A DNA stretch of 64,000 nucleotides from contig JAYENI010000157.1 in the NCBI GenBank assembly GCA_034722015.1, positions 11 through 64,010 on the forward strand, read 5' to 3'. Numbering within the stretch: position 1 is the first letter of the stretch; every line of letters begins with the position of its first letter. Shown in pieces: positions 1-64,000 of the stretch. The notes beneath the pieces are model-generated. The model saw only the letters and a list, made by a program, of their open reading frames with translations, was not told the origin of the DNA and did no database searches. The position numbers were made by a program, and so were the translations under genes. This DNA is from Pseudomonadota bacterium. Lineage in GTDB: Bacteria; Pseudomonadota; Gammaproteobacteria; JAJDOJ01.

Positions 1-287
1 GGCGGGGATTCTTCACGAACCGACCCGGTATCTACGTCCAGTTCGCCCTGACGGCTTCCGGCGCTGGAATTGCGGCGTTTCGCTATGTCGTATGCCATGG
101 CGACATTCAATCCAGGAATCCATGAGTGATTTACGGCGGTGCATCAGCCCTGTGCCGCAGGTCATGCCCCCCCGGGGAGTTCGCGGTGGATCACACCCCT
201 GCATATGCTATTTATAATAACAGTATTCTTGATGAGACCCGCATGTCTTGTCGCATCCCGGGGCAAGCCTTGACGTTTCCCCGACAG

Positions 288-962
288 TCAATTTTCGAGC
301 AATGTCCGAATCTCGGGTGCGATCGGGTATTCGGGATAACGCGCCACGAAACCTTTCAGCATGGCGCGCGCCCGCGCCGTTTCGCCGGTCTCGATCAGTC
401 GCTCGATCTCTTTCAGCTGCCGGGCGGCCGGGGGCGAGTCGTCCGCCAAGAACTCCTCACGCGGCATCGCCTGATACCTGAGAGCCGGCGGGGGGGATTC
501 TTGCAGTTTGTACTGCGGTGTCGCTTCGATCGGCATGTCACGCCTCGACCGGGCTGCCGGGGGCGAGGCGACTTCCGCTGCACGCGGCGGCATGACCATA
601 TCGGCGTTGAGTTCGATAACCGGTTCGACGGTTTCGCGGTCCTTGCTTGCCGGTCCGGCGGAGGCGGGCGCGGGATGATCGGGTCGCGAGTCGGGACCCT
701 CCGGGAGCTTGCCGGACTCCTGTCGTAGCAGGGGAACCAGAATGATGGAGATCATCAGTACGGCCGCCATGGAGACGGGCACGGTCCAGCGGCCCGAGAA
801 GGGACCCGCCGTTCGCGGACCGGACTTCACTTCGCGCCTGGATGCGGCAAGGATGGCCGCGTCCACCTCGGGGCGCGGTTTCTCACGGCGCGCCCGGCGG
901 TACAGCGAAGAGATGGTGGGGTCTTCGTCGTCCGGGTCCGGTTTGTCGTGTCTGTCGCTCAT
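288..962 (-). CDS. anti-sigma factor (single-pass membrane, ECF partner)
   Basis: Lies immediately downstream of ECF sigma gene (start 962 vs upstream stop 969). Has a central hydrophobic segment VPVSMAAVLMISIILVPLL and a Pro/Ala-rich C-terminal region. No recognisable enzymatic motif. Confidence 0.5.
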   Translation of the reverse strand: MSDRHDKPDPDDEDPTISSLYRRARREKPRPEVDAAILAASRREVKSGPRTAGPFSGRWTVPVSMAAVLMISIILVPLLRQESGKLPEGPDSRPDHPAPASAGPASKDRETVEPVIELNADMVMPPRAAEVASPPAARSRRDMPIEATPQYKLQESPPPALRYQAMPREEFLADDSPPAARQLKEIERLIETGETARARAMLKGFVARYPEYPIAPEIRTLLEN

Positions 963-968
963 TTCGTT

Positions 969-1523
969 TTACCGCAGACCGTCCCGCAGCCGCCGCACGG
1001 CATAGCGCAAGCGGCTCTTTGCGGTCTCCTTCGACACGCCCGTGGCATCGGCGATCGCCTCGACCCTCAACCCGCCTTCCTCGCGTAACAGGAAGGCCTC
1101 GCGCTGCGGTCCCGGCAATCCCTTCAACAGTTCCAGCAGCCGCTCCACCAGCAGGCGTGTGTGGGTGCGTTGGTCGGGTGCGTCCGAGGCCGCCGCGGGC
1201 AGGGTCTCAGGATCTTTCGGGTCCCCGGGGTTGCGCAATGCCGCCATGTTGCCGGTGTGGCGATAGTGGTCCACCAGACGGTTGTGGGCGAGGGTGTAGA
1301 GCCAGGTTCTGAATCTGGCGCGGGGTTCGTACCGGTCCCGCGCCCTGATGAGTTTCATCCACACGTCCTGGAACAGCTCCTCGGCCAGGTTTTCACTCTC
1401 GCACTGCCTCAGGAAATAGCGATACAGTGGTCCTTTGTGACGGGCATAGAGCGTATTGAAAGCGGCGGTGTCGCCATCGCGATACCGTTGCATGAGTTCC
1501 TCGTCGCCCGGTTCTCCGTCCAT
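969..1523 (-). CDS. ECF-type RNA polymerase sigma factor (RpoE family)
   Basis: 184 aa. Sigma-70 region 2 (ELFQDVWMKLIRARDRYEPRARFRTWLYTLAHNRLVDHYR) and region 4 HTH (QREAFLLREEGGLRVEAIADATGVSKETAKSRLRYAVRRL). ATG start verified. Confidence 0.85.
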   Translation of the reverse strand: MDGEPGDEELMQRYRDGDTAAFNTLYARHKGPLYRYFLRQCESENLAEELFQDVWMKLIRARDRYEPRARFRTWLYTLAHNRLVDHYRHTGNMAALRNPGDPKDPETLPAAASDAPDQRTHTRLLVERLLELLKGLPGPQREAFLLREEGGLRVEAIADATGVSKETAKSRLRYAVRRLRDGLR

Positions 1524-1562
1524 CAGTTCCTGAGCATAGCGCTTCCCTGCGACCTTGCGCGT

Positions 1563-3347
1563 CTACCGGGACGCCATGGGTTCCGGTGTTTCCAGGGCCG
1601 CCGCCAGGGAGACCAGTGTGATGAACTCGCCCCGGTATCCGTGGGTGTCGTCGCCGCGCGCGCCCCGTGCCAGGTCGAGCACCTCTTCGTAACCGAACCG
1701 GTCCAGATAACGGCCGCCTCGCAGCAGTTGTCCGAATCCCGCTACGGCCGCCGAAAAGCGGTAACGGTCGCTCGTGTCGGCGGAGGACACGATAACGCCG
1801 GTTTTACGCACAGGGGCCTCGACGAGGCGGCTTGCCTGCCCCAGGGCCTCCTTGTAGCGAACGCGAAGCATCGCCAGTTCGTCCGGGTGCCCGGTCGTGT
1901 GTGATGGCGTGGCCCCGTAGCGCAGGGGCTTGACGCGGTTCCCACCGCCGCCGGTGAGGGCGATCTCGTAGAGCGCCGTGACGCTGTGGCCGGCGCCGAT
2001 CTCTCCCGCGTCCACCTTGTCATTGGAGAAATCCTCGCGGCGCAGCGTACGGTTCTCGTAGCCGATCAGCCGGTACTCGGACACCAGTGTCGGGTTGAAC
2101 TCCACCTGGATCTTGACGTCCCTGGCGATGGTACGCAGGGTCGAGCTCATTTCCTCGACCAATACCTTGCGGGCCTCGTTCAGCGTGTCGATGTAGGCGT
2201 GATTGCCGTTGCCGGCATCTGCGAGTTGTTCCATCAGGTGATCGTTGTAGTTGCCGGCGCCGAATCCCAGGGTCGTCAGCGAGATCCCGCTCGTGCGCCG
2301 GTCCTCCACGAGGTCCGTGAGGGCCTCGAAATCGACGGTGCCGACGTTGAAGTCGCCGTCGGTTGCGATGATCACGCGGTTGATCCCACCCTCGACATAG
2401 CCCTGCGAGGCCATGGCGTAGGCGAGCCGGATCCCCGCGCCGCCGTTGGTCGAGCCGCCAGCGGCAAGGCCTTCCAGCGCCGCGATGATCTCGCCCTTGC
2501 GGTCTCCCGAGGTGGGCTCCAGAACGACGCCCGAGGCGCCTGCGTAGACGACGATCGAGACGGTGTCGGTCGCACGCAACTGGCGGGCGAGGAGTTTGAG
2601 CGCGGACTTGAGCAGTCCGAGCTTGTTCTCCGATTGCATGGAACCCGAGACGTCGACCAGGAAGACCAGATTGGCCGGGGGCAGTTCCTCGCGGGGCAGA
2701 TCGTAGCCCTGTATGCCGATGTGCAGCAGGTGCGTTTGCGCGTTCCAGGGGGTCGGGGCGACTTCGGTGAAGAGCCGAAAGGGGGTGTCTTCGCCTCTCG
2801 GGGCAGGGTAGTCGTAGTCGAAGTAGTTGATCATTTCCTCGACACGGACGGCGTTTTTCACCGGCAGACGTCCGGCGTTCAGGATCCTGCGTGCGTTGCT
2901 GTAGGCCCCGGTATCGACATCGATGCTGAAGGTCGAAACAGGCGCCTCGGCGACCCGCCTGAGCGGATTGTCATCGAAGTGCGCATAGGTCTCCCGGTTG
3001 ACCGGTTCGGAGGCCGGCCGGATGCCAGGCGGCGTCGCGATGGGGGTCGTGAGGTACGCCTGGTCCGCGAGCTTCCTGCCGGCGCGCTCGGGCAACCCGG
3101 CCGAATGCGGGATCGTGGCAGGTGATTCCCGTGGTGAAGTCTCCCTGACCCTGCCGGGAGTGACTTCGTCCTTGGTCGCGGGAAAGACCGGTTCAGTTTT
3201 CCCGGGATCCACGGGCATTTCCCTGTCCGGTCCCCGTGTCACCTCCGGTTCCGGTGAATTGTTCGGACTGCGCGATGCGTTGCAGGCAGCCATGGCCGCC
3301 GCGAATGCCGCCACAAGTGCCAGCGTGTTGATGTTGATCGATTTCAT
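1563..3347 (-). CDS. von Willebrand factor A (VWA) domain lipoprotein, YfbK-like
   Basis: MIDAS-type motif VFLVDVSGSM. Lipoprotein signal MKSININTLALVAAFAAAMAAC. The ORF-track start at 3401 is TTG; I chose the internal ATG at 3347, which is preceded by GGAG. Confidence 0.75.
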   Translation of the reverse strand: MKSININTLALVAAFAAAMAACNASRSPNNSPEPEVTRGPDREMPVDPGKTEPVFPATKDEVTPGRVRETSPRESPATIPHSAGLPERAGRKLADQAYLTTPIATPPGIRPASEPVNRETYAHFDDNPLRRVAEAPVSTFSIDVDTGAYSNARRILNAGRLPVKNAVRVEEMINYFDYDYPAPRGEDTPFRLFTEVAPTPWNAQTHLLHIGIQGYDLPREELPPANLVFLVDVSGSMQSENKLGLLKSALKLLARQLRATDTVSIVVYAGASGVVLEPTSGDRKGEIIAALEGLAAGGSTNGGAGIRLAYAMASQGYVEGGINRVIIATDGDFNVGTVDFEALTDLVEDRRTSGISLTTLGFGAGNYNDHLMEQLADAGNGNHAYIDTLNEARKVLVEEMSSTLRTIARDVKIQVEFNPTLVSEYRLIGYENRTLRREDFSNDKVDAGEIGAGHSVTALYEIALTGGGGNRVKPLRYGATPSHTTGHPDELAMLRVRYKEALGQASRLVEAPVRKTGVIVSSADTSDRYRFSAAVAGFGQLLRGGRYLDRFGYEEVLDLARGARGDDTHGYRGEFITLVSLAAALETPEPMASR

Positions 3348-3502
3348 GTGATATTCGCTCCGTTTTCTTGCCGGTTTCGTGGAACCGAACGGCCCGTTCA
3401 ATGCCCCGGGAGTAGCCGATTGACAGGGACGACCCGGCGGGGGCCAGACACCGTCTCCTGTTCCTGTAAACGCAGGAAACTGGAAAAGGGGTTAAGCCGA
3501 TG

Positions 3503-3518
3503 TCTGTCAATCGCCTAA
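3503..3518. repeat. TIR-derived remnant
   Basis: TCTGTCAATCGCCTAA combines the TTTCTGTCAA and CAATCGCCTAA TIR segments. Lies in the VWA/membrane-protein divergent intergenic region. Confidence 0.4.
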
Positions 3519-3673
3519 ATCGCGGAGAAAGCAGGGCGGTATCGCCTGGTCCGCAGCAGCCATCCGCGGGACCGCCCGCCGCGGTCGGGGCGGCGACCGG
3601 ACCTGATACACGAACGTTTTTTTTGTCGTACACTGATTCGGAACGCTGCAGCAGATGGCGGCGGTGACCGGAG

Positions 3674-4276
3674 GTGCCGGAGATTATGTTTCGAAGACTC
3701 GCTCTGGGTGGCCTGTTCGGCGGAGTCGTGATGTTCGTATGGGGGGCGGTGTCGTGGCTTACCCTGCCATGGCATCACACCACGTTGCTGAACTTTTCCG
3801 ACGAGGCAGCCGTGGCGGCGATCATCTCCGACAACGCGCAGCAAAGTGGAATGTACCTCCTGCCCAATCCCGGCAAATTTGCGCCGGGCGCCGACGAAGC
3901 GGAGCAGCTACGCTATTTCGACGACGCCGCCGCGCGAATGAAGCAGGGGCCATTCGTGTTTGTCTCAGTCAAGCGGGAGGGGTCGGACCCTGACAATCCG
4001 GCACCGTTCATCCTGTCTCTCGTCACACGGGTCGTCGCGGCACTGCTGATGACGGGTCTGGTGCTGCTGTCCGCACACAATGGTTACTGGCGTCGCGTCG
4101 CTTTCGTGACTGCGTTGGGAGTACTCACGGGACTGATGGCGACGTTTCCCAGCTGGAACTGGTGGAAATTCGATTCGATGTTCACCCTGGTGAATTTCGC
4201 GGACTACGTGATTCAGTTCCTGCTTGCCGGACTGGTCATCGCGGGAATTACGGGCGACCCGCCGGAGTCGGGTTGA
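3674..4276 (+). CDS. hypothetical inner-membrane protein (approximately 4 TM segments)
   Basis: The ORF has several hydrophobic helices. GTG at 3674 or ATG at 3686 are possible starts. The TGA stop abuts repeat copy 1. Confidence 0.45.
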   Translation: MPEIMFRRLALGGLFGGVVMFVWGAVSWLTLPWHHTTLLNFSDEAAVAAIISDNAQQSGMYLLPNPGKFAPGADEAEQLRYFDDAAARMKQGPFVFVSVKREGSDPDNPAPFILSLVTRVVAALLMTGLVLLSAHNGYWRRVAFVTALGVLTGLMATFPSWNWWKFDSMFTLVNFADYVIQFLLAGLVIAGITGDPPESG

Positions 4277-4436
4277 GGCGATTGCCGGAAAATGACATAC
4301 CGGATTGCGCCGGATTTTCGTTTGTCATCAAGGCGCGACAACAGGCGCATCGTCGAACGATGGAACGGTTGTCGCAACACAGAAGACGAATGAAAAGACA
4401 AGCAAGATGGTATGTCATTTGACAGAAATCGCCTGA
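4273..4436 (-). repeat. MITE-like ~160-bp TIR element, copy 1
   Basis: Termini ...GAGGCGATTGCCGGAAAATGACATACC / GGTATGTCATTTGACAGAAATCGCCT. Internal nested palindrome GTTGCGACAAC...CATCGTTCGACGATG...GTTGTCGCG. Orientation labels are relative to copy 9, taken as +. Confidence 0.85.
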
Positions 4437-4484
4437 GCATCCGTGGCAGATTGTGGAGCCCGATGCAGCAATGGTCTCGGTCGG

Positions 4485-5273
4485 ATGGCGATAGCCTGGT
4501 TCAGGTTCTACGAAGAGTTGAACGACTTTCTGACTCCCGGACGGCGCAAGGTGGCCTTTCGCCACATTTTTGACCGCAGGGCCTCGGTCAAGGACATGAT
4601 CGAGTCGTTCGGCGTGCCCCACACGGAGGTGGATCTGATTCTGGTCAACGGCGAGTCGGCGGGTTTCAACCGTATCGTGCGGGACCACGATCGCGTGAGC
4701 GTCTACCCGGTGTTCGAGTCGCTGGATGTCTCACCACTGCTGCGGCTGCGCGAGCGGCCCTTGCGGCGCACACGGTTCGTCGTGGATTGCAACCTGGGGC
4801 GCCTGGCTCGATATTTGCGCCTTCTGGGGTTCGACACACGCTATGAAAACGATTTTCGGGACGAGGCGGTAGCACGGATATCAGGCGAGGAGGGACGCGT
4901 GTTGCTGACGCGTGACCGACGCCTCCTGCAGCGTCGGATCGTCACCCACGGTATGTTCATTCGCGAAACCGATCCGCGGCGTCAGGTCACCGAGGTCCTG
5001 CGACGACTCGACCTCGGGCGCGACATCTCGCCCTTCACGCGTTGTTCGCGCTGTAACGGACGGCTCGAAGTGGTTGACAAGTCCGAAGTCCTGGAACGTC
5101 TCGAACCGAAGACACGCCGCTACTACCACGTCTTCCGGCGCTGCACCGACTGCGGGCAGATTTACTGGAAGGGCAGTCATCACGACCGCGCGCAACGGTT
5201 GGTGGCGGAATTCCTCGAGACTGAGGGCGGGGATTCCGACGTCGGGCGCAAAGCCCACCCACGGCCCCGATGA
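4485..5273 (+). CDS. Mut7-C RNase domain protein (MoaD/ThiS-like N-terminus, PIN-like nuclease domain, C-terminal Zn ribbon)
   Basis: N-terminal beta-grasp-like segment, then an acidic-residue PIN-like core (VVDCNLGRLARYLRLLGFDT) and C-terminal CSRCNG...CTDCGQ. Start moved to the ATG at 4485 because the longer ORF begins inside repeat copy 1. Confidence 0.6.
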   Translation: MAIAWFRFYEELNDFLTPGRRKVAFRHIFDRRASVKDMIESFGVPHTEVDLILVNGESAGFNRIVRDHDRVSVYPVFESLDVSPLLRLRERPLRRTRFVVDCNLGRLARYLRLLGFDTRYENDFRDEAVARISGEEGRVLLTRDRRLLQRRIVTHGMFIRETDPRRQVTEVLRRLDLGRDISPFTRCSRCNGRLEVVDKSEVLERLEPKTRRYYHVFRRCTDCGQIYWKGSHHDRAQRLVAEFLETEGGDSDVGRKAHPRPR

Positions 5274-6031
5274 GCGCGTCGGGCCGGCAAGGGCGCCGGT
5301 ACCAGGACCGCGATCGGGTGTACGCCCGCCCGCGGGAAGATCTCGTGGATTTCGCCTTCGACGCGGAAGTCGCGCGCGTCTTCCCGGACATGATCCGTCG
5401 TTCGGTGCCGGGGTACGAGACCCTGACCGGCCTCCTCGGCGTATTGGCCGAGCGGTACGTCCAGGCCGATACGAACATCTACGACCTTGGTTGTTCCCTG
5501 GGTGCCGCGTCGCTTTCGGTGCGACGGCGTGTGAGGCAATCGGGTACACGCATCGTTGCCGTGGACAACGCCGAGGCGATGGTTCGTCGCTGCAGGACAC
5601 TGATGAGTCAGGAGCGGGAAGGACCACCAGTGGACGTGGTGTGCGCCGATATGCGCAATGTCCACGTCCACAACACCTCTTTCGTCATGGTGAATTTCTC
5701 GTTGCAGTTCCTGCCGGTGGTCGATCGCCGGGCCCTGCTTCAGGGGCTGTCCGATGGCTTGTTGCCGGGTGGTGCGCTGGTGCTTTCCGAAAAGGTCGCG
5801 TTCGAAGACCCGCGCGAGGGTCACCTGAACGCCTCGTTGCATGAGTCGGTCAAGCGGGCCAACGGTTACAGTGCACTGGAGATCAGCCAGAAACGCGCTG
5901 CGCTGGAAAAGGTTCTGGTTCCCGATACGCGCGCCGTGCATATGGCCCGGCTGGGAGACGCGGGTTTCGGGGAGGTGTACGAATGGTTCCGCTGCCTGAA
6001 TTTCGCGTCGATACTGGCGGTGAAGCCGTGA
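5270..6031 (+). CDS. cmoA: carboxy-S-adenosyl-L-methionine synthase CmoA
   Basis: Class I SAM-MTase fold (IYDLGCSLGAASL), conserved CmoA length of ~250 aa. ATGA overlap with the upstream stop. Confidence 0.85.
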   Translation: MSASGRQGRRYQDRDRVYARPREDLVDFAFDAEVARVFPDMIRRSVPGYETLTGLLGVLAERYVQADTNIYDLGCSLGAASLSVRRRVRQSGTRIVAVDNAEAMVRRCRTLMSQEREGPPVDVVCADMRNVHVHNTSFVMVNFSLQFLPVVDRRALLQGLSDGLLPGGALVLSEKVAFEDPREGHLNASLHESVKRANGYSALEISQKRAALEKVLVPDTRAVHMARLGDAGFGEVYEWFRCLNFASILAVKP

Positions 6032-6996
6032 CGGGCCACGGTCCCGGGTTGCCGAAGTTGGCTCCCCCGATAGCGAACTGGGGTGAGGCCGTGTCGCACC
6101 GGGTCGCCGCGGCACTGGGACCCGGGGCCCACGGGCGCATGACGGAATGGATGAACGTCCTGCGGGAGTTGCCCGCGATTACCCCGTCCAGGCTGGTTCT
6201 GGACGCGGCGACGGTGACTATCGGTGCCCCCGGGGAAGTGGACGGGGAAACACAGGGTCGTCTCGAGCAGTGCCTGCGTGCCCTTCGACCGTGGCGCAAG
6301 GGGCCGTTCGAGGTCTTCGGGATCCCTATTGACACCGAGTGGCGCTCGGACATGAAGTGGGACCGGCTCAGCGCGTATATAGAACCATTGGACGGACGTT
6401 GCGTGCTCGACGTCGGTTGCGGTAGCGGTTATCACGTTTTCCGCATGGCGGGCAAGGATGCGGGCCAGGTGGTCGGGGTGGAGCCGTCGTCACTCTACGT
6501 CATGCAGTTCCATGCACTAAGGCGCTACGCGTCCGTTCCGCAAGTCACCGTATTGCCGCTGGCCCTGGAGGACCTTCCGGCGGACGGCTCTTTCGACACG
6601 GTATTCTCCATGGGTGTCCTCTATCACCGGCGATCCCCCCTGGATCATCTGCTGCATCTTCGGGGACAACTGCGCCGTGGTGGCCAGCTGGTACTCGAGA
6701 CGCTGGTCGTCGAGGGGCAGGCGGGCCACGCGCTGTTGCCCGAGGGCCGATACGCCCGGATGCGGAACGTCTGGATGATTCCGTCGCCCGATACGGTCAC
6801 GATGTGGCTGCGTCGCTGCCGCTTTGCCGATGTCCGTTGCATCGATGCGACGCCGACGAGGGAAACGGAGCAGCGGCAAACCGACTGGATGCCCTTCGAG
6901 TCCCTGACCGAGGCACTGGATCCTGACAACCCGGCGTTGACGGTCGAGGGTCACCCCGCCCCGGTCAGGGCCGTCTTTCTTGCCCGGGCAGCCTGA
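6028..6996 (+). CDS. cmoB: tRNA U34 carboxymethyltransferase CmoB
   Basis: IANW...PWRKGPFEVFGIPIDTEWRSDMKWDR...LDVGCGSGYHVFRM matches E. coli CmoB. GTG at 6028 gives a GTGA overlap with cmoA. Alternative ATG start at 5983. Confidence 0.85.
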   Translation: MTGHGPGLPKLAPPIANWGEAVSHRVAAALGPGAHGRMTEWMNVLRELPAITPSRLVLDAATVTIGAPGEVDGETQGRLEQCLRALRPWRKGPFEVFGIPIDTEWRSDMKWDRLSAYIEPLDGRCVLDVGCGSGYHVFRMAGKDAGQVVGVEPSSLYVMQFHALRRYASVPQVTVLPLALEDLPADGSFDTVFSMGVLYHRRSPLDHLLHLRGQLRRGGQLVLETLVVEGQAGHALLPEGRYARMRNVWMIPSPDTVTMWLRRCRFADVRCIDATPTRETEQRQTDWMPFESLTEALDPDNPALTVEGHPAPVRAVFLARAA

Positions 6997-7005
6997 TCTC
7001 CTGCC

Positions 7006-7770
7006 ATGCTCGGGAGGCTATTCGGACAAGGTGGGCGGGGCCTGGAGATCCCGGACGAGGCGTGGTCGGCCCTGTCGAGCGCGCTGGCGCCGGTGGCCCG
7101 TTATCCGGCAGGGGACCGCGACCGTCTGCGACATCTCGCCGGACGATTTCTCGCCGACAAAACCATCGAAGGCGCGGGTGGGCTGGAGATCACCCTGCCC
7201 ATGCAGTGGTTCATCGCCACGCAGGCCTGCATCCCGATACTGAATCTCGACCTGGATCTGTACGATGGCTGGTATGCGGTGGTCGTGTATCCGGGAGAAT
7301 TCCACGTCTCCTCCGAGTTCGTCGACGAGGCCGGGGTAGTCCATGAATCCACGCGTTCGCTCGTTGGTGAGTCCTGGGACCGAGGTCCGGTCATACTTTC
7401 CTGGGAACACACCCTGGAGGGAGCGGGCGACCCCTGGGGAGGCAGCAATGTCGTGATCCATGAGTTCGCGCACAAACTGGACATGCTCAACGGGACCGCT
7501 AACGGGATGCCTCCCCTGCATCGGGACATGGACCGCAGCCTATGGACGGCGGTGTTTTCCGCGGCATTCGAGGAATTCGGTCTGCGACTGGATACCGGTG
7601 CGCCCTTGCCCTGCGACGAATACGCAGGGGAATCCCCGGGAGAGTTCTTCGCGGTATTGAGTGAGGTCTTTTTCATGCGGCCCGAGGCAATCCAGGCTTT
7701 TTATCCCCAGGTCTACCGGCTGTTGGGGACGTACTATCGTCAGGACCCGGCGGCCACGGAGTCGGGTTGA
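7006..7770 (+). CDS. mtfA: MtfA/YeeI family zinc peptidase (M90; Mlc titration factor A-like)
   Basis: HExxH motif HEFAHKLD and the typical ~250-aa length. Confidence 0.75.
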   Translation: MLGRLFGQGGRGLEIPDEAWSALSSALAPVARYPAGDRDRLRHLAGRFLADKTIEGAGGLEITLPMQWFIATQACIPILNLDLDLYDGWYAVVVYPGEFHVSSEFVDEAGVVHESTRSLVGESWDRGPVILSWEHTLEGAGDPWGGSNVVIHEFAHKLDMLNGTANGMPPLHRDMDRSLWTAVFSAAFEEFGLRLDTGAPLPCDEYAGESPGEFFAVLSEVFFMRPEAIQAFYPQVYRLLGTYYRQDPAATESG

Positions 7771-7785
7771 TTCCGGCAATCGCCT
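7771..7785. repeat. TIR remnant (right terminus only)
   Basis: TTCCGGCAATCGCCT matches the right TIR 15/15. Fills the 14-bp gap between convergent mtfA and cysQ. Confidence 0.5.
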
Positions 7786-8609
7786 CAGGTGACCGCGTCG
7801 ATTCGTTGCCGCCAGTTGAAGTCCGGATCGCCGAAGACGACGAAGGAGGGATTTGTCAGGGATTCTTTCGTGTTGTAACGCAGACGCTGAAACTGCAGGT
7901 CGGTCATGCGGCCACCTGCCTCCTCCACGATGCACTGGGCCGCGGCCGTGTCCCATTCGGAGGTTGGCCCGAACCGTGGGTAGATGTCCGCCGTGCCTTC
8001 GGCGACCAGGCAGGATTTGATCGCGCTGCCCATGGGAATCAGGTCGTGCGGGCCCAGCACCTGGAGGAAGACACCGAGCTTTCCGGTTGCGTGCGAACGG
8101 CTGCCCGCGACGACGGGATGCGTCGCGGGTGTCGCGCGGGTGGTCACGGCTGAGTCCGGCCCCTCTCCCGGTCGCTTCCACGCTCCGCCGCCGTTTACTG
8201 CGTGCCAGGTGGTTCCGGTGATCGGTGAATGGATGACCCCGACCACTGCGTCGTGTCCGCTGACCAGCGCAATACTCACGCAGAATTCGCCATTGCCCTT
8301 GATAAATTCCCGGGTCCCGTCCAGGGGATCGACGAGCCAGTAGTGGTCCCATACCGATCGGGTAGCGAATGGACACCTGTCGGACTCCTCGGCCAGGACC
8401 GGGAACCCGTGCGCTGTTGCCGTGAGTCGTTCCACGATGATCTGGTTGGCCGCAAGGTCCGCGGTCGTTACCGGTGTCCGGTCGGCCTTTTCACGGACAG
8501 TGTATTCGCCGTTATAGATGCGGTGGATTTCGTTCCCGGCCGCGATTGCGACGCTGATGGCCTGATCGCGCAGTTCGCCGAGTTCGCGGGTTGGTATGGG
8601 AGGGATCAT
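7785..8609 (-). CDS. cysQ: 3'(2'),5'-bisphosphate nucleotidase CysQ
   Basis: Inositol monophosphatase family motifs (WLVDPLDGTREF, metal-binding Asp residues). Confidence 0.8.
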   Translation of the reverse strand: MIPPIPTRELGELRDQAISVAIAAGNEIHRIYNGEYTVREKADRTPVTTADLAANQIIVERLTATAHGFPVLAEESDRCPFATRSVWDHYWLVDPLDGTREFIKGNGEFCVSIALVSGHDAVVGVIHSPITGTTWHAVNGGGAWKRPGEGPDSAVTTRATPATHPVVAGSRSHATGKLGVFLQVLGPHDLIPMGSAIKSCLVAEGTADIYPRFGPTSEWDTAAAQCIVEEAGGRMTDLQFQRLRYNTKESLTNPSFVVFGDPDFNWRQRIDAVT

Positions 8610-9157
8610 TCGCTACCCGATTTCAGGTGGTCGCGCGTCATGTACAGCGCCGCGATGCTGCGCGCCTCCGAGAAGTCGTCGCGCCGCAGGAGCTCGTCAA
8701 TACGGTCCACTCGCCAGGGAATCACCTCTATCTCCTCCGGCTCGTCCCCTGGCAGGCGTTTCTCGTAGAGGTCCCCCGCCAGCACCACGTGCGTCATGCT
8801 GCCGATATATCCGGGCGCCACGCTGAACGTGGCGAGCTGTTCGAGATGTTTCGCCCCGTAGCCGGTTTCCTCCATGATCTCGCGATTTGCCGCCTCGAGG
8901 ACTTCCTCGCCATCCTCGATGCGTCCCTTGGGGAATCCGACCTCGTAGCGATCGGTCCCCGCGGCGTACTCGCGGATCAGCAACACGGTTTCCCGGTCCA
9001 GCAGTGGCACCACGAGGACCGCCCCGCGCCGGCCCCCCTTGAGGCGTTCGTACCGGGCGCGGGTCCCGTTGGAAAATTCAAGATCCAGTTCCTCCACGCG
9101 AAAGAAGCGCGTCCGGGTAATGGTTCTTTTCTCGAGAATCTTCGGCGTGTTAGGCAT
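8606..9157 (-). CDS. nudE: NUDIX hydrolase, ADP-compounds hydrolase NudE-like
   Basis: Nudix box GFPKGRIEDGEEVLEAANREIMEETG. ATGA overlap with cysQ. Confidence 0.65.
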   Translation of the reverse strand: MPNTPKILEKRTITRTRFFRVEELDLEFSNGTRARYERLKGGRRGAVLVVPLLDRETVLLIREYAAGTDRYEVGFPKGRIEDGEEVLEAANREIMEETGYGAKHLEQLATFSVAPGYIGSMTHVVLAGDLYEKRLPGDEPEEIEVIPWRVDRIDELLRRDDFSEARSIAALYMTRDHLKSGSE

Positions 9158-9184
9158 GGGGAAAGAAGACTACACCTGTTGAGG

Positions 9185-9868
9185 TCAGCAACCGTCGGCG
9201 CCGGTGTCCGATGCATCAATTTGTTCGAATTCGATCGCGGTAGTTAACCGTCCCTCGAACCAGGCGTCAATGTATACCACCCCGGGCTCCTCGGTCAGGG
9301 TGAACCCGGGCCGGGGTTTGGGATCCACCCGCCGCAACGCAAGACAGGGTCCCGGTATGCGGATTTCCATGGTAACGTGCATCGGGTAGAAGCCGTCCAG
9401 GAACTGACGCATGAAGGGGCCGTTTTTCAGCAGGAAGCGCCCCTTGCCGCCAGCGGACAAGGCCCTGGTATCGGCGCTGATGCAGATCCTGGCACCGCGC
9501 CGGATCTCCTCCATTTGTATCGTATGGCCCTCAACCCGGGCGCGCCCGATGCCTGAACGCGAGACGATTTCCAGCCCTCGTACCCGATCCGGGTGGTAGA
9601 CGATTTGTGTGTCGGGCACGGGATCCAGGTGTGAATGACATTGGTTCAGTCTCACCCAGCCGTCGGCAAGGCTCGTTGACAGGATCTCCATTCGATTGTG
9701 GTGGTGGTGCACCGGTTGTTCCGGCGGGCTGTCGAGAAACCTCAGCTCCCCTTCGTTGACGGCCCGCACATCGATGTCGAAATCGTCTGCCGGCCACCCT
9801 GGTTCGTCGTCCTTCCCGGCGGCGCTATGCGACGAGAATATCGCCGCCGCGAGCACAAGCGTCGGCAT
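9185..9868 (-). CDS. hypothetical exported protein (His-rich segment)
   Basis: N-terminal signal peptide MPTLVLAAAIFSSHSAAG after trimming to the ATG at 9868. Contains a VHHHHN tract. No recognisable domain. Confidence 0.4.
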   Translation of the reverse strand: MPTLVLAAAIFSSHSAAGKDDEPGWPADDFDIDVRAVNEGELRFLDSPPEQPVHHHHNRMEILSTSLADGWVRLNQCHSHLDPVPDTQIVYHPDRVRGLEIVSRSGIGRARVEGHTIQMEEIRRGARICISADTRALSAGGKGRFLLKNGPFMRQFLDGFYPMHVTMEIRIPGPCLALRRVDPKPRPGFTLTEEPGVVYIDAWFEGRLTTAIEFEQIDASDTGADGC

Positions 9869-10148
9869 GCGGCGCACGCTGCGATGGAGTGTTCGTCCAC
9901 TTAGGCAATGGGTCACGGTCACGACCGCTCGGCAGTTTGGGTAGATGGGGATTCTGCGGCCCATTACGGCGTCCCGCAACCGCATCAGACCTTCGGTGAG
10001 GCATGGCGAGGGACCCCGTGATCACGGCGATGTCCACCGGGGGCGCCACTTGGTAGACTTTCCCCGCATCGGGCATTGAATACCGCCGGGATGCAGAACG
10101 GCGGACGAGACACAGATACATGGCGCGTGGGCGGCGCGGGATCCCGGG

Positions 10149-10805
10149 ATGATGCTGGACTGGACGAAAGTCGCGACGGTGTTCCTCGATATGGACGGCA
10201 CCCTGCTGGACCTCCATTTCGATAACTATTTCTGGCTCGAGCACATCCCGCTGCGTTACGGCGAAAAGCACGGCCTTGAAAGCGCTGAAGCGCGAGAGGC
10301 GCTGATGCGGAAATACCGTTCGGTCGAGGGGACCCTGCAATGGTATTGCATCGACTACTGGAGCGGGGAACTGGAACTTGATATCACCGCGCTCAAACAG
10401 GAGGTGGCACACAAGATCGCAGTGCATCCGCACGCAGAGCGTTTTCTCGCGGCGGTGAGGGGAAGCGGGCGTCGCCTGATGCTGCTGACCAACGCACACG
10501 GAACCAGCGTTGAGATCAAGTTGCGCAAGACCGAACTTGGACGGTATTTCGACCGCCTGATCGTTTCGCACGATCTGGGGGAACCCAAGGAGAGCGCGGC
10601 GTTCTGGCCGTTGCTACGGGAATATGAGCCGTTCGACCCCAAGAGTGCCCTGCTGGTGGACGACAACCTGTCGGTGCTGCGTGCGGCAGCGGGCAGCGGG
10701 ATCGCATGGACGATAGCGGTGAAACGCCCCGATACCACGCTCGGCGAGAAGGACACGGGAGAGTTTCCCGCAATTTCCGATTTCAGCGAAATCCTGCCGG
10801 ACTAA
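10149..10805 (+). CDS. yrfG: HAD-superfamily hydrolase, YrfG-like GMP/IMP nucleotidase
   Basis: HAD motif I FLDMDGTLLD and motif IV LLVDDN. In enterics yrfG neighbours nudE. The TAA stop is the first 3 nt of repeat copy 2. Confidence 0.7.
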   Translation: MMLDWTKVATVFLDMDGTLLDLHFDNYFWLEHIPLRYGEKHGLESAEAREALMRKYRSVEGTLQWYCIDYWSGELELDITALKQEVAHKIAVHPHAERFLAAVRGSGRRLMLLTNAHGTSVEIKLRKTELGRYFDRLIVSHDLGEPKESAAFWPLLREYEPFDPKSALLVDDNLSVLRAAAGSGIAWTIAVKRPDTTLGEKDTGEFPAISDFSEILPD

Positions 10806-10963
10806 GGCGATTTCTGTCGATTGATATCCCATCCTGTTGGTCTTTTCGTCCGTCTCCTGTGTTGCGACAACCGTTCCATAGTCCAACTATGCGCCTGTTG
10901 TCGCGCCTTGAAGACGAACGAAAAGCCGGCGCAATCCGGTATGTCATTTCCCGGCAATCGCCT
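10803..10963 (+). repeat. MITE-like TIR element, copy 2
   Basis: TAAGGCGATTTCTGTC...GGCAATCGCCT. The first TAA is the yrfG stop codon. Confidence 0.85.
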
Positions 10964-10971
10964 GGCCGGGA

Positions 10972-11385
10972 CTACCTTCTATCCCAGCGTTTGAACCGCT
11001 TTTTGCAGTAGCGCAGCAGCGACGCATAGTCCTCGAAGTAGAAGTCGAACCCGTCTTCGGCCGGCGCGTCGAACTCGCAGTAGTCGTTCGAGTGGTCCCG
11101 GCAGATCGCAGGACGTTCGTCGTAAATCGCGCAGAATCCGTTGGGCAGGAGGTGATCGCAACGGGAATCCAGGAGCAGGTACCAGCCATCCGAATCCTTG
11201 TAGGCCTTGACGTTCCGGTGAGAGACCTGCCAGAGGAGATGATCGAAGTCGCTCTTGCTCCGGGGGGCGTCGATGTGCTGGGTGACATAGGTGCAGCACT
11301 TTGAATTGCTGCAATAGCCGCACTTGGTCTCCGGCGTCATGTCTTCGACGCGAACCGGTATCTCTGTCTTGCCGTGTCTGGGCAT
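10972..11385 (-). CDS. YkgJ-family cysteine-cluster (putative Zn/Fe-chelating) protein
   Basis: Cys cluster CGYCSNSKCC plus downstream CAIYDERPAICRDHSNDYC. The ORF-track start (TTG 11427) lies inside repeat copy 3, so the ATG at 11385 was chosen (alternative 11340). Confidence 0.5.
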   Translation of the reverse strand: MPRHGKTEIPVRVEDMTPETKCGYCSNSKCCTYVTQHIDAPRSKSDFDHLLWQVSHRNVKAYKDSDGWYLLLDSRCDHLLPNGFCAIYDERPAICRDHSNDYCEFDAPAEDGFDFYFEDYASLLRYCKKRFKRWDRR

Positions 11386-11426
11386 GGGTGTGATGAGTTC
11401 CTGTGCGAAACCGTTCGCCCGCAACA

Positions 11427-11586
11427 AGGCGATTGCCGGAAAATGGCATACCAGAATGCGCTGAATTTTCGTTCGTATTCAAGGCGCGCCAACTGAAGCA
11501 TAGCAAGCTATGTGACAGTTGGCGCAACGTAGAAGACGGGCGAAAAAACAAGCAGGCTAGTATGTCATTTGACAGAAATCGCCTAA
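11427..11586 (-). repeat. MITE-like TIR element, copy 3
   Basis: AAGGCGATTGCCGGAAAATGGCATACC...GGCTAGTATGTCATTTGACAGAAATCGCCTAA. Confidence 0.85.
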
Positions 11587-11594
11587 GAGCGAAT

Positions 11595-12362
11595 TTATCC
11601 CGCTGCGTCAATCCGGAACTCAAAATTTCGATCGGGTCGCAGGGGTGGATCGTGCGTCCTTTCCGTCATGGTCACCTCGCCGTCGGAGCGGACCATCAGG
11701 AAAGTGGAGCTGCGGGTGCCATACCCGGCGGCGTCAATGAAAACGGGGCCCAGCACCCTTTCGAGTGACAGGCCGACACCGGTATCGGGCAAATCCTCGT
11801 TACGGGGGAACGACCTGTCACCCAGCATGCTGAAGACGGCCTTAGCACTGATCGCTCCCGAGATGATCAATTCCGACAGGGCGGACTTTCCCCTGAGTAC
11901 CTTTGGCCAGGGTGTGTCGAGTTCCCGGTTACTGAGGCCGTAGAGTCCCGTGTCCAGGCGGCGCAGCAGGTCCTTCGGACTATGGTAGTACCAGAGTTCA
12001 TGGGGGTTGCCGGCAAAGAGGCTGAACCCGGCGTAAAACGCCCTTCGGGTTCGAAGCCGTGCCAGAAATTCAGCGGGGGGATCGTCCGATTCGAGAAATT
12101 CCGACACGACGAGACCACGAGAACGGGCATTCGGGGGGGGCGCTATGGACGATCGGAAATTCGTGACCCCCGCGAAGCGCCCATTGCGAGTGATGCCCAG
12201 CCACGTGCCCCCCTTTTCGAGGTCCCGCCCGGCCAGAACGTCCGGCGCGCCGTCGTGAAAACCGAGTCGTGCGGTTGGCCGCGAAACGAATTCGTCCCGG
12301 TTCGCCGCCAGTGCGAGTCGGTATCCGGGGGTAGGGTTCCACGCGAGTATGATCAGGCACAT
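11595..12362 (-). CDS. NRDE-family protein (TANGO2-like, Ntn-hydrolase-type)
   Basis: N-terminal MCLIILAW with Cys2 and a central NRDE-like core. ATG start verified. Flanked on both sides by repeat copies. Confidence 0.65.
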   Translation of the reverse strand: MCLIILAWNPTPGYRLALAANRDEFVSRPTARLGFHDGAPDVLAGRDLEKGGTWLGITRNGRFAGVTNFRSSIAPPPNARSRGLVVSEFLESDDPPAEFLARLRTRRAFYAGFSLFAGNPHELWYYHSPKDLLRRLDTGLYGLSNRELDTPWPKVLRGKSALSELIISGAISAKAVFSMLGDRSFPRNEDLPDTGVGLSLERVLGPVFIDAAGYGTRSSTFLMVRSDGEVTMTERTHDPPLRPDRNFEFRIDAAG

Positions 12363-12420
12363 CGAGTCATCGAGGATACAGCTTGCCGGTACGATCCTGC
12401 CAACCAGGAAATTTTAGACT

Positions 12421-12592
12421 GCAATCGCCTAAGGCGATTTCTGTCAAATGACATACCATCCTGCTTGTCTTTTCGTCCGTCCTCTGTGTTGCGACAACCG
12501 TGACATCGTTCGACGATGTGCCTGTTGTCGCGCCTTGATGACGAACGAAAATCCGGCGCGATCTGGCATGTTATATTCCGGCAATCGCCTAA
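12421..12592 (+). repeat. MITE-like TIR element, copy 4 (with 9-bp extra TIR fragment GCAATCGCC at left end)
   Basis: GCAATCGCCTAAGGCGATTTCTGTCAAATGACATACC...GGCATGTTATATTCCGGCAATCGCCTAA. The terminal CTA supplies the TAG stop of the minus-strand HTH gene. Confidence 0.85.
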
Positions 12593-13029
12593 GCCCGGCG
12601 TTGCGTGTTCGCGATCATCCAGCTGACCAGCGCCTGGAGCACGAGCTTCTGTTCCCTCGTGCAGCCGGAACTGTGCTGAATGGACTCCAGCCTATCCTTC
12701 ATTGACACCACGAGTGACTTGTAGTGCTCCAGTTCGGCACGCGAGTGCTCGACCTCGAGCCGCAGACGACCGACCTCTTCGGCGAGGTTGCGCTTCTGGA
12801 GCCTGATGTCGCCGGGCTGCTTGTAAACCGCAAACCTGCGGTTTCGCGCCATGCGCTCGAGCACGGAGCTGTCTTCCAGTTCGATACCCGGATACGCACC
12901 GAGGAGGTCATCGACCGCTACCTTGCCTTCAAAGGTATGTAGTTGCCCGTCCTGGATCTTGCGTTGTATCTCGCTCCGGCTGACCCCGGCCAGTCGCGCG
13001 GCCCTTGATACGCTGAGGTGATGCATCAT
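12589..13029 (-). CDS. HTH (MerR/excisionase-like) DNA-binding protein with C-terminal coiled coil
   Basis: LSVSRAARLAGVSRSEIQRKIQDGQL HTH, then heptad-rich LQKRNLAEEVGRLRLEVEHSRAELEHYKSL. Start trimmed to ATG 13029. The TAG stop is provided by the terminus of repeat copy 4. Confidence 0.5.
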   Translation of the reverse strand: MMHHLSVSRAARLAGVSRSEIQRKIQDGQLHTFEGKVAVDDLLGAYPGIELEDSSVLERMARNRRFAVYKQPGDIRLQKRNLAEEVGRLRLEVEHSRAELEHYKSLVVSMKDRLESIQHSSGCTREQKLVLQALVSWMIANTQRRA

Positions 13030-13169
13030 GTTTCGACAGCCTGCCTGGGGAGAAACACCCGCTGAATCGCCCGATACCGCGATCACGGTGCGATCCGCCA
13101 CCGATCTACCCATAAGAGATATGGGTCTCGGGGGAGATTATAGGCCGATTGGGATATATAAGGTAGGGG

Positions 13170-13595
13170 TCAGCCTGTCGGTGTCTGGCCGCTGTCAGGC
13201 CCTTGCGTAAGCTGCCAGCTCCAGGCGCAATCCACCTCTGACCGTACCCTGATCAGACCATCGATCCCCTCGTCCACGATGACCTGCAGAGGGCTGCGCC
13301 GCCGGAACCGGCGATGCGGGGAACGCAACCAGATCAGGCCCACCTTGCGATTCAGGGGATACGTCGTACGGAGTGCGTCGGCGATACCGGCCAGGTGTTC
13401 GACCCGTTTGAATATCGCCTCGTCGTCGGGCAGCGCGGCGCTGCCCTGGCGGTATTTTTCCACGTGGCGTGTGCGGGTCTTTTCCGGCAGTGCGAGAACG
13501 GCGATGATGTCCTCGGCGCTCAATCCCCACTCGTCCAGTGTGTGTACAACCGCCTGGCCCAGGGTGCGTCTCTGCTCTTCGGAATAGTCGGTCAT
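13170..13595 (-). CDS. hypothetical protein with DUF2384-like (Xre/MbcA/ParS antitoxin C-terminal) segment
   Basis: C-terminal WLRSPHRRFRRRSPLQVIVDEGIDGLIRVRSEV resembles the W-L-x-x-P-(x)n-P-x-x-l-l-x-x-G-x-x-x-V toxin-binding motif. No RES-domain partner is adjacent. Confidence 0.4.
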   Translation of the reverse strand: MTDYSEEQRRTLGQAVVHTLDEWGLSAEDIIAVLALPEKTRTRHVEKYRQGSAALPDDEAIFKRVEHLAGIADALRTTYPLNRKVGLIWLRSPHRRFRRRSPLQVIVDEGIDGLIRVRSEVDCAWSWQLTQGPDSGQTPTG

Positions 13596-13609
13596 CGTGT
13601 CTGCCCCTC

Positions 13610-13624
13610 GACAGAAATCGCCTC
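13610..13624. repeat. TIR remnant (left terminus, reverse)
   Basis: GACAGAAATCGCCT lies between the 98-aa and 141-aa genes. Confidence 0.45.
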
Positions 13625-13665
13625 AGGTCCCCCGGGTCATTGCACCGGTCGGGACCGGACCCGCG

Positions 13666-13962
13666 TTACTCGGATTCGTCCCTGTTCGTGCCTTTGCCGA
13701 TGCGTGAGATCGGAACGACGGTGGACGACTTCGGTTCGTCGCCAAATCGAGGGCGTTCCTTGATCTCCATGCCGGCTTTCTCGGCGAGTTCACGTTCTCT
13801 CGCCGATATCAGGGCGAAACAGGCGCGTATGTCCTTGATGCACCCCTGGCTCAGCGGATGCCGCAGCCCCGGGTCGGGCGTGGTTTCCCTGACGATCTTC
13901 CCCAGGGTCTTTCGCATGGCGATGAGTATGCGCTGTTCTTTCGATAACGATGGATCACTCAT
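13666..13962 (-). CDS. hypothetical small protein (98 aa)
   Basis: ORF with a verified ATG, same strand and tightly spaced with neighbours. No recognisable motif. Confidence 0.4.
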   Translation of the reverse strand: MSDPSLSKEQRILIAMRKTLGKIVRETTPDPGLRHPLSQGCIKDIRACFALISARERELAEKAGMEIKERPRFGDEPKSSTVVPISRIGKGTNRDESE

Positions 13963-13995
13963 GGGTACGGCCCTTCGGGTGTCTTGCAGCGGCCC

Positions 13996-15408
13996 TCAGG
14001 CCAGCTCGAGTTCGCGGATCGGGGAGGTTTGCGGTCCCTCTACATTACCGGCGAGGTTGTAGAGCGCTGCCTGCAGGGCCTCCTCGATCACCGGATGGTA
14101 GAACGGCATGCGGAGCAGGTCGAAGACTGTCTGGCGCTGCTGGATCGACCAGGCGAGCAGATGGCCCAGATTCTCGCCTTTCGGCGCGATCAGGCTCGCG
14201 CCGAGCAGCCTGCCCCCGTGCTTCTCGGCATACACGCGAATGACGCCCTTGTTCTTGGCCATGATCAGTGCCCGACCTACCGGTCCCATGCGCATCTCGC
14301 CGACGGCAACGTCGTCGCGCTCCGCCAGCTCGGACCACTCCATGCCGGTTTGTACGATGTTAGGGTCGCTGAAGGTGATGCTAAGCGGCGTCTTGCGCCG
14401 GAAGGCGAGGATGGAATCGTGCGACGCGTTATATCCCGCGATCTTACCTTCGTCCCCCGCCTCGTGCAGGATTGGACGTTCGCCGGAAATATCGCCGGCA
14501 AGAAAGATGGGAAAACCCTCGATCTGCATCGTCCGCGGATCGAATCGCGGCATGCCTTTGGCATCGAGTTCGACACCGATGTCGCCGAGCTTAAGGGATT
14601 CCAGGTTGGGTACGCGACCCATGGAGGCGAGGATCTTTTCCACCACGATACTCGTATCGCCCGCGGTGACACGCAGTCTGCCGCCCTCTTTTTTCACAGC
14701 GGCCGGCTGCCCCAGGACCAGCGGAAACTCCTTGCCGAGTATCTCCGTGGCCGCCGAGGCCACGACCGGGTCACTGAGCCGTGCGATCGTATTGACCTGG
14801 TCTATGCCGGTGACTTTCAGCCCGAAACGGCTGAGTGACTGGCCGAGCTCCAGACCGATGACGCCAAGTCCGATGACCGCTATCGACTCAGGCAGCGTTT
14901 CCTGTTCGAAGATGTCGTCGGTCGTGAGGATGTGGTCGCAAAATTTTTCCTCCCACTCCGTAGGCACGATAGGCCGGGATCCCGTGGCGATGACGACGCT
15001 GCCGGCGATCACCCGCGTTTCGTTGACTTCGAGTACGGTGGGTTCGAGGAAGTGGGCATATCCGTCGATCAGTTCGTCTGCGAGATCGTCGGTGCTGCTG
15101 CCCATTACCCGGTCGACGAAGATGTCCCTCATGTCCCGCACATGGTCAAGGGCATCTACCATACTAAAATTGAGACTTTCCTCGCCGACGATGCCGTGTC
15201 GGTCGAAGACCTCGCGACGGTGAAAATCTTCCGCGACCTGGATAAACGCCTTGGAGGGCATGCACCCTACACGCGCGCAAGTTGTACCCAGATGACCGCC
15301 GTTGATGAGTACGAAGGATTTTCCCGCCCGACGGGCCTGCGCCATCGCATTCAGGCCCGAGGTGCCGGCCCCGATGATCGCGACGTCGACTCGTCTGTCC
15401 GTTGACAT
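13996..15408 (-). CDS. FAD-dependent pyridine nucleotide-disulfide oxidoreductase (dihydrolipoyl dehydrogenase family)
   Basis: GxGxxG VAIIGAGTSG, redox-active disulfide GTCARVGCMPSK, and a second NAD-binding fold. ATG at 15408 preceded by AGGTGG. The longer ORF is a 5' read-through. Confidence 0.7.
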   Translation of the reverse strand: MSTDRRVDVAIIGAGTSGLNAMAQARRAGKSFVLINGGHLGTTCARVGCMPSKAFIQVAEDFHRREVFDRHGIVGEESLNFSMVDALDHVRDMRDIFVDRVMGSSTDDLADELIDGYAHFLEPTVLEVNETRVIAGSVVIATGSRPIVPTEWEEKFCDHILTTDDIFEQETLPESIAVIGLGVIGLELGQSLSRFGLKVTGIDQVNTIARLSDPVVASAATEILGKEFPLVLGQPAAVKKEGGRLRVTAGDTSIVVEKILASMGRVPNLESLKLGDIGVELDAKGMPRFDPRTMQIEGFPIFLAGDISGERPILHEAGDEGKIAGYNASHDSILAFRRKTPLSITFSDPNIVQTGMEWSELAERDDVAVGEMRMGPVGRALIMAKNKGVIRVYAEKHGGRLLGASLIAPKGENLGHLLAWSIQQRQTVFDLLRMPFYHPVIEEALQAALYNLAGNVEGPQTSPIRELELA

Positions 15409-15666
15409 ATTGATTCCACCTGCTGGATTCGAAACACGGCGAACAAGTCCGGCAACTGCCCTCGCCCGGCTCGCAGCTGGCAATTGTATCATGAGGTCCG
15501 CGGTGTCCATCCGCACGTCTCCGCGGGCATCCTGCGGCATCTGCTCGAGCGCTGTCTGCCCTTGTTCGGCAGTGTGCTGCAACATCGTGAAAACCGCCAG
15601 GAAAGCCTCGCGAATGGATCTTTTCTATACTCTGGTGTGTTGATCCCATGGCTACGGGAGAAAATC

Positions 15667-15978
15667 ATGAGCCGCGCGGCCTTCCACATTGGACAGCTGG
15701 TCCAGCACAAATTGTTCGAATACCGGGGGGTGGTTTACGACGTGGACCCGGTTTTTCAGGGCACCGAGGCGTGGTATGCCAATGTCGCGCGCAGCCGTCC
15801 CCCCAGAGACAGGCCATGGTATCGTGTACTTGTCGACGGGAAAGGCACCGAGACCTACGTCGCTGAGCGCAATCTGGAACCGGATACCGGTGATGGCCCC
15901 GTGGACCACCCGAAGATCCCGAAGTTTTTCACCGGTTTCGAGAACGGAATCTATCAGTATCGAAGGGACGCGAACTAA
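15667..15978 (+). CDS. hspQ: heat shock protein HspQ (YccV-like)
   Basis: FHIGQLVQHKLFEYRGVVYDVDP...WYRVLVDGKGTETYVAERNLE matches the HspQ core. ATG at 15667. Confidence 0.75.
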   Translation: MSRAAFHIGQLVQHKLFEYRGVVYDVDPVFQGTEAWYANVARSRPPRDRPWYRVLVDGKGTETYVAERNLEPDTGDGPVDHPKIPKFFTGFENGIYQYRRDAN

Positions 15979-16141
15979 TGCCCCGCCCCTGTGATAATGA
16001 CGGATTCAGCGCCCCCGTGGTGTCCCGCAGCTGCGTTCCAGTGCTCGCAGGGGAATGGCCATTGCCTGCGAGGCGCGCCTTGCCGTGAACGTTGAAACGC
16101 TGACTGAACTTACAAATATCACAGGGACAGGGTACTAGACC

Positions 16142-16603
16142 ATGCTGGACGCATTGAGGACACTCTTCTCACCGGACGAGGCTCCCGTCGGCTCAGCCGA
16201 CCGGGAAGACAAGGATTTACCCCTGGCGGCGGCTGCCCTGCTGCTTGAGGTCGGATACGCGGACGCCGAGATACGCGAGGACGAACTCGAGGCCATCTCA
16301 ACGGCATTGCGCAATCGTTTCGGCTTTACCGAGTCGAGCGTACAGACGCTGATCGAGGATGCGCACGAGCAACACCAGGGCGAGCACTCGATGTATCCCT
16401 TTCTGTCGAAGGTCAACAAGGCATTCTCTCCGTCCCGAAAGGTCCACCTCATAGCGGACATGTGGCGGGTTGCCTACGCGGACAGACGGCTGGACAAGCA
16501 CGAGGAACATCGGATTCGCAAGATCTCGGCTCTTCTGCACGTGCCGCACCGCGATTTCATCCGTGCAAAGCTGGAGGTTCGCGAAGAGCTTGGCATCGAC
16601 TAA
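16142..16603 (+). CDS. TerB-family (tellurite resistance TerB-like / DjlA N-domain-like) protein
   Basis: Paired-helix TerB-like pattern with conserved acidic residues (EVGYADAEIREDELEAI). The TAA stop coincides with a TIR remnant. Confidence 0.5.
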   Translation: MLDALRTLFSPDEAPVGSADREDKDLPLAAAALLLEVGYADAEIREDELEAISTALRNRFGFTESSVQTLIEDAHEQHQGEHSMYPFLSKVNKAFSPSRKVHLIADMWRVAYADRRLDKHEEHRIRKISALLHVPHRDFIRAKLEVREELGID

Positions 16604-16612
16604 GGCGATTTC
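16601..16612. repeat. TIR remnant (left terminus)
   Basis: TAAGGCGATTTC. The TAA is the stop codon of the TerB-like gene. Confidence 0.45.
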
Positions 16613-16615
16613 GTG

Positions 16616-16656
16616 TCGAGCACCACGGCTGAAACCTGCGACGCCGCGGTGCTCGG
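16616..16656. terminator. GC-rich hairpin between convergent TerB-like and HU genes (possible bidirectional terminator)
   Basis: TCGAGCACCACGG...CCGCGGTGCTCG, a 12-bp stem with one mismatch. No clear U-tract on either strand. Confidence 0.3.
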
Positions 16657-16676
16657 GGGGCTCAGGAAAGTATTTC

Positions 16677-17015
16677 TCAGACCATGTCCTTCAGGCCCTT
16701 GAGGGGCAGAACCTTGATCACCTTGTGTGCCGGCTTGGCCTTGAAGACGGTCTCTTCCTTCGTGAACGGATTGATGCCCTTGCGCGCCTTTGTCGCCGGC
16801 TTTTTAATGACTTTGATCTTCAACAGGCCGGGCAGGTTGAAGACTCCGGCGCCCCGCGGTTTCAGATTCTTCTCGATCAATCCGCCCAGTGAATCGAGGA
16901 CCGCGCTGACGTCCTTTCGCGCCAGACCGGTTTCATTCGACATGTGATTGAGGATCTCGGTTTTTGTCGGCGGCTTTTTCGAGTTGGAGCTCGCGGCCTT
17001 TTTCGTTACGGGCAT
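16677..17015 (-). CDS. HU/IHF-family nucleoid DNA-binding protein with Lys-rich N-terminal extension
   Basis: HU fold signature GFGKF-type arm (RGAGVFNLPGLLKIKVIKKPATKARKGINPFTKEE) preceded by a KKAASSNSKKPPTK tail. Confidence 0.65.
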   Translation of the reverse strand: MPVTKKAASSNSKKPPTKTEILNHMSNETGLARKDVSAVLDSLGGLIEKNLKPRGAGVFNLPGLLKIKVIKKPATKARKGINPFTKEETVFKAKPAHKVIKVLPLKGLKDMV

Positions 17016-17076
17016 GTGTTCCCCCTTGCTTGATGGTCGTTGGGTACGACAGTCGATTTATGAAGATAGCACGACA

Positions 17077-17240
17077 TTAGGCGATTGCCGGAAAATAATG
17101 TACCGGATCACGCCGGATTTTCGTTCGTCTTCAAGGCGCGGTAACAGGCGCATCGTCGAACGATGCAACCGTTGCCACAACGCCGAAGACAGGCGAAAAG
17201 ACAAGTGAGGTGGTACATAATTTGACAGAAATCTCCTTAA
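17077..17240 (-). repeat. MITE-like TIR element, copy 5
   Basis: TTAGGCGATTGCCGGAAAATAATGTACC...GGTACATAATTTGACAGAAATCTCCTTAA. Confidence 0.85.
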
Positions 17241-17302
17241 AGTACCCCCGCGACCGGGATTCCGTCAGAAAACCGGAATATCCAGAACACAATGCGGGAA
17301 AT

Positions 17303-17758
17303 TTATTGCGTAAAGAATTCCTGGCGAAACTTGACCGTCTGCATGCGCCCGCCTTCCGGGGTCACATTGATGGTGAAATCGAGGGTTTCGCCATTGGTGA
17401 TCGGGAATTCAGCAATGTAGTAGATGGCGCCGGTGTCGGTGATTTCACGCATGCTCAGGGACTTCAATTGGTTGGACAGATTGATCGCCTCGGCATCAAC
17501 ATTGGCCTTCATCGGTTGCGATGGCAGGTCCAGCTGTTTCTTCAGCACGGTGATTGTGAGCAGTGCCCGGTTCATGCTTCGCTTGATACCGTAGGCACGG
17601 GCGATCTGCGGGTTGAAGAAATCGGTTCGCACGGCGTTGTAGTGAACCACCATGTCACCAAAATCGGCGGCCTGCGCGGCAAAGGCCCCCTTCGTCGCGA
17701 GCAACGAAATCAATAGCAAGAGTGCGGTACGCAGGGAATTTCTGCTAGTCATCTCCAT
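17303..17758 (-). CDS. DUF4426-family periplasmic protein
   Basis: Signal peptide LLLLISLLATKGAFA. The family commonly neighbours yggT/proC in pseudomonads. Confidence 0.5.
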   Translation of the reverse strand: MEMTSRNSLRTALLLLISLLATKGAFAAQAADFGDMVVHYNAVRTDFFNPQIARAYGIKRSMNRALLTITVLKKQLDLPSQPMKANVDAEAINLSNQLKSLSMREITDTGAIYYIAEFPITNGETLDFTINVTPEGGRMQTVKFRQEFFTQ

Positions 17759-17878
17759 CTCCAGTCGATCAGTGGTAAGACTTGTATCTGGTGTGCGGCC
17801 AGGTGCCTGCGGATGGGCAATGTTACACCGTAACCAACGCGGTCCGTAATCCTCCGGCGCGAGCCTCCCCGGATCTCA

Positions 17879-18439
17879 CTAGCGGTAGAACGATCGCAGG
17901 AGGATCAGGGCGATATTCAGCGCTATGATGACCAGCAGGGGTGAAAGATCGATCCCCCCAAGCGGAGGCATCACACGCTGGACCGGTCGCAAAAGGGGCG
18001 CCGTGAGACTCTGCAGTAGCGACGCGATCGGGTTGTTGTAGTACTGGGTGCCGGGAGAGATCCAGCTGAGGATCGCCTGGACGATGACCGCGACCAGGTA
18101 GATGTAGATCACCAGTTTTGCCAGCTCCAGTACCGCCAGGTAGGCCAGCGTGAAGACGTTTGCGTCCAGACCGGCCGTCCATACGATCAGCGAAAGTTCG
18201 ATCAGTTTCAACCCGTAAGCCAGTACGAGTGTGGCCGTATCGACGGACCCGAAACTGGGGATGACGCGCCGAAGGGGTACGAGCAACGGATTCGTGATGG
18301 TGACCAGGAACTGGGAGATCGGGTTATAGAAATCGGCCCGCGCCCAGGCGAGAAGAAACCTGATGACCACCGCCCCGATATACAGTGAAAACAGGGTCCT
18401 GATCAGAAAAGTCAGGATATCTCCGCCAACACTGTTCAT
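17879..18439 (-). CDS. yggT: YggT-family membrane protein
   Basis: Two YGGT repeats (FLLAWARADFYNPISQFL...). ATGA overlap with proC. Confidence 0.75.
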   Translation of the reverse strand: MNSVGGDILTFLIRTLFSLYIGAVVIRFLLAWARADFYNPISQFLVTITNPLLVPLRRVIPSFGSVDTATLVLAYGLKLIELSLIVWTAGLDANVFTLAYLAVLELAKLVIYIYLVAVIVQAILSWISPGTQYYNNPIASLLQSLTAPLLRPVQRVMPPLGGIDLSPLLVIIALNIALILLRSFYR

Positions 18440-19287
18440 GATTGATGTTCCTTGCCCAGTTCATCCTCGAGTTCGCGGACGCGGCGCGCGGCGGCACGGG
18501 CGGCGAAGCCGATTACCTTGCGTAACTCACCCCGCTCCAGCTGTTCGATCGCGCGTTCGGTCGTACCCCCGGGGGAGGTGACCCGACGGCGCAACGCGGC
18601 GGCATCCTCGCCGCTTTCCAGGGCGAGCTTCGCCGTGCCGAAAGCGGTCTGAAGTGTGAGCAGCCTGGAGACCTCTTCGTCGAGCCCCAATGATACCCCG
18701 GCGGCTTCCAGCGCCTCCATCACCATCAGGAAATAGGCGGGACCGCTTCCGGAGATCGCAGTAACGGCTTCCAGTTGCGATTCGTCCTCGAACCAGATGC
18801 ACAGACCCACGGCGCGGACGATGCATTCGGCGGTCTCTCTCTGTTCAACCCCGGCCGCCGGATTCGCGTACAGGCCGGTTGCCCCCGATTGCACCAGCGC
18901 CGGGGTGTTCGGCATACAGCGCACGATGGAAAAACCCCCGCCCAACCATCTGTCGAGATCCCGGCTTCGGATGCCCGCCGCTATGGAAACCACCAACGCG
19001 GAGCGCTCGGAGATGACGTCGGACAAATCAGTCGCAACCTGCCGGACGACCTGGGGTTTAACGGCGAGCACCACGACCTCGGCCCCGGCGGCCGCGCTGC
19101 GATTGTCGGCGAACTGGCGAGTTCCGGGAAAGTGTGCCTGGAGGAGTTCTCTCTGCGCGGTGTCGGGGTCAGCGATGCTGATCCTTTCATCGGGCCAGCC
19201 GTCCGCCAGGAGACCGCCGATGATGCTGCGCGCCATGTTGCCGCCGCCAACGAATGCAATGTGCGGGTATCGAGAATTGGTCGTCAT
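18436..19287 (-). CDS. proC: pyrroline-5-carboxylate reductase
   Basis: IAFVGGGNMARSIIGGL Rossmann motif plus the ProC C-terminal dimerisation domain. Trimmed to ATG 19287; the longer ORF runs into repeat copy 6. Confidence 0.85.
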   Translation of the reverse strand: MTTNSRYPHIAFVGGGNMARSIIGGLLADGWPDERISIADPDTAQRELLQAHFPGTRQFADNRSAAAGAEVVVLAVKPQVVRQVATDLSDVISERSALVVSIAAGIRSRDLDRWLGGGFSIVRCMPNTPALVQSGATGLYANPAAGVEQRETAECIVRAVGLCIWFEDESQLEAVTAISGSGPAYFLMVMEALEAAGVSLGLDEEVSRLLTLQTAFGTAKLALESGEDAAALRRRVTSPGGTTERAIEQLERGELRKVIGFAARAAARRVRELEDELGKEHQS

Positions 19288-19377
19288 CTGGGCATGTTGG
19301 ACTGCGCCACCGGATTGAGTTCGCGAAGGCGGCAATTCTACTTCGTATTGCGCACGGGCGACACATTCGATCTGGAA

Positions 19378-19540
19378 TAAGGCGATTTCTGTCAATTGAC
19401 ATACCATCTTGCTTGTCTTTTCGTCCGTCCTCTGTGTTACGACAATAGTTGCATCGTTCGACGATGCGCCTGTTGTCGCGCCTTGATGACGAACGAAAAG
19501 CCGGCGCGATCCGGTATGTCATTTTCCGGCAATCGCCTAA
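19378..19540 (+). repeat. MITE-like TIR element, copy 6
   Basis: TAAGGCGATTTCTGTCAATTGACATACC...GGTATGTCATTTTCCGGCAATCGCCTAA. Confidence 0.85.
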
Positions 19541-19599
19541 ACCATACCGGGAGGGAATCCGGACCTGCGCCCGGCATCGGCGACGGGGCCTTTTCTAAG

Positions 19600-20286
19600 C
19601 TATTTCGGGCGAGGGCCGAAGATGGCGGTCCCGACGCGAACGATTGTCGCCCCCTCGGCGATTGCCGCCTCGAGGTCGGCGGACATGCCCATCGACAGCG
19701 TGTCGAGTTCGAGGCCCGTTCCCCGCAGCGATTCCAGGGCCATGCGGACGGCGGCGAAGTTCGCTTGCCGGATTTGAGGCTCCGGGCTGCGCGGGGGGAT
19801 CGCCATCAAACCGCGCAGGCGTAGTCTGTCCATCCCGGCGATCTCGCCGGCCAGGGCAGGAAGGCCGGCGGCATCGACCCCCGACTTGGTCGGCTCCGAA
19901 GCGAGATTGACCTGTATGCAGACATTGAGCGGCGGCGCGCCGGCGGAACGATGCATGTTCAGGCGCCGGGCGATCTTCAACCTGTCCACACTGTGCACCC
20001 AGTCGAACCTCCCGGCGATCTCGCGTGTCTTGTTGGACTGGATCGGACCGATAAAATGCCAGACGATGCCGGTGTCGGCCAGGAGATCCATCTTGCCGGC
20101 GGCGTCCTGCAGGTAGTTCTCGCCGAAGTGCCTCAGTCCCGCCCTGGTCGCCGCCCGTATCTCCTCCGCGTGACGGGCCTTGCTGGCGGCCAGAAGCAAC
20201 ACGCTGTCCGGTGGCCTCCCGTACCGCGTCTCGGCATCGTGGATTCGCAGTCTGACGCGTTCGATATTTGCGGAGATGGATGTCAT
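19600..20286 (-). CDS. yggS: YggS-family pyridoxal-phosphate homeostasis protein
   Basis: Alanine-racemase N-domain fold; LLAASKARHAEEI contains the PLP-binding Lys. Confidence 0.8.
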   Translation of the reverse strand: MTSISANIERVRLRIHDAETRYGRPPDSVLLLAASKARHAEEIRAATRAGLRHFGENYLQDAAGKMDLLADTGIVWHFIGPIQSNKTREIAGRFDWVHSVDRLKIARRLNMHRSAGAPPLNVCIQVNLASEPTKSGVDAAGLPALAGEIAGMDRLRLRGLMAIPPRSPEPQIRQANFAAVRMALESLRGTGLELDTLSMGMSADLEAAIAEGATIVRVGTAIFGPRPK

Positions 20287-20472
20287 GTCCACGGGCTCGT
20301 TCAAACACGGATGGCGACGCGGCGTCGCGTCCCGCCAAATCACAAAAACAATACTATCCTTTATTGAGCAGTCAGGGCGTGAATGCCGGAGGTCCCCGCC
20401 GGGGAGACGGTCCCGGCGCCGCGCGCATGCCTGAATAGATCCCAGGACCATCGCATCCCGAACGACGAGACT

Positions 20473-21507
20473 ATGGACATAACCCAACTACTCGCCTTCT
20501 CCGTCAAGAACAATGCATCGGACCTCCATATCTCGGCCGGTGTGCCGCCGATGATTCGCGTGGACGGGGATGTACGCCGGATCAACGTGCCGGCCATGGA
20601 GCACAAGGAAGTGCACGACATGGTCTATGACATCATGAACGACAAGCAACGCAGGGACTACGAGGAATATCTGGAAACGGACTTCTCGTTCGAGATCCCC
20701 GGGCTGGCGCGATTCAGGGTCAATGCATTTAATCAGAACCGTGGTGCGGGGGTCGTCTTTCGCACCATCCCCACGAAGATCCTGACCCTGGAGGACCTCA
20801 ACTGCCCGAAGATATTCGAGGACATTTCCTCCTACCCCCGAGGTATCGTGCTCGTGACCGGCCCGACGGGTTCGGGAAAGTCCACCACGCTCGCCGCGAT
20901 GATCGACTACAAGAACGACAGCGAATACGGGCATATCCTGACCATCGAGGACCCGATCGAGTTCGTGCACGAAAGCAAGAAATGCCTCGTCAACCAGCGA
21001 GAGGTGCATCGTGACACCCATGGTTTCAACGAGTCGCTCCGGTCCGCCCTGCGCGAGGACCCCGACACGATCCTGGTCGGCGAGCTGCGCGACCTGGAAA
21101 CCATCCGCCTGGCGCTGACCGCGGCCGAAACGGGACACCTGGTCTTCGGTACCCTGCACACCAGTTCAGCGGCAAAGACCATTGACCGCGTGGTCGACGT
21201 ATTTCCCGCGGCCGAGAAATCCATGGTTCGCTCGATGCTTTCCGAGTCGCTGAAAGCCGTCATTTCCCAGACCCTGTGCAAGCGGGTCGGTGGTGGACGG
21301 GTCGCGGCGCACGAGATCATGATCGGTACCCCCGCGATCAGGAACCTGATCCGCGAGGACAAGGTGGCGCAGATGTATTCCGCGATCCAGACCGGGCAGG
21401 CCACCGGGATGCAGACGCTGGACCAGAACCTGAAGGAGCTGATATCCCGTGGCCTGATCAGCCGGGAAGAGGCGCGCCGCAAGGCGGCGCACAAGGAAAC
21501 CTTCTGA
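20473..21507 (+). CDS. pilT: twitching motility ATPase PilT
   Basis: Walker A GPTGSGKST, Asp box, His box, and a PilT-specific C-terminal AIRNLIRE motif. Confidence 0.9.
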   Translation: MDITQLLAFSVKNNASDLHISAGVPPMIRVDGDVRRINVPAMEHKEVHDMVYDIMNDKQRRDYEEYLETDFSFEIPGLARFRVNAFNQNRGAGVVFRTIPTKILTLEDLNCPKIFEDISSYPRGIVLVTGPTGSGKSTTLAAMIDYKNDSEYGHILTIEDPIEFVHESKKCLVNQREVHRDTHGFNESLRSALREDPDTILVGELRDLETIRLALTAAETGHLVFGTLHTSSAAKTIDRVVDVFPAAEKSMVRSMLSESLKAVISQTLCKRVGGGRVAAHEIMIGTPAIRNLIREDKVAQMYSAIQTGQATGMQTLDQNLKELISRGLISREEARRKAAHKETF

Positions 21508-21560
21508 GCGGCACCGGACCCCGTGCCCATCGAATTTGCGTGCAAGCGAGGTAACGAGAT

Positions 21561-22727
21561 ATGGATCGAGACAAGGCAATAGGTTTCATGCACGATCTTC
21601 TCAAGACGCTGATCGGCAGGAACGGTTCGGATATGTTCATCACCGTCGGTGCGCCGCCTTCCATCAAGGTCGATGGAAAGATGACGCCGATTACCAACCA
21701 GGCACTCACGCCGACCCATACCCAGGTCCTGGTGCGCGCGATCATGAACGACAAGCAGGCGCGTGAATTCGACGAGAAGCAGGAGTGTAATTTCGCCATC
21801 AACATGCCCGGCGTCTCGCGCTTCCGCGTCAGTGCGCTCACCCAGCAGGGAAACGCGGGTATGGTGATTCGTGTGATCACCAGCGAGATTCCCGAGTTCG
21901 AGGATCTCAGCCTGCCGAAGATCCTGCGCGACATCGCCATGACCGGGCGTGGCCTGGTGATCTTCGTCGGCGGCACGGGTTCCGGCAAGTCCACTTCCCT
22001 GGCCGCGATGATCGGGTACCGCAACGAGCACAGCTACGGCCACATCATCACCATCGAGGACCCGGTGGAGTATGTGCATCCGCACCGGAACTGCCTGATC
22101 ACCCAGCGGGAGGTTGGCGTCGATACGGAAAGCTACGAGATCGCGCTCAAGAACACCCTGCGACAGGCCCCCGACGTCATTCTGATCGGGGAGATCCGGG
22201 ATCGTGAGACCATGGAGCACGCCGTGGCCTTCGCCGAGACGGGCCACCTCTGCCTTTCCACCCTGCATGCGAACAGCACCAACCAGGCGCTGGACCGGAT
22301 CATCAATTTCTTTCCCGAGGAGCGACGCTCGCAGCTGCTGATGGACCTGTCGCTGAATCTCAAGGCGGTCATCTCGCAGCGCCTGCTTCCGAAGGCCGGC
22401 AGCGAGGGGCGGGTCCCCGCCGTGGAGGTCATGATCAACACGCCGCTGATGTCGGACCTGATCTTCAAGGGCGAAGTGCACGAGATGAAGAGCCTGATCA
22501 AGAAATCCACCGAGCAGGGCATGCAGACCTTCGACCAGCACCTGTTCCAGCTGCTGGAAGAGGGCAAGATCACCTACGAAGACGCCTTGCGCAATGCGGA
22601 CTCGGTCAACGACCTGCGGTTGCGCATCAAGCTCGAGGGGACGTTGTCCAGGCAGGCGGCGCCGGGTGACGCGGCGCTTGGCGGGCTGGAGATGGAGGCC
22701 AAGGCGGAGGAGTCAGGTTTGATCTAG
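21561..22727 (+). CDS. pilU: twitching motility ATPase PilU
   Basis: PilT-family ATPase immediately downstream of pilT. Walker A GGTGSGKST. Has the longer C-terminus typical of PilU. Confidence 0.85.
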   Translation: MDRDKAIGFMHDLLKTLIGRNGSDMFITVGAPPSIKVDGKMTPITNQALTPTHTQVLVRAIMNDKQAREFDEKQECNFAINMPGVSRFRVSALTQQGNAGMVIRVITSEIPEFEDLSLPKILRDIAMTGRGLVIFVGGTGSGKSTSLAAMIGYRNEHSYGHIITIEDPVEYVHPHRNCLITQREVGVDTESYEIALKNTLRQAPDVILIGEIRDRETMEHAVAFAETGHLCLSTLHANSTNQALDRIINFFPEERRSQLLMDLSLNLKAVISQRLLPKAGSEGRVPAVEVMINTPLMSDLIFKGEVHEMKSLIKKSTEQGMQTFDQHLFQLLEEGKITYEDALRNADSVNDLRLRIKLEGTLSRQAAPGDAALGGLEMEAKAEESGLI

Positions 22728-22928
22728 CGGATTTCAATGGTCTGCCGGATGCGCCCGTCTGTCGGCCCGCGGCAGTGGGCATCAGTGAACTTGGGGCTAA
22801 ACCACATACGACCGCAGGTTTGTACCGGAATGCGCACAAGATTGTTGCCGAGGCAGTCACGCGTTACCCGGCGAACTGCCACAAGGGGTGGCGCGAGATG
22901 ACAGGGGCCAGTCCCATTGCGAAGTATC

Positions 22929-23092
22929 TAAGGCGATTACCGGAAAATGACATATCAGATTGCGCCGGATTTTCGTTCGTCATCAAGGCGCGACAACAGG
23001 CACATCGTCGAACGATGGAACGGTTGTCGCAACACAGGAGACGGACGAAAAGACAAACAGGATGGTATGTCAATTGACAGAAATCGCCTAAG
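22929..23092 (-). repeat. MITE-like TIR element, copy 7 (between pilU and the third pilT paralogue)
   Basis: TAAGGCGATTACCGGAAAATGACATATC...GGTATGTCAATTGACAGAAATCGCCTAA. Ends 12 nt before the pilT-paralogue ATG, and the terminal TAAGGA is positioned like an SD. Confidence 0.85.
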
Positions 23093-23104
23093 GAACCCAG
23101 TGCC

Positions 23105-24406
23105 ATGAATATTGCTCCCTATCTCAAACTGATGTCGGACAAGAATGCTTCCGACCTGTTCTTCACGACCGGGGCCCCGGCAAGCGTCAAGCTGGAGGGG
23201 GAGATGCGCCCGGTCAGCCGGAGTGCGCTGGATCCCGGCGTGACGCGGGAGATCGCCTACAGTCTGATGGACGAGGCGCAGATCCACGAGTTCGAGAACA
23301 CCAAGGAGATGAACCTGGGTCTCAGCATCGCCGGAGTGGGCCGATTTCGCGTCAACATTTACCGCCAGCGAGGAGAGGTGTCGCTCGTCATCCGGTTTAT
23401 CAAGTCAATCATCCCCTCGCTGGAGGATCTCTCCCTGCCGCCGGTGCTCAAGGACCTCGTGGGGCACAAGAACGGGTTGATCATCGTGGTTGGTTCGACC
23501 GGCTCCGGCAAGTCCACGACGCTGGCGTCCATGCTCGATTTTCGAAACGCCAACCAGGCGGGCCACATACTGACGATCGAGGACCCGATCGAATATGTGT
23601 TCGCACACAAGAAATCGATCATCGGACAGCGCGAAGTCGGTCTGGACACCCTCTCGTACGACAACGCGCTGCGCGAGGCCATGCGAGAGGCACCGGACCT
23701 GATCATGATCGGGGAGGTGCGTGATCGCAAGACCATGGAGGCGGCAATTTCCTACGCCGACACGGGCCACCTCTGCATGACGACGCTGCACGCCGTCAAC
23801 GCCAATCAGGCGCTCGACAGGGTCATCAACCTGTTTCCGTCGGACGCCAGGCAGCAGATCCTCATGGACCTGTCGCTGAATCTTCGCGGCATCGTCTCAC
23901 AGCGTCTCGTCGTGGGGATGGACGGCAAGCGGGTCCCGGCCGTAGAGGTGCTGGTCAACACCCCCTACAGCTCCGAGCTCATCAAGAAGGGAGAGATAGG
24001 GGCATTGAAAGAGATCATGGAAAAGGGCTCGGTCAACGGCATGCAGACATTCGACCAGTCGCTGCTCGAGCTTTACCAGATGAAACGCATCAATCTCCAG
24101 GCGGCGCTGGGCAATGCGGACTCCAGGGGGGATCTCGAATGGCGTATCAATTTCGGGGGGGGCAAGGACAGCTTCGAGGATTCGGTCGAATCGCTCCAGT
24201 TTCCGGACGACGTCGTCGAGCAGTCGGGCAAGGCGTCGGGTGATGTCGACCCGCACGCGGCGATGGAAAGTGAGGACGATGTGCCCGACCAGGCCATGGA
24301 CACCCTCTCGATGATGCGAAACGCCTTCGGCGAGGAAGATGAAGATGAAGACGAAGACGACGCATCCGAGGAGGGAGACGAAGACAACCTGAATGTCAGA
24401 TCCTGA
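23105..24406 (+). CDS. third PilT/PilU-family retraction ATPase paralogue with acidic C-terminal tail
   Basis: Walker A GSTGSGKST, His box and PilT N-domain are present. Unique ~90-aa C-terminal extension ending EEDEDEDEDDASEEGDEDNLNVRS. Confidence 0.8.
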   Translation: MNIAPYLKLMSDKNASDLFFTTGAPASVKLEGEMRPVSRSALDPGVTREIAYSLMDEAQIHEFENTKEMNLGLSIAGVGRFRVNIYRQRGEVSLVIRFIKSIIPSLEDLSLPPVLKDLVGHKNGLIIVVGSTGSGKSTTLASMLDFRNANQAGHILTIEDPIEYVFAHKKSIIGQREVGLDTLSYDNALREAMREAPDLIMIGEVRDRKTMEAAISYADTGHLCMTTLHAVNANQALDRVINLFPSDARQQILMDLSLNLRGIVSQRLVVGMDGKRVPAVEVLVNTPYSSELIKKGEIGALKEIMEKGSVNGMQTFDQSLLELYQMKRINLQAALGNADSRGDLEWRINFGGGKDSFEDSVESLQFPDDVVEQSGKASGDVDPHAAMESEDDVPDQAMDTLSMMRNAFGEEDEDEDEDDASEEGDEDNLNVRS

Positions 24407-24552
24407 TGTGTCCGGACGGGTGCGGGCAGGCGGTGGCTGCAGGGATGCGTCCCGTCAACCGATTTGCGGTCTGCTCCTGTTCGGAATAAACCTCGGGGCC
24501 GTAGAGATCGTTACGCGGTGCGGCTTCCGCAATGCCCTGTCCCGCGCACGGT

Positions 24553-25422
24553 TCAGGCGGGGAAAACGGTCTCGGCATCAAACACCGGACCGTCCACGCA
24601 CACACGCTTCATGGCGGTACCATCGGCGGTTTCGACCTTTACCACGCAACCGGCACAACCTCCCACCGCACAAGCCATGAACTCCTCGAGTGAGACCTGA
24701 CACGGAATATCGTGTCGGCGACACAGTCCGGCGACCGCTTCCAGCATGGCGTGAGGTCCGCAGGCGTAAACGACGAGGTCCCCGGAGTGGCCCCTGACGC
24801 GAATCCAGCGATCCGCGAGATCGGTGACGTAGCCATCGTGACAGCCGGGATAGCCCTGAAGGCTCGCCAGCCTCGAGGGGATGCCCATTTCCTCGAGCAC
24901 CGGTAACGCGGCGATGACCCCGTCGGGAATTCCCGGCGTGACTATGCGCGACGGGACGGGCGAAAAGGGGAAGGGCACTTCCGAACCCATCAGGACGAGC
25001 AGTTTTCCCGGCGTCTTGTTACGCAGGCTCTCCGCCTGAAAGATCATGGGAGGGATGCCCACGCCCCCGCCGATCATCAGGGCGCCCGTTTTGCCGGGAA
25101 TGGCCGTAAATCCCCTGCCGATCGGACCCAGGCAACTGAGTCCATCCCCCTCCCGCCGCTTCGACAACAACGCCGTACCGCGACCGACGACCTTGTACAA
25201 CACCTCGATCCAGCCATCACCCGGTGACGAACGCATGATCGAGAACGGACGCCGCATGGGAAGCGACGGGTCGCAACGCAGGTGGACAAAGCTTCCAGGT
25301 CGGGCGGCGGTGGCGCAGCGTGGTGCCTGCAGACGCAGGATATACTGGTCGCCCGGACACGCGAAATGTTTCTGGACACGCCCTTCCTCAAGGAAGATCG
25401 TACCCCGATTTGCGCCGGTCAC
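24553..25422 (-). CDS. PyrK-like FAD/NAD(P)-binding oxidoreductase with C-terminal [2Fe-2S] motif
   Basis: RRPFS FAD-binding motif and CAVGGCAGCVVKV...CVDGP cysteine cluster. GTG at 25422 gives a GTGA overlap with pyrC'. Longer ATG alternative at 25494. Confidence 0.6.
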   Translation of the reverse strand: MTGANRGTIFLEEGRVQKHFACPGDQYILRLQAPRCATAARPGSFVHLRCDPSLPMRRPFSIMRSSPGDGWIEVLYKVVGRGTALLSKRREGDGLSCLGPIGRGFTAIPGKTGALMIGGGVGIPPMIFQAESLRNKTPGKLLVLMGSEVPFPFSPVPSRIVTPGIPDGVIAALPVLEEMGIPSRLASLQGYPGCHDGYVTDLADRWIRVRGHSGDLVVYACGPHAMLEAVAGLCRRHDIPCQVSLEEFMACAVGGCAGCVVKVETADGTAMKRVCVDGPVFDAETVFPA

Positions 25423-26705
25423 GAATCGGTCCCGAACTGGTGAACGATCCTGCCATTCAGAAAGGTGTGGGTTACCCGCCCGGTGAATTCCCAACCCGCA
25501 AACGGAGAATTTTTTCCGCGGCTGAGCATTCTGCCGGGATCGAGGTCCCAGGCCGCGTCCGGGTCGATAATCGCAATGTCGGCGGGTTTTCCTTCAGCCA
25601 GCGAGCCGCCGTCGATGTCGATGACCGAGGCAGGACCGCAGGTGATCAGCGAGATTGCCTCGCTCAGGTCGAGCAGGCCGTCGTGAACCAGTCGCAGCAT
25701 CAGCGCCAGCAACGTTTCCACTCCCGAGACGCCGGGTTCGGTTTGTGCAAACGGTGCGCGTTTGGCGTCGGGTTCGTGGGGTTGATGGTCAGAACAGACT
25801 GCGGTGATGGATCCGTCCAGGAGACCCGCGCGCAGGCCCTCCAGGTCGCGACGCGTTCGCAGGGGAGGGATCGTGTGACAGTTACTGTTGAAGTCGGTGA
25901 CATCCATCTCCGTCAGAAAGAGCTGGTGGGCACAGACATCGGCAGTGATCGGAAACCCGTCGTACCGCGCTCGCGCCACCATGCGCACTGCGCGGGCCGT
26001 GGACAAACGGCAGACATGGACACTCGCCCCGGTCTGTTCGATCAGGGCGAGCATCTGTCCAAGCGCCGCGGTTTCCGCGGCCTCCGGGATCCCGGACAGT
26101 CCCATCCGGGTCGCCACGGCGCCCTCGTGCGCGCAGCCCCGGTCCATCAGGTCGAAGTCCAGCGGGTGAAGGAACACCTTGTGTCCTGCGCTTGCCGCAT
26201 ACTCCATTGCGCGCCTCAGGACGAGTGGGCTGACAATCGGGTTCAGGGTCTGGCTCACGCCGACGCAACCGGCGGCTTTCAGGGCCGCCATTTCGCTTGG
26301 CACCCGTCCCTCCAGTCCCTTTGTCAGGGCTCCCAGCGAGTAGACGTGGCAATAGCCCGCCTCGGTGGCTCGTTGTTGAATGAGCTCGACCGCGGCAGGC
26401 GAATCGATCACCGGTTTGGTGTCAGGCGGACAGGTCAGACTGGTGATTCCCCCCGCTGCCGCGGCACGGGTCTCCGATTCGATGGTCGCCTTGTGTTCCT
26501 GACCGGGTTCGCGCAACCTCGCGGCCAGATCCACGAGTCCCGGAATCACCCACTTTCCAGCGGCCTCGATGGTGCGTCTGGCGGCGAATCCGGCGGGTGG
26601 AGCGCCCACCCCCGCGATCCTGTCATGTTCCACATACAGGCTCGTTACCCTGTCGAGTCCGGCAGCGGGGTCCACGACCCTTGCGTTGACGATTCGAAGG
26701 TTCAT
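25419..26705 (-). CDS. pyrC': dihydroorotase-like protein PyrC' (non-catalytic ATCase subunit)
   Basis: DHOase fold, but the first metal-binding HxH is replaced ([15 protein letters not shown]). ATGA overlap with pyrB. Confidence 0.75.
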
Positions 26706-27715
26706 CGTTCACCTGTGGCCGTCGAGGCGATGGCCATCGACATCACCGCCATCCTGACTGCAATGCCAAATGTCACCTGCTGCAGGATAACGGAACGTTC
26801 CCCGTCGGCGACTTCGGAGTCCATTTCCACACCGCGATTTATCGGCCCCGGATGCATGACGATGGCGTCGGGTGCTGTGACCTCGAGACGGCGGGGTGTC
26901 AGGCCGTAGCGCTGAAAATACTCATGCTCGCTTGGCAGGAACGCGCCGTGCATGCGTTCGTTCTGCAGCCGCAGCACGATGACGACATCCACGTCCCTGA
27001 GGCCCGGACCAATGTCGGAAAAGACATGCACGCCCAGTGTTTCCACCTGGGCCGGCAGCAGGGTCCGGGGGGCGATGACACGAATTTCGGCGGCACCCAG
27101 GGTGTTCAACGCGAGTATCTGGGAACGTGCGACGCGCGAATGCAGGATATCGCCGACGATTGCCACCCGCAGGTCCTTGAATTCCCCCTTGTGACGGCGA
27201 ATCGTGAACATGTCCAGCATGGCCTGCGTGGGGTGCGCGTGGCGGCCGTCACCGGCGTTGATGACCCGTACGTGCGGGGCGACATGCCCGGCGATGAAAT
27301 GTGCCGCCCCGCTGTCCGTATGGCGGACCACGAACATGTCCGTGTGCATCGCCTCGAGGTTGCGCAGCGTATCGAGGAGACTCTCGCCCTTGACCGTCGC
27401 GGTGGCGCTGATGTTGAGGTTGAGAACGTCCGCCGACAATCGCTTGGCCGCAAGCTCGAAAGTCGTTCGGGTCCGGGTGCTGGCTTCGAAGAAAAGGTTG
27501 ACGATTGTCTTGCCGCGAAGTAGCGGGACCTTCTTGACCGCCTGTCCCTCTACGCCGGCGAATGACTCCGCCGTGTCGAGGATGCTGGTTAGCAGGGTCC
27601 GTGGAAGACCGTCGATGGTGAGAAAATGGCGCAGCCGCCCGTCGTCGGTCAGCTGTCTCGTTGCCGGCAACGGCCTGGGATCCGCAGTGCGCGCGCCGGT
27701 TCTGCCGGAAATCAT
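26702..27715 (-). CDS. pyrB: aspartate carbamoyltransferase catalytic subunit
   Basis: STRTR carbamoyl-phosphate motif, HPxQ, and aspartate-binding domain. Confidence 0.9.
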
Positions 27716-27718
27716 CGT

Positions 27719-28240
27719 CTATCCCGTCGAAGCGTCGTTATCGTCCACGTCTACCACGGCCAGTGCCAGGGGATCGGGACCCGAGAGCTTTATCTGCTGG
27801 TGGGGCCCAAGGTGCAGTTTGCGACCGACGATTTCAGGCTGTATCGGCAGCTCCCGCCCCTCGCGGTCGATCAGCGTGACGAGCAAGACGCTCGCAGGCC
27901 GGCCGTAATCAAATATCTCGTTCAGGGCGGCGCGAATGGTGCGCCCGGTGTACAGCACGTCGTCCACCAGTACGATATGCCGCCCCTCAACACTCAGTGG
28001 CAATTTCGACGGCCGCACCCTGGGGTTGAGGCCGAGTTGGCTGAAGTCGTCGCGGTAGAAGGAGATGTCGAGCAGTCCCAGTGGGTCCGTCAGCCCGAGT
28101 GCGTCGTGGAGGCGTTCCGCGACCCAGGCGCCACCGGTGTGAATGCCGATCATGAGCACGTTTTCGCGGCCCTCGTTCCCTAGATGGGTGCGCAAGTCCG
28201 TCTGCATTCGCTCGAGGAGCTCGTCGACGTTTTCGTTCAT
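27719..28240 (-). CDS. pyrR: bifunctional pyrimidine operon regulator / uracil phosphoribosyltransferase PyrR
   Basis: PRTase motif [22 protein letters not shown] at 28240 with an ATGA overlap with ruvX. Confidence 0.85.
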
Positions 28241-28695
28241 TGCGGCGATTCCGGGTCCGGGTTCGGTTCGGTGTTCATCCATGTCTCCAGCAACAGGGCG
28301 GCAGCGATCTTGTCGATATCGCCCCGACGGATTGCCCGGTGATTTCCCGCTCGACGACGAATCCGGAGCTGGTGATAGGCCTCGTCGGAGCTGAGGGTCT
28401 CGTCGACGGTAAATACCGGGAGTCCATAGCGTTTCCCGAGTCCTCGCCGGAATCTGCCGATTTCGGCGAGGATCGCGTTGTTGGCGCCCCGTAGTTGCGC
28501 TTCACCCCGGGGTTCGCCGACGACCAGTGCGTCCGGAGACCATTCCAGGATGGTCTTTTCGATGGCCTTCCAGTCCGGTGCTCCCCCGACGCTAGTGATC
28601 GTCCTGAGCGGTGTCACGGTTCCGGTCGACCGGTTTCCCACGGCCAGACCGGTTCGCCTCTTACCGTAATCAAATCCCAGGACGACCCGGATCAT
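28237..28695 (-). CDS. ruvX: YqgF/RuvX putative pre-16S rRNA nuclease (Holliday junction resolvase-like)
   Basis: [15 protein letters not shown] RNase H-like motif. The ORF-track start at 28701 is TTG, so ATG 28695 was used. Confidence 0.8.
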
Positions 28696-28749
28696 CGGCA
28701 ATCGGTGTGATGCTGGGCAGGGACCACGCTGGTTCGGGCCGGCGGGTAG

Positions 28750-28912
28750 TAAGGCGATTGCCGGAAAATGACATACCAGATTGCGCCGGATTATCGTTCA
28801 TCATCAAGGCGCGACATCAGGCGCATCGTCGAACGATGTAACTGTTGTCGCGACACAGAGGACGGACGAAAAGACAAACAAGATGGTATGTCAATTGACA
28901 GAAATCGCCTAA
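28750..28912 (-). repeat. MITE-like TIR element, copy 8 (between ruvX and algH)
   Basis: TAAGGCGATTGCCGGAAAATGACATACC...GGTATGTCAATTGACAGAAATCGCCTAA. Confidence 0.85.
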
Positions 28913-28926
28913 TTCGGGGTTTGCGC

Positions 28927-29496
28927 TCACGCATGGCCGGCGCTTCCATCGATCAGGTTCAGGTCAATGCCAAGTTTCCCCGCTGCGGCGTGCCAGCGTT
29001 TGCTGCTTGGCAGTGAGAATACAATATCGGGGTCGTTGGGGACCGTCAGCCAGGCGTTGTCGGCAATTTCCCGTTCCAGCTGACCGGGCGCCCAACCTGC
29101 GTACCCCAGAGCGATCAATTGCCTTTCCGGGCCATTGCCGGATACGGTGGCGGTAATGATGTCACGGGAGGTCGTCAGACCGAGGTCCGCGTGGATTACC
29201 AGCGTCGACTCCCAGCTCCCGAGCGGTTGATGGAGCACGAATCCGTGGTCCATCTGAACCGGACCGCCCGAATACACCGTGACATCCTCGGGAACGGGCA
29301 TGCCCTGTTCGATTTCCAGGTGCTCCACCAGATCCGTCAGCTTCAGGTCGGTAGGGCGGTTAATGACGATTCCCAGGGCGCCCTGTTCATTGTGCTCGCA
29401 GACCAGGGTTACCGTTTGCGAAAAATTCGGGTCCGCCAGGTTTGGCATGGCGATGAGAAAGTGATTGGCGAACCGGGTGGATTCCATATCGCTCAT
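28927..29496 (-). CDS. algH: YqgE/AlgH-family protein (UPF0301)
   Basis: NHFLIAMPNLADPNFSQTVTLVCEHNEQGALGIVINRP matches the AlgH core. Trimmed to ATG 29496. Confidence 0.8.
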   Translation of the reverse strand: MSDMESTRFANHFLIAMPNLADPNFSQTVTLVCEHNEQGALGIVINRPTDLKLTDLVEHLEIEQGMPVPEDVTVYSGGPVQMDHGFVLHQPLGSWESTLVIHADLGLTTSRDIITATVSGNGPERQLIALGYAGWAPGQLEREIADNAWLTVPNDPDIVFSLPSSKRWHAAAGKLGIDLNLIDGSAGHA

Positions 29497-29685
29497 CAGG
29501 TGAGTGGTGAATCGGGGAGACCGCGACGCTGCCGCCGGGCAGGGGAAATCCAAATTCGGGTAGCCGTCCGGCGGCCGAAAATCCCGGCGGCGCATCGTGG
29601 GCCCTCCGGAATCCGTATTGAGTAGTATGTGCCCGATCGGGTGATGCTGACAAGCGGCAAAGGGTGGGGCTAGCGATGGCGGAGA

Positions 29686-30567
29686 CTACTCCGTCAGACG
29701 CGTTTCGCCGGCCTGAAACAGCCAGGTGCGCGTGATCATCAATCTGTCCGTCGTCTGGTGCAATTGTTCGGGGAATGGCTCGAACGGTGCGGCGAGCCTG
29801 ATGATCCGCATGGCTGCATCGTCCAGTACCTGGTGTCCCGAGGGAGAACCAATCTCCACGCTGATGATGTCGCCGTCGTGATTGAGAAGCACATGCAGTA
29901 TCAGGCTGCCGGCGAGCTGTTTGCGCCGGGCCTCGTCCGGATAATTGAGATTGCCGACGCGCTCGACCTTGTCTACCCATTCACGGACATATTGCGCTTC
30001 GGATGCGCTCTTCGCACTGAGGGAGTCCACAAAGCTGACTCGCGGCCGTTGCGAGAATTGTTGTTCGCGCGATGCCAGCTCCGCGGTGAGTCTCGCGATC
30101 TCCATTTGTCGGGAATCCTCCCTTTGCAGTGTGTCGAGTTCCCGCAGCAGTTCCTCCTCGGGAGATTCCTGGCTCGTCTCACGGAAGTCGGACGGGTTCA
30201 GCGAAGTAATGACGCTTTGCTGATTCTTGGTGTCTGATGCACTGGCCTCTTCGGTTCTGAACGGTGACATTCCGGTGGTTGGCAAAGGGCTTGGACTCGA
30301 GACCGGGCTGCTCGGGCGCTGCGCCTCGTTGGTCCGCCCGCTGGCTTGCTGGGCGGCCTGCGCCATGCGTTTCGCTTCGTCGGGCTCCTCTTTGGCCTCG
30401 GTCTGGACCAGGATGACATCCAGCGAGGTCGCTGCCGGGGCCGGGTCGCGCGATACGCCGAATCCGACCCCGAAAATGATGACCGCATGCAGGGCCGCGG
30501 CCACCGTAAGTGTCAGGGGAAGCAGGTTGCCCGAAGACTGGTCCATGCTGATGGCTGGTGCACTCAA
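29686..30567 (-). CDS. TonB-family energy-transducer-like protein (TonB3-like)
   Basis: N-terminal TM segment, Pro/Glu-rich spacer, and a C-terminal TonB-type domain (GDIISVEIGSPSGHQVLDDAAMRII). Position matches Pseudomonas tonB3 between algH and gshB. Confidence 0.55.
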   Translation of the reverse strand: MSAPAISMDQSSGNLLPLTLTVAAALHAVIIFGVGFGVSRDPAPAATSLDVILVQTEAKEEPDEAKRMAQAAQQASGRTNEAQRPSSPVSSPSPLPTTGMSPFRTEEASASDTKNQQSVITSLNPSDFRETSQESPEEELLRELDTLQREDSRQMEIARLTAELASREQQFSQRPRVSFVDSLSAKSASEAQYVREWVDKVERVGNLNYPDEARRKQLAGSLILHVLLNHDGDIISVEIGSPSGHQVLDDAAMRIIRLAAPFEPFPEQLHQTTDRLMITRTWLFQAGETRLTE

Positions 30568-30609
30568 GTCAGGTCTCTTGACGCGTGTCCGGCACGGTCG
30601 GCCCGGCGC

Positions 30610-31578
30610 TCACTTAACCGGTCCGGCTCGTTCGGCCAGCCGGCGCGCCACCGCGTCAAAAAGTTCGCTGCTGATGTTGAGCCCATAAAGGGCGTCGAGT
30701 TCCCGAATACAGGTCGGGCTGGTGACGTTGATTTCGGTGAGGTAGTCACCGATCACATCGATACCGGCGAACAGCAGCCCGCGCTTTCTCAGTTCCGGTC
30801 CGACCTGGGCGCAGATCCACCGGTCACGCTCGCTAAGTTTGACCCCTTTGCCGGTGCCGCCGGCCGCGAGGTTGGCCCGCGCCTCCCCCTCTTCGGGTAT
30901 TCGTGCCAGCGCATAGGGTACCGGTATTCCGTCGATGAGCAGGATGCGCTTGTCGCCCTGATCCACTTCGGGGATGAATCGCTGCGCCATGATCGTTTGC
31001 TTTCCGTGTCGCGTCAGCGTTTCCAGGGTCACGTTGGTGTTCGGGTCTCCCCTGGCGACCCTGAATACCGACTCCCCACCCATCGAGTCCAGCGGCTTGA
31101 GGACCGCCGTGTCCACATGCCGCATGAATGTTCTGAGGCGGTCCTGCTCCCGGCTGACCAGCGTCGGTACGCAGCATTGGGGAAACCAGGCGGTAAACAA
31201 TTTTTCGTTGCAGTCCCTGAGTGCTGCGGGATCGTTGACGATGAATGCGCCATCCATGCCGGCCAGGTCCAGTGCGTAGGTGGTGTAGACGTATTCCATG
31301 TCGAAGGGAGGGTCCTTGCGCATGAGAATGACTGTGCAGTCGGACAACCGGCGTTCCTGCGGCTCGCCGAGTTCGAACCAGCCCCTGGGATCGTCGAGAA
31401 CCGACAACGGCCGCATTCGTCCGAGCGCGATGCCGTCCTGTACGAAAATACAGTCCTGCTCCAGGTACTGTATGCCCCATCCCCTGCGCTGCGCCTCGAG
31501 CAGCATCGCGAAGGTACTGTCCTTGTGGATCTTTATGGACCCGATGGAGTCCATAATGACGGCAATCTCGATCTGCAT
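30610..31578 (-). CDS. gshB: glutathione synthetase
   Basis: N-terminal MQIEIAVIMDSIGSIKIHKDSTFAMLLEAQRRG is closely similar to E. coli GshB. ATP-grasp fold. Confidence 0.85.
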   Translation of the reverse strand: MQIEIAVIMDSIGSIKIHKDSTFAMLLEAQRRGWGIQYLEQDCIFVQDGIALGRMRPLSVLDDPRGWFELGEPQERRLSDCTVILMRKDPPFDMEYVYTTYALDLAGMDGAFIVNDPAALRDCNEKLFTAWFPQCCVPTLVSREQDRLRTFMRHVDTAVLKPLDSMGGESVFRVARGDPNTNVTLETLTRHGKQTIMAQRFIPEVDQGDKRILLIDGIPVPYALARIPEEGEARANLAAGGTGKGVKLSERDRWICAQVGPELRKRGLLFAGIDVIGDYLTEINVTSPTCIRELDALYGLNISSELFDAVARRLAERAGPVK

Positions 31579-31797
31579 GGGTGTTTCGTCCCGCTCTGTT
31601 CCCGGGCGGTGAGGTTCTCGGGATGCAAGGGCCAGGGTGAGTGCATCGGCTAAGTCGGAATATTAGGGCATTTTATCCGCTTTGCATTGTCGGCGGTCGC
31701 CGTTTCTGCGTTATTGTCCTATATTCATTCTACTAATGAGCCGCTTCTTCCGTGTTGGCATGGATCGTGACCCTTGCACGACAGGCGCGTTATTAAA

Positions 31798-31827
31798 TTA
31801 GCAATATCTGAATTGCTGTTTTTTTTG
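31798..31827 (+). terminator. intrinsic-terminator-like hairpin + T8 in the pilG leader
   Basis: AGCAAT-ATCTGA-ATTGCT followed by GTTTTTTTT. Embedded in an AT-rich (~40% GC) island upstream of pilG. Confidence 0.3.
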
Positions 31828-31898
31828 CGTGCGGCAGCCGGCCAGAATGTGTCCGGATTTTCCACTCTACCGGGGCTGATGTGAGCGCGAATGCAGAC

Positions 31899-32285
31899 AT
31901 GGCGACAGAGGATCTCGCCGGTGTAAAGGTGATGATCATCGACGACAGCAAAACGATCCGCAAAACCGCGGAGATGCTGTTGAAAAAGCAGGGCTGCGAG
32001 GTCATCACCGCGACTGACGGATTCGAGGCGCTTTCCAAGATTGCCGAGCACAAGCCGGACCTGATTTTCGTCGATATCATGATGCCGCGGCTGGATGGTT
32101 ACCAGACCTGCGCCTTGATCAAGAACAATCGGGAGTTCAGGAGTACGCCCGTCATCATGTTGTCGAGCAAGGACAGCATTTTCGACAAGGCCAGGGGGCG
32201 CATTGTCGGATCGGAACAGTACCTGACCAAGCCGTTCAGCAAGGACGATCTGGTGGGTACCATCAGACAATATCTGAAGCGGTAA
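31899..32285 (+). CDS. pilG: CheY-like response regulator PilG
   Basis: DLAGVKVMIIDDSKTIRKTAE...DIMMPRLDGYQTCALIKNN matches P. aeruginosa PilG. ATG 31899 chosen over the GTG 31881 of the track. Confidence 0.85.
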   Translation: MATEDLAGVKVMIIDDSKTIRKTAEMLLKKQGCEVITATDGFEALSKIAEHKPDLIFVDIMMPRLDGYQTCALIKNNREFRSTPVIMLSSKDSIFDKARGRIVGSEQYLTKPFSKDDLVGTIRQYLKR

Positions 32286-32375
32286 CTGGTATTTGCCGGT
32301 CGGAACGCCCGCACGGCAAGACGGGATCTGAATGGGCGCCACAATGACAATTCACCTGTAACCGGGAGGCAGAAA

Positions 32376-32741
32376 GTGACCCGTATTCTTATCGTTGATG
32401 ATTCCCCGACCGAGATACACGTACTCAGGAAGATCCTTGAGAAGGCGGGCTATGACATCGCGGTGGCCGAGTCCGGAGAGGAAGGCGTGCAGAAGGCGCG
32501 CAGCGACGTCCCTGATCTGATTCTGATGGATGTTGTCATGCCGGGACTGAACGGATTCCAGGCGACCAGGCAACTTTCAAATGATCCCCAGACAGCGGAG
32601 ATTCCGGTGATCATGGTGACCACCAAGGACCAGCCGACCGACAAGGTCTGGGCTAGCCGGCAGGGGGCGAAGGGTTATCTTGTCAAGCCGGTCAGGGAAA
32701 AGGAGTTGCTCAAGAGCGTTCGATCCCAACTGTCCGGTTGA
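32376..32741 (+). CDS. pilH: CheY-like response regulator PilH
   Basis: MTRILIVDDSPTE with receiver residues D-D-K. GTG start preceded by GGGAGG. Confidence 0.85.
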   Translation: MTRILIVDDSPTEIHVLRKILEKAGYDIAVAESGEEGVQKARSDVPDLILMDVVMPGLNGFQATRQLSNDPQTAEIPVIMVTTKDQPTDKVWASRQGAKGYLVKPVREKELLKSVRSQLSG

Positions 32742-32753
32742 ACGGAGACGATC

Positions 32754-33302
32754 ATGTCCAGCGCACAGAGCCGGAAAGTGATCGAGCTGTTGCACGGCAT
32801 GCAGCAGCGGGCCACGCGCCTCGCGGCGGGCCTGCCCGTCATGGAGGCGTCGCGCGAGGAATGGGTCGGAATCGCGTTTCAGCTTCGCCAGCACACACTA
32901 CTCGCCCCGATGACAGAAGTGACGGAGGTGATTACACCGCCGTCACTGGCGCATCTTCCGCATACCAAGACCTGGGTAAAGGGAATCGCGAACATGCGCG
33001 GCAACCTGCTGCCGGTTATCGATCTGCAGTCGATGCTGTTCGGCGGCTCGCTTCCCGCCGATCCAAAGAGCCAGCGAGTCATCGTCGTGGATCTGGAAGG
33101 CATTTCCACGGGACTACTCGTTGATTCGGTGCAGGGATTGAAACATTTCTGGGCCGAAGAGGTTCAGGGTCCTCCTGCGGGTCTGGAACCGGCCCTGCAG
33201 CCTTTCGTACAGCAGTCGTTCGCGTCCGCAGGCGAGAGTTTTGGCGTCTTTGGTCTCATGAGTCTGGTGTACAGCGAGGCCTTCCTGGATGCGGCCGTGT
33301 GA
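32754..33302 (+). CDS. pilI: CheW-like coupling protein PilI
   Basis: CheW-domain fold, position after pilH. Confidence 0.75.
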   Translation: MSSAQSRKVIELLHGMQQRATRLAAGLPVMEASREEWVGIAFQLRQHTLLAPMTEVTEVITPPSLAHLPHTKTWVKGIANMRGNLLPVIDLQSMLFGGSLPADPKSQRVIVVDLEGISTGLLVDSVQGLKHFWAEEVQGPPAGLEPALQPFVQQSFASAGESFGVFGLMSLVYSEAFLDAAV

Positions 33303-33494
33303 GCTGACAGGGGGCGCTTTGTCGGTTCGCGGAGTATCTCGCTCCGGCGGCCCGGCAACTGTCGGGCAGAACTCGCGTATGCACGAGCGGTTTTTTTACG
33401 GGTGTAAAGTCCCGCAGCAATACCAGTCTTGTCGGTTTCAGGGTATTCCTGTGCCAGTCCGAATCCCGACCATGTCGATCAGGAGAAACAGAGC

Positions 33495-35606
33495 ATGAAC
33501 GTATCCTCACGTGCCGGTGGTGACAAGCCAACGATTTTTCTCGTCGTCGTGCTGGTGGCGCTGATCGCTGTAGTCGGCGTGGCCGCGGTGTATATCACGA
33601 CCCAGGCAAAGCACGAGAGCGAGTACCTCGCGACCGCCTCTGGACTGCAGCTGCTTTCCCAGCGCATGGCGACACTGTCGCTCGAAGCGGCCTCGGGAAC
33701 AACAGCGGCGTTCGATCAGCTCGGTCAGGAGCGAGACGCCTTCGACGCTCTGCAGAAGAGGCTGAAAAAAGGGGATCCGGCCGCCAGGCTACCCGCCGCA
33801 CCGGCTGAAATTGCGAGCGAGGTAAACGCGGTCGACGGAGACTGGCAGACTTACCGCAGAAGCATAGACTCCATACTGGCAGGTCAGGAAACGATCTCGA
33901 CCGTTGCTGAATACGTCGAGATCATCCGGGAGACGATGCCTTTCCTGCTGGAGACCTCGGACGAGGTAGTCAGCGTCCTGGTCGATAACAGGGCGCCACA
34001 ACAACAGGTCTATATCGCGACCCGTCAATTGATGATCGCACAGCGCATGGAAAACAGCCTCAATCGCGTGCTTGCGGGGACCGAGGCGTCCGCGACGGCC
34101 GCCGGGGAATTCGGTAACGACGCCCGACTGTTCGGCGAGGTGCTTGAGGGATTCGCCAACGGTAGCGAGGAACTGGGGATCAGGAAACTGACCAATGTCG
34201 AAGTACGGGAGGCGCTGCGTGAGGTGGCCGTGGCCTATGCGGTGGTAAAGGAGCAGGCCGAAGGCATCATCGAATCGTCCACGGAACTGTCGGAGATCAA
34301 CGTTGCGGCCAGCGGCATCGAGTCGCAGGGCGCTCTGCTGCTGAGCACAACACAATCTCTCGAGACAGCGATCAGGACATACGGATCGAGACTGGAGTTG
34401 CTGATGAATGCGGCCGGTGCACTGGCGGCGGCGTCACTTATCGTTCTGATACTCATTGGCTGGAGGCTGGTGCGTGGTGCGCGTATCCGGGCGGAAGAGT
34501 CCGCAGCGCAAAACAACCGGAACCAGCAGGCCATTCTCAGGCTGCTCGACGAAATGGCAACGCTGGCTGACGGTGACCTCACTGCGCACGCCACCGTTAC
34601 CGAGGATATCACCGGCGCAATAGCTGACTCCGTGAACTTTTCCATCGATGCGCTGAGGAGTCTCGTCACGACGATCAACGATACCTCGGAAAGGGTCTCG
34701 ACGTCCGCGGATCGCGCGCAGCACATCACATCCGATCTCTCGGAGGCCAGTAATACACAGGCCCGTGAGATCGCGGCGGCGTCAGCGGCCGTGGTGGACA
34801 TGGCGGACTCGATCGAGCAGGTCTCGAGGAATGCAGGTACGTCGGCGGATGTAGCCCAGCGGGCGGTGGACTTTGCCCACGGCGGTACGAGCGCCGTGAG
34901 CCGTACCATTGACGGCATGGGGACGATCCGTGAGCAGATCCAGGAGACTTCCAAGCGTATCAAGAGGCTCGGTGAAAGCTCGCAGGAAATTGGTGACATC
35001 GTCGGACTCATCAATGAAATCGCGGATCAGACGAATATCCTCGCCCTGAATGCGGCCATTCAGGCGGCCACGGCCGGTGAGGCTGGCCGTGGTTTCGCGG
35101 TGGTGGCGGACGAGGTGCAGCGTCTGGCGGAACGCGCGGGCAACGCAACGAAACAGATCGAGGTACTGGTCAAGACCATCCAGACCGACACCAATGAGGC
35201 GGTTATATCCATGGAGCAGAGCACGGCTAATGTGGTGGCCGGCGCGAAACTCGCTGAGGACGCCGGCGAGTCGCTGCAGCAGATCGAGAATGTGTCGACC
35301 AATTTGTCGGAGTTGATCCAGTCGATATCCCAGTCGGCCCGGCAGCAGGCGACGTCAGCCGCCAACATCACCAACACGATGAACGTGATCCAGGAGATCA
35401 CCATGCAGACTTCGGCGGGCACCACCGAAACCGCCGATTCGGTTGGTACGCTCACAGAACTGTCGACTGACCTTAAGGAGTCGGTGGCCGGCTTCAAGCT
35501 GCCGGAGTCCGATGAAGCCGACATGCAGATTCTTGCCGAGGAGCCACCCGCCGAAAGCGACGAGCTTGGTGTGGAGCATCCCGAACCGCAGCGAGTGCCA
35601 GCCTGA
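33495..35606 (+). CDS. pilJ: methyl-accepting chemotaxis protein PilJ
   Basis: TM helix, large periplasmic domain, HAMP, and the MCP signalling domain with highly conserved hairpin [42 protein letters not shown] 33495 preceded by AGGAG. Confidence 0.85.
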
Positions 35607-35668
35607 TTCCCGCCATGGATCATGGGGCTGTCTGGACTCCCGGAACCCGCGCGGAAAGGTAGCAGCAG

Positions 35669-38600
35669 ATGAAAGCAAGCCACAGTGTCGAAGGCAACAA
35701 GCTGAGTTGGGTCAAGAAGGAGCTCGACGAGCTCCTCAAGGATGCCAGGCTGGCGCTGCAGGACTACATCGAGGAGGACCACGACGTTTACCAGCTCGAT
35801 GAGGTGGTTGCGTTGCTCAGGCAGGCCGGCGGCACGCTGCAGATGGTCGAGGTCAAGGGTGCCGCGATATTGTCGCGGGAGATGGTGGATCTCACCATCG
35901 CGCTCAAGGAAGGCAAGGTTGAGCAGCGGGACGAGGCGTTCGAGCAGCTGTTGAGTTCCGTAATGAAGCTGCAGGACTATCTCGATCACGTCGAGGCGGG
36001 GAATCGGGACGTGCCGGCGGTATTGCTGCCGCTATTGAATGATATGAGGAGCGCTCGCGGCGCCGACCCGATGACCGGGAAGGTCCTGTTCTTTCCCGAG
36101 CTTGGCGACATTGATCCGGATATCGATACCGGAACGATCGGAGACATCCAGGCCGACTTTCCGGCATTGCGGCAAACCTTTCAGGTGGGTCTTCTGGGCT
36201 GGTTTCGGGGAGACGACGCCAAGGGAAACCTGGCCAGAATGCTCACCGTCACGGCAAGGCTCTACCGGGATGCAGAGACTCCGGCGGCCAGGCGACTGTG
36301 GGCGGCAAGCAGTGCGCTGACCGAGGCGCTGGCGATGGAAGGCCTCGAAGCGGGTGTGACGGTCAAGAATCTCCTCGGGCGTGTGGACCGCGAGATCAGG
36401 GAGTTGATCGATGTCGGTGAGGCGGGTGTCGACGATGCACTGCGTGAGGATCTGATCAAGAATCTACTCTATTACGTTGCACAGGCCGACGAGCGGGGTC
36501 GTTTTGTATCCGCGGTAAAAGCACAGTTTTCCCTGAGTCAGGTCCTGCCCGATGAGCAGGAGCTGGAAAAGGTGAGGGAGCGACTGTCTGGCCCAGGGGC
36601 CGAGGTCCTGGCCGCGGTGTCGGACGCCGTACGCGAGGACCTGGCCGAGGTAAAGGACAACCTCGAGATCTTTTTTGCCCAGGGGCAGAAAAACACCGGT
36701 GACCTCGACGCGGTCATCATGCGGCTTCACCGTATTGCCGACACGCTGGGCATGCTCGGCTTGGGCACTGCCCGCGAAAAGGTCATGAACCAGGCGGATA
36801 TCGTCAACCAGATCGTCAGCGGTGAAAGCGGTTCGAGCGAAATTGCGATCATGAATATGGCGACCGTGGTCATCAATGTCGAAAGCGCGCTCGACGATTT
36901 CGTGTCGTTTCGATCGCCGCAGGACGAGGCGGCCGGCGACGTTTTCAGTACCGGCGTGCTGCCCCCGGCCGAGGTGCTCAAACTTCGCGAGACACTTGTC
37001 GGCGAGGTGCTCCACGACATCGAAACGATCAAGGATTCGATCATCGAGTATACGTCCGCGCCTGATCAGAAAGAGCGCCTGGGTGCCGTGCCGGTGACGT
37101 TGGACAATCTCTCCGGCGCGCTCGTCGTGGCAAATGCGCAGGCGGTGGCGCCATTGCTAAAATCCATTCGCGACTATGTCAGCGAGCGGATACTCGAAGG
37201 CGGTGAGACGCCGGATCCGCTGGCTCTGGAACACCTCGCCGATGCGGTTTCCAGCGCCGAGTATTACATTGAGTCCCTGAAAAACCAGGGTCGAAGCATT
37301 GACGCAATACTCGAGCCCGGAGAGTCGGGCATGGCACGGCTCGGGTATCCGGTCCAGGCGGTCCCGCTTTCGAACCAGGAAGTGGAGGAGGCGCCATCGG
37401 TCCTGGATCTCCCGTACGACTCGACCGGGACGTTCGGTGACGTTGTGGCGCTGGAGGACGAGGTCAAGAAGACGGTTGTACCGTTGACTCCCCAGGAGTC
37501 CGCTTCAGAAGAAATGCTCGTGGTTGCGACCGACACGGGTGTTGGCGACACCAAGGCGAGCGGTGCCCCGGGAGATGAGTATCGTGATCTCGTCGTGCTC
37601 GAAAAAGGCGCAGACGACGAGATTCTGGAGATCTTCCTCGAAGAGGCCGACGAGGTCGTGGGGCAGGTCGTCGAATTGTTTCCTGAGTGGCGCCGTGACA
37701 CGGACGACGACGAGACCCTGGTGACTATTCGGCGCATGTTCCACACGCTGAAAGGCAGTGGCCGAATGGTCGGCGCCGGAGTCATCGCAGAGTTCTCCTG
37801 GGCTTACGAGAACCTGATAAATCGTGTGCTCGACAATACGGTTGCTCCGGGTCCGGAGCTGATGGAAGCGATGACCAGTGCGGTAGACATGCTTCCGCAG
37901 TTGGTAGAACAGATCAAGGGGGAAGGTGAACCGGACAAGGACGTGTTCTTCATGATGGCTGTAGCCCATGCGCTGAGCAAACCGGGAACGCCTGTGCCCG
38001 AGCAGGAACCCGCCGGGGAAGTGGCGGGGAGGGGGCCCGAGGGTCCTGCGGAAGCGGAGGAGGCCTGGGAGGCGTTGAAGGAAGTGTTCGGTGGGGACGT
38101 CGGCGAGGTGAAGACGGAAGTCAGCGAGCCGGCTGCCGAAGAAGGCGAAGAGCCGGTCGAACGTAAAGCCAAGGATAAGGCGAAGGCCAAGGGCAAACTC
38201 AAAGGCAAGGCCAAAGCGAAAGCCAAACCCAAAGGCAAGGCCAAGGCCAAGGCTAAAGCCAGCCCCGTTGTCGATGAGACGCCTCAACCTGCAGATCGGG
38301 TTGTTGAGGTGGATCTCCAGCCATTCGCCGAGCCTCCAATTCTGGAAAGGCCGGAACCCGAAGTTGTGTCCGGCGCGGAAGAAGTGGAGTTGCCGCTGGT
38401 AGCTGAGGGCGGGTTCGACCCCGAGTTGCTGGAGATATTCCTGACGGAGGCCACTCAGCACCAGCGCGATTTCGATTCCCTGATCCAGGCGAGCGTCAAG
38501 CAACGGGCGAGACTGCCCTTGAGTGACGAGTTGCTGCGAGCGGTGCATACCCTCAATGGCAGCGCCAGGACCACTGGCGTCCCCGCGATACATGAACTGT

Positions 38601-41600
38601 GCAGTCCTCTTGAGGCATACCTGCAATCGAGGAAGCAAAAATTCGCTACCGTAGGGGAGCCTGCCTTTGAAACGGTAGAGGCCGTCGCCACAGAAATTGG
38701 CAGGGTGCTGGGCGTACTCAGGGACGCTCCGGCCAACGTTTCCGTCGACGGGGAACTGCGCGCGCGTATCGACACGATGGCCGAGGAGATGATTCGGTCC
38801 GTAGAAGGCGCGGCGGCGCCAGTGGAAGATGCGGCGGTGGCCCTGCCGGAACCCCCGGTTGTGACGGAGTGCGTGATGCCCGCTGCGACGCTTCCGGGAA
38901 CACCGGACATGCCGGGCGAACAGGACCAGGAACTGGCTGAGCTGTTTCTGGAGGAGGCGACCGACGTCATGGAGGTCGGAGACCGTGCCCTGCAGGCGTG
39001 GTCGGAAAATGCCGACGATCGGGAAGCGGTCACCGAACTGCAGCGTCAGCTGCACACACTCAAGGGTGGGGCGCGCATGGTGGGCTACCCGAAGAGTATC
39101 GGTGACCTGAGCCATGCCCTGGAGTCCATGATTGTCGAGGTTGCCGACGGTCGTTTATCGGGCGGTCGGGAAATGTTCGACATGATGCACCGGTCCTTTG
39201 ATCGCATCAGTGACATGCTCGACCACGCACGGCAGGGGCAACCGGTCTATGCAGACGCCGCGCTGATCGCGGAGATTGCCGGTTTGCGAGGAGAAACCGA
39301 ACCCGCCGAAGCGCAGGGTCCATTACCCGATATGCCGGGCGAACAGGACCAGGAACTGGCGGAGTTGTTTCTGGAGGAGGCGACCGACCTCATGGAGGTC
39401 GGGGACCGCGCCCTGCAGGCGTGGTCGGAGAAGACCGATGATCGCGAAGCGGTCACCGAACTGCAGCGTCAACTGCACACGCTCAAGGGCGGGGCGCGCA
39501 TGGTGGGCTACCCGAAGAGCATCGGTGACCTGAGTCATGCCCTGGAGTCCATGATTGTCGAGGTTGCCGAGGGGCGCCTGTCGGGGAATTCCGACATGTT
39601 CGGTTTGTTGCGCCGGGCATTCGACGGCATCAGTGACATGCTCGACCAGGCGAGGCAGGGGAATCCGGTCTACCCGGCCGTCGGGATACTGGAGGAAATC
39701 GCGCGCCTCCGCGGGGAAGAGCCGGTATTCGAACCGGCGCCGGTACAGCAAGGGCCTGAAGTTCAGGAGGCGCCGCCGGTTGCGGGAACGCCAAGGTCTC
39801 CGCAGCCTTCGGCGCCTCAGGAAGTCATTCGCGTCAAGTCGGACCTGCTGGACAATCTGGTAAACAACGCCGGCGAGGTCAATATTTACCACTCGCGGCT
39901 CGAGCAACAGATATCGTCTTTCGGTTTCAATCTCTGGGAGCTCGAACAAACAGTAGAGCGATTGCGAAAGCAACTGCGCCAGATGGATATCGAGACCGAA
40001 ACGCAAATTCTGTATCGCTACGATCAGGATCCGCAAAAGCCAGGACATGAGGCGGATTTTGATCCCCTGGAACTTGACCGATACTCGACCCTGCAGCAGC
40101 TGTCACGATCACTGGGCGAGAGTGTCAATGACCTGATCAGCATCAAGGATATGTTGAGGGACGTCGTCCGAGACTCCGAGACGCTGCTTCTGCAGCAATC
40201 CAGGGTCAGTACGGATCTGCAGGAAGGATTGATGCGGACCCGAATGGTTCAGTTCGCGGGTCTTGCGCCGCGCTTGCGCCGTGTCGCCCGGCAGACCGCG
40301 CACGAACTGGGGAAAAAGGTCGACGTTCATATCATGGGCGAGACCAACGAACTTGACCGGTCCGTCCTGGACAGGATGGTGGCGCCGCTGGAGCACATGA
40401 TCCGGAATTCAATCTCACATGGACTGGAAATCCCGGAGAAACGCAGAAAGGCCGGTAAACCGGAAACCGGTAACGTACGGATCAGTGTTGACCGGGATGG
40501 CGCCGAGATTGTCGTTCGGGTAGCGGATGACGGTGGTGGCATCGACCTGGAGGCCGTGCGTGCCAAGGCATACAAGCAGGGTCTGATTGGTGACAGCGAC
40601 AAGCTGTCCAATCACGATGTCATGCAGCTAATCCTGGAGTCCGGATTCAGCACGGCGGGTGAAGTCACCCAGATCGCGGGACGCGGTGTCGGCATGGATG
40701 TCGTCGTTAGCGAAATCAAGCAGTTGAACGGTACCCTGACCATTGACTCCACACGCGGTGTCGGTACGGTATTCACTGTGCGGCTGCCCTTCACCCTGGC
40801 GATCAACCAGGCCCTGCTGGTTCAGTTGGGTGAAGACGTGTTTGCCGTCCCGCTGACGAGTATCGAGGGTATCGTGAGAATCAGCGCCGAGGACCTCGGT
40901 GATCGGTACGAGCAGGAAGGCGCCATATATGAGTACGCCGGCAATGCCTATGAACTGAAGTATCTAGGGACGGTGCTTGGATTGCATCAACCCGATCTGA
41001 GTGACCCTTCGAGGATGTATCCCGTGCTTCTGGTCAGATCAGGTGATTTCCGGGCCGGTTTGCAGGTGGACGGCCTGATCGGCAACCGCGAGGTCGTCGT
41101 GAAATCGCTTGGTCCCCAGGTCAGCAAGGCCAGGGGGATATCCGGCGCAACGATTCTCGGTGACGGGCGCGTTGTGCTGATTCTCGATGTCGCCGGCCTG
41201 GTACGCGTCGGGGCGGGGGTCAAGTTCGACTATATTTCCGACAGGCCGCCGGTCGTTTCGGAGGTGCAGACGATCATGGTGATCGACGACTCCATCACCA
41301 TTCGCAAGGTTACCTCGCGAATGCTCGAGCGCAATAACTTCGCCGTAATGACGGCGAAAGACGGCGTCGACGCGGTGAGTCAACTGCAGGAGCAGAAGCC
41401 TGATCTCATGCTGATGGATATCGAGATGCCGCGCATGGATGGTTACGAACTTGCGACGCACGTTCGTAACAACCCGGATCTGAAGGATATCCCGATTATC
41501 ATGATCACGTCGCGAACAGGCCAGAAACACAGACAGAGGGCGGAGAACATCGGTGTCAACAAGTATCTGGGCAAACCCTATCAGGAGAGCGACCTGCTTG

Positions 41601-41623
41601 GATCCATCAAGGAGCTGCTCTAG
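35669..41623 (+). CDS. chpA: multi-Hpt hybrid histidine kinase ChpA (CheA-like with C-terminal receiver)
   Basis: 1984 aa. At least four Hpt motifs (HTLKGS/GGARMVG). CheA dimerisation and HATPase domains (RNSISHGLE, GRGVGMDVV), a CheW-like domain, and a terminal receiver (VIDDSITIRK...DIEMPRMDGYEL). Confidence 0.85.
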   Translation: MKASHSVEGNKLSWVKKELDELLKDARLALQDYIEEDHDVYQLDEVVALLRQAGGTLQMVEVKGAAILSREMVDLTIALKEGKVEQRDEAFEQLLSSVMKLQDYLDHVEAGNRDVPAVLLPLLNDMRSARGADPMTGKVLFFPELGDIDPDIDTGTIGDIQADFPALRQTFQVGLLGWFRGDDAKGNLARMLTVTARLYRDAETPAARRLWAASSALTEALAMEGLEAGVTVKNLLGRVDREIRELIDVGEAGVDDALREDLIKNLLYYVAQADERGRFVSAVKAQFSLSQVLPDEQELEKVRERLSGPGAEVLAAVSDAVREDLAEVKDNLEIFFAQGQKNTGDLDAVIMRLHRIADTLGMLGLGTAREKVMNQADIVNQIVSGESGSSEIAIMNMATVVINVESALDDFVSFRSPQDEAAGDVFSTGVLPPAEVLKLRETLVGEVLHDIETIKDSIIEYTSAPDQKERLGAVPVTLDNLSGALVVANAQAVAPLLKSIRDYVSERILEGGETPDPLALEHLADAVSSAEYYIESLKNQGRSIDAILEPGESGMARLGYPVQAVPLSNQEVEEAPSVLDLPYDSTGTFGDVVALEDEVKKTVVPLTPQESASEEMLVVATDTGVGDTKASGAPGDEYRDLVVLEKGADDEILEIFLEEADEVVGQVVELFPEWRRDTDDDETLVTIRRMFHTLKGSGRMVGAGVIAEFSWAYENLINRVLDNTVAPGPELMEAMTSAVDMLPQLVEQIKGEGEPDKDVFFMMAVAHALSKPGTPVPEQEPAGEVAGRGPEGPAEAEEAWEALKEVFGGDVGEVKTEVSEPAAEEGEEPVERKAKDKAKAKGKLKGKAKAKAKPKGKAKAKAKASPVVDETPQPADRVVEVDLQPFAEPPILERPEPEVVSGAEEVELPLVAEGGFDPELLEIFLTEATQHQRDFDSLIQASVKQRARLPLSDELLRAVHTLNGSARTTGVPAIHELCSPLEAYLQSRKQKFATVGEPAFETVEAVATEIGRVLGVLRDAPANVSVDGELRARIDTMAEEMIRSVEGAAAPVEDAAVALPEPPVVTECVMPAATLPGTPDMPGEQDQELAELFLEEATDVMEVGDRALQAWSENADDREAVTELQRQLHTLKGGARMVGYPKSIGDLSHALESMIVEVADGRLSGGREMFDMMHRSFDRISDMLDHARQGQPVYADAALIAEIAGLRGETEPAEAQGPLPDMPGEQDQELAELFLEEATDLMEVGDRALQAWSEKTDDREAVTELQRQLHTLKGGARMVGYPKSIGDLSHALESMIVEVAEGRLSGNSDMFGLLRRAFDGISDMLDQARQGNPVYPAVGILEEIARLRGEEPVFEPAPVQQGPEVQEAPPVAGTPRSPQPSAPQEVIRVKSDLLDNLVNNAGEVNIYHSRLEQQISSFGFNLWELEQTVERLRKQLRQMDIETETQILYRYDQDPQKPGHEADFDPLELDRYSTLQQLSRSLGESVNDLISIKDMLRDVVRDSETLLLQQSRVSTDLQEGLMRTRMVQFAGLAPRLRRVARQTAHELGKKVDVHIMGETNELDRSVLDRMVAPLEHMIRNSISHGLEIPEKRRKAGKPETGNVRISVDRDGAEIVVRVADDGGGIDLEAVRAKAYKQGLIGDSDKLSNHDVMQLILESGFSTAGEVTQIAGRGVGMDVVVSEIKQLNGTLTIDSTRGVGTVFTVRLPFTLAINQALLVQLGEDVFAVPLTSIEGIVRISAEDLGDRYEQEGAIYEYAGNAYELKYLGTVLGLHQPDLSDPSRMYPVLLVRSGDFRAGLQVDGLIGNREVVVKSLGPQVSKARGISGATILGDGRVVLILDVAGLVRVGAGVKFDYISDRPPVVSEVQTIMVIDDSITIRKVTSRMLERNNFAVMTAKDGVDAVSQLQEQKPDLMLMDIEMPRMDGYELATHVRNNPDLKDIPIIMITSRTGQKHRQRAENIGVNKYLGKPYQESDLLGSIKELL
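38909..39754 (+). repeat. intragenic tandem duplication, 2 x 423 bp (141 codons), inside chpA
   Basis: The units start at 38909 and 39332 with ATGCCGGGCGAACAGGACCAGGAACTGGC. They are near-identical over ~300 bp (through GTCGAGGTTGCCGA) and then diverge. Each unit encodes one Hpt domain (LQRQLHTLKGGARMVGYPKSIGDLSHALESMIVEVA). Confidence 0.8.
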
Positions 41624-41733
41624 TTTGTCACTTGAGTTACGTCGCGATGAGGCCGGGATTGTAACGACGGGCCGATTGCTTTGTGGCGATCGGATGGGGC
41701 CCAGGCCTACGTCGGTATCAGGACTGCAACAAT

Positions 41734-42204
41734 ATGGCTGAATCAATCGTTCAGGTTAGTTCCCTTCTCCTGCCGATGCGCGGGTTCAATCTCGTGCTGC
41801 CGCATGCCAATATTGCCGAAGTGCTGCAGGGAGTCGAGTTCGAGTCGTCCAGCGACGATATTCCATGGCTCGTCGGTAGTTTCGAGTGGCGAGGGATCAG
41901 GATCCCCGTGGTTTCTTTCGAGACCCTGTGCGGTCGCGAGTCGGGCCCGACCGGTAAAGCGGCGGCCTGCGTCGTTGTGTACGGTCTGGAAGGGATTGGC
42001 GATCTGCAATTCTACGCCCTGGAGTTGCAAGCGCTTCCCCGTCCGATGGTGCTCGATGCCGACCGCGTAGAGTCGGTCAGCGACGATTCCGGGGATCGGA
42101 ACGCCTTCGTCGCCCAAAACGTCCTGGTTGCGGGGCAGCCGGGCATCATCCCGGAACTGGCTGGCGTCGAGCGAGGAATCGTGGCAGACCGCCTGGGCGG
42201 GTAA
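41734..42204 (+). CDS. chpC: CheW-like protein ChpC
   Basis: CheW-fold protein immediately after chpA. Trimmed to ATG 41734. Confidence 0.6.
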   Translation: MAESIVQVSSLLLPMRGFNLVLPHANIAEVLQGVEFESSSDDIPWLVGSFEWRGIRIPVVSFETLCGRESGPTGKAAACVVVYGLEGIGDLQFYALELQALPRPMVLDADRVESVSDDSGDRNAFVAQNVLVAGQPGIIPELAGVERGIVADRLGG

Positions 42205-42224
42205 TATCCGTTCCGGGCGAAAGC

Positions 42225-42387
42225 TAAGGCGATTTCTGTCAAATGACATACCATCCTGCTTGTCTTTTCGTCCGTCCCCTGTGTTGCGACAACCGTTCCA
42301 TCGTTCGACTATGCAACTGTTCTCGCGCCTTGAAGGCGAACGAAAATCCGGCGCAATCTGGTACGTCATTTTCCGGCAATCGCCTAA
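42225..42387 (+). repeat. MITE-like TIR element, copy 9 (between chpC and rsmE)
   Basis: TAAGGCGATTTCTGTCAAATGACATACC...GGTACGTCATTTTCCGGCAATCGCCTAA. Confidence 0.85.
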
Positions 42388-42394
42388 CGGCACG

Positions 42395-43135
42395 CTAGAA
42401 GTCCCCCCACAGCGTTTGTGCCGCCGCCATCGCGGCAACAGCCGCCGTCTCGGCTCTCAGCGTTCTGGGTCCCAGGCGCACACTCCGGAATCCGGCCTGT
42501 TGGCACTGTTCGATCTCGTGCCGGGTAAGCCCGCCTTCCGGACCGCAAGCCAGCGTCAATTGCTCAGGCGGCTCATCTGTGTCAAGAAATCCCGAACTGG
42601 CTGCAGGGTCCAGCACGAAGGTATTTTTACCGTTGGCGTCAGCCAGCGCGTCAGCCAGCGCGTCGGCCAGATGCAGCGGAGGCCGCAGCCGGGGCAGCCG
42701 GGATCTGCCGCACTGCTCGCAGGCGCTGATGACCACTCCTCGCCAATGAATGTGCTTGCGTTCAAGCCGCGAACCCTGGACAGGTCGTTCCGATCGCTCG
42801 GTCCATATCGGCTGGATGTCATTGATCCCCAGTTCAACCGTTTTCTGCAATGCATAGTCCATGCGGTCGCCGCGAAGGACGCTTTGCATCAGCCCGGCCG
42901 TCAACCCGGACTCGGTATCGACGGGGATCCGGTCGCCCGGGGTCACCGTGGCGCCGCGGCGATCGACCTGTGTGATGATGGCGACACGTTCGGTGCCGTT
43001 TCCGTCGAACACCCGCACCTGTGTCCCTGATTTCAGACGCAGCACGTTGATGAGATGGTGGTGTGCGCGCGGATCCAGGCGGATTTGCAAATCCTTCTCC
43101 AGCGCGCCGTCGACATAGATGCGTGGAATGCGCAT
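42395..43135 (-). CDS. rsmE: 16S rRNA (uracil1498-N3)-methyltransferase RsmE
   Basis: N-terminal PUA-like region (MRIPRIYVDGAL...), C-terminal SPOUT knot, ~245 aa. Confidence 0.8.
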   Translation of the reverse strand: MRIPRIYVDGALEKDLQIRLDPRAHHHLINVLRLKSGTQVRVFDGNGTERVAIITQVDRRGATVTPGDRIPVDTESGLTAGLMQSVLRGDRMDYALQKTVELGINDIQPIWTERSERPVQGSRLERKHIHWRGVVISACEQCGRSRLPRLRPPLHLADALADALADANGKNTFVLDPAASSGFLDTDEPPEQLTLACGPEGGLTRHEIEQCQQAGFRSVRLGPRTLRAETAAVAAMAAAQTLWGDF

Positions 43136-43200
43136 ACAGGATCCTGGAATTTCGTTTTGAATGGCCGGGTGCTATCCCGTGAATCGAATACGCGTGACAG

Positions 43201-44079
43201 TCAGGCCGATTCGCTGACCGGGCCACGCACATCCAGGCCAAGGTTTTTCCAGATGGCGATCGTCGGCAATGCAAGATTCATCGTATAGAAATGCAGTCCC
43301 GGCGCTCCCCGGGTTAGCAGGTCGTCGCAAAGACGCGTGACAACGTCGACGCCGAAGGCCCTGAGAGAATCCGTGTCGTCGCCAAAATCCTCCAGGCGCC
43401 AGCGTAACCATCGCGGGATTTCCGCACCGCAGCCGCCGGAGAACCGGGCCAGCTGCCTGAAGTTGATGATGGGCATGATGCCGGGAACGACCGGCAGGTC
43501 CAGCCCCATGGCTTCGCAACGGTCTATGAAGCGAAAATACGCCTCGGCGTTGTAGAAGTACTGGGTAATCGCGCTGTTCGCGCCTGCTTCGACTTTCTGG
43601 CGGAAATGCTCCAGGTCGTCCCTGGCGCTGGCCGCTTCCGGATGGAACTCGGGGTAGGCGGCTACATCGATGTGGAAGTGATCGCCGGTCTCCTCGCGTA
43701 TGAAACGGACAAGATCACTTGCATACCGAAAATCTCCACCGTGACGGACGCCTGAGGGGATATCTCCACGGAGCGCAATCACATGGCGTATGCCGTTGTC
43801 GCGGTAGGTCTCGATGACCTGGTGAACCTGATCGCGGTCGGCGCCGATTCCCGAGATATGCGGCGCCGCCATACATCCCGCGCCGGCGATCTCCAGGACC
43901 GTCTCAAGCGTCTTTTCCCTTGTCGAACCGCCGGCCCCGAAGGTGACCGAGAAGAAGCGGGGATCGAGTTCGGACGACAGGCGTTGCCGTGTCCTGTGGA
44001 GTTTCTTCTCGCCCTCGGGAGACCTGGGTGGAAAGAACTCTACGCTGAATATCCTTTCGTGCCGTTGCTGTGACTTCAT
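43201..44079 (-). CDS. metF: 5,10-methylenetetrahydrofolate reductase
   Basis: SVEFFPPRS, FAD-binding TIM barrel motifs. ATG 44079 chosen over the track's GTG 44100. Confidence 0.85.
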   Translation of the reverse strand: MKSQQRHERIFSVEFFPPRSPEGEKKLHRTRQRLSSELDPRFFSVTFGAGGSTREKTLETVLEIAGAGCMAAPHISGIGADRDQVHQVIETYRDNGIRHVIALRGDIPSGVRHGGDFRYASDLVRFIREETGDHFHIDVAAYPEFHPEAASARDDLEHFRQKVEAGANSAITQYFYNAEAYFRFIDRCEAMGLDLPVVPGIMPIINFRQLARFSGGCGAEIPRWLRWRLEDFGDDTDSLRAFGVDVVTRLCDDLLTRGAPGLHFYTMNLALPTIAIWKNLGLDVRGPVSESA

Positions 44080-44150
44080 TGGCTCCTGAATCCATGTCAC
44101 CCGCCCGTCCCGGCCTCTCGCGGCCGTGGTTCACTTCCGGGCACGCCGCC

Positions 44151-45575
44151 TCAGTAGCGGTAGTAGTCCGGTTTGTAGGGGCCTTCCTGTGGGACCCCGA
44201 TATACTCGGCCTGCCGGGGAGTCAAGGTCGTCATCTTCGCGCCGATTTTTTCCAGGTGAAGCCGGGCGACCTCTTCGTCGAGTTTCTTTGGAAGTACGTA
44301 TACCCGTTTCTCATACTCAGCCGGTTTGACCCAGAGTTCCATTTGAGCCAGCACCTGGTTGGTGAAAGAGTTTGACATGACGAAACTCGGGTGGCCTGTG
44401 GCGCATCCCAGGTTTACCAGACGACCCTGGGCCAGCAGTATGATGCGTTTGCCATCCGGGAAAATGATGTGATCAACCTGGGGTTTGATATTCTCCCACT
44501 CGTACACGCTGACGCCGGCCACATCGATTTCGTTGTCGAAATGACCGATGTTGCAGACGATCGCCTGGTTTTTCATGTTGGCCATGTGATCGTGGGTAAT
44601 CACGTGGTAGTTTCCGGTGGCGGTAACGAATACGTCGGCCTTGTCGGCGGCCTCTTCCAGCGTGACGACCCGGTAACCCTCCATCGCTGCCTGCAGGGCG
44701 CAGATGGGATCGATCTCTGTCACCCAGACGGTACAGCCCAGGCCGCGAAGCGACTGACAGCAACCCTTGCCTACGTCTCCATATCCGCAAACCAGGGCGA
44801 TCTTGCCTGCGAGCATGACGTCCGTCGCGCGCTTGATTCCGTCGACCAGTGACTCCCGGCATCCGTAGAGATTGTCGAATTTGGATTTGGTCACCGAATC
44901 GTTGACGTTGATTGCCGGGAAGGGCAGTTCGCCCTCGTCTTCCATCTGATAGAGGCGATGAACCCCTGTGGTGGTTTCTTCCGTTACCCCACGGATATTC
45001 TTCTTGATCGCGGAATACCAGCCGGGGTGGGTGGAGATTCGGGACTTGATCGAGGCGTACAGGACCCTTTCTTCCTCGCTTTCCGGATTGTCCAGAACAG
45101 AGGGGTCATTTTCGGCCTTCGCGCCGAGTGTGACCAGCATCGTGGCGTCACCGCCGTCGTCAAGAATCATGTTGGGTGTTCCACCGTCGTCCCATTCCAT
45201 GATCCGGTGCGTAAAGGCCCAGTATTCCTCAAGACTTTCGCCCTTGAAGGCGAATACCGGAATCCCGTCCCGGGCGATTGCGGCGGCGGCATGGTCCTGT
45301 GTGGAGAAGATATTGCATGAGGCCCAGCGGACCTCTGCTCCCAGTGCGGTCAGCGTCTCGATCAGCACCGCGGTCTGGATCGTCATGTGAAGACTGCCCG
45401 CGATGCGGGCGCCCCTCAATGGTTGTTCCGCCGTGTATTTTTCTCGCAGGGCCATGAGTCCCGGCATCTCTGTTTCGGCGATGGCAATTTCCTTGCGGCC
45501 CCACCCGGCAAGTTCAAGGTCCGCGACGTGGAATTCGGGGCGAAGGTTTTCTGCTGTCTGTGTCGTCATATTCAT
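44151..45575 (-). CDS. ahcY: adenosylhomocysteinase
   Basis: NAD-binding [17 protein letters not shown] and catalytic-domain motifs, 474 aa. Confidence 0.9.
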
Positions 45576-45586
45576 TTCCCTGTAAT

Positions 45587-46783
45587 TCAGGAACCGGCAA
45601 CCTGGATCTGGGCGCCCAGCCCGGCATCGTCTCTCAGCTCCGCGGCCTTGTCGGTCCGTTCCCAGGTGAACTCAGGTTCCTCTCGCCCGAAGTGACCGTA
45701 GGCGGCGGTTTTCTGATAGATCGGGCGAACCAGATCCAGCATTCTGGCCAGTCCGTAGGGCCTGAGGTCAAAATGCCCCCGTATCAGGGCGACGATCCTT
45801 TCATCCGGGATCTTGCCGGTTCCGTAGGTCTCGACGGATATGGATGTCGGTTCGGCTACGCCGATCGCGTAAGAGACCTGTATCTCGCAGCGCTCGGCCA
45901 GACCGGCGGCGACCACGTTTTTGGCGACGTACCGCGCGGCATAGGCAGCCGAACGATCCACCTTCGAAGGATCCTTTCCGGAAAACGCGCCGCCACCGTG
46001 CCGCGCGGCGCCGCCGTAGGTGTCCACGATAATCTTGCGGCCGGTGAGCCCGCAATCGCCCACCGGGCCACCGATGACGAAACTGCCGGTCGGATTGATA
46101 TGGTATCGCGTATTCGAATCCGTCCACTGGGGCGGCAGTACCGGTTGGATGATGTTTTCCATGACCGCTTCACGCAGGTGCCCGTAGTCGATATCCGGGT
46201 CGTGCTGCGTCGACAGGACGACGGCGTCGATCCCGGAGATCCTGCCGTCCTCGTAGCGGAACGTGACCTGGCTCTTCGCGTCGGGGCGAAGCCACGGGAG
46301 CACGTGAGTCTTGCGCATTTCGGCCTGCCGCTCCACCAGACGATGGGCGAAGGTGATCGGGGCTGGCATCAGGACGTCGGTTTCGCTGGTCGCGTAGCCG
46401 AACATGAGTCCCTGGTCACCTGCACCCTGGCTCTGCGGTGCGGTACGGTCGACACCCCGTGCAATATCCGATGACTGCTTACCGATCAGGGACATGACCG
46501 CACAGGTGCTGCCATCGAACCCTACGTCGGAGCTCGTGTAGCCAATGTCGCAGACGACCTTGCGAGCCAGTTCGTCGAGGTCGATCCAGGCCTCCGTCGT
46601 AATCTCGCCCGCGAGGATCACGGCCCCGGTTTTTACCATGGTTTCACACGCGACACGTGCGTTCTCCGGCGCGGGATCCTGTTCGAGAATCGCGTCGAGC
46701 ACCGCGTCAGAGATCTGGTCGGCGATCTTGTCGGGGTGACCCTCCGAGACCGACTCGGAGGTGAAAAGAAAATTGTCAGACAT
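45587..46783 (-). CDS. metK: S-adenosylmethionine synthetase
   Basis: [23 protein letters not shown] and GGGAFSGKD signatures. Trimmed to ATG 46783. Confidence 0.9.
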
Positions 46784-47005
46784 CCGGGTAGAAACCTCCA
46801 CTAGATGGGGTTGCGTGCGGGAAGGGGCTGATTTCCCGCCAGGTTATTTCGGGCGCGATATATTATCAGATTACGTGGCTTGGCGCGAACCCGGGTTCTC
46901 GGGGAGGCGGCGTACTCCCAAATCACACCTAACGGATGCAATCCACCGGAAAGTCGATTAGGCTGCGCCACCCCAGTCTCTATCAGCCGGTCAGGGAGCT
47001 AGCGA

Positions 47006-47566
47006 ATGGTCAGTCTTGAAACCCCGGTTTGCGAATTCGGGAAACACGCCGTCGATTTCGACCTGCCAGGTGTCGACGGGCACCGCTGGGCCCTGTCCCG
47101 GTGCCGGGGGAAACGTGGTCTGCTGGTCATGTTCATCTGCAATCACTGCCCCTACGTCAAGGCCGTGCGTGACCGCATCGTCAGGGACACACGTGAGCTG
47201 ATGGAGCACGGAATCAACAGTGTGGCAATTATGTCGAACGACCCTGCCGAATATCCTGAGGATTCGTTCGAGAACATGAAGCGGGTGGCGGAGGAGTTCG
47301 ATTTCCCTTTCCCGTATCTCCTGGACGAGACGCAGGAAGTCGTCAGGGCGTACGGGGCTGTTTGTACTCCCGATTTCTTTGGTTACAACGCGGACCTTGA
47401 GCTTCAGTATCGGGGCAGACTGGATGCCAGCCGCAAGGAGGCTGCCCCTGAGGACGTTCGCCGGGACCTGTTCGAAGCCATGAAACAGGTGGCGGAATCG
47501 GGTAAGGGGCCACAGGATCAGATCCCGGGGATGGGTTGCTCCATTAAATGGCGCGAACGGTCCTGA
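47006..47566 (+). CDS. thioredoxin-fold thiol-disulfide oxidoreductase family protein
   Basis: CxxC motif FICNHCPYV in a redoxin-like fold, 186 aa. Confidence 0.6.
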   Translation: MVSLETPVCEFGKHAVDFDLPGVDGHRWALSRCRGKRGLLVMFICNHCPYVKAVRDRIVRDTRELMEHGINSVAIMSNDPAEYPEDSFENMKRVAEEFDFPFPYLLDETQEVVRAYGAVCTPDFFGYNADLELQYRGRLDASRKEAAPEDVRRDLFEAMKQVAESGKGPQDQIPGMGCSIKWRERS

Positions 47567-47765
47567 GTCCTGGTGACATGCACCCGCGGCGGCAGATGTG
47601 GTTCTCCAAATTCTCCTTCTTTCAATGACTGTTGTTTCGGCTGCCTCGTGCAATCCGATTGACAGCGGGATCTTCTGGGTCGTCGATCATATATCGTAAC
47701 CAGCTGATAGCATTGGAAAAGGTAGCGGTATTTGCGCGCCGCTCCCCGTGTGCAGGGAGGGCATT

Positions 47766-47782
47766 GTATAAAAATTTTATAC
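47766..47782. promoter_or_regulatory. perfect 8-bp-arm palindrome GTATAAAA-A-TTTTATAC in the 486-bp tkt leader/promoter region
   Basis: Read directly from the sequence. It sits ~270 bp upstream of the tkt ATG in an AT-rich patch TTGTATAAAAATTTTATACCTACCTATTAATACAC. Confidence 0.35.
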
Positions 47783-48052
47783 CTACCTATTAATACACCG
47801 ATGTTGCTGCCATCGCCCACTTTGGTGAGAATCCCCGCTTTTGCGCGATTCCGTCCTTGGTAAGGTGTCGCACTCGGGCGCACTAACGAAGAAAAATGGG
47901 AGCGTCCCGGCAATCACCTGAAACCCGGAAATAACAAACTGTATGGCCAAGCATCTGCCGACGCCCGGTGCCTCCCGGGGCCCCGATTCTGCGTGGTGCG
48001 TTCGCAAGGTCGAGTCGCGAATCTGCAAGTTTTAAACTAAGGAGTCACTTAG

Positions 48053-50053
48053 ATGCCGTCAAGAAGAGAACTGGCCAACGCGATACGCGCGTTGAGTATG
48101 GACGCCGTGCAAAAGGCGAATTCCGGTCACCCAGGCATGCCGATGGGTATGGCGGACATCGCGGAAGTGCTCTGGAACGACTATTTGCGGCACAATCCGG
48201 CCAATCCGAAATGGGCCGACAGGGATCGCTTCGTCATATCCAACGGTCACGGCTCCATGCTGGTCTACTCTCTGCTGCATCTGGCCGGCTACGATCTGCC
48301 AATTGATGAACTGAAGGCGTTCCGGCAGCTTCATTCCAGAACACCCGGCCATCCCGAGTACGGCTACGCTCCCGGTGTCGAAACCACCACGGGCCCGTTG
48401 GGGCAGGGCATCACCAATGCCGTCGGCATGGCAATCGCCGAAAAGACCCTCGCAGCGCAGTTTAATCGCCCCGGCAAGGAAATCGTCGACCACTACACCT
48501 ATGTCTTTCTTGGCGACGGGTGCCTGATGGAGGGGATTTCCCACGAGGCCAGTTCGCTGGCCGGTACGCTGGGGCTCGGGAAACTCATCGGTTTCTACGA
48601 CGACAACGGGATCTCCATCGACGGCGAGGTCGAGGGATGGTTCACCGACGATACGCCCCGGCGCTTCGAGGCCTATGGCTGGCACGTGATTCCGGATGTG
48701 GACGGTCATGACTCGAATGCCATCAAGGCCGCCATCGAGCAGGCGCGCGCCGAGAGCGGTCGCCCGACGATGATCTGTTGCAAGACCATTATCGGCTGGG
48801 GTTCACCGAACAAGCAGGGCAAGGAGGAGTGTCATGGTGCCGCCCTCGGAGACGATGAGGTAGCCCTGGTTCGGGAGACGATCGGCTGGACGCACGAGCC
48901 CTTCGTGATCCCCGATGATATCCGCGCCGGCTGGGATGCGCGGGGCAAGGGTGGCGACGCCGAGGGGGAATGGAACAATCTGTTCGAAGCCTACCGGTCC
49001 GAGAGCCCGGATCTGGCGGCGGAATTCGAGCGGCGTATCGCCGGTGACCTCCCTGCGGACTGGTCGGAGAAGGCGGATGCCTTTATCGAATCCGTCGTCG
49101 GGAAGGCGGCGTCGATTCCGAGCCGCAAGGCGTCCCAGCAGACTATCGAAGGCTATGCAGCGAATCTTCCGGAGATGCTGGGCGGTTCGGCCGACCTCGC
49201 CGGTTCCAACCTCACCATGTGGTCGGGTTCGAAGCCATTGAGCAGAGCGGACAGTTCCGGTAACTACATTCACTATGGCGTGCGGGAATTCGGCATGTCC
49301 GCCATCATGAACGGCATCGCGCTTCATGGTGGTTTCATCCCCTATGGCGGCACCTTCCTGATGTTCTCGGAGTACGCCCGGAATGCGCTGCGCATGGCGG
49401 CACTGATGAAGGTTCGCAGCCTGTTCGTCTATACGCACGATTCCATCGGTCTGGGTGAGGACGGCCCGACCCACCAGCCCGTCGAGCAGATCGCGACCTT
49501 GCGCATGATTCCGCGCATGACCGTATGGCGACCCTGCGACGCGGTTGAAACCGCGATTGCCTGGAAGACGGCTCTCGAAAACGACGCCGGACCGAGCTGC
49601 CTGATCTTTTCGCGTCAGAATCTGGCTCACGAGGATCGCACGCCGGAGCAACTGGCCAACGTCAGCCGCGGTGCCTATATCCTCCGCGACACCGAGGGCA
49701 CGCCGGACTGCATCATCATCGCGACCGGTTCCGAAGTCGGAATCGCCGGGGAGGCTGCGGAGCAGCTGGCCGGGAACGGCAAACAGGTCCGGGTCGTCTC
49801 GATGCCCTCGACCGAGGTCTTCGATGCCCAGGACGAGCGTTATCGCGAGTCCGTATTACCTTCGGATGTTACGGCGCGTGTGGCGGTCGAGGCCGGTGTA
49901 CCGGATTTCTGGCTGAAATATGTCGGTCTCGGGGGCAAGGTCGTCGGCATCGGCACTTTTGGAGAATCCGCGCCTGGCGGCACCTTGATGAAGGAATTCG
50001 GTTTCACTGTCGACAACATCGTGAATACTGTCAACTCAGTACTCTCCCAATAA
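48053..50053 (+). CDS. tkt: transketolase
   Basis: TPP-binding motifs ([17 protein letters not shown]), 666 aa. AAGGAG RBS. Confidence 0.9.
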
Positions 50054-50060
50054 TCCGAAT

Positions 50061-51152
<1,092 letters not shown>

Positions 51153-51173
51153 GAGGCTTGACCTGTCGGGTAC

Positions 51174-51248
51174 GGGGTGGGTGGCAGCCCACCCCGTCTT
51201 GCTGAAAGCTGTTTGTTAAATCGCAGCTGTTTAACAAACCGTTTTTGG
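51174..51248 (+). terminator. two consecutive stem-loops in the gap-pgk spacer (possible terminator/attenuator)
   Basis: GGGGTGGG-TGGCAG-CCCACCCC, then GTTTGTTAAA-(9 nt)-TTTAACAAAC followed by CGTTTTTGG. Confidence 0.35.
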
Positions 51249-51271
51249 ATTTCAGTCCCAAGGAGTTTTGT

Positions 51272-52453
51272 ATGTCCGTCGTCAAAATGACCGATCTTGA
51301 TTTGGCAGGCAAGCGCGTGCTGATTCGCCAGGACCTCAATGTGCCGATCAAGGACGGGAAGGTCGCGAGCGACAAGCGTATCCGTGCGAGTATGCCGACC
51401 ATGGAACTCGCAATGAAGGCCGGAGCAAGCGTCATGCTGATGTCGCACCTCGGCCGCCCTGCCGAGGGTGAGTACGCAGAGGAGTTTTCGCTGCAACCGG
51501 TGGCCGACTACCTGTCGGAGGCTTTTGGCAAGGAGGTCCGTGTCGTCAAGGACTATCTCGACTCGGCACCCGAACTGGGCGAGGGTGAACTGGTTCTGCT
51601 CGAGAATGTCCGCTTCAACACAGGGGAGAAGAAGGACGCCGAAGACCTGTCGAAGCGGTATGCCGCTCTGTGCGATGTCTTCGTCATGGACGCATTTGGT
51701 ACGGCGCACCGAGCGCAGGCCTCGACACACGGGGTTGCGAAGTTCGCGCCCACGGCCTGCGCCGGCCCCCTGCTGGCCGGAGAACTGGAAGCCCTCGGAA
51801 AGGCGCTCGGCAATCCTGCCCGCCCAATGGCCGCTATCGTTGGTGGTTCAAAGGTGTCGACCAAGCTGACGGTGCTGGAATCGCTGTCGGGCGTGGTCGA
51901 TCAGTTGATCCCGGGCGGGGGAATCGCCAACACGTTCATCGCCGCGGCCGGCTATGGCGTCGGGAAGTCCCTCTACGAGGAAGACCTCCTGCCCCAGGCC
52001 AGGCGTCTGATGGAAGTGGCCCGTTCCAAGGGAAACGATATCCCGGTGCCTACCGACGTGGTGGTCGGCAAGGCGTTCGCGGAAGACGCAGAGGCGGTGG
52101 TGAAAAAGGTCGACGAGGTGGCTGACGACGATATGATCTTCGATATCGGTCCCGAAACCGCTGCAACCTATGCCGGGATGATGAAAACCGCCGGCACGAT
52201 TGTCTGGAACGGCCCCGTGGGGGTTTTCGAGTTCGATCAGTTTGGCGCCGGGACCAGGACCCTTGGCGAGGCCATCGCGGCATCGGAGGCCTTCTCCATC
52301 GCCGGAGGCGGGGACACGCTCGCCGCGGTCGACAAGTACGGAATCGCCGATCGTGTGTCCTACATCTCCACCGGCGGTGGGGCGTTTCTCGAGTTTCTCG
52401 AGGGAAAGAAATTGCCGGCCGTCGCGATGCTCGAAGCGCGCGCCGGGGGTTGA
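51272..52453 (+). CDS. pgk: phosphoglycerate kinase
   Basis: [12 protein letters not shown]-terminal signature. ATG 51272 with AAGGAG RBS; the track's longer start was rejected. Confidence 0.9.
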
Positions 52454-52480
52454 TCCCGTATTGACCTGTCCACCTGACGC

Positions 52481-53935
52481 GTGAATACACCAATACAGCG
52501 CCGTACCAAGATCATCGCCACCCTGGGCCCGGCGACGGACCATGACGGTGTGCTCGAGGACATGATCAGCGAGGGATTGAACGTCGTTCGCATCAACTAC
52601 TCGCATGGGGATCCGGCGGACCATGTGCGGCGCGCCGAGCGGGTTCGCGAGATTTCCGCCGCGCGCCAGTGCCACATCGGCATCCTCGGTGATCTGCAGG
52701 GACCCAAGATCCGTATCGGGCGTTTCGCTGAAGGTCGGGTGACGCTGAATCCGGGCGACCCGTTCGTTCTCGATTCCCGCCTGGACACCAGCGACGGAGA
52801 CGTGGAACGCGTCGGCATCACCTACCCGTCACTTCCCGAGGACGTCCGGCCAGGCGATACACTGTTGCTCGACGACGGGCGCGTGGTTCTCGATGTCGAA
52901 CAGGTTGCCAGACACGAAATCTCCACCCGCGTCAGGGTGGGCGGCGTACTGGGTGACAGCAAGGGAATCAATCGGCAGGGTGGCGGACTTTCGGCGCCTT
53001 CCCTGACCGACAAGGACAGGAAGGACATCGAGCTGGCGTCCCGGATGGACGTCGATTACCTGGCCGTCTCGTTTCCGCGCACGGCCGAAGATATACGCGA
53101 GGCGCGGCTTTTATTGCGGGGCGCAGGCGGGGGAGGCGGCATCATCGCCAAGATCGAACGTCCCGAGGCGCTGGAGTGTATCGACGAGATCATCGAGGCC
53201 TCGGACGGCATCATGATCGCCAGGGGGGATCTCGGCGTCGAGATCGGTGACGCGGAACTGCCGGCGGTACAGAAGCGCCTCATCACCAAGGCGCGGAACA
53301 TGAACCGGGTGGTGATCACCGCGACCCAGATGATGGAAACGATGAGTTTCAACCCGATTCCGACCCGTGCGGAGGTGTTCGATGTGGCGAATGCCGTGCT
53401 TGACGGCACCGACGCGGTGATGCTTTCAGGGGAAACCGCTGTCGGCAAGTATCCCGTACAGGCGATCGAGGCGATGAGCAGGATCTGCCTGGCGGCCGAG
53501 ACGCAGCGGGTGGCAAAGCGCTCGGATCACCGGATCGACACCCGTTTTCAGCGGGTCGACGAGGCGATTGCCATGGCCACGATGTATACGGCCAATCACC
53601 TTGGCGTCCGGGCAATTGCGGCGCTTTCCGAATCCGGGTCCACGCCGTTGTGGATGTCGCGCATCAGCTCGGCGATCCCCATATACGCCTTGACGGGACA
53701 CGACCGCACGAGTAGAAAAGTGACGCTTTACCGGGGGGTCTACCCGGCCAACATCGAGACGACGCAGACCAGTCACGCCAAGGCGAACCGGGACGCGGTC
53801 GATGTGCTCAAGCAACGCGGGGTCGTGCAGGATGGAGATCTCGTCCTGATCACCAAGGGTGATCTGATGGGTGTCGATGGCGGCACCAACGCGATGAAAA
53901 TCGTCCGCGTCGGAGAACTCGTTGACACCGAGTGA
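52481..53935 (+). CDS. pyk: pyruvate kinase
   Basis: RRTKIIATLGPA N-terminus and MIARGDLGVEI active-site signature. GTG start, no clear SD. Confidence 0.85.
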   Translation: MNTPIQRRTKIIATLGPATDHDGVLEDMISEGLNVVRINYSHGDPADHVRRAERVREISAARQCHIGILGDLQGPKIRIGRFAEGRVTLNPGDPFVLDSRLDTSDGDVERVGITYPSLPEDVRPGDTLLLDDGRVVLDVEQVARHEISTRVRVGGVLGDSKGINRQGGGLSAPSLTDKDRKDIELASRMDVDYLAVSFPRTAEDIREARLLLRGAGGGGGIIAKIERPEALECIDEIIEASDGIMIARGDLGVEIGDAELPAVQKRLITKARNMNRVVITATQMMETMSFNPIPTRAEVFDVANAVLDGTDAVMLSGETAVGKYPVQAIEAMSRICLAAETQRVAKRSDHRIDTRFQRVDEAIAMATMYTANHLGVRAIAALSESGSTPLWMSRISSAIPIYALTGHDRTSRKVTLYRGVYPANIETTQTSHAKANRDAVDVLKQRGVVQDGDLVLITKGDLMGVDGGTNAMKIVRVGELVDTE

Positions 53936-53989
53936 GACGAGACGGCGTGGCAATGCGGATTTTTAAGTTCAACAGCAGGAGAAGACGAC

Positions 53990-55054
53990 ATGGCCCTGAT
54001 TTCACTTCGGCAATTGCTGGATCACGCCGCCGAGCACGGATATGGCGTGCCGGCGTATAACGTCAACAACATGGAGCAGATGCACGCCATCATGGAGGCC
54101 GCCGACGAGACCGACAGTCCCGTCATCGTCCAGGCCTCGGCAGGCGCGCGTTCGTATGCCGGTGCCCCGTTTCTGCGGCACCTCATCCTGGCCGCCGTCG
54201 AGCAATGGCCGCATATCCCGGTGGTGATGCACCAGGATCACGGGACCTCCCCGGCGGTTTGCCAGCGCTCCATCCAGCTGGGTTTCACCTCCGTCATGAT
54301 GGACGGATCACTCGGGGAAGACGGCAAGACACCGGCCTCCTACGAGTACAATGTCGACGTGACAAAACGCACGGTGGAGATGGCCCACGCGTGCGGTGTC
54401 TCTGTCGAGGGCGAACTCGGTTGCCTGGGATCGCTCGAGACCGGAATGGCCGGCGAGGAAGACGGCATCGGGGCCGAGGGCGTACTGGACCACTCCCAGC
54501 TGCTGACCGATCCCGAGGAAGCGGCGGATTTCGTCAAGGAAACCGGCGTGGACGCCCTGGCGATCGCCATTGGTACCTCTCACGGTGCCTACAAGTTCAC
54601 GCGTCCCCCTACCGGAGACATCCTCGCCATCGACCGGATCAAGGAGATCCATGCCCGGATCCCCAACACCCACCTCGTGATGCACGGCTCCAGTTCCGTT
54701 CCCCAGGACTGGCTGGCGATCATCAACAAGTACGGCGGCGACATGGGCGAGACCTATGGCGTTCCGGTCGAGGAAATCGCCGAGGGCATTCGCAACGGTG
54801 TCAGGAAGGTGAATATCGACACCGATCTGCGGATGGCCTCGACCGGAGCCATCCGCAAGCACTTGGCCGACAACCCCAAGAATTTCGATCCCCGGAAATA
54901 CTTCATTGCGGCGACCAAGGCAATGAAGGATATCTGCAAGGCCCGTTACGAGGCATTCGGGACCGCCGGACACGCTTCGGAAATCAAGGCCATCGATCTC
55001 GAGGCCATGGTGACGCGCTACGACAGCGGCGAACTCGACCCCAAGATAAACTAG
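53990..55054 (+). CDS. fba: fructose-bisphosphate aldolase class II (FbaA/CbbA type)
   Basis: Class II aldolase zinc-binding His residues, 354 aa. AGGAG RBS. Confidence 0.9.
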
Positions 55055-55136
55055 GTCGCTCAGTGTGCGCGGGGAAACACGGCTTCGGGCCGTTCACTCC
55101 CCGGGATGAATCCCGGGTGTTCGCCCACCGTCTTGA

Positions 55137-55574
<438 letters not shown>

Positions 55575-55849
55575 ACGGCGACCCGCCCGGGCCGGACGCG
55601 TTCGAATACTCGCGCCAGCGTTTCCCACGAAACCGACAGGCGCCTGGATGACCTTCTTTTTCGGGGCGCGCCTGGAAAGCTGTTCCTTTTTGCAAGAGCG
55701 GTACCCCTCACGACCATCTGGAATCTACCGGGAATGCGAAAACCGGTGGTAATGATCAGCCCACGCCACCCCTGGCAGCCGGACCATGAAAATCAGGCGC
55801 GCATTTGCATGTCTCGCGCAAGGCAGCATGGAACAGGAGAATCAGGAAG

Positions 55850-57151
55850 ATGAAGACACCCCTCTCAACCCTTGGTCCTTTCGCCGCAGCGGGACTGACC
55901 CTTGTACCCTCGGCCGTGCTCGCCGAAGGAACACTGGACAGTGGCGATACGGCATGGCTGTTGACTTCGACGGCCCTGGTGCTGTTCATGACCATACCGG
56001 GTTTGTCGATGTTCTACGCAGGACTGGTTCGTGCGAAGAATGTGCTGTCGGTCCTGATGCAGTGTTTCGCCATCACCTGCATGGTGTCACTGCTCTGGGT
56101 GTTTTTCGCCTACAGCCTGGCATTCACCGACGGTGGGGGCCTCAACGACTGGATCGGCGGTCTGGCGAAGGCGATGCTCTCGGGTGTGGAGCGGGGATCG
56201 GTCGAGGGGACCATTCCGGAGACCGTTTTCGTGATGTTCCAGATGACGTTCGCCATTATCACTCCGGCGCTTGTGGTCGGGGCCTTCGCCGAGCGAATGA
56301 AGTTTTCTGCGATGATGTGGTTTTCCGCCCTTTGGCTGGTGCTGGTCTACCTTCCGGTCTGCCATTGGGTCTGGGGCGGAGGCTGGCTCTCGGATCTGGG
56401 TGTACTCGACTTCGCCGGCGGGCTGGTGGTGCATGTGACCGCCGGGACAGGCGCACTGGTGGCCGCCCTGGTGATTGGCACCCGTCGCGGGTTTCCGCAG
56501 ACCGCCATGCCGCCTCACAACCTGACCATGACGGTTGCCGGGGCCGGGATGCTCTGGGTTGGCTGGTTTGGTTTCAACGCCGGCAGCGCGGTGGCGTCCA
56601 GCTCGGATGCCGGTATGGCCATGCTGGTGACGCACATCAGCGCGGCGACCGCATCGCTCGCGTGGATGACCATGGAGTGGTTGCGATACGGAAAGCCCAG
56701 CGTACTGGGTATCGTGACCGGTATGGTGGCCGGTCTCGGCTCGATCACCCCGGCGTCCGGATTCGTCGGGCCGCTCGGCGCACTGCTGATCGGCCTTACC
56801 GCGGGCATCGTTTGCTTCGGGGCGACCAATATGCTCAAGCGTGTCCTGAAGGTCGATGACTCTCTCGATGTCTTTCCCGTTCACGGTGTCGGCGGCATGA
56901 TCGGCACGATATTTGCCGGGTTCCTGGTCGTATCCTCCTTCGGCGGGGCGGGCCTGGCCGAGGGAATGACCGTAGGACGGCAGGTCGGAGTACAGGTCAT
57001 CGGGGTCCTCGCAACGCTGGCCTGGACGGCCGTCGTTACGTTCGTCATTCTAAAGGTCGTCGATGTGATGATCGGCCTGCGCGTTTCGCACGAGGACGAG
57101 ACCCAGGGACTCGACGTCACCCAGCACGAAGAGACCGGCTACAACATCTGA
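55850..57151 (+). CDS. amtB: ammonium transporter AmtB
   Basis: Signal peptide, 11 TM segments, and conserved twin-His pore. ATG 55850 preceded by AGGAAG. Confidence 0.85.
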   Translation: MKTPLSTLGPFAAAGLTLVPSAVLAEGTLDSGDTAWLLTSTALVLFMTIPGLSMFYAGLVRAKNVLSVLMQCFAITCMVSLLWVFFAYSLAFTDGGGLNDWIGGLAKAMLSGVERGSVEGTIPETVFVMFQMTFAIITPALVVGAFAERMKFSAMMWFSALWLVLVYLPVCHWVWGGGWLSDLGVLDFAGGLVVHVTAGTGALVAALVIGTRRGFPQTAMPPHNLTMTVAGAGMLWVGWFGFNAGSAVASSSDAGMAMLVTHISAATASLAWMTMEWLRYGKPSVLGIVTGMVAGLGSITPASGFVGPLGALLIGLTAGIVCFGATNMLKRVLKVDDSLDVFPVHGVGGMIGTIFAGFLVVSSFGGAGLAEGMTVGRQVGVQVIGVLATLAWTAVVTFVILKVVDVMIGLRVSHEDETQGLDVTQHEETGYNI

Positions 57152-57240
57152 TTCCGCCACTCGCCGCGACGGGCGTCGCGGCGATCGAGCGATTGAACCC
57201 CGGGTGCATCCAGGCTTCGGGATCCGACCCATGGGGTGGT

Positions 57241-57648
57241 ATGGCATCAAGCGACTGGTTCCTGGAAAAATTTCCCTGCCCCTGTTGCGGTTACCTCGTG
57301 TTTGACGCGCAACCGGGAAGCCATGCGCACTGCCCGATTTGCTGCTGGGAGGACGATCTTGCGCAGCTGCGCTTTCCCCTGATGAACGGAAGCGCCAATG
57401 TCGTGTCCCTGGAAACTGCGCAGAGGAACTTCGCCGAGTTCGGCGCATCGGAGCGCAGAAAGCGGGCCATGGGTCGAGAACCTTTCGAAATGGAGCGCAG
57501 AGAGGGTGATTGGCGCCTGCTCGATCCGGTTCAGGACAATATCGAGGAGCCTCGAAGGGGTATCGACTATTCAGACTCGTATCCCGAGGCGAATACCACC
57601 GTACTGTATTACTGGCGAGTGACCTACTGGCGCAGGTTGAACAGCTAA
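57241..57648 (+). CDS. cysteine-rich CPCC-family hypothetical protein
   Basis: FPCPCCGYLVF...CPICCWEDD motif pair. The TAA stop equals the first 3 nt of repeat copy 10. Confidence 0.5.
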   Translation: MASSDWFLEKFPCPCCGYLVFDAQPGSHAHCPICCWEDDLAQLRFPLMNGSANVVSLETAQRNFAEFGASERRKRAMGREPFEMERREGDWRLLDPVQDNIEEPRRGIDYSDSYPEANTTVLYYWRVTYWRRLNS

Positions 57649-57808
57649 GGCGATTTCTGTCAAATAACATACCAGCCTGCTTGTCTTGTCGTCCATCTTC
57701 GGCGTTGCGGCAACAGTTGCATAGAGCGACTATGCGCCCGTTGCCGCGCCTTGAAGACGAACGAAAATCCTGCGCAATCTGGTATGTTATTTTCCGGCAG
57801 TCGCCTAA
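57646..57808 (+). repeat. MITE-like TIR element, copy 10 (exactly fills the gap between convergent CPCC gene and bioD)
   Basis: TAAGGCGATTTCTGTCAAATAACATACC...GGTATGTTATTTTCCGGCAGTCGCCTAA. Both flanking stop codons lie in the termini. Confidence 0.85.
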
Positions 57809-58509
57809 CCTTGAGCCGGACGGCGCGTCACGAGGTCAGCGAGATCCTCGACCCAAACACTGCTGCTGTCCGGTGCCCCAAGGCGTTCGCTACAAAGAAC
57901 CGGACAGTCCAGGTAACGCCTGAGGTCAGCTGCGTTGTCCATTGCGGAGTCTACCGGCGCCTCGATCCGGTTCAGCAACACCGCGCACAATGTCAGTTTG
58001 TGTTTGGCGATTGCCGCGGCGCTGAGCAGGGTGTGGTTGATGCAACCCAGCCGGTCGGCCACCACAAGTAACACAGGCAGGTCGAGTGCTTCGGCGAGAT
58101 CGGCATTGAGGGCGTCACGGGTCAACGGGGAATAGAACCCTCCTGCACCTTCCACCAGGGTAAATTCTTCGGTTTCGATCCGGCAGGCCTCGATAACGTC
58201 GGAAAGCGAGACATTGACTCCGGCCTGTTCCGCAGCCCTTGCCGGCGATACGGGTTGTGGAAGGCGCCAGCGACACACGACGTCGAGCGCTGTTCCGCCA
58301 GGGACCGCGGCGGCCAGGATCCCCGCGTCCGTCAGCCTGTCGTCACCGAACTCCCAACCCGACTCGAGCGGTTTGCGTGGGGCAACGCGCAGCCCCCGGC
58401 GGGCGAGTGCAGGGATCAGTCGTGCGCCGGCCCAGGTCTTGCCGACACCCGTGTCGGTGCCGGTGATGAAAATCCCTGGCGCGTTCCATTCCGAAATTGT
58501 GTGCTTCAT
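57805..58509 (-). CDS. bioD: ATP-dependent dethiobiotin synthetase BioD
   Basis: P-loop GIFITGTDTGVGKT, ~230 aa. The TAG stop lies in the other terminus of repeat copy 10. Confidence 0.75.
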   Translation of the reverse strand: MKHTISEWNAPGIFITGTDTGVGKTWAGARLIPALARRGLRVAPRKPLESGWEFGDDRLTDAGILAAAVPGGTALDVVCRWRLPQPVSPARAAEQAGVNVSLSDVIEACRIETEEFTLVEGAGGFYSPLTRDALNADLAEALDLPVLLVVADRLGCINHTLLSAAAIAKHKLTLCAVLLNRIEAPVDSAMDNAADLRRYLDCPVLCSERLGAPDSSSVWVEDLADLVTRRPAQG

Positions 58510-58649
58510 GTTTCCCGCGTCTTCAGTGGAATCCGCCTCGATCGCGATGGCGTATGCCAATCCAGATTCCAAACCGTGACGTAGTGCCGCGTAACGGGAT
58601 GCTCCCTCCGACGCGTCGTTCGCCATGGTGAGTTCCGTCCCGGGGCGGT

Positions 58650-60968
58650 ATGATCGTCGCTGGCCAGACACGCGGACAAAAACTCGTGATCGACAAATAC
58701 GCCCGATTCCTGATTCGTTGGCGGTACCTCGTTATTGTCGCCACGCTGGCTGTGGTGGCTGTTCTGGCCAGCGGCGGGCGGTTCCTCCAGTTCACAAACG
58801 ATTACCGCGTCTTTTTCGGTGAGAGCAATCCGCAGCTCGAGGCGTTCGAGAACCTGCAGGACAGCTACACCAAGAACGACAATGTCCTGATCATGCTGTT
58901 GCCGTCCGACGGTGACGTCTTCTCGGGCGACACCCTCGAGGCAATCAAGGAACTCACGACCCGCGCCTGGCAGATCCCCTTTTCGATTCGGGTCGATTCC
59001 ATCGCCAATTTCCAGCATACCTCGGCGGACGGGGACGACCTGCTGGTCGAGGATCTCGTCGACGAGGTGGATGGGCTCTCCGATCAAGACCGGGAGACGA
59101 TCCGCGAAATCGCGCTCAGGGAACCGATACTGGTCAACCGCCTGGTCTCCCCCGACAGTCGTGCCGCGGCGGTCAACGTCACCGTCGAGCTGCCGGGGGT
59201 CGATCCGACCAACGAGGTCCCCGAGGTCGTGGCGTACGCGCGCTCGATCGTCGCCGATTTCGAGGCCCGTTACCCCGATATCGCGTTTCACGTCAGCGGT
59301 GTCGTGATGATGAACAACGCCTTCCCCGAGGCGAGCAAGGCCGACATGAGCCTGCTGGTTCCCCTCGCATTCGTGGTGATCGTCGTAAGCCTCGTCCTGT
59401 TCCTTCGCAATATCCCCGCAGCGATAGCCACGGTCATCGTCGTCATCTTATCCATCCTGGCGGCGATGGGGACCACGGGTTGGCTCGGCATCAAGCTCAC
59501 GCCCCCATCCGCCAGCGCTCCGACACTGATTCTCACCCTGGCGGTGGCCGACTGTGTCCATTTCCTGACGACATTCCTTCATTCGATGCGCGCCGGCGCG
59601 CAGCGCCACGACGCCGTTATCGAGAGTCTGCGAGTCAATTTTCATCCGATCTTTCTCACCTCTCTCACCACGATAATCGGTTTCCTGAGCCTGAATTTCA
59701 GTGACTCTCCACCGTTCCATGATCTCGGAAACATCACCGCGATCGGCGTCGCCTACGCCTTCGTACTCAGCGTGTTGTTTCTGCCTGCCTTCGTCGCGGT
59801 GCTTCCGGTCAGGGCGCGACGGGAGCCGGGTCTCGGCGGGGGCATGATGGGCCCACTGGCCGAGTTCGTGATTCGAAGGCGGCGCGCCCTGCTGATCGTG
59901 ATGGGTGTGATTTCCATCGCGTTGATCGCGCAGATCCCCCGCAATGAACTGAACGACGTTTTCGTCGAGTATTTCGATACCTCGATCGATTTCCGCAACG
60001 ATACCGACATGGTCACCGAACACCTGACCGGGCTCTACTTTATCGACTACTCGCTCGACAGCAAGGAGTCCGGCGGCATCAGCCGACCCGAATTCCTCGA
60101 GGCCGTCAAGCGCTTCACATTGTGGTTGCGTTCGCAGCCGGAGGTGATACACGTCAGTGCAATCACGGACATCTTCGAGCGGCTCAACAAGAACATGCAC
60201 GCCGACGACGAGGCGTGGTACCGCCTGCCGGAGCAGCGCGACCTCGCGGCCCAGTACCTGCTGCTGTACGAGATGTCACTGCCCTACGGGTTGGACCTGA
60301 ACAACCAGATCGACGTGGACAAGGCCAGCACGCGCCTGTCGGTCAGCATGCATACGATCTCAACGCGCGGCGTGATCGAATTCGAGTCACGAGCGAAGGA
60401 CTGGATGCAGGCCAACACACCGGATCTTGTCACCCAGGGCGCCAGTCCGACCGTGATGTTTTCCCACATCGGCGCACGGAATATTCGCAGCATGCTGTGG
60501 GGAACCACACTGGCGCTGGTGCTGATCTCACTGGTCCTCATCTTTGCGCTGCGGTCGCTGAAACTCGGGCTGATCAGTCTGGTGCCGAATCTGCTGCCCG
60601 CGGGCATTGCCTTCGGGATCTGGGGGATCTTTGTCGGCGAGATCGGTCTCGCCCTTTCGGTCGTGATGGGGATGACCCTGGGCATCGTGGTGGACGACAC
60701 GGTACATTTCCTCAGCAAGTATCTCAGGGCGAGGAGAGAACGGGGTTGCAACGCGGAGGACGCGGTGCGCTATGCGTTCTCCAGCGTAGGCATTGCGCTG
60801 TGGGTCACGACCGTGGTGCTGGTGGCCGGATTCCTGGTGTTGTCGCTGTCGGCCTTCGAACTCAATGCCGGGATGGGGCTGCTCACCGCCGTGACGATCA
60901 CAATCGCCCTGATCGTGGATTTCCTTCTGTTACCGCCCCTGTTGATGATCTTCAAGGAGGTCGCGTGA
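58650..60968 (+). CDS. RND-superfamily exporter (MMPL/COG1033-type, 12 TM with two large loops)
   Basis: 772 aa with duplicated 6-TM bundles and a sterol-sensing-like/MMPL topology. Confidence 0.7.
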   Translation: MIVAGQTRGQKLVIDKYARFLIRWRYLVIVATLAVVAVLASGGRFLQFTNDYRVFFGESNPQLEAFENLQDSYTKNDNVLIMLLPSDGDVFSGDTLEAIKELTTRAWQIPFSIRVDSIANFQHTSADGDDLLVEDLVDEVDGLSDQDRETIREIALREPILVNRLVSPDSRAAAVNVTVELPGVDPTNEVPEVVAYARSIVADFEARYPDIAFHVSGVVMMNNAFPEASKADMSLLVPLAFVVIVVSLVLFLRNIPAAIATVIVVILSILAAMGTTGWLGIKLTPPSASAPTLILTLAVADCVHFLTTFLHSMRAGAQRHDAVIESLRVNFHPIFLTSLTTIIGFLSLNFSDSPPFHDLGNITAIGVAYAFVLSVLFLPAFVAVLPVRARREPGLGGGMMGPLAEFVIRRRRALLIVMGVISIALIAQIPRNELNDVFVEYFDTSIDFRNDTDMVTEHLTGLYFIDYSLDSKESGGISRPEFLEAVKRFTLWLRSQPEVIHVSAITDIFERLNKNMHADDEAWYRLPEQRDLAAQYLLLYEMSLPYGLDLNNQIDVDKASTRLSVSMHTISTRGVIEFESRAKDWMQANTPDLVTQGASPTVMFSHIGARNIRSMLWGTTLALVLISLVLIFALRSLKLGLISLVPNLLPAGIAFGIWGIFVGEIGLALSVVMGMTLGIVVDDTVHFLSKYLRARRERGCNAEDAVRYAFSSVGIALWVTTVVLVAGFLVLSLSAFELNAGMGLLTAVTITIALIVDFLLLPPLLMIFKEVA

Positions 60969-61744
60969 TGAGACTCGCATGCGTGATGTTGATTCTGATG
61001 TCCCTGCCCGCAATGGCGGAAACCCCGGAAGAGAAGGGGCTCGCCATCGCGGTTGCCGCCGACGAGCGCGACGCGGGTTTCGGCGACTTCACCGCCGACA
61101 TGGTGATGACCCTCAAGAACCGCAAGGGCAAGACCAGCGTCAGGAACCTGAGGGTGAAGACCCTCGAGGTCCAGGGCGACGGGGACAGGAGCCTTTCCGT
61201 TTTCGATCGGCCGAGGGACGTCAAGAACACGGTGATGCTCACCTACGCACACGGACTCGAACCTGACGACCAATGGCTGTACCTGCCCGCGGTCAAGCGG
61301 GTCAAGCGCATCCACTCGAAGAACAAGTCAGGGCCGTTCATGGGCAGCGAGTTCGCCTTCGAGGACCTGGGGTCGCAGGAGGTCGAGAAGTACACCTACA
61401 AGTATCTGCGTGACGAGCCGTGCGCAGACGGGTGGCAGTGTTATGTCGTGGAGCGCTTTCCCGCCTACGAGCATTCCGGCTACACCCGGCAGGTGGGCTG
61501 GATCGACAAGGACGAGTACCGGCCCGTCAAGACCGAGTTCTACGATCGCAAAAACTCCCTGCTCAAGACCCTGGAGATGTCGGGATACCAGGAATACATC
61601 GGTCGCTACTGGCGACCCGACATCATGTCCATGCAGAACCACCAGACGGCGAAGTCCACACTGCTCGAATGGCAGGATTATCAGTTCGGGACCGGGCTTG
61701 GCGACCGGGACTTCAATCCGAACTCCCTGAGCCGGATGCGTTGA
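60968..61744 (+). CDS. LolA-like outer-membrane lipoprotein-sorting family protein (DUF1329-like)
   Basis: Signal peptide MRLACVMLILMSLPAMA. 1-nt overlap with the RND gene. The track ORF 60122..61744 is an upstream read-through in GC-rich DNA. Confidence 0.55.
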   Translation: MRLACVMLILMSLPAMAETPEEKGLAIAVAADERDAGFGDFTADMVMTLKNRKGKTSVRNLRVKTLEVQGDGDRSLSVFDRPRDVKNTVMLTYAHGLEPDDQWLYLPAVKRVKRIHSKNKSGPFMGSEFAFEDLGSQEVEKYTYKYLRDEPCADGWQCYVVERFPAYEHSGYTRQVGWIDKDEYRPVKTEFYDRKNSLLKTLEMSGYQEYIGRYWRPDIMSMQNHQTAKSTLLEWQDYQFGTGLGDRDFNPNSLSRMR

Positions 61745-61875
61745 CCCGCTCCGGGCCGTACACGGGGTGGACCGGGGGCCGCGGAATCCGTTCATGCCCC
61801 GGCGGCACCCGGCCGGTGGCTATGTTTCCCGGGAAGTTCGCGCGCGGAGGCCCGGCGGAGCGACGTCCGCAGTGG

Positions 61876-62038
61876 TAAAGCGATTACCGGAAAATGACAT
61901 ACCAGATTTTGCCGGATTTTCGGTCGTCATCAAGGCGCGACAACAGGCGCATCGTCGATCGATGGAACGGTTGTCGCAACACAAAGGACGGACGAAAAGA
62001 CAAGCAAGATGGTATGTCATTTGACAGAAATCGCCTAA
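61876..62038 (-). repeat. MITE-like TIR element, copy 11
   Basis: TAAAGCGATTACCGGAAAATGACATACC...GGTATGTCATTTGACAGAAATCGCCTAA. Contains in-frame ATGs continuous with the downstream DUF1302-like ORF. Confidence 0.85.
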
Positions 62039-63636
62039 GTCCGGGTCTGTTCAGCGGGATTGCCCTGAAGGACAGGCTGTCTGCGTCACCGTTAGGCGAT
62101 TGCCGGAAAATCGCCTTAGGGCTCCTGTTTGTCCTTGCGCTGTTCATGTCCCCTGCGGCCCGCGCGGGGATGGTCGACGAAGACACCTGGCTGGTGAAAG
62201 CGGGCGACACGGTGGAATCCGTATCGCGCGACTTCTATCCCGACGATCCGCAGATGGCGCTGCGGATGCAGCGCGAACTGGTCACCGGTAATCCGCAGAT
62301 CTTTCTCGACGTCGACGAGCCGTCCAGGCTGAACCCCGGGGACCGTCTGACGATACCGACATTTGCCTCCGGTCGCGCCAAAGAGCTCTTCGAGGCAGGG
62401 CTGCCCGAATCGGAACGGGACACCGACACCCTGGCGCCGGCTGCGCCTGTGGCCGCTTCGGAGGATCCCGACGTGGAGACCGGGGCCGCTGTCCCCTTTA
62501 TCTTCAGCGGCGAATGGTCCGGCAGTATCACGCCGGAGATCCAGTACTTCTGGGAGACCCCGAAGGCCGGTCCCGACTACAGCGTGGATCTCTCCCTGGC
62601 ATTTCAGCCGGAGTATTACCTGAGCTGGAAGAATGGCAATCAGGCGTTCAACTTCGTGCCGTTCTTCCGGATCGACCAGCGCGATTCCAACCGGACGCAC
62701 TTCGACGTTCGTGAACTCAGCTGGCTTGCGGTCAGTGGCGACTTCGAGTTCCTGTTCGGGGTCAGCAAGGTCTTCTGGGGGGTGACCGAGTTCGTCCACC
62801 TGGTGGATATCATCAACCAGACCGATGCGGTCGAGAACATCGACGGGGAGGAAAAGCTCGGCCAGCCCATGGCCCGGCTGATCTGGCTGCAGGACTGGGG
62901 ATCGCTTCAATTTTTCGTGCTGCCCTATTTTCGCGAGCGGACCTTCCCGGGGCCGGATGCGAGGCTGCGTACGGTGATACCCGTCGATACCGGCCAGACG
63001 CAGTTCGAGTCGGGGGCGAAGAACTGGCACGTGGATTTCGCCGTCCGCGGTACGACCATTCTGGGTCCGGTCGATGCCGCCCTGTCGCAGTTCGTCGGGA
63101 CCAGCCGCGATCCCGAATTTCTCCCCGGAGCGAACGCTGCCGGCCAGCCCGTGCTGATCCCGCGTTACAACCAGATGGCGCAGACAGGGCTGGAACTCCA
63201 GTCCATCCTCGGTGACTGGTTGTGGAAGTTCGAGGGGATCTACCAGAACAATCCGGTGGAGGATTTTTTCGCGGCCGTTGGGGGGTTCGAATACACGCTG
63301 GTCGGCATCTTCAGTTCCGCGATCGATCTCGGCATCGTCAGTGAGTACACTTACGATGGCCGCACGGAACGTCTCGTCTCGCCCTTCGACAACGATGTGT
63401 TTGTCGGAATGCGCCTGGCCTTCAACGACACGCAGAGTACGGAGATCCTGGCCGGCGGGTCCATCGACCTGACAACGGTCGCACGCACCTTCCGGGTTGA
63501 GGCCAGCCGGCGGTTCGGAGACAGCTGGAAGCTCGATCTCGAACTGCAGATCTTCGACAACGTCAGCGAGAAAGACCCGCTTTTCGGTCTGCAGGACGAC
63601 GATTTCGTGCGTCTGGATTTCGGCTATTTCTTCTGA
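62011..63636 (+). CDS. putative outer-membrane beta-barrel protein (DUF1302-like) with LysM-like N-domain
   Basis: Hydrophobic signal-like segment IALGLLFVLALFMSPAARA, then WLVKAGDTVESVSRDFY (LysM-like), then alternating aromatic beta-strand pattern and C-terminal FGYFF. The start is uncertain: the only in-frame ATGs upstream of the hydrophobic segment (62011, 61894) lie inside repeat copy 11. Confidence 0.5.
   Translation, partial: GMSFDRNRLSPGLFSGIALKDRLSASPLGDCRKIALGLLFVLALFMSPAARAGMVDEDTWLVKAGDTVESVSRDFYPDDPQMALRMQRELVTGNPQIFLDVDEPSRLNPGDRLTIPTFASGRAKELFEAGLPESERDTDTLAPAAPVAASEDPDVETGAAVPFIFSGEWSGSITPEIQYFWETPKAGPDYSVDLSLAFQPEYYLSWKNGNQAFNFVPFFRIDQRDSNRTHFDVRELSWLAVSGDFEFLFGVSKVFWGVTEFVHLVDIINQTDAVENIDGEEKLGQPMARLIWLQDWGSLQFFVLPYFRERTFPGPDARLRTVIPVDTGQTQFESGAKNWHVDFAVRGTTILGPVDAALSQFVGTSRDPEFLPGANAAGQPVLIPRYNQMAQTGLELQSILGDWLWKFEGIYQNNPVEDFFAAVGGFEYTLVGIFSSAIDLGIVSEYTYDGRTERLVSPFDNDVFVGMRLAFNDTQSTEILAGGSIDLTTVARTFRVEASRRFGDSWKLDLELQIFDNVSEKDPLFGLQDDDFVRLDFGYFF
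62092..62118. repeat. 27-bp TIR-only mini-copy (abutted termini, no internal region)
   Basis: TTAGGCGATTGCCGGAAAATCGCCTTA, i.e. left TIR fused to right TIR. It lies 53 bp after copy 11 and inside the 5' region of the DUF1302-like ORF. Confidence 0.6.
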
Positions 63637-63696
63637 CAGCGGTCAGTAGTCAGCTGAAGGCTGAATGCAAAGCGGAAACGCGACAGAGGTGCTGCC

Positions 63697-64000
63697 TTGA
63701 GACTGGAACACTGGGACCCCGAGGCCGATGGCGTGCTCGACGAGGCGGCCATGCGGCGAAAGCTCGAGTCGCAAGGCTACCGCGTGACACGCTACCACTA
63801 TCCACCCGGTACCGTTTTCTCCGAACACACGCACGGGGTGGACAAGATCGATGCGGTCCTGTCCGGTCGGTTCAGGATGACGATGGGCAGGCGGTCCGTG
63901 ATTCTGGAGGCCGGGGACATGCTGGAAGTGCCGAGCGGGGCGGTCCACAGCGCGGAAGTGATGGGCGGCGAAACCGTTGTCAGCCTGGACGCAATCCGGG
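63697..64000 (+). CDS. cupin-domain protein (5' partial, runs off window)
   Basis: Cupin motif G-x5-HxH-x3-E (PPGTVFSEHTHGVDKIDAVLSG) and P-x-G-x2-H (VPSGAVHSAEV). TTG start candidate at 63697 after AGGTG. Not in the ORF track because it is truncated. Confidence 0.4.
   Translation, partial: MRLEHWDPEADGVLDEAAMRRKLESQGYRVTRYHYPPGTVFSEHTHGVDKIDAVLSGRFRMTMGRRSVILEAGDMLEVPSGAVHSAEVMGGETVVSLDAIR

Follow-up and report, generated by a model that had tools for sequence, protein, structure and literature searches.

Element copies and their genomic setting

The 64,000-nt stretch of DNA analysed here (the window) is approximately 85% coding, and between its genes lie eleven full-length copies of a short repeat element, as determined by an nhmmer search whose profile was derived from the window. 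Without the duplicated target, the core measures 157 bp; its GCCGGAAAAT arm comes first on the + strand in six of the eleven copies and the other five are inverted. Besides these, two end-only mini-copies of approximately 20 bp and four solo-end remnants are present. The original prediction had proposed eleven full copies in both orientations, one 27-bp mini-copy made of terminal inverted repeats (TIRs) and at least four TIR remnants, all of which could be located, and a further, degenerate mini-copy was found. Flanking triplets are given below as left/right.

3493-3518, - strand: degenerate second mini-copy, TAA + GCCGATGTCTGTCAATCGCC + TAA, from the other arm type
4277-4433, + strand: full copy 1, 157 bp, flanks TGA (4274-4276)/TGA (4434-4436); ORF 3674-4276 terminates with the left TGA, and the next gene, Mut7-C, begins at 4443
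7771-7787, no strand assigned: solo end remnant, TTCCGGCAATCGCC + TCA; the inositol monophosphatase ORF 7785-8609 terminates at this TCA (read as TGA on the - strand)
10806-10962, - strand: full copy 2, between convergent genes, flanks TAA (10803-10805)/TGG, thus a decayed duplication; the HAD hydrolase ORF 10149-10805 ends in the left TAA
11428-11583, + strand: full copy 3, 156 bp, flanks CAA/TAA, on the downstream side of the NRDE/TANGO2 gene (11595-12362, - strand), 8 bp from its stop codon
12421-12429, no strand assigned: solo end remnant, GCAATCGCC, immediately adjacent to the TAA that flanks full copy 4
12433-12589, - strand: full copy 4, flanks TAA/TAA, inserted beside the older end remnant 12421-12429; the TAG stop of ORF 12589-13113 (- strand) consists of two bases of the target duplication and the first G of the element
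13608-13625, no strand assigned: solo end remnant, TCGACAGAAATCGCC + TCA
16601-16617, no strand assigned: solo end remnant, TAA + GGCGATTTCGTGTC; the TerB ORF 16142-16603 stops at this TAA
17080-17236, + strand: full copy 5, the most diverged, flanks TTA/TTA
19381-19537, - strand: full copy 6, flanks TAA/TAA; neighbours are a YggS-like gene (Ala_racemase_N) and the P5C reductase gene proC
22932-23088, + strand: full copy 7, flanks TAA/TAA, between two PilT/PilU-like ATPase genes; its right junction reads TAAGGAAC… and lies 13 bp ahead of the ATG at 23105
28753-28909, + strand: full copy 8, flanks TAA/TAA, downstream of an algH-like gene (28927-29595, - strand)
42228-42384, - strand: full copy 9, flanks TAA/TAA on the + strand, between the convergent CheW-like and rsmE genes
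57649-57805, - strand: full copy 10, flanks TAA/TAA, downstream of amtB
61879-62035, + strand: full copy 11, flanks TAA/TAA
62092-62118, + strand: mini-copy, 27 bp, TTA + 21-bp core GGCGATTGCCGGAAAATCGCC + TTA

The end motif GGCGATT-N10-GACATACC matched the window 20 times with up to two mismatches, compared with 0.14 matches expected from shuffles. These 20 matches represent both ends of ten copies, while the eleventh (17080-17236), whose ends are more diverged, was recovered by the repeat search and nhmmer. The full copies are on average 86% identical to each other (range 76-93%) and are spaced at approximately one per 5.8 kb. Together the repeats occupy about 2.8% of all nucleotides in the window and about 19% of those between its genes. 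The mini-copy at 62092-62118 has the structure that would be expected if a full copy lost everything between the direct repeats GAAAAT and GAAAT. The element has no coding capacity, and the recurring ORF peptides that had been attributed to its translation are indeed short reading frames of the repeat itself.

All copies are located between ORFs with Pfam support or coding-like GC3, in agreement with their prior description as intergenic. The coding part of the window holds 223 of the 303 free TWA sites, and all 12 insertions with duplications are intergenic. Neither a consistent full promoter (no full sigma-70) nor an intrinsic terminator was found in the element by promoter and terminator scans. 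The right arm contains an outward TTGACA that is not accompanied by a fixed -10 partner. A possible IHF site (WATCAANNNNTTR) was dismissed, given that comparison with the consensus by eye revealed no match.

Terminal repeats, target duplication and empty sites

The element proper extends from GGCGATT to AATCGCC and is bordered on either side by a duplicated target of 3 bp. It is this duplication, external to the element, that had originally been assigned to the TIRs as their outermost T(A/T)A. The TIRs are approximately 25 bp long and read GGCGATT-(GCCGGAAAAT or TCTGTCAAAT)-GACATACC, with 7 and 8 identical positions on either side of a fixed 10-nt block, of which each end has its own version. 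Across 26 copies, the terminal 17 nt are conserved to 96-97% versus 87.5% for the interior. Perfect 3-bp direct repeats flank 21 of 34 complete copies from the window and the fetched loci (TAA 12, TTA 7, TGA 2), and in seven more the flanking triplets agree at two of three positions; the next triplet outwards, used as a control, matched in one copy of 34. The base before the duplication is C, and the base after it G, in 18 of the 34 copies each. The target consensus is C-TWA-G, and insertion occurred in both orientations relative to its central base.

A metagenome contig (L180) that is 93% identical to the window over approximately 11 kb carries the empty site of copy 9. There, the sequence …GCGTGCCG-TCA-CCTTACGCCCGG… contains a single TCA, whereas the filled site in the window reads …GCGTGCCG-TTA-[157 bp]-TTA-GCTTTCGCCCGG…, a difference of 160 bp, that is, 157 + 3. 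This exact empty site demonstrates that the element is or was mobile. Copy 3 is missing at the orthologous site of L178. Downstream of one shared gene, the window and L178 have independent insertions at positions 11 bp from each other; each thus provides the empty site of the other. The orthologous intergenic region of L176 lacks copy 4. The element thus shows features typical of a prokaryotic MITE: it is short (<500 bp) and non-coding, has TIRs and flanking direct repeats, and is multicopy with presence/absence polymorphism.

The original prediction had suggested a search for IS630/Tc1, IS200/IS605 or RAYT transposases. IS630/Tc1 elements duplicate TA, and a MITE moved by an IS630/Tc1-mariner-type enzyme, like Correia, RUP and ERIC, would share with the present element its size, TIR length and hairpin (Correia and ERIC) as well as duplications that all start with T and end with A. 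However, if the ends are read as TA-AGGCG…CGCCT-AA, the right flank is inconsistently AA or TA and the ends become asymmetric, whereas the 3-bp reading accounts for the 21 perfect repeats, TGA included, and for the 160-bp difference between the filled site and the empty site in L180. With a duplication of 3 bp instead of a TA dinucleotide, we consider such an origin very unlikely. IS200/IS605 elements, which have neither TIRs nor target duplications and insert 3' of a fixed tetra- or pentanucleotide, differ from the element in these properties. The 3-bp TWA duplication therefore argues against IS630/Tc1, RAYT and IS200/IS605 and favours an IS5/PIF-Harbinger-type transposase.

Hairpin structure and compensatory changes

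As had been proposed, the internal palindrome is real and the whole element forms one long imperfect hairpin. The RNA minimum free energies of the two strands are -66.8 and -58.7 kcal/mol (z = -8.0 and -5.9), the strand with the GCCGGAAAAT arm first folding 8 kcal/mol better. Covariation between copies, which had been recommended as a check together with folding, was clear: across 26 copies, bases pair in 95.5% of cells, and compensatory changes occur at 13 of 44 base pairs, a level reached by none of 500 shuffles, and slid controls were paired to 29-44%. On the GCCGGAAAAT-first strand, G:U pairs exceed A:C mismatches by 65 to 22, or by 42 to 22 when one fixed pair is subtracted.

A full-length hairpin with strong covariation, present at high density, strictly intergenic and in both orientations, is also what would be expected of a REPIN or REP-type repeat that is moved as single-stranded DNA by a RAYT (Y1, IS200/IS605-like) recognising the hairpin instead of TIRs. 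REPIN/REP-RAYT systems likewise are dense, intergenic and hairpin-forming, with pairing kept by compensatory change, but they lack the architecture of TIRs plus duplication and are tied to a Y1 transposase. To our knowledge, REP/REPIN, RAYT and IS200/IS605 insertions generate no target duplication. In contrast, the element described here has clear 3-bp duplications and a clean empty site with one triplet, its best-conserved part is the 25-bp terminal repeats, no GTAG-type REP head is found at its ends, and no Y1 transposase is encoded in the window. The likeness to REPINs that had been noted before holds for hairpin and density only, and we regard this origin as extremely improbable.

The same hairpin could indicate that the copies are mainly functional RNA or cis-regulatory structures, such as small-RNA genes or mRNA 'punctuation', which are under host selection and for which mobility is the origin only. 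The 13 compensated pairs, the G:U excess on the strand that also folds better, several copies placed exactly at stop codons or operon junctions, and the documented mRNA effects of ERIC and Correia elements (PMC10969869) would fit this explanation. However, the copies lie in varying orientations with respect to the transcription of their neighbours (5 sense, 4 antisense, 2 convergent), and hence no strand-specific RNA role is supported; a consistent promoter or intrinsic terminator is likewise missing from the element. At gathering thresholds Rfam yielded no match for the whole window, and one copy searched at E<=10 gave only chance-level microRNA matches (E = 3.6-5.7). Furthermore, genomes that are 93% identical differ in the presence of the element, many copies fail to be maintained, as seen from decayed remnants and mini-copies, and arm-to-arm palindrome correction during replication could also yield compensatory patterns. 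We regard host-selected RNA function as the main explanation as unlikely.

Given that a DDE cut-and-paste MITE has no obvious need of an internal palindrome, the compensatory changes hint at an extra constraint on the hairpin, beyond simple transposase binding. There is a small but appreciable chance that the hairpin itself is selected and that the family is not a plain IS deletion derivative. In that case, the folded form (cruciform or single-strand) may be the transposition substrate that joins the two ends of the 157-bp DNA. Alternatively, copies on stop codons and operon junctions may have been recruited as RNA stem-loops setting mRNA boundaries and decay. For copies placed in this way, the stop-codon-regenerating C-TAA-G target would make insertion nearly cost-free.

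Mobilization, distribution and related elements

No transposase, recombinase or RAYT was found among the approximately 50 window ORFs scanned, consistent with the earlier classification of the element as non-autonomous. When the window and the fetched loci were screened for a parent IS, defined as two ends at a distance of 400-4000 bp, only MITE-MITE pairs or chance matches emerged, and an autonomous element with matching ends was found neither there nor in PLSDB plasmids. At one locus (L109), element positions 2-60 are followed by unrelated sequence. By eye, the translation looks more like a putative transporter fragment than a transposase.

The 3-bp TWA duplication and the GG…CC ends point to a DDE transposase of the IS5 superfamily (IS1031/IS427-like), an assignment that is based on the target duplication, the target sequence and the termini only. 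A TNA duplication and such termini are features of IS5-type elements in the ISfinder family table. PIF/Harbinger elements are the eukaryotic relatives of the IS1031 and IS427 groups and mobilise Tourist MITEs; the target of maize PIF is CWCTTAGWG. Duplications of 3 bp are generated by IS5 and PIF/Harbinger elements (PMC4122938), and three nucleotides are recognised by the IS1031 group (PMC2516522). With the IS5 superfamily and Tourist elements, the window's element has in common the 3-bp TNA duplication (mostly TAA/TTA) in a short palindromic target (here C-TWA-G), TIRs starting with GG, and an excess of short non-coding derivatives over any autonomous copy. It differs in that the link is by signature only, with no similarity to any IS in PLSDB, and in its host, an uncultured gammaproteobacterium.

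The copies are therefore very probably 157-bp non-coding MITE passengers that are moved by a DDE transposase of IS5-superfamily type encoded elsewhere. Such an enzyme, encoded elsewhere in the genome, would bind both element ends, cut C-TWA-G targets with a 3-nt stagger and join the element in, and gap repair would then duplicate TWA. Enzymes of the IS5 superfamily leave just such a signature: TNA duplicated over 3 bp, a palindromic target of 5 bp and termini of the GG…CC type. Insertions survive only between genes. TAA and TGA serve as targets as well as stop codons, and for this reason several insertions lie exactly on a stop codon that the duplication regenerates. The long imperfect hairpin with compensated pairing suggests that the element probably either becomes part of mRNAs through co-transcription, as a stable stem-loop, or is extruded to form a cruciform bringing its ends together. 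If it behaves like ERIC and Correia, it may plausibly influence the stability or processing of mRNAs.

Related copies occur in MAGs of other uncultured Gammaproteobacteria and in metagenome contigs, with size variants of approximately 60-90 bp and approximately 236 bp besides 157 bp; end conservation thus extends well beyond the window. At least four stretches with matches were obtained in the genome-contig scan. The metagenome and viral scans used GGCGATT-N10-GACATACC, which with 15 specified bases is too loose: according to nhmmer, approximately three quarters of the at least 120 metagenome loci and all 51 motif loci in viral contigs are chance matches, the latter including no family member. 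In PLSDB plasmids, the whole element and each 64-69-nt end gave only chance matches (E<=10 searched, E>=0.5 found). Literature searches on the end sequences and on MITEs in Competibacter retrieved no description. The family had not been recognised at the outset either, and no known family was matched in Rfam, PLSDB plasmids, viral contigs or the searched literature.

General MITE features have been reviewed (PMC10969869), and the structural resemblance to Correia and ERIC elements proposed originally stands. Correia elements (NEMIS) of Neisseria are approximately 100-160 bp long with approximately 26-bp TIRs, are present in hundreds of intergenic copies at about one per 5-10 kb, form co-transcribed mRNA hairpins, and comprise subtypes that differ by internal deletions, as do the size variants of the window's element (PMC10969869). 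However, they are unrelated in sequence and have a TA (2 bp) duplication, an IHF site and defined promoters, whereas a 3-bp duplication and no full sigma-70 promoter are found here. ERIC/IRU and YPAL of Enterobacteriaceae and Yersinia are likewise intergenic imperfect palindromes of 127-170 bp that lie in either orientation relative to transcription and form hairpin RNA, with up to approximately 700 copies per genome (PMC10969869), but their sequence is unrelated and their duplication is TA in contrast to TWA.

With regard to annotation, repeats of the element give rise to spurious ORFs and to wrongly placed gene starts such as the ATG at 61894. Copies at the ends of metagenome contigs (L001, L021, L033, L102, L105, L117) suggest that the element breaks assemblies of uncultured Chromatiaceae/Sedimenticola-like Gammaproteobacteria, and its consensus or profile is directly useful for masking. 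In conclusion, the claim of a dense, non-autonomous MITE-like family with TIRs, a nested palindrome and a long hairpin is upheld. While the sequence family is new, the kind of bacterial repeat is well known, and since dense hairpin MITEs are well known in bacteria, the general picture is unchanged. The element represents a clean bacterial Tourist-like (TWA-duplicating) MITE with a demonstrated empty site, a target coinciding with stop codons and a hairpin with compensatory changes, which together make it reasonably suited to studies of why MITEs have a palindromic structure.

Insertions with a three-base target duplication

The end motif GGCGATT-N10-GACATACC, with up to two mismatches, was matched 20 times in the window compared with 0.14 matches expected from shuffled sequences, and these matches represent both ends of ten copies. 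An eleventh copy (17080-17236), whose ends are more diverged, was picked up by repeat search and profile search. Aligned in one orientation, the copies define an element of 157 bp with the terminal sequences GGCGATTGCCGGAAAATGACATACC and GGTATGTCATTTGACAGAAATCGCC. On the + strand the GCCGGAAAAT arm comes first in six copies and the order is inverted in five, in line with the eleven full-length copies in both orientations of the original prediction. The mean pairwise identity of 86% lies within the approximately 85-95% estimated there, but the measured range of 76-93% extends below it. The 27-bp mini-copy consisting only of terminal repeats and the at least four end remnants described earlier were also located, as was a second mini-copy.

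Short derivatives of the element in the window
62092-62118: mini-copy, 27 bp
3493-3518: second mini-copy, degenerate
7771-7787: solo-end remnant
12421-12429: solo-end remnant
13608-13625: solo-end remnant
16601-16617: solo-end remnant

As read from the sequence, the 21-bp core of the mini-copy corresponds to an element that has lost all DNA between two short direct repeats, GAAAAT and GAAAT. Altogether, the elements occupy 2.8% of the window and approximately 19% of its non-coding DNA.

Every copy reads, in window orientation, T-N-A, GGCGATT … AATCGCC, T-N-A. Among 34 complete copies from the window and the loci fetched for comparison, 21 are flanked by perfect 3-bp direct repeats (TAA 12, TTA 7, TGA 2) and a further seven by triplets matching at two of three positions, while the next triplet outwards, taken as a control, is identical in one of 34. 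C directly 5' of the left repeat and G directly 3' of the right repeat were each found in 18 of the 34 copies, and together these counts give the near-palindrome C-TWA-G as the target. The triplet duplicated on the + strand is TAA at nine of ten TWA-duplication sites and TTA at one (full copies, 4274-62038), regardless of element orientation; the cumulative GC skew of this strand likewise rises throughout. Stop codons on the + strand or an effect of the replication strand could account for this bias, as could chance (p of about 0.02). Copy 4 landed on a TAA already flanking an older end remnant (12421-12432), where the junction of duplication and element, C-TAA-GG, recreates the preferred target.

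Empty sites and distribution in relatives

L180, a JGI contig reached via a MetK homologue (97% identical in amino acids), shares 93% DNA identity with the window across approximately 11 kb. Between rsmE and a CheW-like gene it reads …CTTCTAGCGTGCCG-TCA-CCTTACGCCCGGAACGG…, and the matching site of the window reads …CTTCTAGCGTGCCG-TTA-[157 bp]-TTA-GCTTTCGCCCGGAACGG…; the filled site exceeds the empty one by 160 bp, i.e. 157 + 3. A more distant relative (L176-L179) carries the same NRDE/TANGO2 gene (70% amino-acid identity) with an element downstream exactly on its stop codon, while the element of the window lies at a TTA 8 bp beyond that site. Since the common spacer ATTCGCTC flanks the element on the right in one genome but on the left in its counterpart, the two insertions are independent and each is the empty site of the other. 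Upstream of this gene, the relative lacks an element at the position of copy 4; the neighbouring gene there is 86% identical in amino acids. The comparisons with relatives establish that the repeats are insertions.

Exact-pattern scans followed by nhmmer located the element, among the matches listed, in several MAGs and metagenome contigs and in three size classes.

Occurrence and size variants among the matches listed
L001, 'Pseudomonadota bacterium' MAG: true copy
L002, 'Chromatiaceae bacterium' MAG: full copy
L003 and L004, Competibacteraceae MAG: short variants
At least about 25 JGI metagenome contigs: true copies, often at contig ends
About 60-90 bp: L004, L072, L079
157 bp: standard element
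About 224-238 bp, the left arm being enlarged by a module of about 80 bp: L056 387-621, L058 724-959, L061 422-645, L067 398-635

Locus L046 (about 960-1146) was counted with the longer subfamily. The additional module of this subfamily, about 80 bp long (GTGAACTGCGAAGCAGTGAACGGCTTGGGCAGGAAGCCCAAGACC…), forms a small hairpin of its own and may have arisen by nested insertion or by capture of other sequence. None of the 51 pattern matches in viral contigs was real by nhmmer. The element had no match in Rfam or PLSDB and no papers containing its end sequences were found, which agrees with the first impression of an unfamiliar sequence.

Genes and stop codons around the insertions

The window is ordinary core chromosome of approximately 60% GC, along which the cumulative GC skew climbs monotonically, and its MetK is 82-87% identical to proteins of Chromatiaceae, Sedimenticola and Thiosymbion MAGs. 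Pfam scans of about 50 ORFs returned housekeeping genes only: proC, yggT and a YggS-like gene; three PilT/PilU-like ATPases; pyrB, pyrC and pyrR; an AlgH-like gene, gshB and a PilJ/ChpA chemosensory cluster; metK, ahcY, metF and rsmE; tkt, gap, pgk, pyk and fba; amtB and an MMPL transporter. As predicted, no transposase was among them, nor a recombinase or Y1 enzyme, and ARAGORN found no tRNA or tmRNA genes in the window.

The three ATPase genes (T2SSE domain) are tandem paralogues (20383-24406) of unusually high third-position GC (0.81-0.85) that explain repeat families D6 and D7, and an element sits between the second and third. A 300-nt direct repeat, 88% identical and spaced 423 nt (38902-39624), lies within the gene of a 1984-aa ChpA-like histidine kinase (35669-41623) and probably corresponds to some of its four Pfam Hpt-domain matches. 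An Xre-like antitoxin ORF (13170-13595) and the small ORF beside it (13666-13995) are a possible toxin-antitoxin pair; the spacer between the two contains an element-end remnant. Two mechanical ORF starts are probably not true starts, namely 61894, an ATG created inside copy 11, and 11427, where the CAA flank of copy 3 reads TTG on the opposite strand.

Every copy is intergenic, as had been claimed. Coding DNA makes up approximately 85% of the window and holds 223 of its 303 unoccupied TWA trinucleotides, yet each of the 12 insertions that show a duplication is intergenic. Among the favoured targets, TAA and TGA also serve as stop codons.

Insertions and remnants at stop codons
ORF 3674-4276: insertion on stop TGA
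ORF 10149-10805, HAD hydrolase: insertion on stop TAA
ORF 16142-16603, TerB: remnant on stop TAA
ORF 7785-8609, - strand: remnant on stop TGA
NRDE/TANGO2 gene in L178, the more distant relative: insertion on stop TGA
ORF 12589-13113: stop TAG composed of two duplicated bases and the first G of copy 4

Since the duplication restores the stop codon, we read insertions at such positions as costing little. This placement could equally well be explained by selection against elements that land in genes, with no true targeting of stop codons.

Conserved hairpin and mode of mobilisation

Folded as RNA, one copy forms a single long hairpin (MFE -66.8 kcal/mol, z = -8.0, on the GCCGGAAAAT-first strand; -58.7 kcal/mol, z = -5.9, on the opposite one), as anticipated from its nested palindrome. 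Across 26 aligned copies, drawn from the window and 14 loci, the consensus hairpin comprises 44 pairs with 95.5% of cells paired, and 13 of the 44 show compensatory double changes, e.g. CATCG/CGATG versus CATAG/CTATG, or A-U versus G-C or C-G in the GCGCGACAAC stem. None of 500 shuffles reached these values, and sliding the partners by 1-3 columns lowers pairing to 29-44%. The covariation check suggested in the original prediction thus came out in favour of the hairpin. G:U pairs outnumber A:C mismatches on the GCCGGAAAAT-first strand (65 versus 22; 42 versus 22 without one fixed pair). Relative to flanking transcription, five copies are sense, four antisense and two between convergent genes, and because of this mixed orientation a strand-specific RNA role is unsupported.

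Simple transposase binding does not call for compensatory upkeep of the interior hairpin. This upkeep may reflect selection on the element to keep a folded transposition substrate, selection on RNA hairpins at the level of the host, or mechanical arm-to-arm correction of palindromes, three explanations between which our data do not discriminate. The 10-nt block distinguishing the two ends is nearly invariant among copies, as expected if the ends descend from a parent IS whose left and right ends differed. Every copy carries in its right arm, but not in its left, a perfect outward-facing TTGACA 9 bp from the tip (e.g. 23070-23075). Neither a consistent -10 box after this hexamer nor an intrinsic terminator in the element was found; the -10 box would need to come from flanking DNA, and hybrid promoters are possible at some insertion sites.

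The combination of terminal repeats, a duplication of constant length, an empty site, variants of different size and decayed remnants defines a MITE (these features are reviewed in PMC10969869), and the non-autonomous, MITE-like family recognised initially is real and was right in kind. IS5-family elements and PIF/Harbinger characteristically duplicate 3 bp of the form TNA (PMC4122938), and three nucleotides are recognised by the IS1031 group (PMC2516522). The duplication data contradict the REPIN/RAYT, IS200/IS605 and IS630/Tc1 models, and with them the cognate transposases first proposed (IS630/Tc1, or an IS200/IS605 or REP-associated Y-transposase). The GG termini and the CTWAG-type target fit the IS5-superfamily signature too. 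In maize PIF and its Tourist-like MITEs, TTA is duplicated within the target CWCTTAGWG, compared with TWA within C-TWA-G here. Based on the TNA duplication, the target and the GG termini, we infer that the elements would be mobilised in trans by an IS5-superfamily DDE transposase. No autonomous partner is encoded in the window, and pairing element ends at 400-4000 bp across the window and the fetched loci yielded none.

As far as the searched resources show, this MITE family, whose insertion signature is Tourist/IS5-like, had not been named before; bacterial repeats of its class are well known. The recreated target at its junctions would favour repeat insertions at one place, and its repeats would mislead gene callers.

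Follow-up and report, generated by a model that had tools for sequence, protein, structure and literature searches.

A 157-nt palindromic repeat with a three-base target duplication that sometimes abuts stop codons in uncultured Gammaproteobacteria

The described elements closest to the repeat presented here are the PIF/Harbinger elements and the Tourist MITEs, characterised by 3-bp TTA/TAA duplications and IS5-like transposases (PMC2213677), as well as IS5 itself, which duplicates a Py-T-A-Pu target (PMC5493358). The Correia elements (CREE/NEMIS) of Neisseria are about 100–157 nt long, bounded by ~26-nt TIRs, present in hundreds of copies and mostly intergenic; long hairpins form in their transcripts, and an autonomous partner is not known (PMC2229807). 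The REP and SPRITE repeats, palindromic and intergenic as well, are placed at 3' ends and between convergent gene pairs (PMC3184786).

The repeat studied here occurs in 11 full copies within the window, i.e. the whole 64-kb stretch of DNA analysed (G+C content 60.8%), accompanied by six remnants; the full copies alone amount to about one per 6 kb, and a 14-mer from the TIR has 16 matches in the window against 0.06 expected. Alignment of the flanked copies delimits a conserved core of 157 nt, GGCGATTTCTGTC...CCGGCAATCGCC, with ends identical across all 11 copies. The TIRs are imperfect and 25–28 nt long, the first 25 and the last 25 nt pairing with each other (helix 1 has 21 pairs, with 96% of cells paired), and the whole element is one imperfect palindrome. 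Length variants range from 60 to 238 nt, none of them encoding a transposase. Scanning the metagenome with the left TIR yielded 120 contigs carrying the repeat, and copies are present in three different MAGs of Gammaproteobacteria, with the labels Pseudomonadota, Chromatiaceae and Candidatus Competibacteraceae; copy 3 of the window and a copy in MAG153 (L006) share 97% identity over 123 nt. Rfam gave 0 matches for the whole window at the gathering threshold, a literature search with the TIR sequence returned an unrelated primer as its sole match, and the proteins of the window organism were matched in the protein collection at no more than 86–92% identity. The copies and remnants are as follows:

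4277–4433, minus strand: copy 1 core; TSD TGA at 4274–4276 and 4434–4436, the left TGA being the stop codon of the membrane-protein ORF 3674–4276.
10806–10962, plus strand: copy 2 core; the left flank TAA (10803–10805) is the stop codon of the HAD hydrolase gene (10149–10805), the right flank is a degenerate TGG.
11428–11583, minus strand: copy 3 core, 156 nt; flanks CAA and TAA.
12433–12589, plus strand: copy 4 core; TSD TAA/TAA.
17080–17236, minus strand: copy 5 core; TSD TTA/TTA on the plus strand.
19381–19537, plus strand: copy 6 core; TSD TAA/TAA; between yggS and proC, not at a stop codon.
22932–23088, minus strand: copy 7 core; TSD TAA/TAA; between two PilT/PilU-like genes.
28753–28909, minus strand: copy 8 core; TSD TAA/TAA; 14 nt from the algH stop codon.
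42228–42384, plus strand: copy 9 core; TSD TAA/TAA; between the convergent CheW-like gene and rsmE, 20 nt and 7 nt from their stop codons.
57649–57805, plus strand: copy 10 core, 157 nt; left TIR GGCGATTTCTGTCAAATAACATACC, right TIR ending ...GGTATGTTATTTTCCGGCAGTCGCC.
61879–62035, minus strand: copy 11 core; TSD TAA/TAA; the ORF 61420–61878 ending in that TAA is non-coding.
3493–3518, no strand assigned: collapsed copy, TAA + GCCGATGTCTGTCAATCGCC + TAA, 20 nt; both TIR tips are joined at a CAAT microhomology.
62092–62118, no strand assigned: collapsed copy, TTA + GGCGATTGCCGGAAAATCGCC + TTA.
16601–16620, plus strand: TIR remnant GGCGATTTCGTGTCGAG; the TAA in front of it is the stop codon of the TerB gene (16142–16603).
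7773–7787, plus strand: TIR remnant CCGGCAATCGCC, followed by TCA, the complement of the TGA stop codon of the inositol monophosphatase gene (7785–8609, minus strand); between convergent genes.
13610–13625, minus strand: TIR remnant GACAGAAATCGCC followed by TCA.

With the Tourist and PIF/Harbinger elements the repeat shares the 3-bp TTA/TAA TSD, the short, TIR-bounded and non-coding build at high copy number, and a palindromic target with pyrimidine/purine flanks; it differs from Tourist in its bacterial host, in TIRs (GGCGATTTCTGTC...) without the plant G(N)5GTT motif, and in being palindromic over the whole element, not at the ends alone. The IS1031 and IS427 groups of the IS5 family duplicate TNA; the element resembles them in the 3-bp TNA/TWA duplication, in TIRs starting with GG/GA and, presumably, in DDE chemistry, the members of these groups being autonomous and 850–950 bp long, with none bearing the ends of this MITE in the collections searched. 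Several bacterial MITEs (Correia, ERIC) duplicate TA, and the Correia elements additionally possess promoter elements and an IHF site and serve as substrates of RNase III. Correia elements and this element are alike in size, TIR length, mostly intergenic position, long hairpin and the absence of a known partner, whereas their sequences are unrelated and the TSD is TA in the former and 3 bp in the latter. Concerning REP/BIME and SPRITE, the likeness lies in a palindromic, intergenic nature and a bias to convergent gene ends; assignment to REP/BIME was rejected, however, since REPs are units of 20–40 nt moved by RAYT without any duplication, in contrast to a unit of 157 nt with a 3-bp duplication, and SPRITE has a Rho-independent terminator motif, whereas this element lacks a U-tract.

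The flanks define the element boundaries. Nine of the 11 window copies have identical 3-nt flanks (TAA/TAA in seven, TTA/TTA in one, TGA/TGA in one), those of copy 2 (TAA/TGG) and copy 3 (CAA/TAA) being degenerate. Among the 97 paired metagenome elements with both flanks available, 79 have identical 3-nt flanks—TTA in 41, TAA in 37 and TGA in 1, in element orientation—while flanks of 1, 2, 4, 5 or 6 nt match in 0 of the 97; the TGA target of copy 1 is thus rare, having one counterpart among these 79 other perfect duplications. The three flanking bases differ from copy to copy yet agree within a copy, and only the 3-nt length fits; therefore, TAA and CTA at copy 10 are not termini of the element, TAA being the duplicated 3-bp host target. 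The initial annotation, which had taken the stop triplets for the termini of the repeat, is to be corrected in this respect: 57646–57648 and 57806–57808 are the duplicated target and the core covers 57649–57805. Based on 88 reconstructed sites, the target consensus is Y-TWA-R, with C/T at position -1 in 90% and A/G at position +1 in 82%, and the target is any such site, not gene ends as such. As regards the proposal that the element targets TA/TAA at gene ends and duplicates TA, what stands is a duplicated target that contains TA; the duplication is a 3-bp TWA (rarely TGA), and the preference is for Y-TWA-R instead of gene ends. The TAA triplet lies on the G-rich strand in nine of ten window insertions (P = 0.012), an asymmetry taken as chance, the ratio in the metagenome loci being 44:34 and the window signal thus not reproduced.

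Several gene ends named in the initial annotation do coincide with the repeat. The TGA (4274–4276) of the membrane-protein gene and the TAA (10803–10805) of the HAD hydrolase gene, there called yrfG, directly abut the cores of copies 1 and 2, respectively. The TAG (12589–12591) of the HTH-like gene (12589–13113, minus strand) overlaps the end of copy 4, consisting of the last C of its core plus TA; this copy was inserted into a TAA adjoining an older TIR remnant (12417–12429). The TAA (16601–16603) of the TerB-like gene is followed by the TIR remnant GGCGATTTCGTG. Two ORFs ending in a TAA that flanks the repeat were dropped from the stop-codon counts, namely ORF 61420–61878 at copy 11, for its non-coding codon score, and ORF 18775–19380 at copy 6, which has a marginal coding score and no Pfam match and overlaps proC on the opposite strand. 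It may be added that an ORF entering the element at a TAA junction meets TAA immediately and at a TTA junction meets TAG one base in, whereas in the remaining frames reading continues for 6 to 54 codons, so that stopping translation is not what the element is built for.

Copy 10 lies between convergent genes, both confirmed by Pfam, in agreement with the original reading:

57241–57648, plus strand: gene of a CPCC-family cysteine-rich protein; Pfam PF14206 (Cys_rich_CPCC), E = 6e-28.
57646–57648, plus strand: left TAA of the copy 10 TSD, doubling as the CPCC stop codon.
57806–57808, plus strand: right TAA of the copy 10 TSD; the last C of the core (57805) and the TA of this triplet form CTA (57805–57807), the complement of the bioD stop codon TAG on the minus strand.
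57805–58671, minus strand: bioD-like gene (dethiobiotin synthase, AAA_26); Pfam PF13500, E = 3e-36.

The stretch 57646–57808 thus reads TAA-GGCGATTTCTGTCAAATAACATACC...GGTATGTTATTTTCCGGCAGTCGCC-TAA. The CPCC ORF is open from 57193, its likely start being the ATG at 57241 (homologues have 130–135 aa), and the start of the bioD-like gene probably lies downstream of 58671. In 11 homologues the CPCC C-terminus, ...YWRRLNS*, is retained through its final residue, so the stop codon pre-dates the element and was not created by it.

Related sequences without the element reveal what the insertion sites looked like. The 881-bp ENA contig L001, 79% identical to the window at the nucleotide level and having the order amtB, CPCC and convergent bioD, is empty at the copy 10 site, where it reads ...GAGTAGC-TGA-TCCTCCGG... 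(TGA followed by TCCTCC); its homology to the window is lost at 57646 and found again within bioD. The copy 1 site is empty in the JGI contig L133 (91–95% identical to positions 10–4760 of the window), reading ...TCGGGT TAA GCGTATTCGTGGCAG, and in L134 (78–81% identical), reading ...GCGGAT TGA GCAGG. Both have a single stop codon, which immediately precedes the sequence found in the window after the right TGA of copy 1. The site of the collapsed copy 3493–3518 is likewise empty in L133 (GGGGT-TAA-ATCGCGGA), where a single TAA stands and the remnant is missing. An exact-sequence look-up of the GlnK protein of the window, intended as a route to the copy 10 site of a close relative, gave no match. 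The stop codon thus occupied the precise insertion point beforehand, as the one triplet that was later duplicated, and because L001, L133 and L134 all carry it there, the stop is the target itself. The initial annotation had named empty sites as a comparison to make, with a stop pre-existing a few nucleotides away and lying outside the element boundaries as the contrary outcome; the stop does pre-exist and the boundaries do exclude the TAA, but it is located exactly at the insertion point, not a few nucleotides from it. The presence and absence of the element between relatives, moreover, points to transposition activity.

At copy 10 the comparison also suggests the ancestral arrangement. The bioD product of the window is 7 aa shorter than its L001 orthologue, the gene of the latter running 7 codons further and overlapping CPCC. 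The L001 bioD codon CAG aligns with the TAG of the window; replacing CAG by TAG on the minus strand and TGA by TAA on the plus strand is one and the same substitution. As a single base change accounts for both differences, the pre-insertion site in the window lineage was probably ...AGC-TAA-CC..., in which the CPCC TAA and the bioD TAG (CTA) overlapped by two bases. Duplication of this TAA, combined with a core ending in C, would have recreated C-TA at the right junction, leaving both proteins unchanged and pushing two overlapping stop codons 160 nt apart; the element would therefore fill the newly made gap exactly. The earlier generalisation that the elements exactly fill gaps between convergent genes applies to copy 10 only, copies 2 and 9, also convergent, leaving 6–20 nt.

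Taken as a whole, the coincidence is very probably explained by a MITE that duplicates TWA and lands on TAA or TGA stop codons, so that the stop seems to be a part of the repeat. A DDE transposase acting in trans would make a 3-nt staggered cut at the centre of Y-TWA-R, and after repair the element would have a TWA triplet on either side. Where the target is a stop codon (TAA, occasionally TGA), one triplet would stay in frame, with the protein unchanged and the element starting at the next base; the stop is preserved automatically because the target triplet is duplicated, and no special design is needed. Since the core ends in ...GCC, the opposite-strand junction reads T-TAG-GC, keeping or providing a TAG for an opposing gene in that frame. 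Insertions within genes and in promoter-bearing divergent spacers would then be removed by selection, the copies left being those at 3' ends and in convergent spacers. Of this explanation, the boundaries of the element and its 3-bp TSD, the consensus of the target, the empty sites and the bias in location are shown directly; the staggered cut and the IS5/Harbinger type of the transposase are its presumed components. The imperfect flanks of copies 2 and 3 and the TGA at copy 1 are points against it, as are the fruitless searches for an autonomous partner and the compensatory changes along the hairpin, both described below.

With its 157-nt non-coding core, TIRs, fixed 3-bp TSD, many dispersed copies and presence or absence in relatives, where empty sites hold a single copy of the target, the repeat is a MITE. 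The 3-bp TWA (TNA) duplication inside a Py...Pu palindromic target suggests an element of the IS5/PIF-Harbinger type mobilised by a predicted transposase, the superfamily assignment being made from this target signature alone. An autonomous partner with the same ends was found neither in 727 kb of MITE-bearing metagenome loci nor in the plasmid collection nor in the viral contigs; the plasmid collection had no TIR match and the viral contigs had only chance 15-mer matches. A search of the 120 metagenome loci for TIR pairs separated by 0.7–2 kb and for unpaired TIRs with a neighbouring transposase ORF retrieved only the locus L090, in which a transposase fragment (DDE_Tnp_1/DDE_Tnp_1_6) lies next to a MITE end. 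The insertion sequence of L090 was ruled out as the partner: its 79%-identical relatives in L130 and L132 have GGAGYCTGTCGGATTTA as their terminus and duplicate CTAG, and its own 3' end is truncated about 70 nt short of the GGAGYCTGTCGGATTTA terminus, abutting a solo MITE tip. A tblastn search with L090-type transposases gave no further match in the loci or in the window.

To judge how often stop codons would be hit anyway, a null was built from the window with the elements removed, genes being defined by codon statistics and checked against Pfam, and TWA/TNA sites being kept if their disruption spares coding sequence. Ten of the 90 permissible TWA sites overlap a stop codon (0.11), as against three of nine insertions observed (P = 0.07); for TNA the expectation is 0.15, with four of ten observed (P = 0.05), and weighting the sites by the Y...R flank preference gives an expectation of 0.12 (P = 0.09). 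In the metagenome loci with adequate gene calls, 3 of 14 insertions are at a stop against 0.10 expected, and 5 of 23 against 0.076, a large-sample test that is only indicative because gene calling in the metagenome is poor, just 31 of 83 loci reaching a coding density of 0.7. The stop-codon excess is therefore at most 2–3-fold over target preference plus coding exclusion, weakly above expectation (P about 0.05–0.09). As to the orientation of neighbouring genes, 3 of the 11 copies are situated in convergent spacers, where 6–8% of target sites lie (P = 0.02–0.05), and none of the 11 in divergent spacers, where 22–26% of target sites lie (P = 0.04–0.06). Convergent enrichment with divergent absence is the usual signature of purifying selection on location, and the data support it here.

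The palindrome itself requires separate consideration. Copy 10 folds into a single long hairpin of -74.1 kcal/mol (z = -6.6 versus shuffles), and over 12 copies its 53 pairs are 95% paired. Nine pairs show compensatory changes on both sides, compared with 0–2 when the partners are slid by 1–3 columns, and 67 distinct 157-nt copies contain 96 double-change cells. Transposition alone is no sufficient account of these compensatory changes. Mismatches are symmetrical, with 95 G-T and 99 A-C and hence no strand-specific wobble pattern, so the pairing is not maintained on one transcribed strand. Copies between same-direction genes are mixed in orientation to transcription (3 vs 5), a U-tract after the stem is absent, and a consensus terminator scan found 17 sites versus 13.7 expected, no excess. 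Classification as a terminator repeat of the SPRITE type was rejected on the missing U-tract, the scan and the mixed orientation, and an oriented RNA structure on the mismatch counts together with the orientation; the palindrome is maintained, but an oriented RNA or a terminator is not indicated.

The alternative that survives best, and one that would add to the MITE explanation, is exaptation of the hairpin as a bidirectional terminator, insulator or mRNA 3' stabiliser, its copies being positively retained; on balance we consider it rather unlikely. The very stable fold, the nine compensatory pairs against their slid controls and the double-change cells all speak for it, as do the convergent-spacer enrichment with the 2–3-fold stop-codon excess and the similar placement of REP and SPRITE between convergent genes (PMC3184786), but the missing U-tract, the flat terminator scan, the mixed orientation, the near-equal G-T and A-C counts and the absent Rfam match are all contrary to it, and purifying selection against insertions in promoters and coding sequence predicts the location bias equally well. 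A DNA-level constraint on the palindrome, whether from symmetric binding of the transposase or from correction of one arm by the other in an extruded hairpin, is at least as likely. The more specific idea that the hairpin is under selection, with the copies on stops and between convergent genes working as bidirectional insulators or 3'-end stabilisers, is quite doubtful; if true, an abundant MITE would be part of the gene-end architecture in uncultured sulfur-cycle Gammaproteobacteria. The proposal of the initial annotation, namely that insertions are retained when they restore a stop and bring along a terminator-like hairpin, is accordingly borne out as far as selection on location is concerned, but not for the terminator, and the stop is kept by the duplication.

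Much less probable is a machinery directed to stop codons that senses gene ends—through coupling to translation termination or through 3'-end DNA structure—and not just Y-TWA-R. Four of the 11 copies and at least two remnants in the window do abut stops, and three of its nine TAA-terminated genes abut a copy or a remnant; the flank-weighted null, however, already places 12% at stops, from which the three of nine observed differ at P = 0.09, 8 of 70 insertions (11%) over all metagenome loci are at called stops and about 89% elsewhere, and 7 of the 11 window copies are 7–900 nt from any stop codon, some of them shortly upstream of start codons. Coincidence by chance alone, stop codon and element end being mechanistically unconnected, is similarly improbable: it would suit the weak excess over the null in the window (P = 0.05–0.09), but the duplicated target is a stop triplet in about half of the orientations, which makes the link structural, a stop is one of the few harmless insertion places near a gene, and the empty sites show stop and target to be the same. 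On the MITE explanation the coincidence rate is near expectation, yet each individual coincidence is mechanistically caused. Finally, a Tc1/mariner- or IS630-type element with a 2-bp TA duplication and the third base belonging to the inverted repeat is effectively refuted, and a Stowaway-like derivative is excluded with it, for although TA is contained in both TAA and TTA and is duplicated by Correia and ERIC, this reading demands asymmetric and variable ends (A-GGCG...GCC at TAA sites, GGCG...GCC-T at TTA sites), copy 1 is flanked by TGA/TGA without any TA, 2-nt flanks next to the core match in 0 of 97 elements against 79 of 97 for 3 nt, and the empty sites hold the full triplet once.

The MITE family described here is new, its kind of element is well known, and knowledge of how MITEs work is unchanged; palindromic repeats positioned where convergent genes end are likewise already documented, in the form of REP and SPRITE (PMC3184786). 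What the family offers is a clean bacterial case of a Tourist-like (TWA-duplicating) MITE. In practical terms, ORF finders extend starts and ends into the elements—as with the proC start at 19407, the start at 61894 and the false ORF 61420–61878—and repeat finders are liable to mis-set element boundaries by 3 nt. The abundance of the copies and their spread over several uncultured gammaproteobacterial lineages make the element a useful marker for strain typing and population studies. With regard to the biology of the hosts, a transposon with a stop-triplet target can sit flush with genes, even between overlapping convergent stop codons, neither protein being altered.

The MITE is represented by subfamilies (loci L028, L037, L039, L067, L082, L084, L111 and L124, together with L009 and L041). 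The long subfamily measures 235–238 nt, its right arm carrying an additional 79-nt module, and the short subfamilies, of 60–67 nt, consist of nothing but both TIRs, one such form having been found in a Candidatus Competibacteraceae MAG. The window itself contains two collapsed copies of 20–21 nt, in which nothing is left but the tips of both TIRs:

3493–3518: collapsed MITE copy, TIR tips
62092–62118: collapsed MITE copy, TIR tips

In each copy the two tips meet at a microhomology of 4 nt (CAAT in the first, AAAT in the second), and the 3-nt duplication is retained around both copies. Since the copy at 3493–3518 is missing in L133, a contig from a relative that is 91–95% identical to window 10–4760, it is an earlier insertion that has since lost its palindrome by deletion, and not ancestral sequence.

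A solo TIR tip (CCGGCAATCGCC) occupies 12 of the 14 nt separating the convergent genes for the M90 peptidase and the inositol monophosphatase (window 7768–7787), and the gene of the pair that lies on the minus strand has its TGA stop in the TCA beside it. A solo tip of the window MITE, followed by TAA, is also present in the contig L090, positions 430–2359 of which are nested mobile-element debris: the gene of an IS5-like transposase (423 aa) sits within a second, truncated IS5/IS1182-like IS, and the latter adjoins the tip.

Because some frames stay open for 48–54 codons across the element, several mechanically called ORFs start or end within elements (window 19378–19407, 61894–62038, 11401–11427 and 61420–61878). 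The features concerned are as follows:

19407: start of proC, within an element
61894: ORF start, within an element
10972–11427: ORF with its start within an element
61420–61878: non-coding ORF, terminating in the TAA of copy 11

At the site of copy 10, bioD of the window lacks 7 residues relative to its orthologue (57805–57830 vs 524–548 of L001, a 79% identical contig without this copy). The single base change behind the shortening also replaced TGA by TAA as the stop of CPCC on the opposite strand, so that one mutation affects two overlapping convergent genes.

Concerning other repeats, a 300-nt internal repeat (38902–39624; copies 88% identical, 423 nt apart) lies within a 1984-aa ORF (35669–41623). 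Three paralogous PilT/PilU-like ATPase genes stand side by side at 20383–24406, with copy 7 located between the second and the third.

In nine of the ten TWA insertions of the window, whatever the orientation of the element, the plus strand, which is G-rich over the full length of the window, carries the duplicated triplet as TAA (P = 0.012, given intergenic TAA:TTA of 37:36). This bias did not recur in the metagenome loci (44:34), and it is therefore probably due to chance.

At 12417–12432, a TIR remnant (...GCAATCGCC) immediately adjoins the TAA used by copy 4, and the same layout of a remnant next to TAA occurs in a Chromatiaceae MAG (L007 4058–4075). The duplicated triplet of older copies seems to be the insertion point for new ones, which is consistent with C-TAA-G as the preferred target.

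Follow-up and report, generated by a model that had tools for sequence, protein, structure and literature searches.

A MITE copy and an in-frame scar of a second copy at the 5' end of a conserved outer-membrane barrel gene, with a possible MITE-borne start codon

The Operon and the Barrel Gene

A 64-kb stretch of DNA (the window) was analyzed, in which the third gene of a conserved three-gene operon (the barrel gene) carries one full copy and one miniature copy of a dispersed repeat at its 5' end. The same gene order is observed in L066, L067, L068, L070, L071, and L073. The operon consists of the following parts, the barrel gene being given by its signal peptide and mature product.

58650-60968: HAE3/MMPL-type RND transporter, first gene of the operon
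60968-61744, forward strand: gene of a LolA-like (TP_0789-like) periplasmic protein (Pfam PF17131, E 2.6e-62), second gene
62110-62166, forward strand: signal-peptide core IALGLLFVLALFM (62110-62148), then SPAARA; cleavage predicted between ARA and G, before codon 62167
62167-63636, forward strand: mature barrel protein, in which a linker connects a small beta-alpha-alpha-beta domain to the outer-membrane beta-barrel; the C-terminus is DFGYFF

The barrel protein has 5547 homologues. Its AlphaFold2 model (mean pLDDT 80) has about 18–20 strands and a helical N-terminus, and Foldseek matches it to AlgE, OccK, and OprD at E about 1e-9, with TM about 0.45–0.55 for AlgE and OccK. Neither Pfam (E<=10) nor NCBIfam searches yielded a match, so that the name “DUF1302-like,” given to the gene in an earlier note on this DNA, is not supported; a profile search of PDB sequences also found nothing. 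Judging by the model, the product is an AlgE/OprD-like outer-membrane barrel from a family that lacks a model of its own.

The reading frame is open throughout 61894-63636, that is, through both repeat copies back to ATG 61894, as had been claimed earlier. The in-frame canonical starts are ATG 61894, TTG 61909, ATG 62014, ATG 62146, and ATG 62170; between 62017 and 62145 there is no in-frame ATG, GTG, or TTG, which bears out the earlier statement that none lies just upstream of the hydrophobic segment. The segment itself is present, its core being at 62110-62148 rather than at 62113-62150. As read from the sequence, the region consists of CRK, the core and SPAARA followed by G, and the core aligns with the signal peptides of orthologues (P0002–P0004, L066, and L071); how long the putative n-region is depends on which start codon is used.

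The Repeat Family

The motif GGTATGTCATTT occurs 18 times in the window (0.08 expected), and the 18-mer of the left end of the element occurs 12 times (0 expected), corresponding to 11 full copies and the miniature one. Repeat search and alignment yield the same 11 copies, ten of them of 157 bp and one (c3) of 156 bp, as well as several terminal fragments. The terminal inverted repeats, GGCGATTGCCGGAAAATGACATACC and GGTATGTCATTTGACAGAAATCGCC, span 25 nt and are interrupted by an internal mismatch of 7 nt. Nine of the 11 copies are flanked by a perfect 3-bp TNA duplication (TTA in five cases, TAA in three, TGA in one), the remaining two by an imperfect one. Translations of the consensus contain no domain-sized ORF that could be a transposase, and no longer element with the same ends is found within the window. 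The element is a bacterial MITE: it is small, has no transposase ORF, and is present in dispersed copies with inverted repeats and target duplications. The Rfam search gave no match beyond a plant miRNA hairpin, which is below the threshold and was taken as spurious.

A preference for TNA targets is known for the IS1031 group. When the family was compared with IS5 / PIF-Harbinger, the 3-bp duplication at TNA targets was found; Harbinger, a relative of the IS5 family, canonically duplicates 3 bp (PMC12730594).

The family consensus has an outward AUG in both inverted repeats, with frame 0 open in both orientations, and a UGA in frame 2, 8 nt after the right-hand AUG. Every copy carries the hexamer TTGACA in its right inverted repeat. 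Genes next to other copies keep their own starts, proC (ATG 19287) at 94 nt from copy c6 and a PilT/U-like gene (ATG 23105) at 14 nt from the c7 duplication; an exact-sequence look-up of the PilT/U-like protein returned no record. Copy 11, the one at the barrel gene, is the only copy in the window with a MITE ATG in frame as a possible start of the neighbor gene.

Two Insertions at the 5' End of the Barrel Gene

The earlier report of a full MITE and a mini-copy at this end of the gene is confirmed, both with target duplications. The features between the second gene and the signal peptide are listed below.

61745-61835, forward strand: fast-evolving intergenic spacer, not coding-like, 21 of 91 positions differing from L071
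61836-61878, forward strand: conserved block, 0 of 41 aligned positions differing between the window and L071
61872-62024, forward strand: leader ORF, 50 codons from GTG 61872, in element frame 2, with stop TGA at 62022-24
61879-62035, forward strand: MITE copy 11, 157 bp, inverted repeats at 61879-61903 and 62011-62035
62059-62061, forward strand: ATT in frame, candidate native or near-cognate start; ATG in L071
62068-62079, forward strand: AAGGA (62068-72) and, after 4 nt, in-frame CTG (62077-79), alternative near-cognate start
62092-62118, forward strand: mini-copy, TTA, GGCGATTGCCGGAAAATCGCC, TTA, the exact arrangement being unique in the window

Copy 11 lies between the TAA duplications at 61876-78 and 62036-38 and carries ATG codons at 61894 and 62014 and TTGACA at 62021-26. 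The second ATG, previously placed at 62011, indeed lies in the right inverted repeat, at 62014-62016; position 62011 is the start of the 12-mer motif. The RNA of the copy is predicted to fold into a hairpin of –67.2 kcal/mol (z = –4.85 for the region, compared to shuffles).

The mini-copy retains the TTA duplications (62092-94 and 62116-18), and the 21 bp between them (62095-62115) are a fusion of the element ends, left nucleotides 1–17 and right nucleotides 154–157, joined at AAAT. The net insertion is 24 bp, or eight in-frame codons, GDCRKIAL, within the signal peptide, which appears to be lengthened by these residues and not destroyed. L071 has no mini-copy, the precise empty site reading CCA ATA GGG, and hence this in-frame scar is specific to the window lineage. 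In form it matches the remnant of a nearly precise excision, with both termini, a short direct repeat and the duplication kept. A second MITE copy inserted after copy 11 at a TTA codon of the signal peptide, an event confined to the window lineage, and would then have shrunk by deletion between the AAAT microhomologies in its two ends. Another scar of this kind is found at 3496-3515, with the ends joined at TTG and flanked by TAA.

As a natural case, the locus is a clean one: the gene has survived two transposon insertions within its first 40 codons. The upstream insertion was tolerated or co-opted, and the second was reduced to an in-frame scar of eight codons in a cleavable signal peptide. 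Overall, copy 11 and the scar at the gene start are a feature of an ordinary kind with some unusual details.

Conservation of the MITE Copy and Selection on the Gene

The closest relative is represented by L071 and L065, contigs from the same sample that abut with a 9-nt overlap; P0001 (96% identity), the contig of which is cut within the gene and which therefore has no 5' end alone, abuts L071. The window lineage comes from sample SRR26901932, the sister lineage from JGI 3300010430 and SRR35653058/9. The divergence between the relative and the window is dS 0.18–0.31 (about 0.2 for L071 with L065). The same MITE is present at the identical junction in L071 and L070, being closest to copy 11 (95.8%) and having four derived bases in common with it. 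Hence the insertion predates the split of the window and L071 lineages. The empty copy-11 allele was not found, L066 and L073 having no MITE but being unalignable in this region.

The barrel gene is intact in both lineages. Its dN/dS is 0.093 compared to L065 (range 0.09–0.12), and the probability that a neutral 1.46-kb ORF contains no stop codon at such divergence is about 0.007. The gene has been kept under purifying selection with the MITE in place. As the MITE is shared and dN/dS is low, the gene is not impaired, and the earlier suggestion that the insertion had disrupted the signal peptide and impaired the gene does not hold, the 24-bp scar also being in frame.

It would still be conceivable, if improbable, that the gene is a young pseudogene in the window lineage, having recently lost its start (ATG to ATT, 62059) and being intact only for lack of time. 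In line with this, no canonical accessible start with a ribosome-binding site precedes the signal peptide, and the barrel protein is missing from the protein collection, where the LolA-like neighbor from the same contig is present, which suggests that the pipeline of the depositor made no normal CDS call. An exact-sequence look-up of the protein read from ATG 62170 gave no record. However, the window branch shows no sign of relaxed selection and no non-synonymous excess (27 synonymous to 9 non-synonymous changes, compared to 16 to 6 in the sister lineage), and the ORF is intact through the conserved C-terminal FGYFF. Moreover, the 24-bp in-frame size of the scar suggests selection for function within the window lineage, and the in-frame ATG 62014 is still available.

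Automated annotation mishandles this gene: the protein from the window is missing from the collection, and the JGI call in the relative places the start after the signal-peptide cleavage site. Non-ATG or ambiguous starts are common among the orthologous genes. A contig scan with the barrel protein found only relatives with <=50% identity, which are uninformative on the start position. A protein search with the N-terminal 209 aa gave nothing above the threshold, products of genes cut by contig ends being apparently missing from the collection. The barrel protein is a widespread part of the RND / LolA-like export operon in the outer membrane and has no family model; wherever repeats of this kind are present, its gene will probably be called wrongly or labeled a pseudogene.

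The Sequence Ahead of the Gene

The conserved block contains GGAGG (61846-50), GGAG (61857-60), GTG (61872-74), and the left TAA (61876-78), and occurs once in the window. The absence of differences in the block contrasts with the adjoining upstream spacer (Fisher p = 2e-4), and copy 11 differs from the L071 copy at 6 of 143 positions (p = 3e-5), with three changes per lineage. The block and the MITE evolve approximately five times slower than the neighboring spacer. GC content in the spacer is ~0.7–0.77 at all three codon positions, and the upstream codons GTG 61767 and ATG 61794 are disfavored as starts, as 61745-61871 looks non-coding by codon-position GC; the range of this measure is too short to tell GTG 61872 from 62059.

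A consensus scan of the + strand from 61500 to 62400 found no sigma-70-like site and no terminator, which is consistent with read-through transcription of the operon. The scan lends no support to the promoter activity that the earlier note had considered possible for the element, and it is quite improbable that the MITE acts as a mobile promoter, with TTGACA (62021-26) as the –35 box, a –10 box in the flank, and a transcript start downstream of ATG 62014. The hexamer is a perfect –35 box in the right inverted repeat of every copy, and outward promoters are documented for MITEAba12 (PMC6382973) and, as cited in a passage of the same paper, in Correia elements. Nevertheless, GGGTCT/TCTGTT, 17 nt downstream of the hexamer, is a poor –10 box, the conserved operon would be read through anyway, and the start-codon problem would remain.

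The Start Codon

In L071, an in-frame ATG (2989-91) follows the repeat after 20 nt, at the codon that is ATT (62059) in the window. It yields MTLKDRRSASPIGLLLVLALFMSPAARA, followed by G, that is a typical 28-aa signal peptide. Since the ATG of the relative is ATT here, the gene in the window starts at ATG 62014 or at a near-cognate codon downstream. For this genome we favor the MITE-borne ATG 62014 as a possible start. The earlier proposal that the element supplies the start is to this extent retained. In the relative, a conventional ATG and its signal peptide do follow the MITE, which is present at the same site.

The favored explanation combines an old copy 11, the scar, a GTG leader and a restart at ATG 62014; as a whole, we consider it plausible but somewhat short of probable. 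Copy 11 inserted at the TAA of GCA GTG G-TAA-GTC CGG, upstream of the part of the third gene that encodes the signal peptide. The original start of this gene may have been GTG 61872 with the GGAG ribosome-binding site in the 41-nt conserved block. With both insertions removed, this start would give MVSPGLFSGIALKDRLSASPLGLLFVLALFMSPAARA, cut before G, a signal peptide of 37 aa, close to the 31–36 aa of orthologues. The 160-bp insertion would have shifted the frame, GTG 61872 now opening the 50-codon leader ORF. Ribosomes translating the leader could melt the MITE hairpin, stop at UGA 62022-24 and restart at AUG 62014, 8 nt upstream of the leader stop and in the frame of the gene. The product would have a 51-aa presequence cut between ARA and G, leaving the mature protein unchanged. 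The presequences from the other candidate starts (91, 36, and 30 aa) would end at the same site, so that the mature N-terminus does not distinguish among them. In the sister lineage, a 16-bp deletion in the MITE would have put GTG directly in frame, ATG also being present at the position of ATT 62059.

Several observations are consistent with this explanation. From the A of ATG 62014 to the leader stop the distance is 8 nt, and in 6 of the 11 MITE copies the same frame has this stop as its single one. In the predicted RNA fold, GTG 61872 is accessible (opening cost 0.7 kcal/mol), while ATG 62014 costs 10 kcal/mol to open and hence needs help from upstream translation. An invariant block and a slowly evolving MITE are expected if the ribosome-binding site, GTG and the hairpin are all in use. 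In L071, the loss of 16 bp at the left MITE end brings GTG back into frame with the gene, across the MITE.

On the other hand, ATG 62014 has no Shine–Dalgarno sequence (–4.2 kcal/mol) and lies inside a 25-bp stem, the spacing of 11 nt between GGAG and GTG is long, and a 51-aa presequence exceeds that of any orthologue (22–36 aa). The frame-restoring deletion has a one-in-three chance of being a coincidence, and recent recombination across a tract (61836-62042), instead of constraint, may account for the low divergence of the block and the MITE. The ATG of the relative fits equally a native start downstream, with the MITE in an untranslated leader; as the distant relatives L066 and L073 are unalignable here, ATT and ATG are both candidates for the ancestral codon.

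Such a downstream start is possible, if less likely. Copy 11 would never have been disruptive, and AUU 62059 or CUG 62077 would now initiate translation less efficiently, giving a signal peptide of 36 or 30 aa. It is suggested by the ATG of L071 with its typical signal peptide and by the frequency of non-ATG or ambiguous starts among orthologous genes. Further, no base of ATT 62059 is paired in the predicted fold (opening cost 0.0 kcal/mol), AAGGA precedes CTG 62077 by 4 nt with an anti-Shine–Dalgarno duplex of –5.7 kcal/mol, and this CTG is the positional equivalent of the start candidate TTG 2932 in L066. However, the bacteria studied initiate only very weakly at AUU and CUG. No Shine–Dalgarno sequence precedes 62059 in either lineage, and the 20 nt before it differ at three positions between the window and L071, compared to the invariant GTG block; CTG 62077 is CGG in L071. 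The approximately five times slower evolution of the block and the MITE would be left unexplained.

A +1 frameshift at the leader stop, as in prfB, could also lead from GTG 61872 into the gene frame, ribosomes slipping at AUU-UGA-C (62019-62025) to read UUU GAC AGA and producing a single fusion protein. The NUU-UGA-C context is slippery (the prfB site is CUU-UGA-C), the +1 frame is that of the gene, and L071 encodes an equivalent continuous ORF. Still, the idea comes from sequence context and appears highly improbable: AUU occupies the P site, where prfB has CUU, the presequence would be about 90 aa, and the Shine–Dalgarno-like stimulator located in prfB 3 nt upstream of the shift site is absent.

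Returning to the restart at ATG 62014, a stronger version would be that copy 11 has been co-opted into translation initiation of the gene, with the strictly conserved ribosome-binding site and GTG opening a MITE-encoded leader, translation of which melts the hairpin, and with termination–reinitiation at the inverted-repeat AUG. The family consensus would then look pre-adapted to keep downstream operon genes expressed once the element has inserted, and the slow evolution would reflect selection on this role; we regard this version as doubtful. If true, the coupling would demonstrate one way in which a MITE within an operon is neutral or even beneficial and would explain why copy 11 evolves slower than the surrounding spacer.

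Comparison With Known Systems

The geometry resembles termination–reinitiation coupling in operons, the leader stop (62022-24) being just past AUG 62014-16, which has no accessible ribosome-binding site. Unlike the usual coupling, the upstream ORF would be an accidental, MITE-encoded leader resulting from transposon insertion.

Nearly precise excision of Tn10 reportedly proceeds by deletion between short direct repeats in the inverted ends and leaves a remnant flanked by the duplication. The mini-copy similarly has both termini joined at a short direct repeat and the duplication kept. Unlike the Tn10 remnant of about 50 bp, it is 21 bp long, derived from a MITE and in frame, and would restore the gene rather than merely de-polarise it, the excision itself being inferred.

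Rickettsia palindromic elements are in-frame palindromic repeats translated within host proteins without destroying them. In comparison, the full element of the window (157+3 bp) cannot insert in frame, and only the 21-bp remnant is translated, in the signal peptide, being absent from the mature protein.

Correia / NEMIS elements of Neisseria are abundant intergenic MITEs of ~100–160 bp, which are co-transcribed, form long hairpins and may alter downstream expression; Correia elements have a TA duplication, defined –35/–10 boxes and an IHF site. The element of the window is also a hairpin-forming MITE of similar size, but it has a TNA duplication (TGA among them), no promoter in the scan, and neither sequence similarity nor an Rfam match.

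As MITEAba12 of Acinetobacter and bacterial MITEs in general, the element is short and non-autonomous, with inverted repeats, target duplications and outward start codons. MITEAba12 is 113 bp long with a 9-bp target duplication, compared to 157 bp and the 3-bp TNA duplication here, and its hairpin is about –25 kcal/mol, compared to –67 kcal/mol. The start codons in its inverted repeats are read outward and can provide the first residues, MQQS, of an adjacent CDS (PMC6382973). MITEAba12 has stops in all six frames, while frame 0 of the window element is open in both orientations. A further difference is that no promoter is detected for copy 11, and this copy is orthologously conserved and slow-evolving.

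MITE Family in the Window

Eleven full-length copies (c1–c11) of a 157-bp MITE, with termini GGCGATTGCCGGAAAATGACATACC ... GGTATGTCATTTGACAGAAATCGCC (exact ends placed by script), have been identified in the window by repeat search and multiple alignment; copy c3 is 156 bp long. The 12-mer GGTATGTCATTT occurs 18 times, compared to 0.08 expected, and the left-end 18-mer of the MITE, 12 times, compared to 0 expected. Copies are flanked by a 3-bp direct duplication fitting TNA (TTA in five cases, TAA in three, TGA in one, imperfect in two). In the consensus, frame 0 is free of stops in either orientation, each inverted repeat holds one ATG reading outward, and frame 2 contains a single TGA, 8 nt beyond the right-hand ATG.

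The element belongs to the known class of bacterial MITEs, and its 3-bp TNA duplication points to a parent of the IS5 / PIF-Harbinger type; a TNA target preference is characteristic of the IS1031 group. No autonomous partner of this MITE was identified. A Correia element was ruled out by a different duplication, the lack of a promoter in the scan and the lack of sequence similarity. Inverted-repeat ATGs serving as first codons of adjacent genes have been described for MITEAba12 (PMC6382973). The kind of feature considered here is already known; unusual are the orthologous, slowly evolving copy, the in-frame excision scar in a signal peptide, and the geometry of the leader ORF.

Several copies adjoin an ORF at its last codon, and, because the target is TNA, their duplication recreates the stop, e.g., the TGA of ORF 3674–4276 at c1 (copy flanks at ORF ends include 4274–4276, 10803–10805, 19378–19380, and 57646–57648, among other copy flanks). 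As the gene calls are crude, the ORFs may in part be spurious. ATG 23105 lies 14 nt downstream of copy c7, whose TAA duplication is a part of a TAAGGA Shine–Dalgarno-like motif. Fragments of the element are also observed:

7772–7785 (within 7758–7790), inverted 14-nt left-end fragment
12424–12433, 9-nt left-end fragment adjoining c4
13609–13622 (within 13608–13625), right-end fragment CGACAGAAATCGCC

An identical 14-nt flank, CGGAGTCGGGTTGA, precedes both c1 (4263–4276) and the inverted fragment at 7772 (7758–7771), which may reflect a rearrangement between MITE copies or a duplicated gene end.

Insertion and Conservation of Copy 11

Two MITE-derived features lie at the 5′ end of the barrel gene, which follows genes for an HAE3/MMPL-type RND transporter and a LolA-like protein as the third gene of a conserved operon:

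61879–62035, MITE copy 11, TAA duplication at 61876–61878 and 62036–62038
62092–62118, mini-copy (end-to-end fusion of MITE termini), TTA-GGCGATTGCCGGAAAATCGCC-TTA

Contigs of relatives were found by searching with the LolA-like protein:

L071, JGI 3300010430, sister lineage, LolA-like identity 94%
L070 and L072, Logan SRR35653058/9, sister lineage
L074, Logan SRR26901932, same as the window sequence, contig stops inside the MITE

The last 9 nt of L071 are the first 9 nt of L065, which comes from the same sample and holds the 96%-identical barrel fragment, and, joined, they provide the entire and intact barrel gene of the relative. In L071 and L070 this junction is occupied by the same MITE, nearest to c11 (95.8%) and with four derived bases in common relative to the family consensus, hence copy 11 is an old insertion common to both lineages and predating their split. 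In the sister lineage, 16 nt are deleted at the left MITE junction (window 61877–61892), leaving an insertion of 144 bp, in frame, so that one ORF begins ahead of the MITE and continues into the gene.

The MITE is absent from the more distant relatives L066 and L073 (85%) and L067–L069 (about 55%), where the gap after the LolA-like stop ranges from overlap to about 80 nt and starts are TTG, GTG or ATG. In L066 (2896–2899) and L073 (2913–2916) a TTG in the barrel frame overlaps the LolA-like stop (cgTTGAtt), suggesting translational coupling as the ancestral arrangement of this operon. The short-read contigs L070, L072, and L074 stop 99–193 nt beyond the LolA-like stop, L070 and L074 within copy 11 and L072 about 30 nt before the MITE start, while L070 begins a few nucleotides from the copy-10 boundary; the MITE appears to break up assemblies and conceal gene 5′ ends.

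Divergence between the window and L071 around copy 11 (region; differing positions; identity)
Spacer 61745–61835; 21/91; 77%
Block 61836–61878; 0/41; 100%
MITE copy 11; 6/143; 95.8%
62036–62094; 6/55; 89%
Signal-peptide region; 4/51; 92%

Both the block (p = 2e-4) and the MITE (p = 3e-5) are conserved above the spacer, and also beyond coding regions. The block, unique in the window, includes GGAG (61857–61860) and GTG 61872, and may serve as the ribosome-binding site of the latter. The low divergence of 61836–62042 could alternatively represent a recombination tract. The RNA of copy 11 is predicted to fold into a near-perfect hairpin (–67.2 kcal/mol; z = –4.85 for the region relative to shuffled sequences), and an Rfam search with the region yielded nothing comparable.

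Mini-Copy in the Signal Peptide

The 21-bp mini-copy consists of element positions 1–17 fused to 154–157, with the junction at AAAT, found in both element ends. Together with one of its two duplication copies, the mini-copy adds a net 24 bp (8 codons), changing ...SASPL-GLLFVLALF... to ...SASPL-GDCRKIAL-GLLFVLALF... in the peptide. As L071, the closest relative, has a precise empty site (CCA ATA GGG) at this position, the scar is an in-frame insertion confined to the window lineage. Another scar, a 20-bp end-to-end fusion reading GGCGATTGACAGACATCGGC on the minus strand, with TAA on each side and a TTG microhomology joint, is located at 3496–3515 (3493–3518 with flanks). Nearly precise excision of Tn10 is a deletion between short repeats within the inverted ends, and both scars show this pattern. 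A full 160-bp insertion at the mini-copy site would cause a frameshift in the signal peptide, the 24-bp product restoring the frame.

Barrel Protein and Selection

The "DUF1302-like" label of the earlier note is not supported: neither Pfam nor NCBIfam matches the protein, even with hits up to E ≤ 10 allowed, and it has no sequence relative in PDB. In the AlphaFold2 model (pLDDT 80) an N-terminal helix is followed by a small beta-alpha-alpha-beta domain and a large barrel; the barrel has matches at E about 1e-9 to AlgE, OccK, and OprD. This predicted architecture, together with the signal peptide present in all full-length orthologs, indicates that the protein needs a signal peptide. The family is large (5547 homologs), lacks a Pfam or NCBIfam model, and invariably occurs in a three-gene operon alongside the HAE3/MMPL-type RND pump and the LolA-like (TP_0789-like) protein; some members have SPOR or AMIN domains at the N-terminus.

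The barrel gene is under selection. dN/dS is 0.093 (dS 0.24) between the window and L065, and 0.12 relative to L066, equal to the two upstream genes. With L066 as the outgroup, synonymous and non-synonymous changes number 27 and 9 on the window branch and 16 and 6 on the sister branch, so no relaxation is seen on the window branch. The probability that a neutral ORF of this length remains stop-free at d = 0.12 is 0.007. All window–sister divergence in the gene dates from after the MITE insertion, so the previously proposed impairment of the gene by the insertion is rejected for most of its history. The one form of loss still compatible with these data, unlikely in our view, is a very recent one confined to the window lineage, which would make the barrel gene a very recent pseudogene.

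Candidate Translation Starts

The ORF check confirmed that 61894–63636 is open throughout. Its in-frame canonical starts, with none between 62017 and 62145, are:

ATG 61894
TTG 61909
ATG 62014, in the inverted repeat of copy 11 (earlier placed at 62011, which is the motif start)
ATG 62146
ATG 62170

The last two are within or beyond the hydrophobic core, and a protein starting from either would have no signal peptide. The predicted codon-opening cost is 8.0 kcal/mol for ATG 61894 and 10.0 kcal/mol for ATG 62014, both in the stem, compared to 0.7 for GTG 61872 and 0.0 for ATT 62059.

Removal of both insertions in silico yields ...GGAG-N11-GTG GTA AGT CCG ..., that is, MVSPGLFSGIALKDRLSASPLGLLFVLALFMSPAARA followed by G, a presequence of 37 aa, similar in length to the 31–36 aa in orthologs. 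In the present sequence GTG 61872 starts a 50-codon ORF ending at TGA 62022–62024. Our preferred, though tentative, reading is that GTG 61872 was the native start and that ribosomes are still recruited there; translation of the leader would unfold the MITE hairpin, termination at UGA 62022 would be followed by re-initiation at AUG 62014, in the gene frame, and the 51-aa presequence would be removed between ARA and G. It is favored by the uneven conservation and by the sister lineage's deletion, which restores the frame.

The main alternative, somewhat less likely, places the native start at 62059, with the MITE in the leader. The alignment shows ATG in the sister lineage (L071 2989–2991) versus ATT in the window (62059–62061), and the former yields a textbook ATG-initiated signal peptide, MTLKDRRSASPIGLLLVLALFMSPAARA followed by G, which speaks for this alternative; the window would use AUU 62059 or CUG 62077, the latter preceded by AAGGA. 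A +1 frameshift at AUU-UGA-C seems highly improbable as a route from the leader ORF into the gene. A hybrid promoter using TTGACA of the inverted repeat is quite improbable as well; the promoter scan does not support it.

Other Repeats in the Window

Two 300-nt direct repeats with 88% identity, 423 nt apart, are observed at 38902–39624, probably an internal duplication in a gene. Three related stretches at 20839–23907 (repeat families D6, D7, and D10) point to paralogs of a PilT/PilU-type ATPase arranged in tandem.
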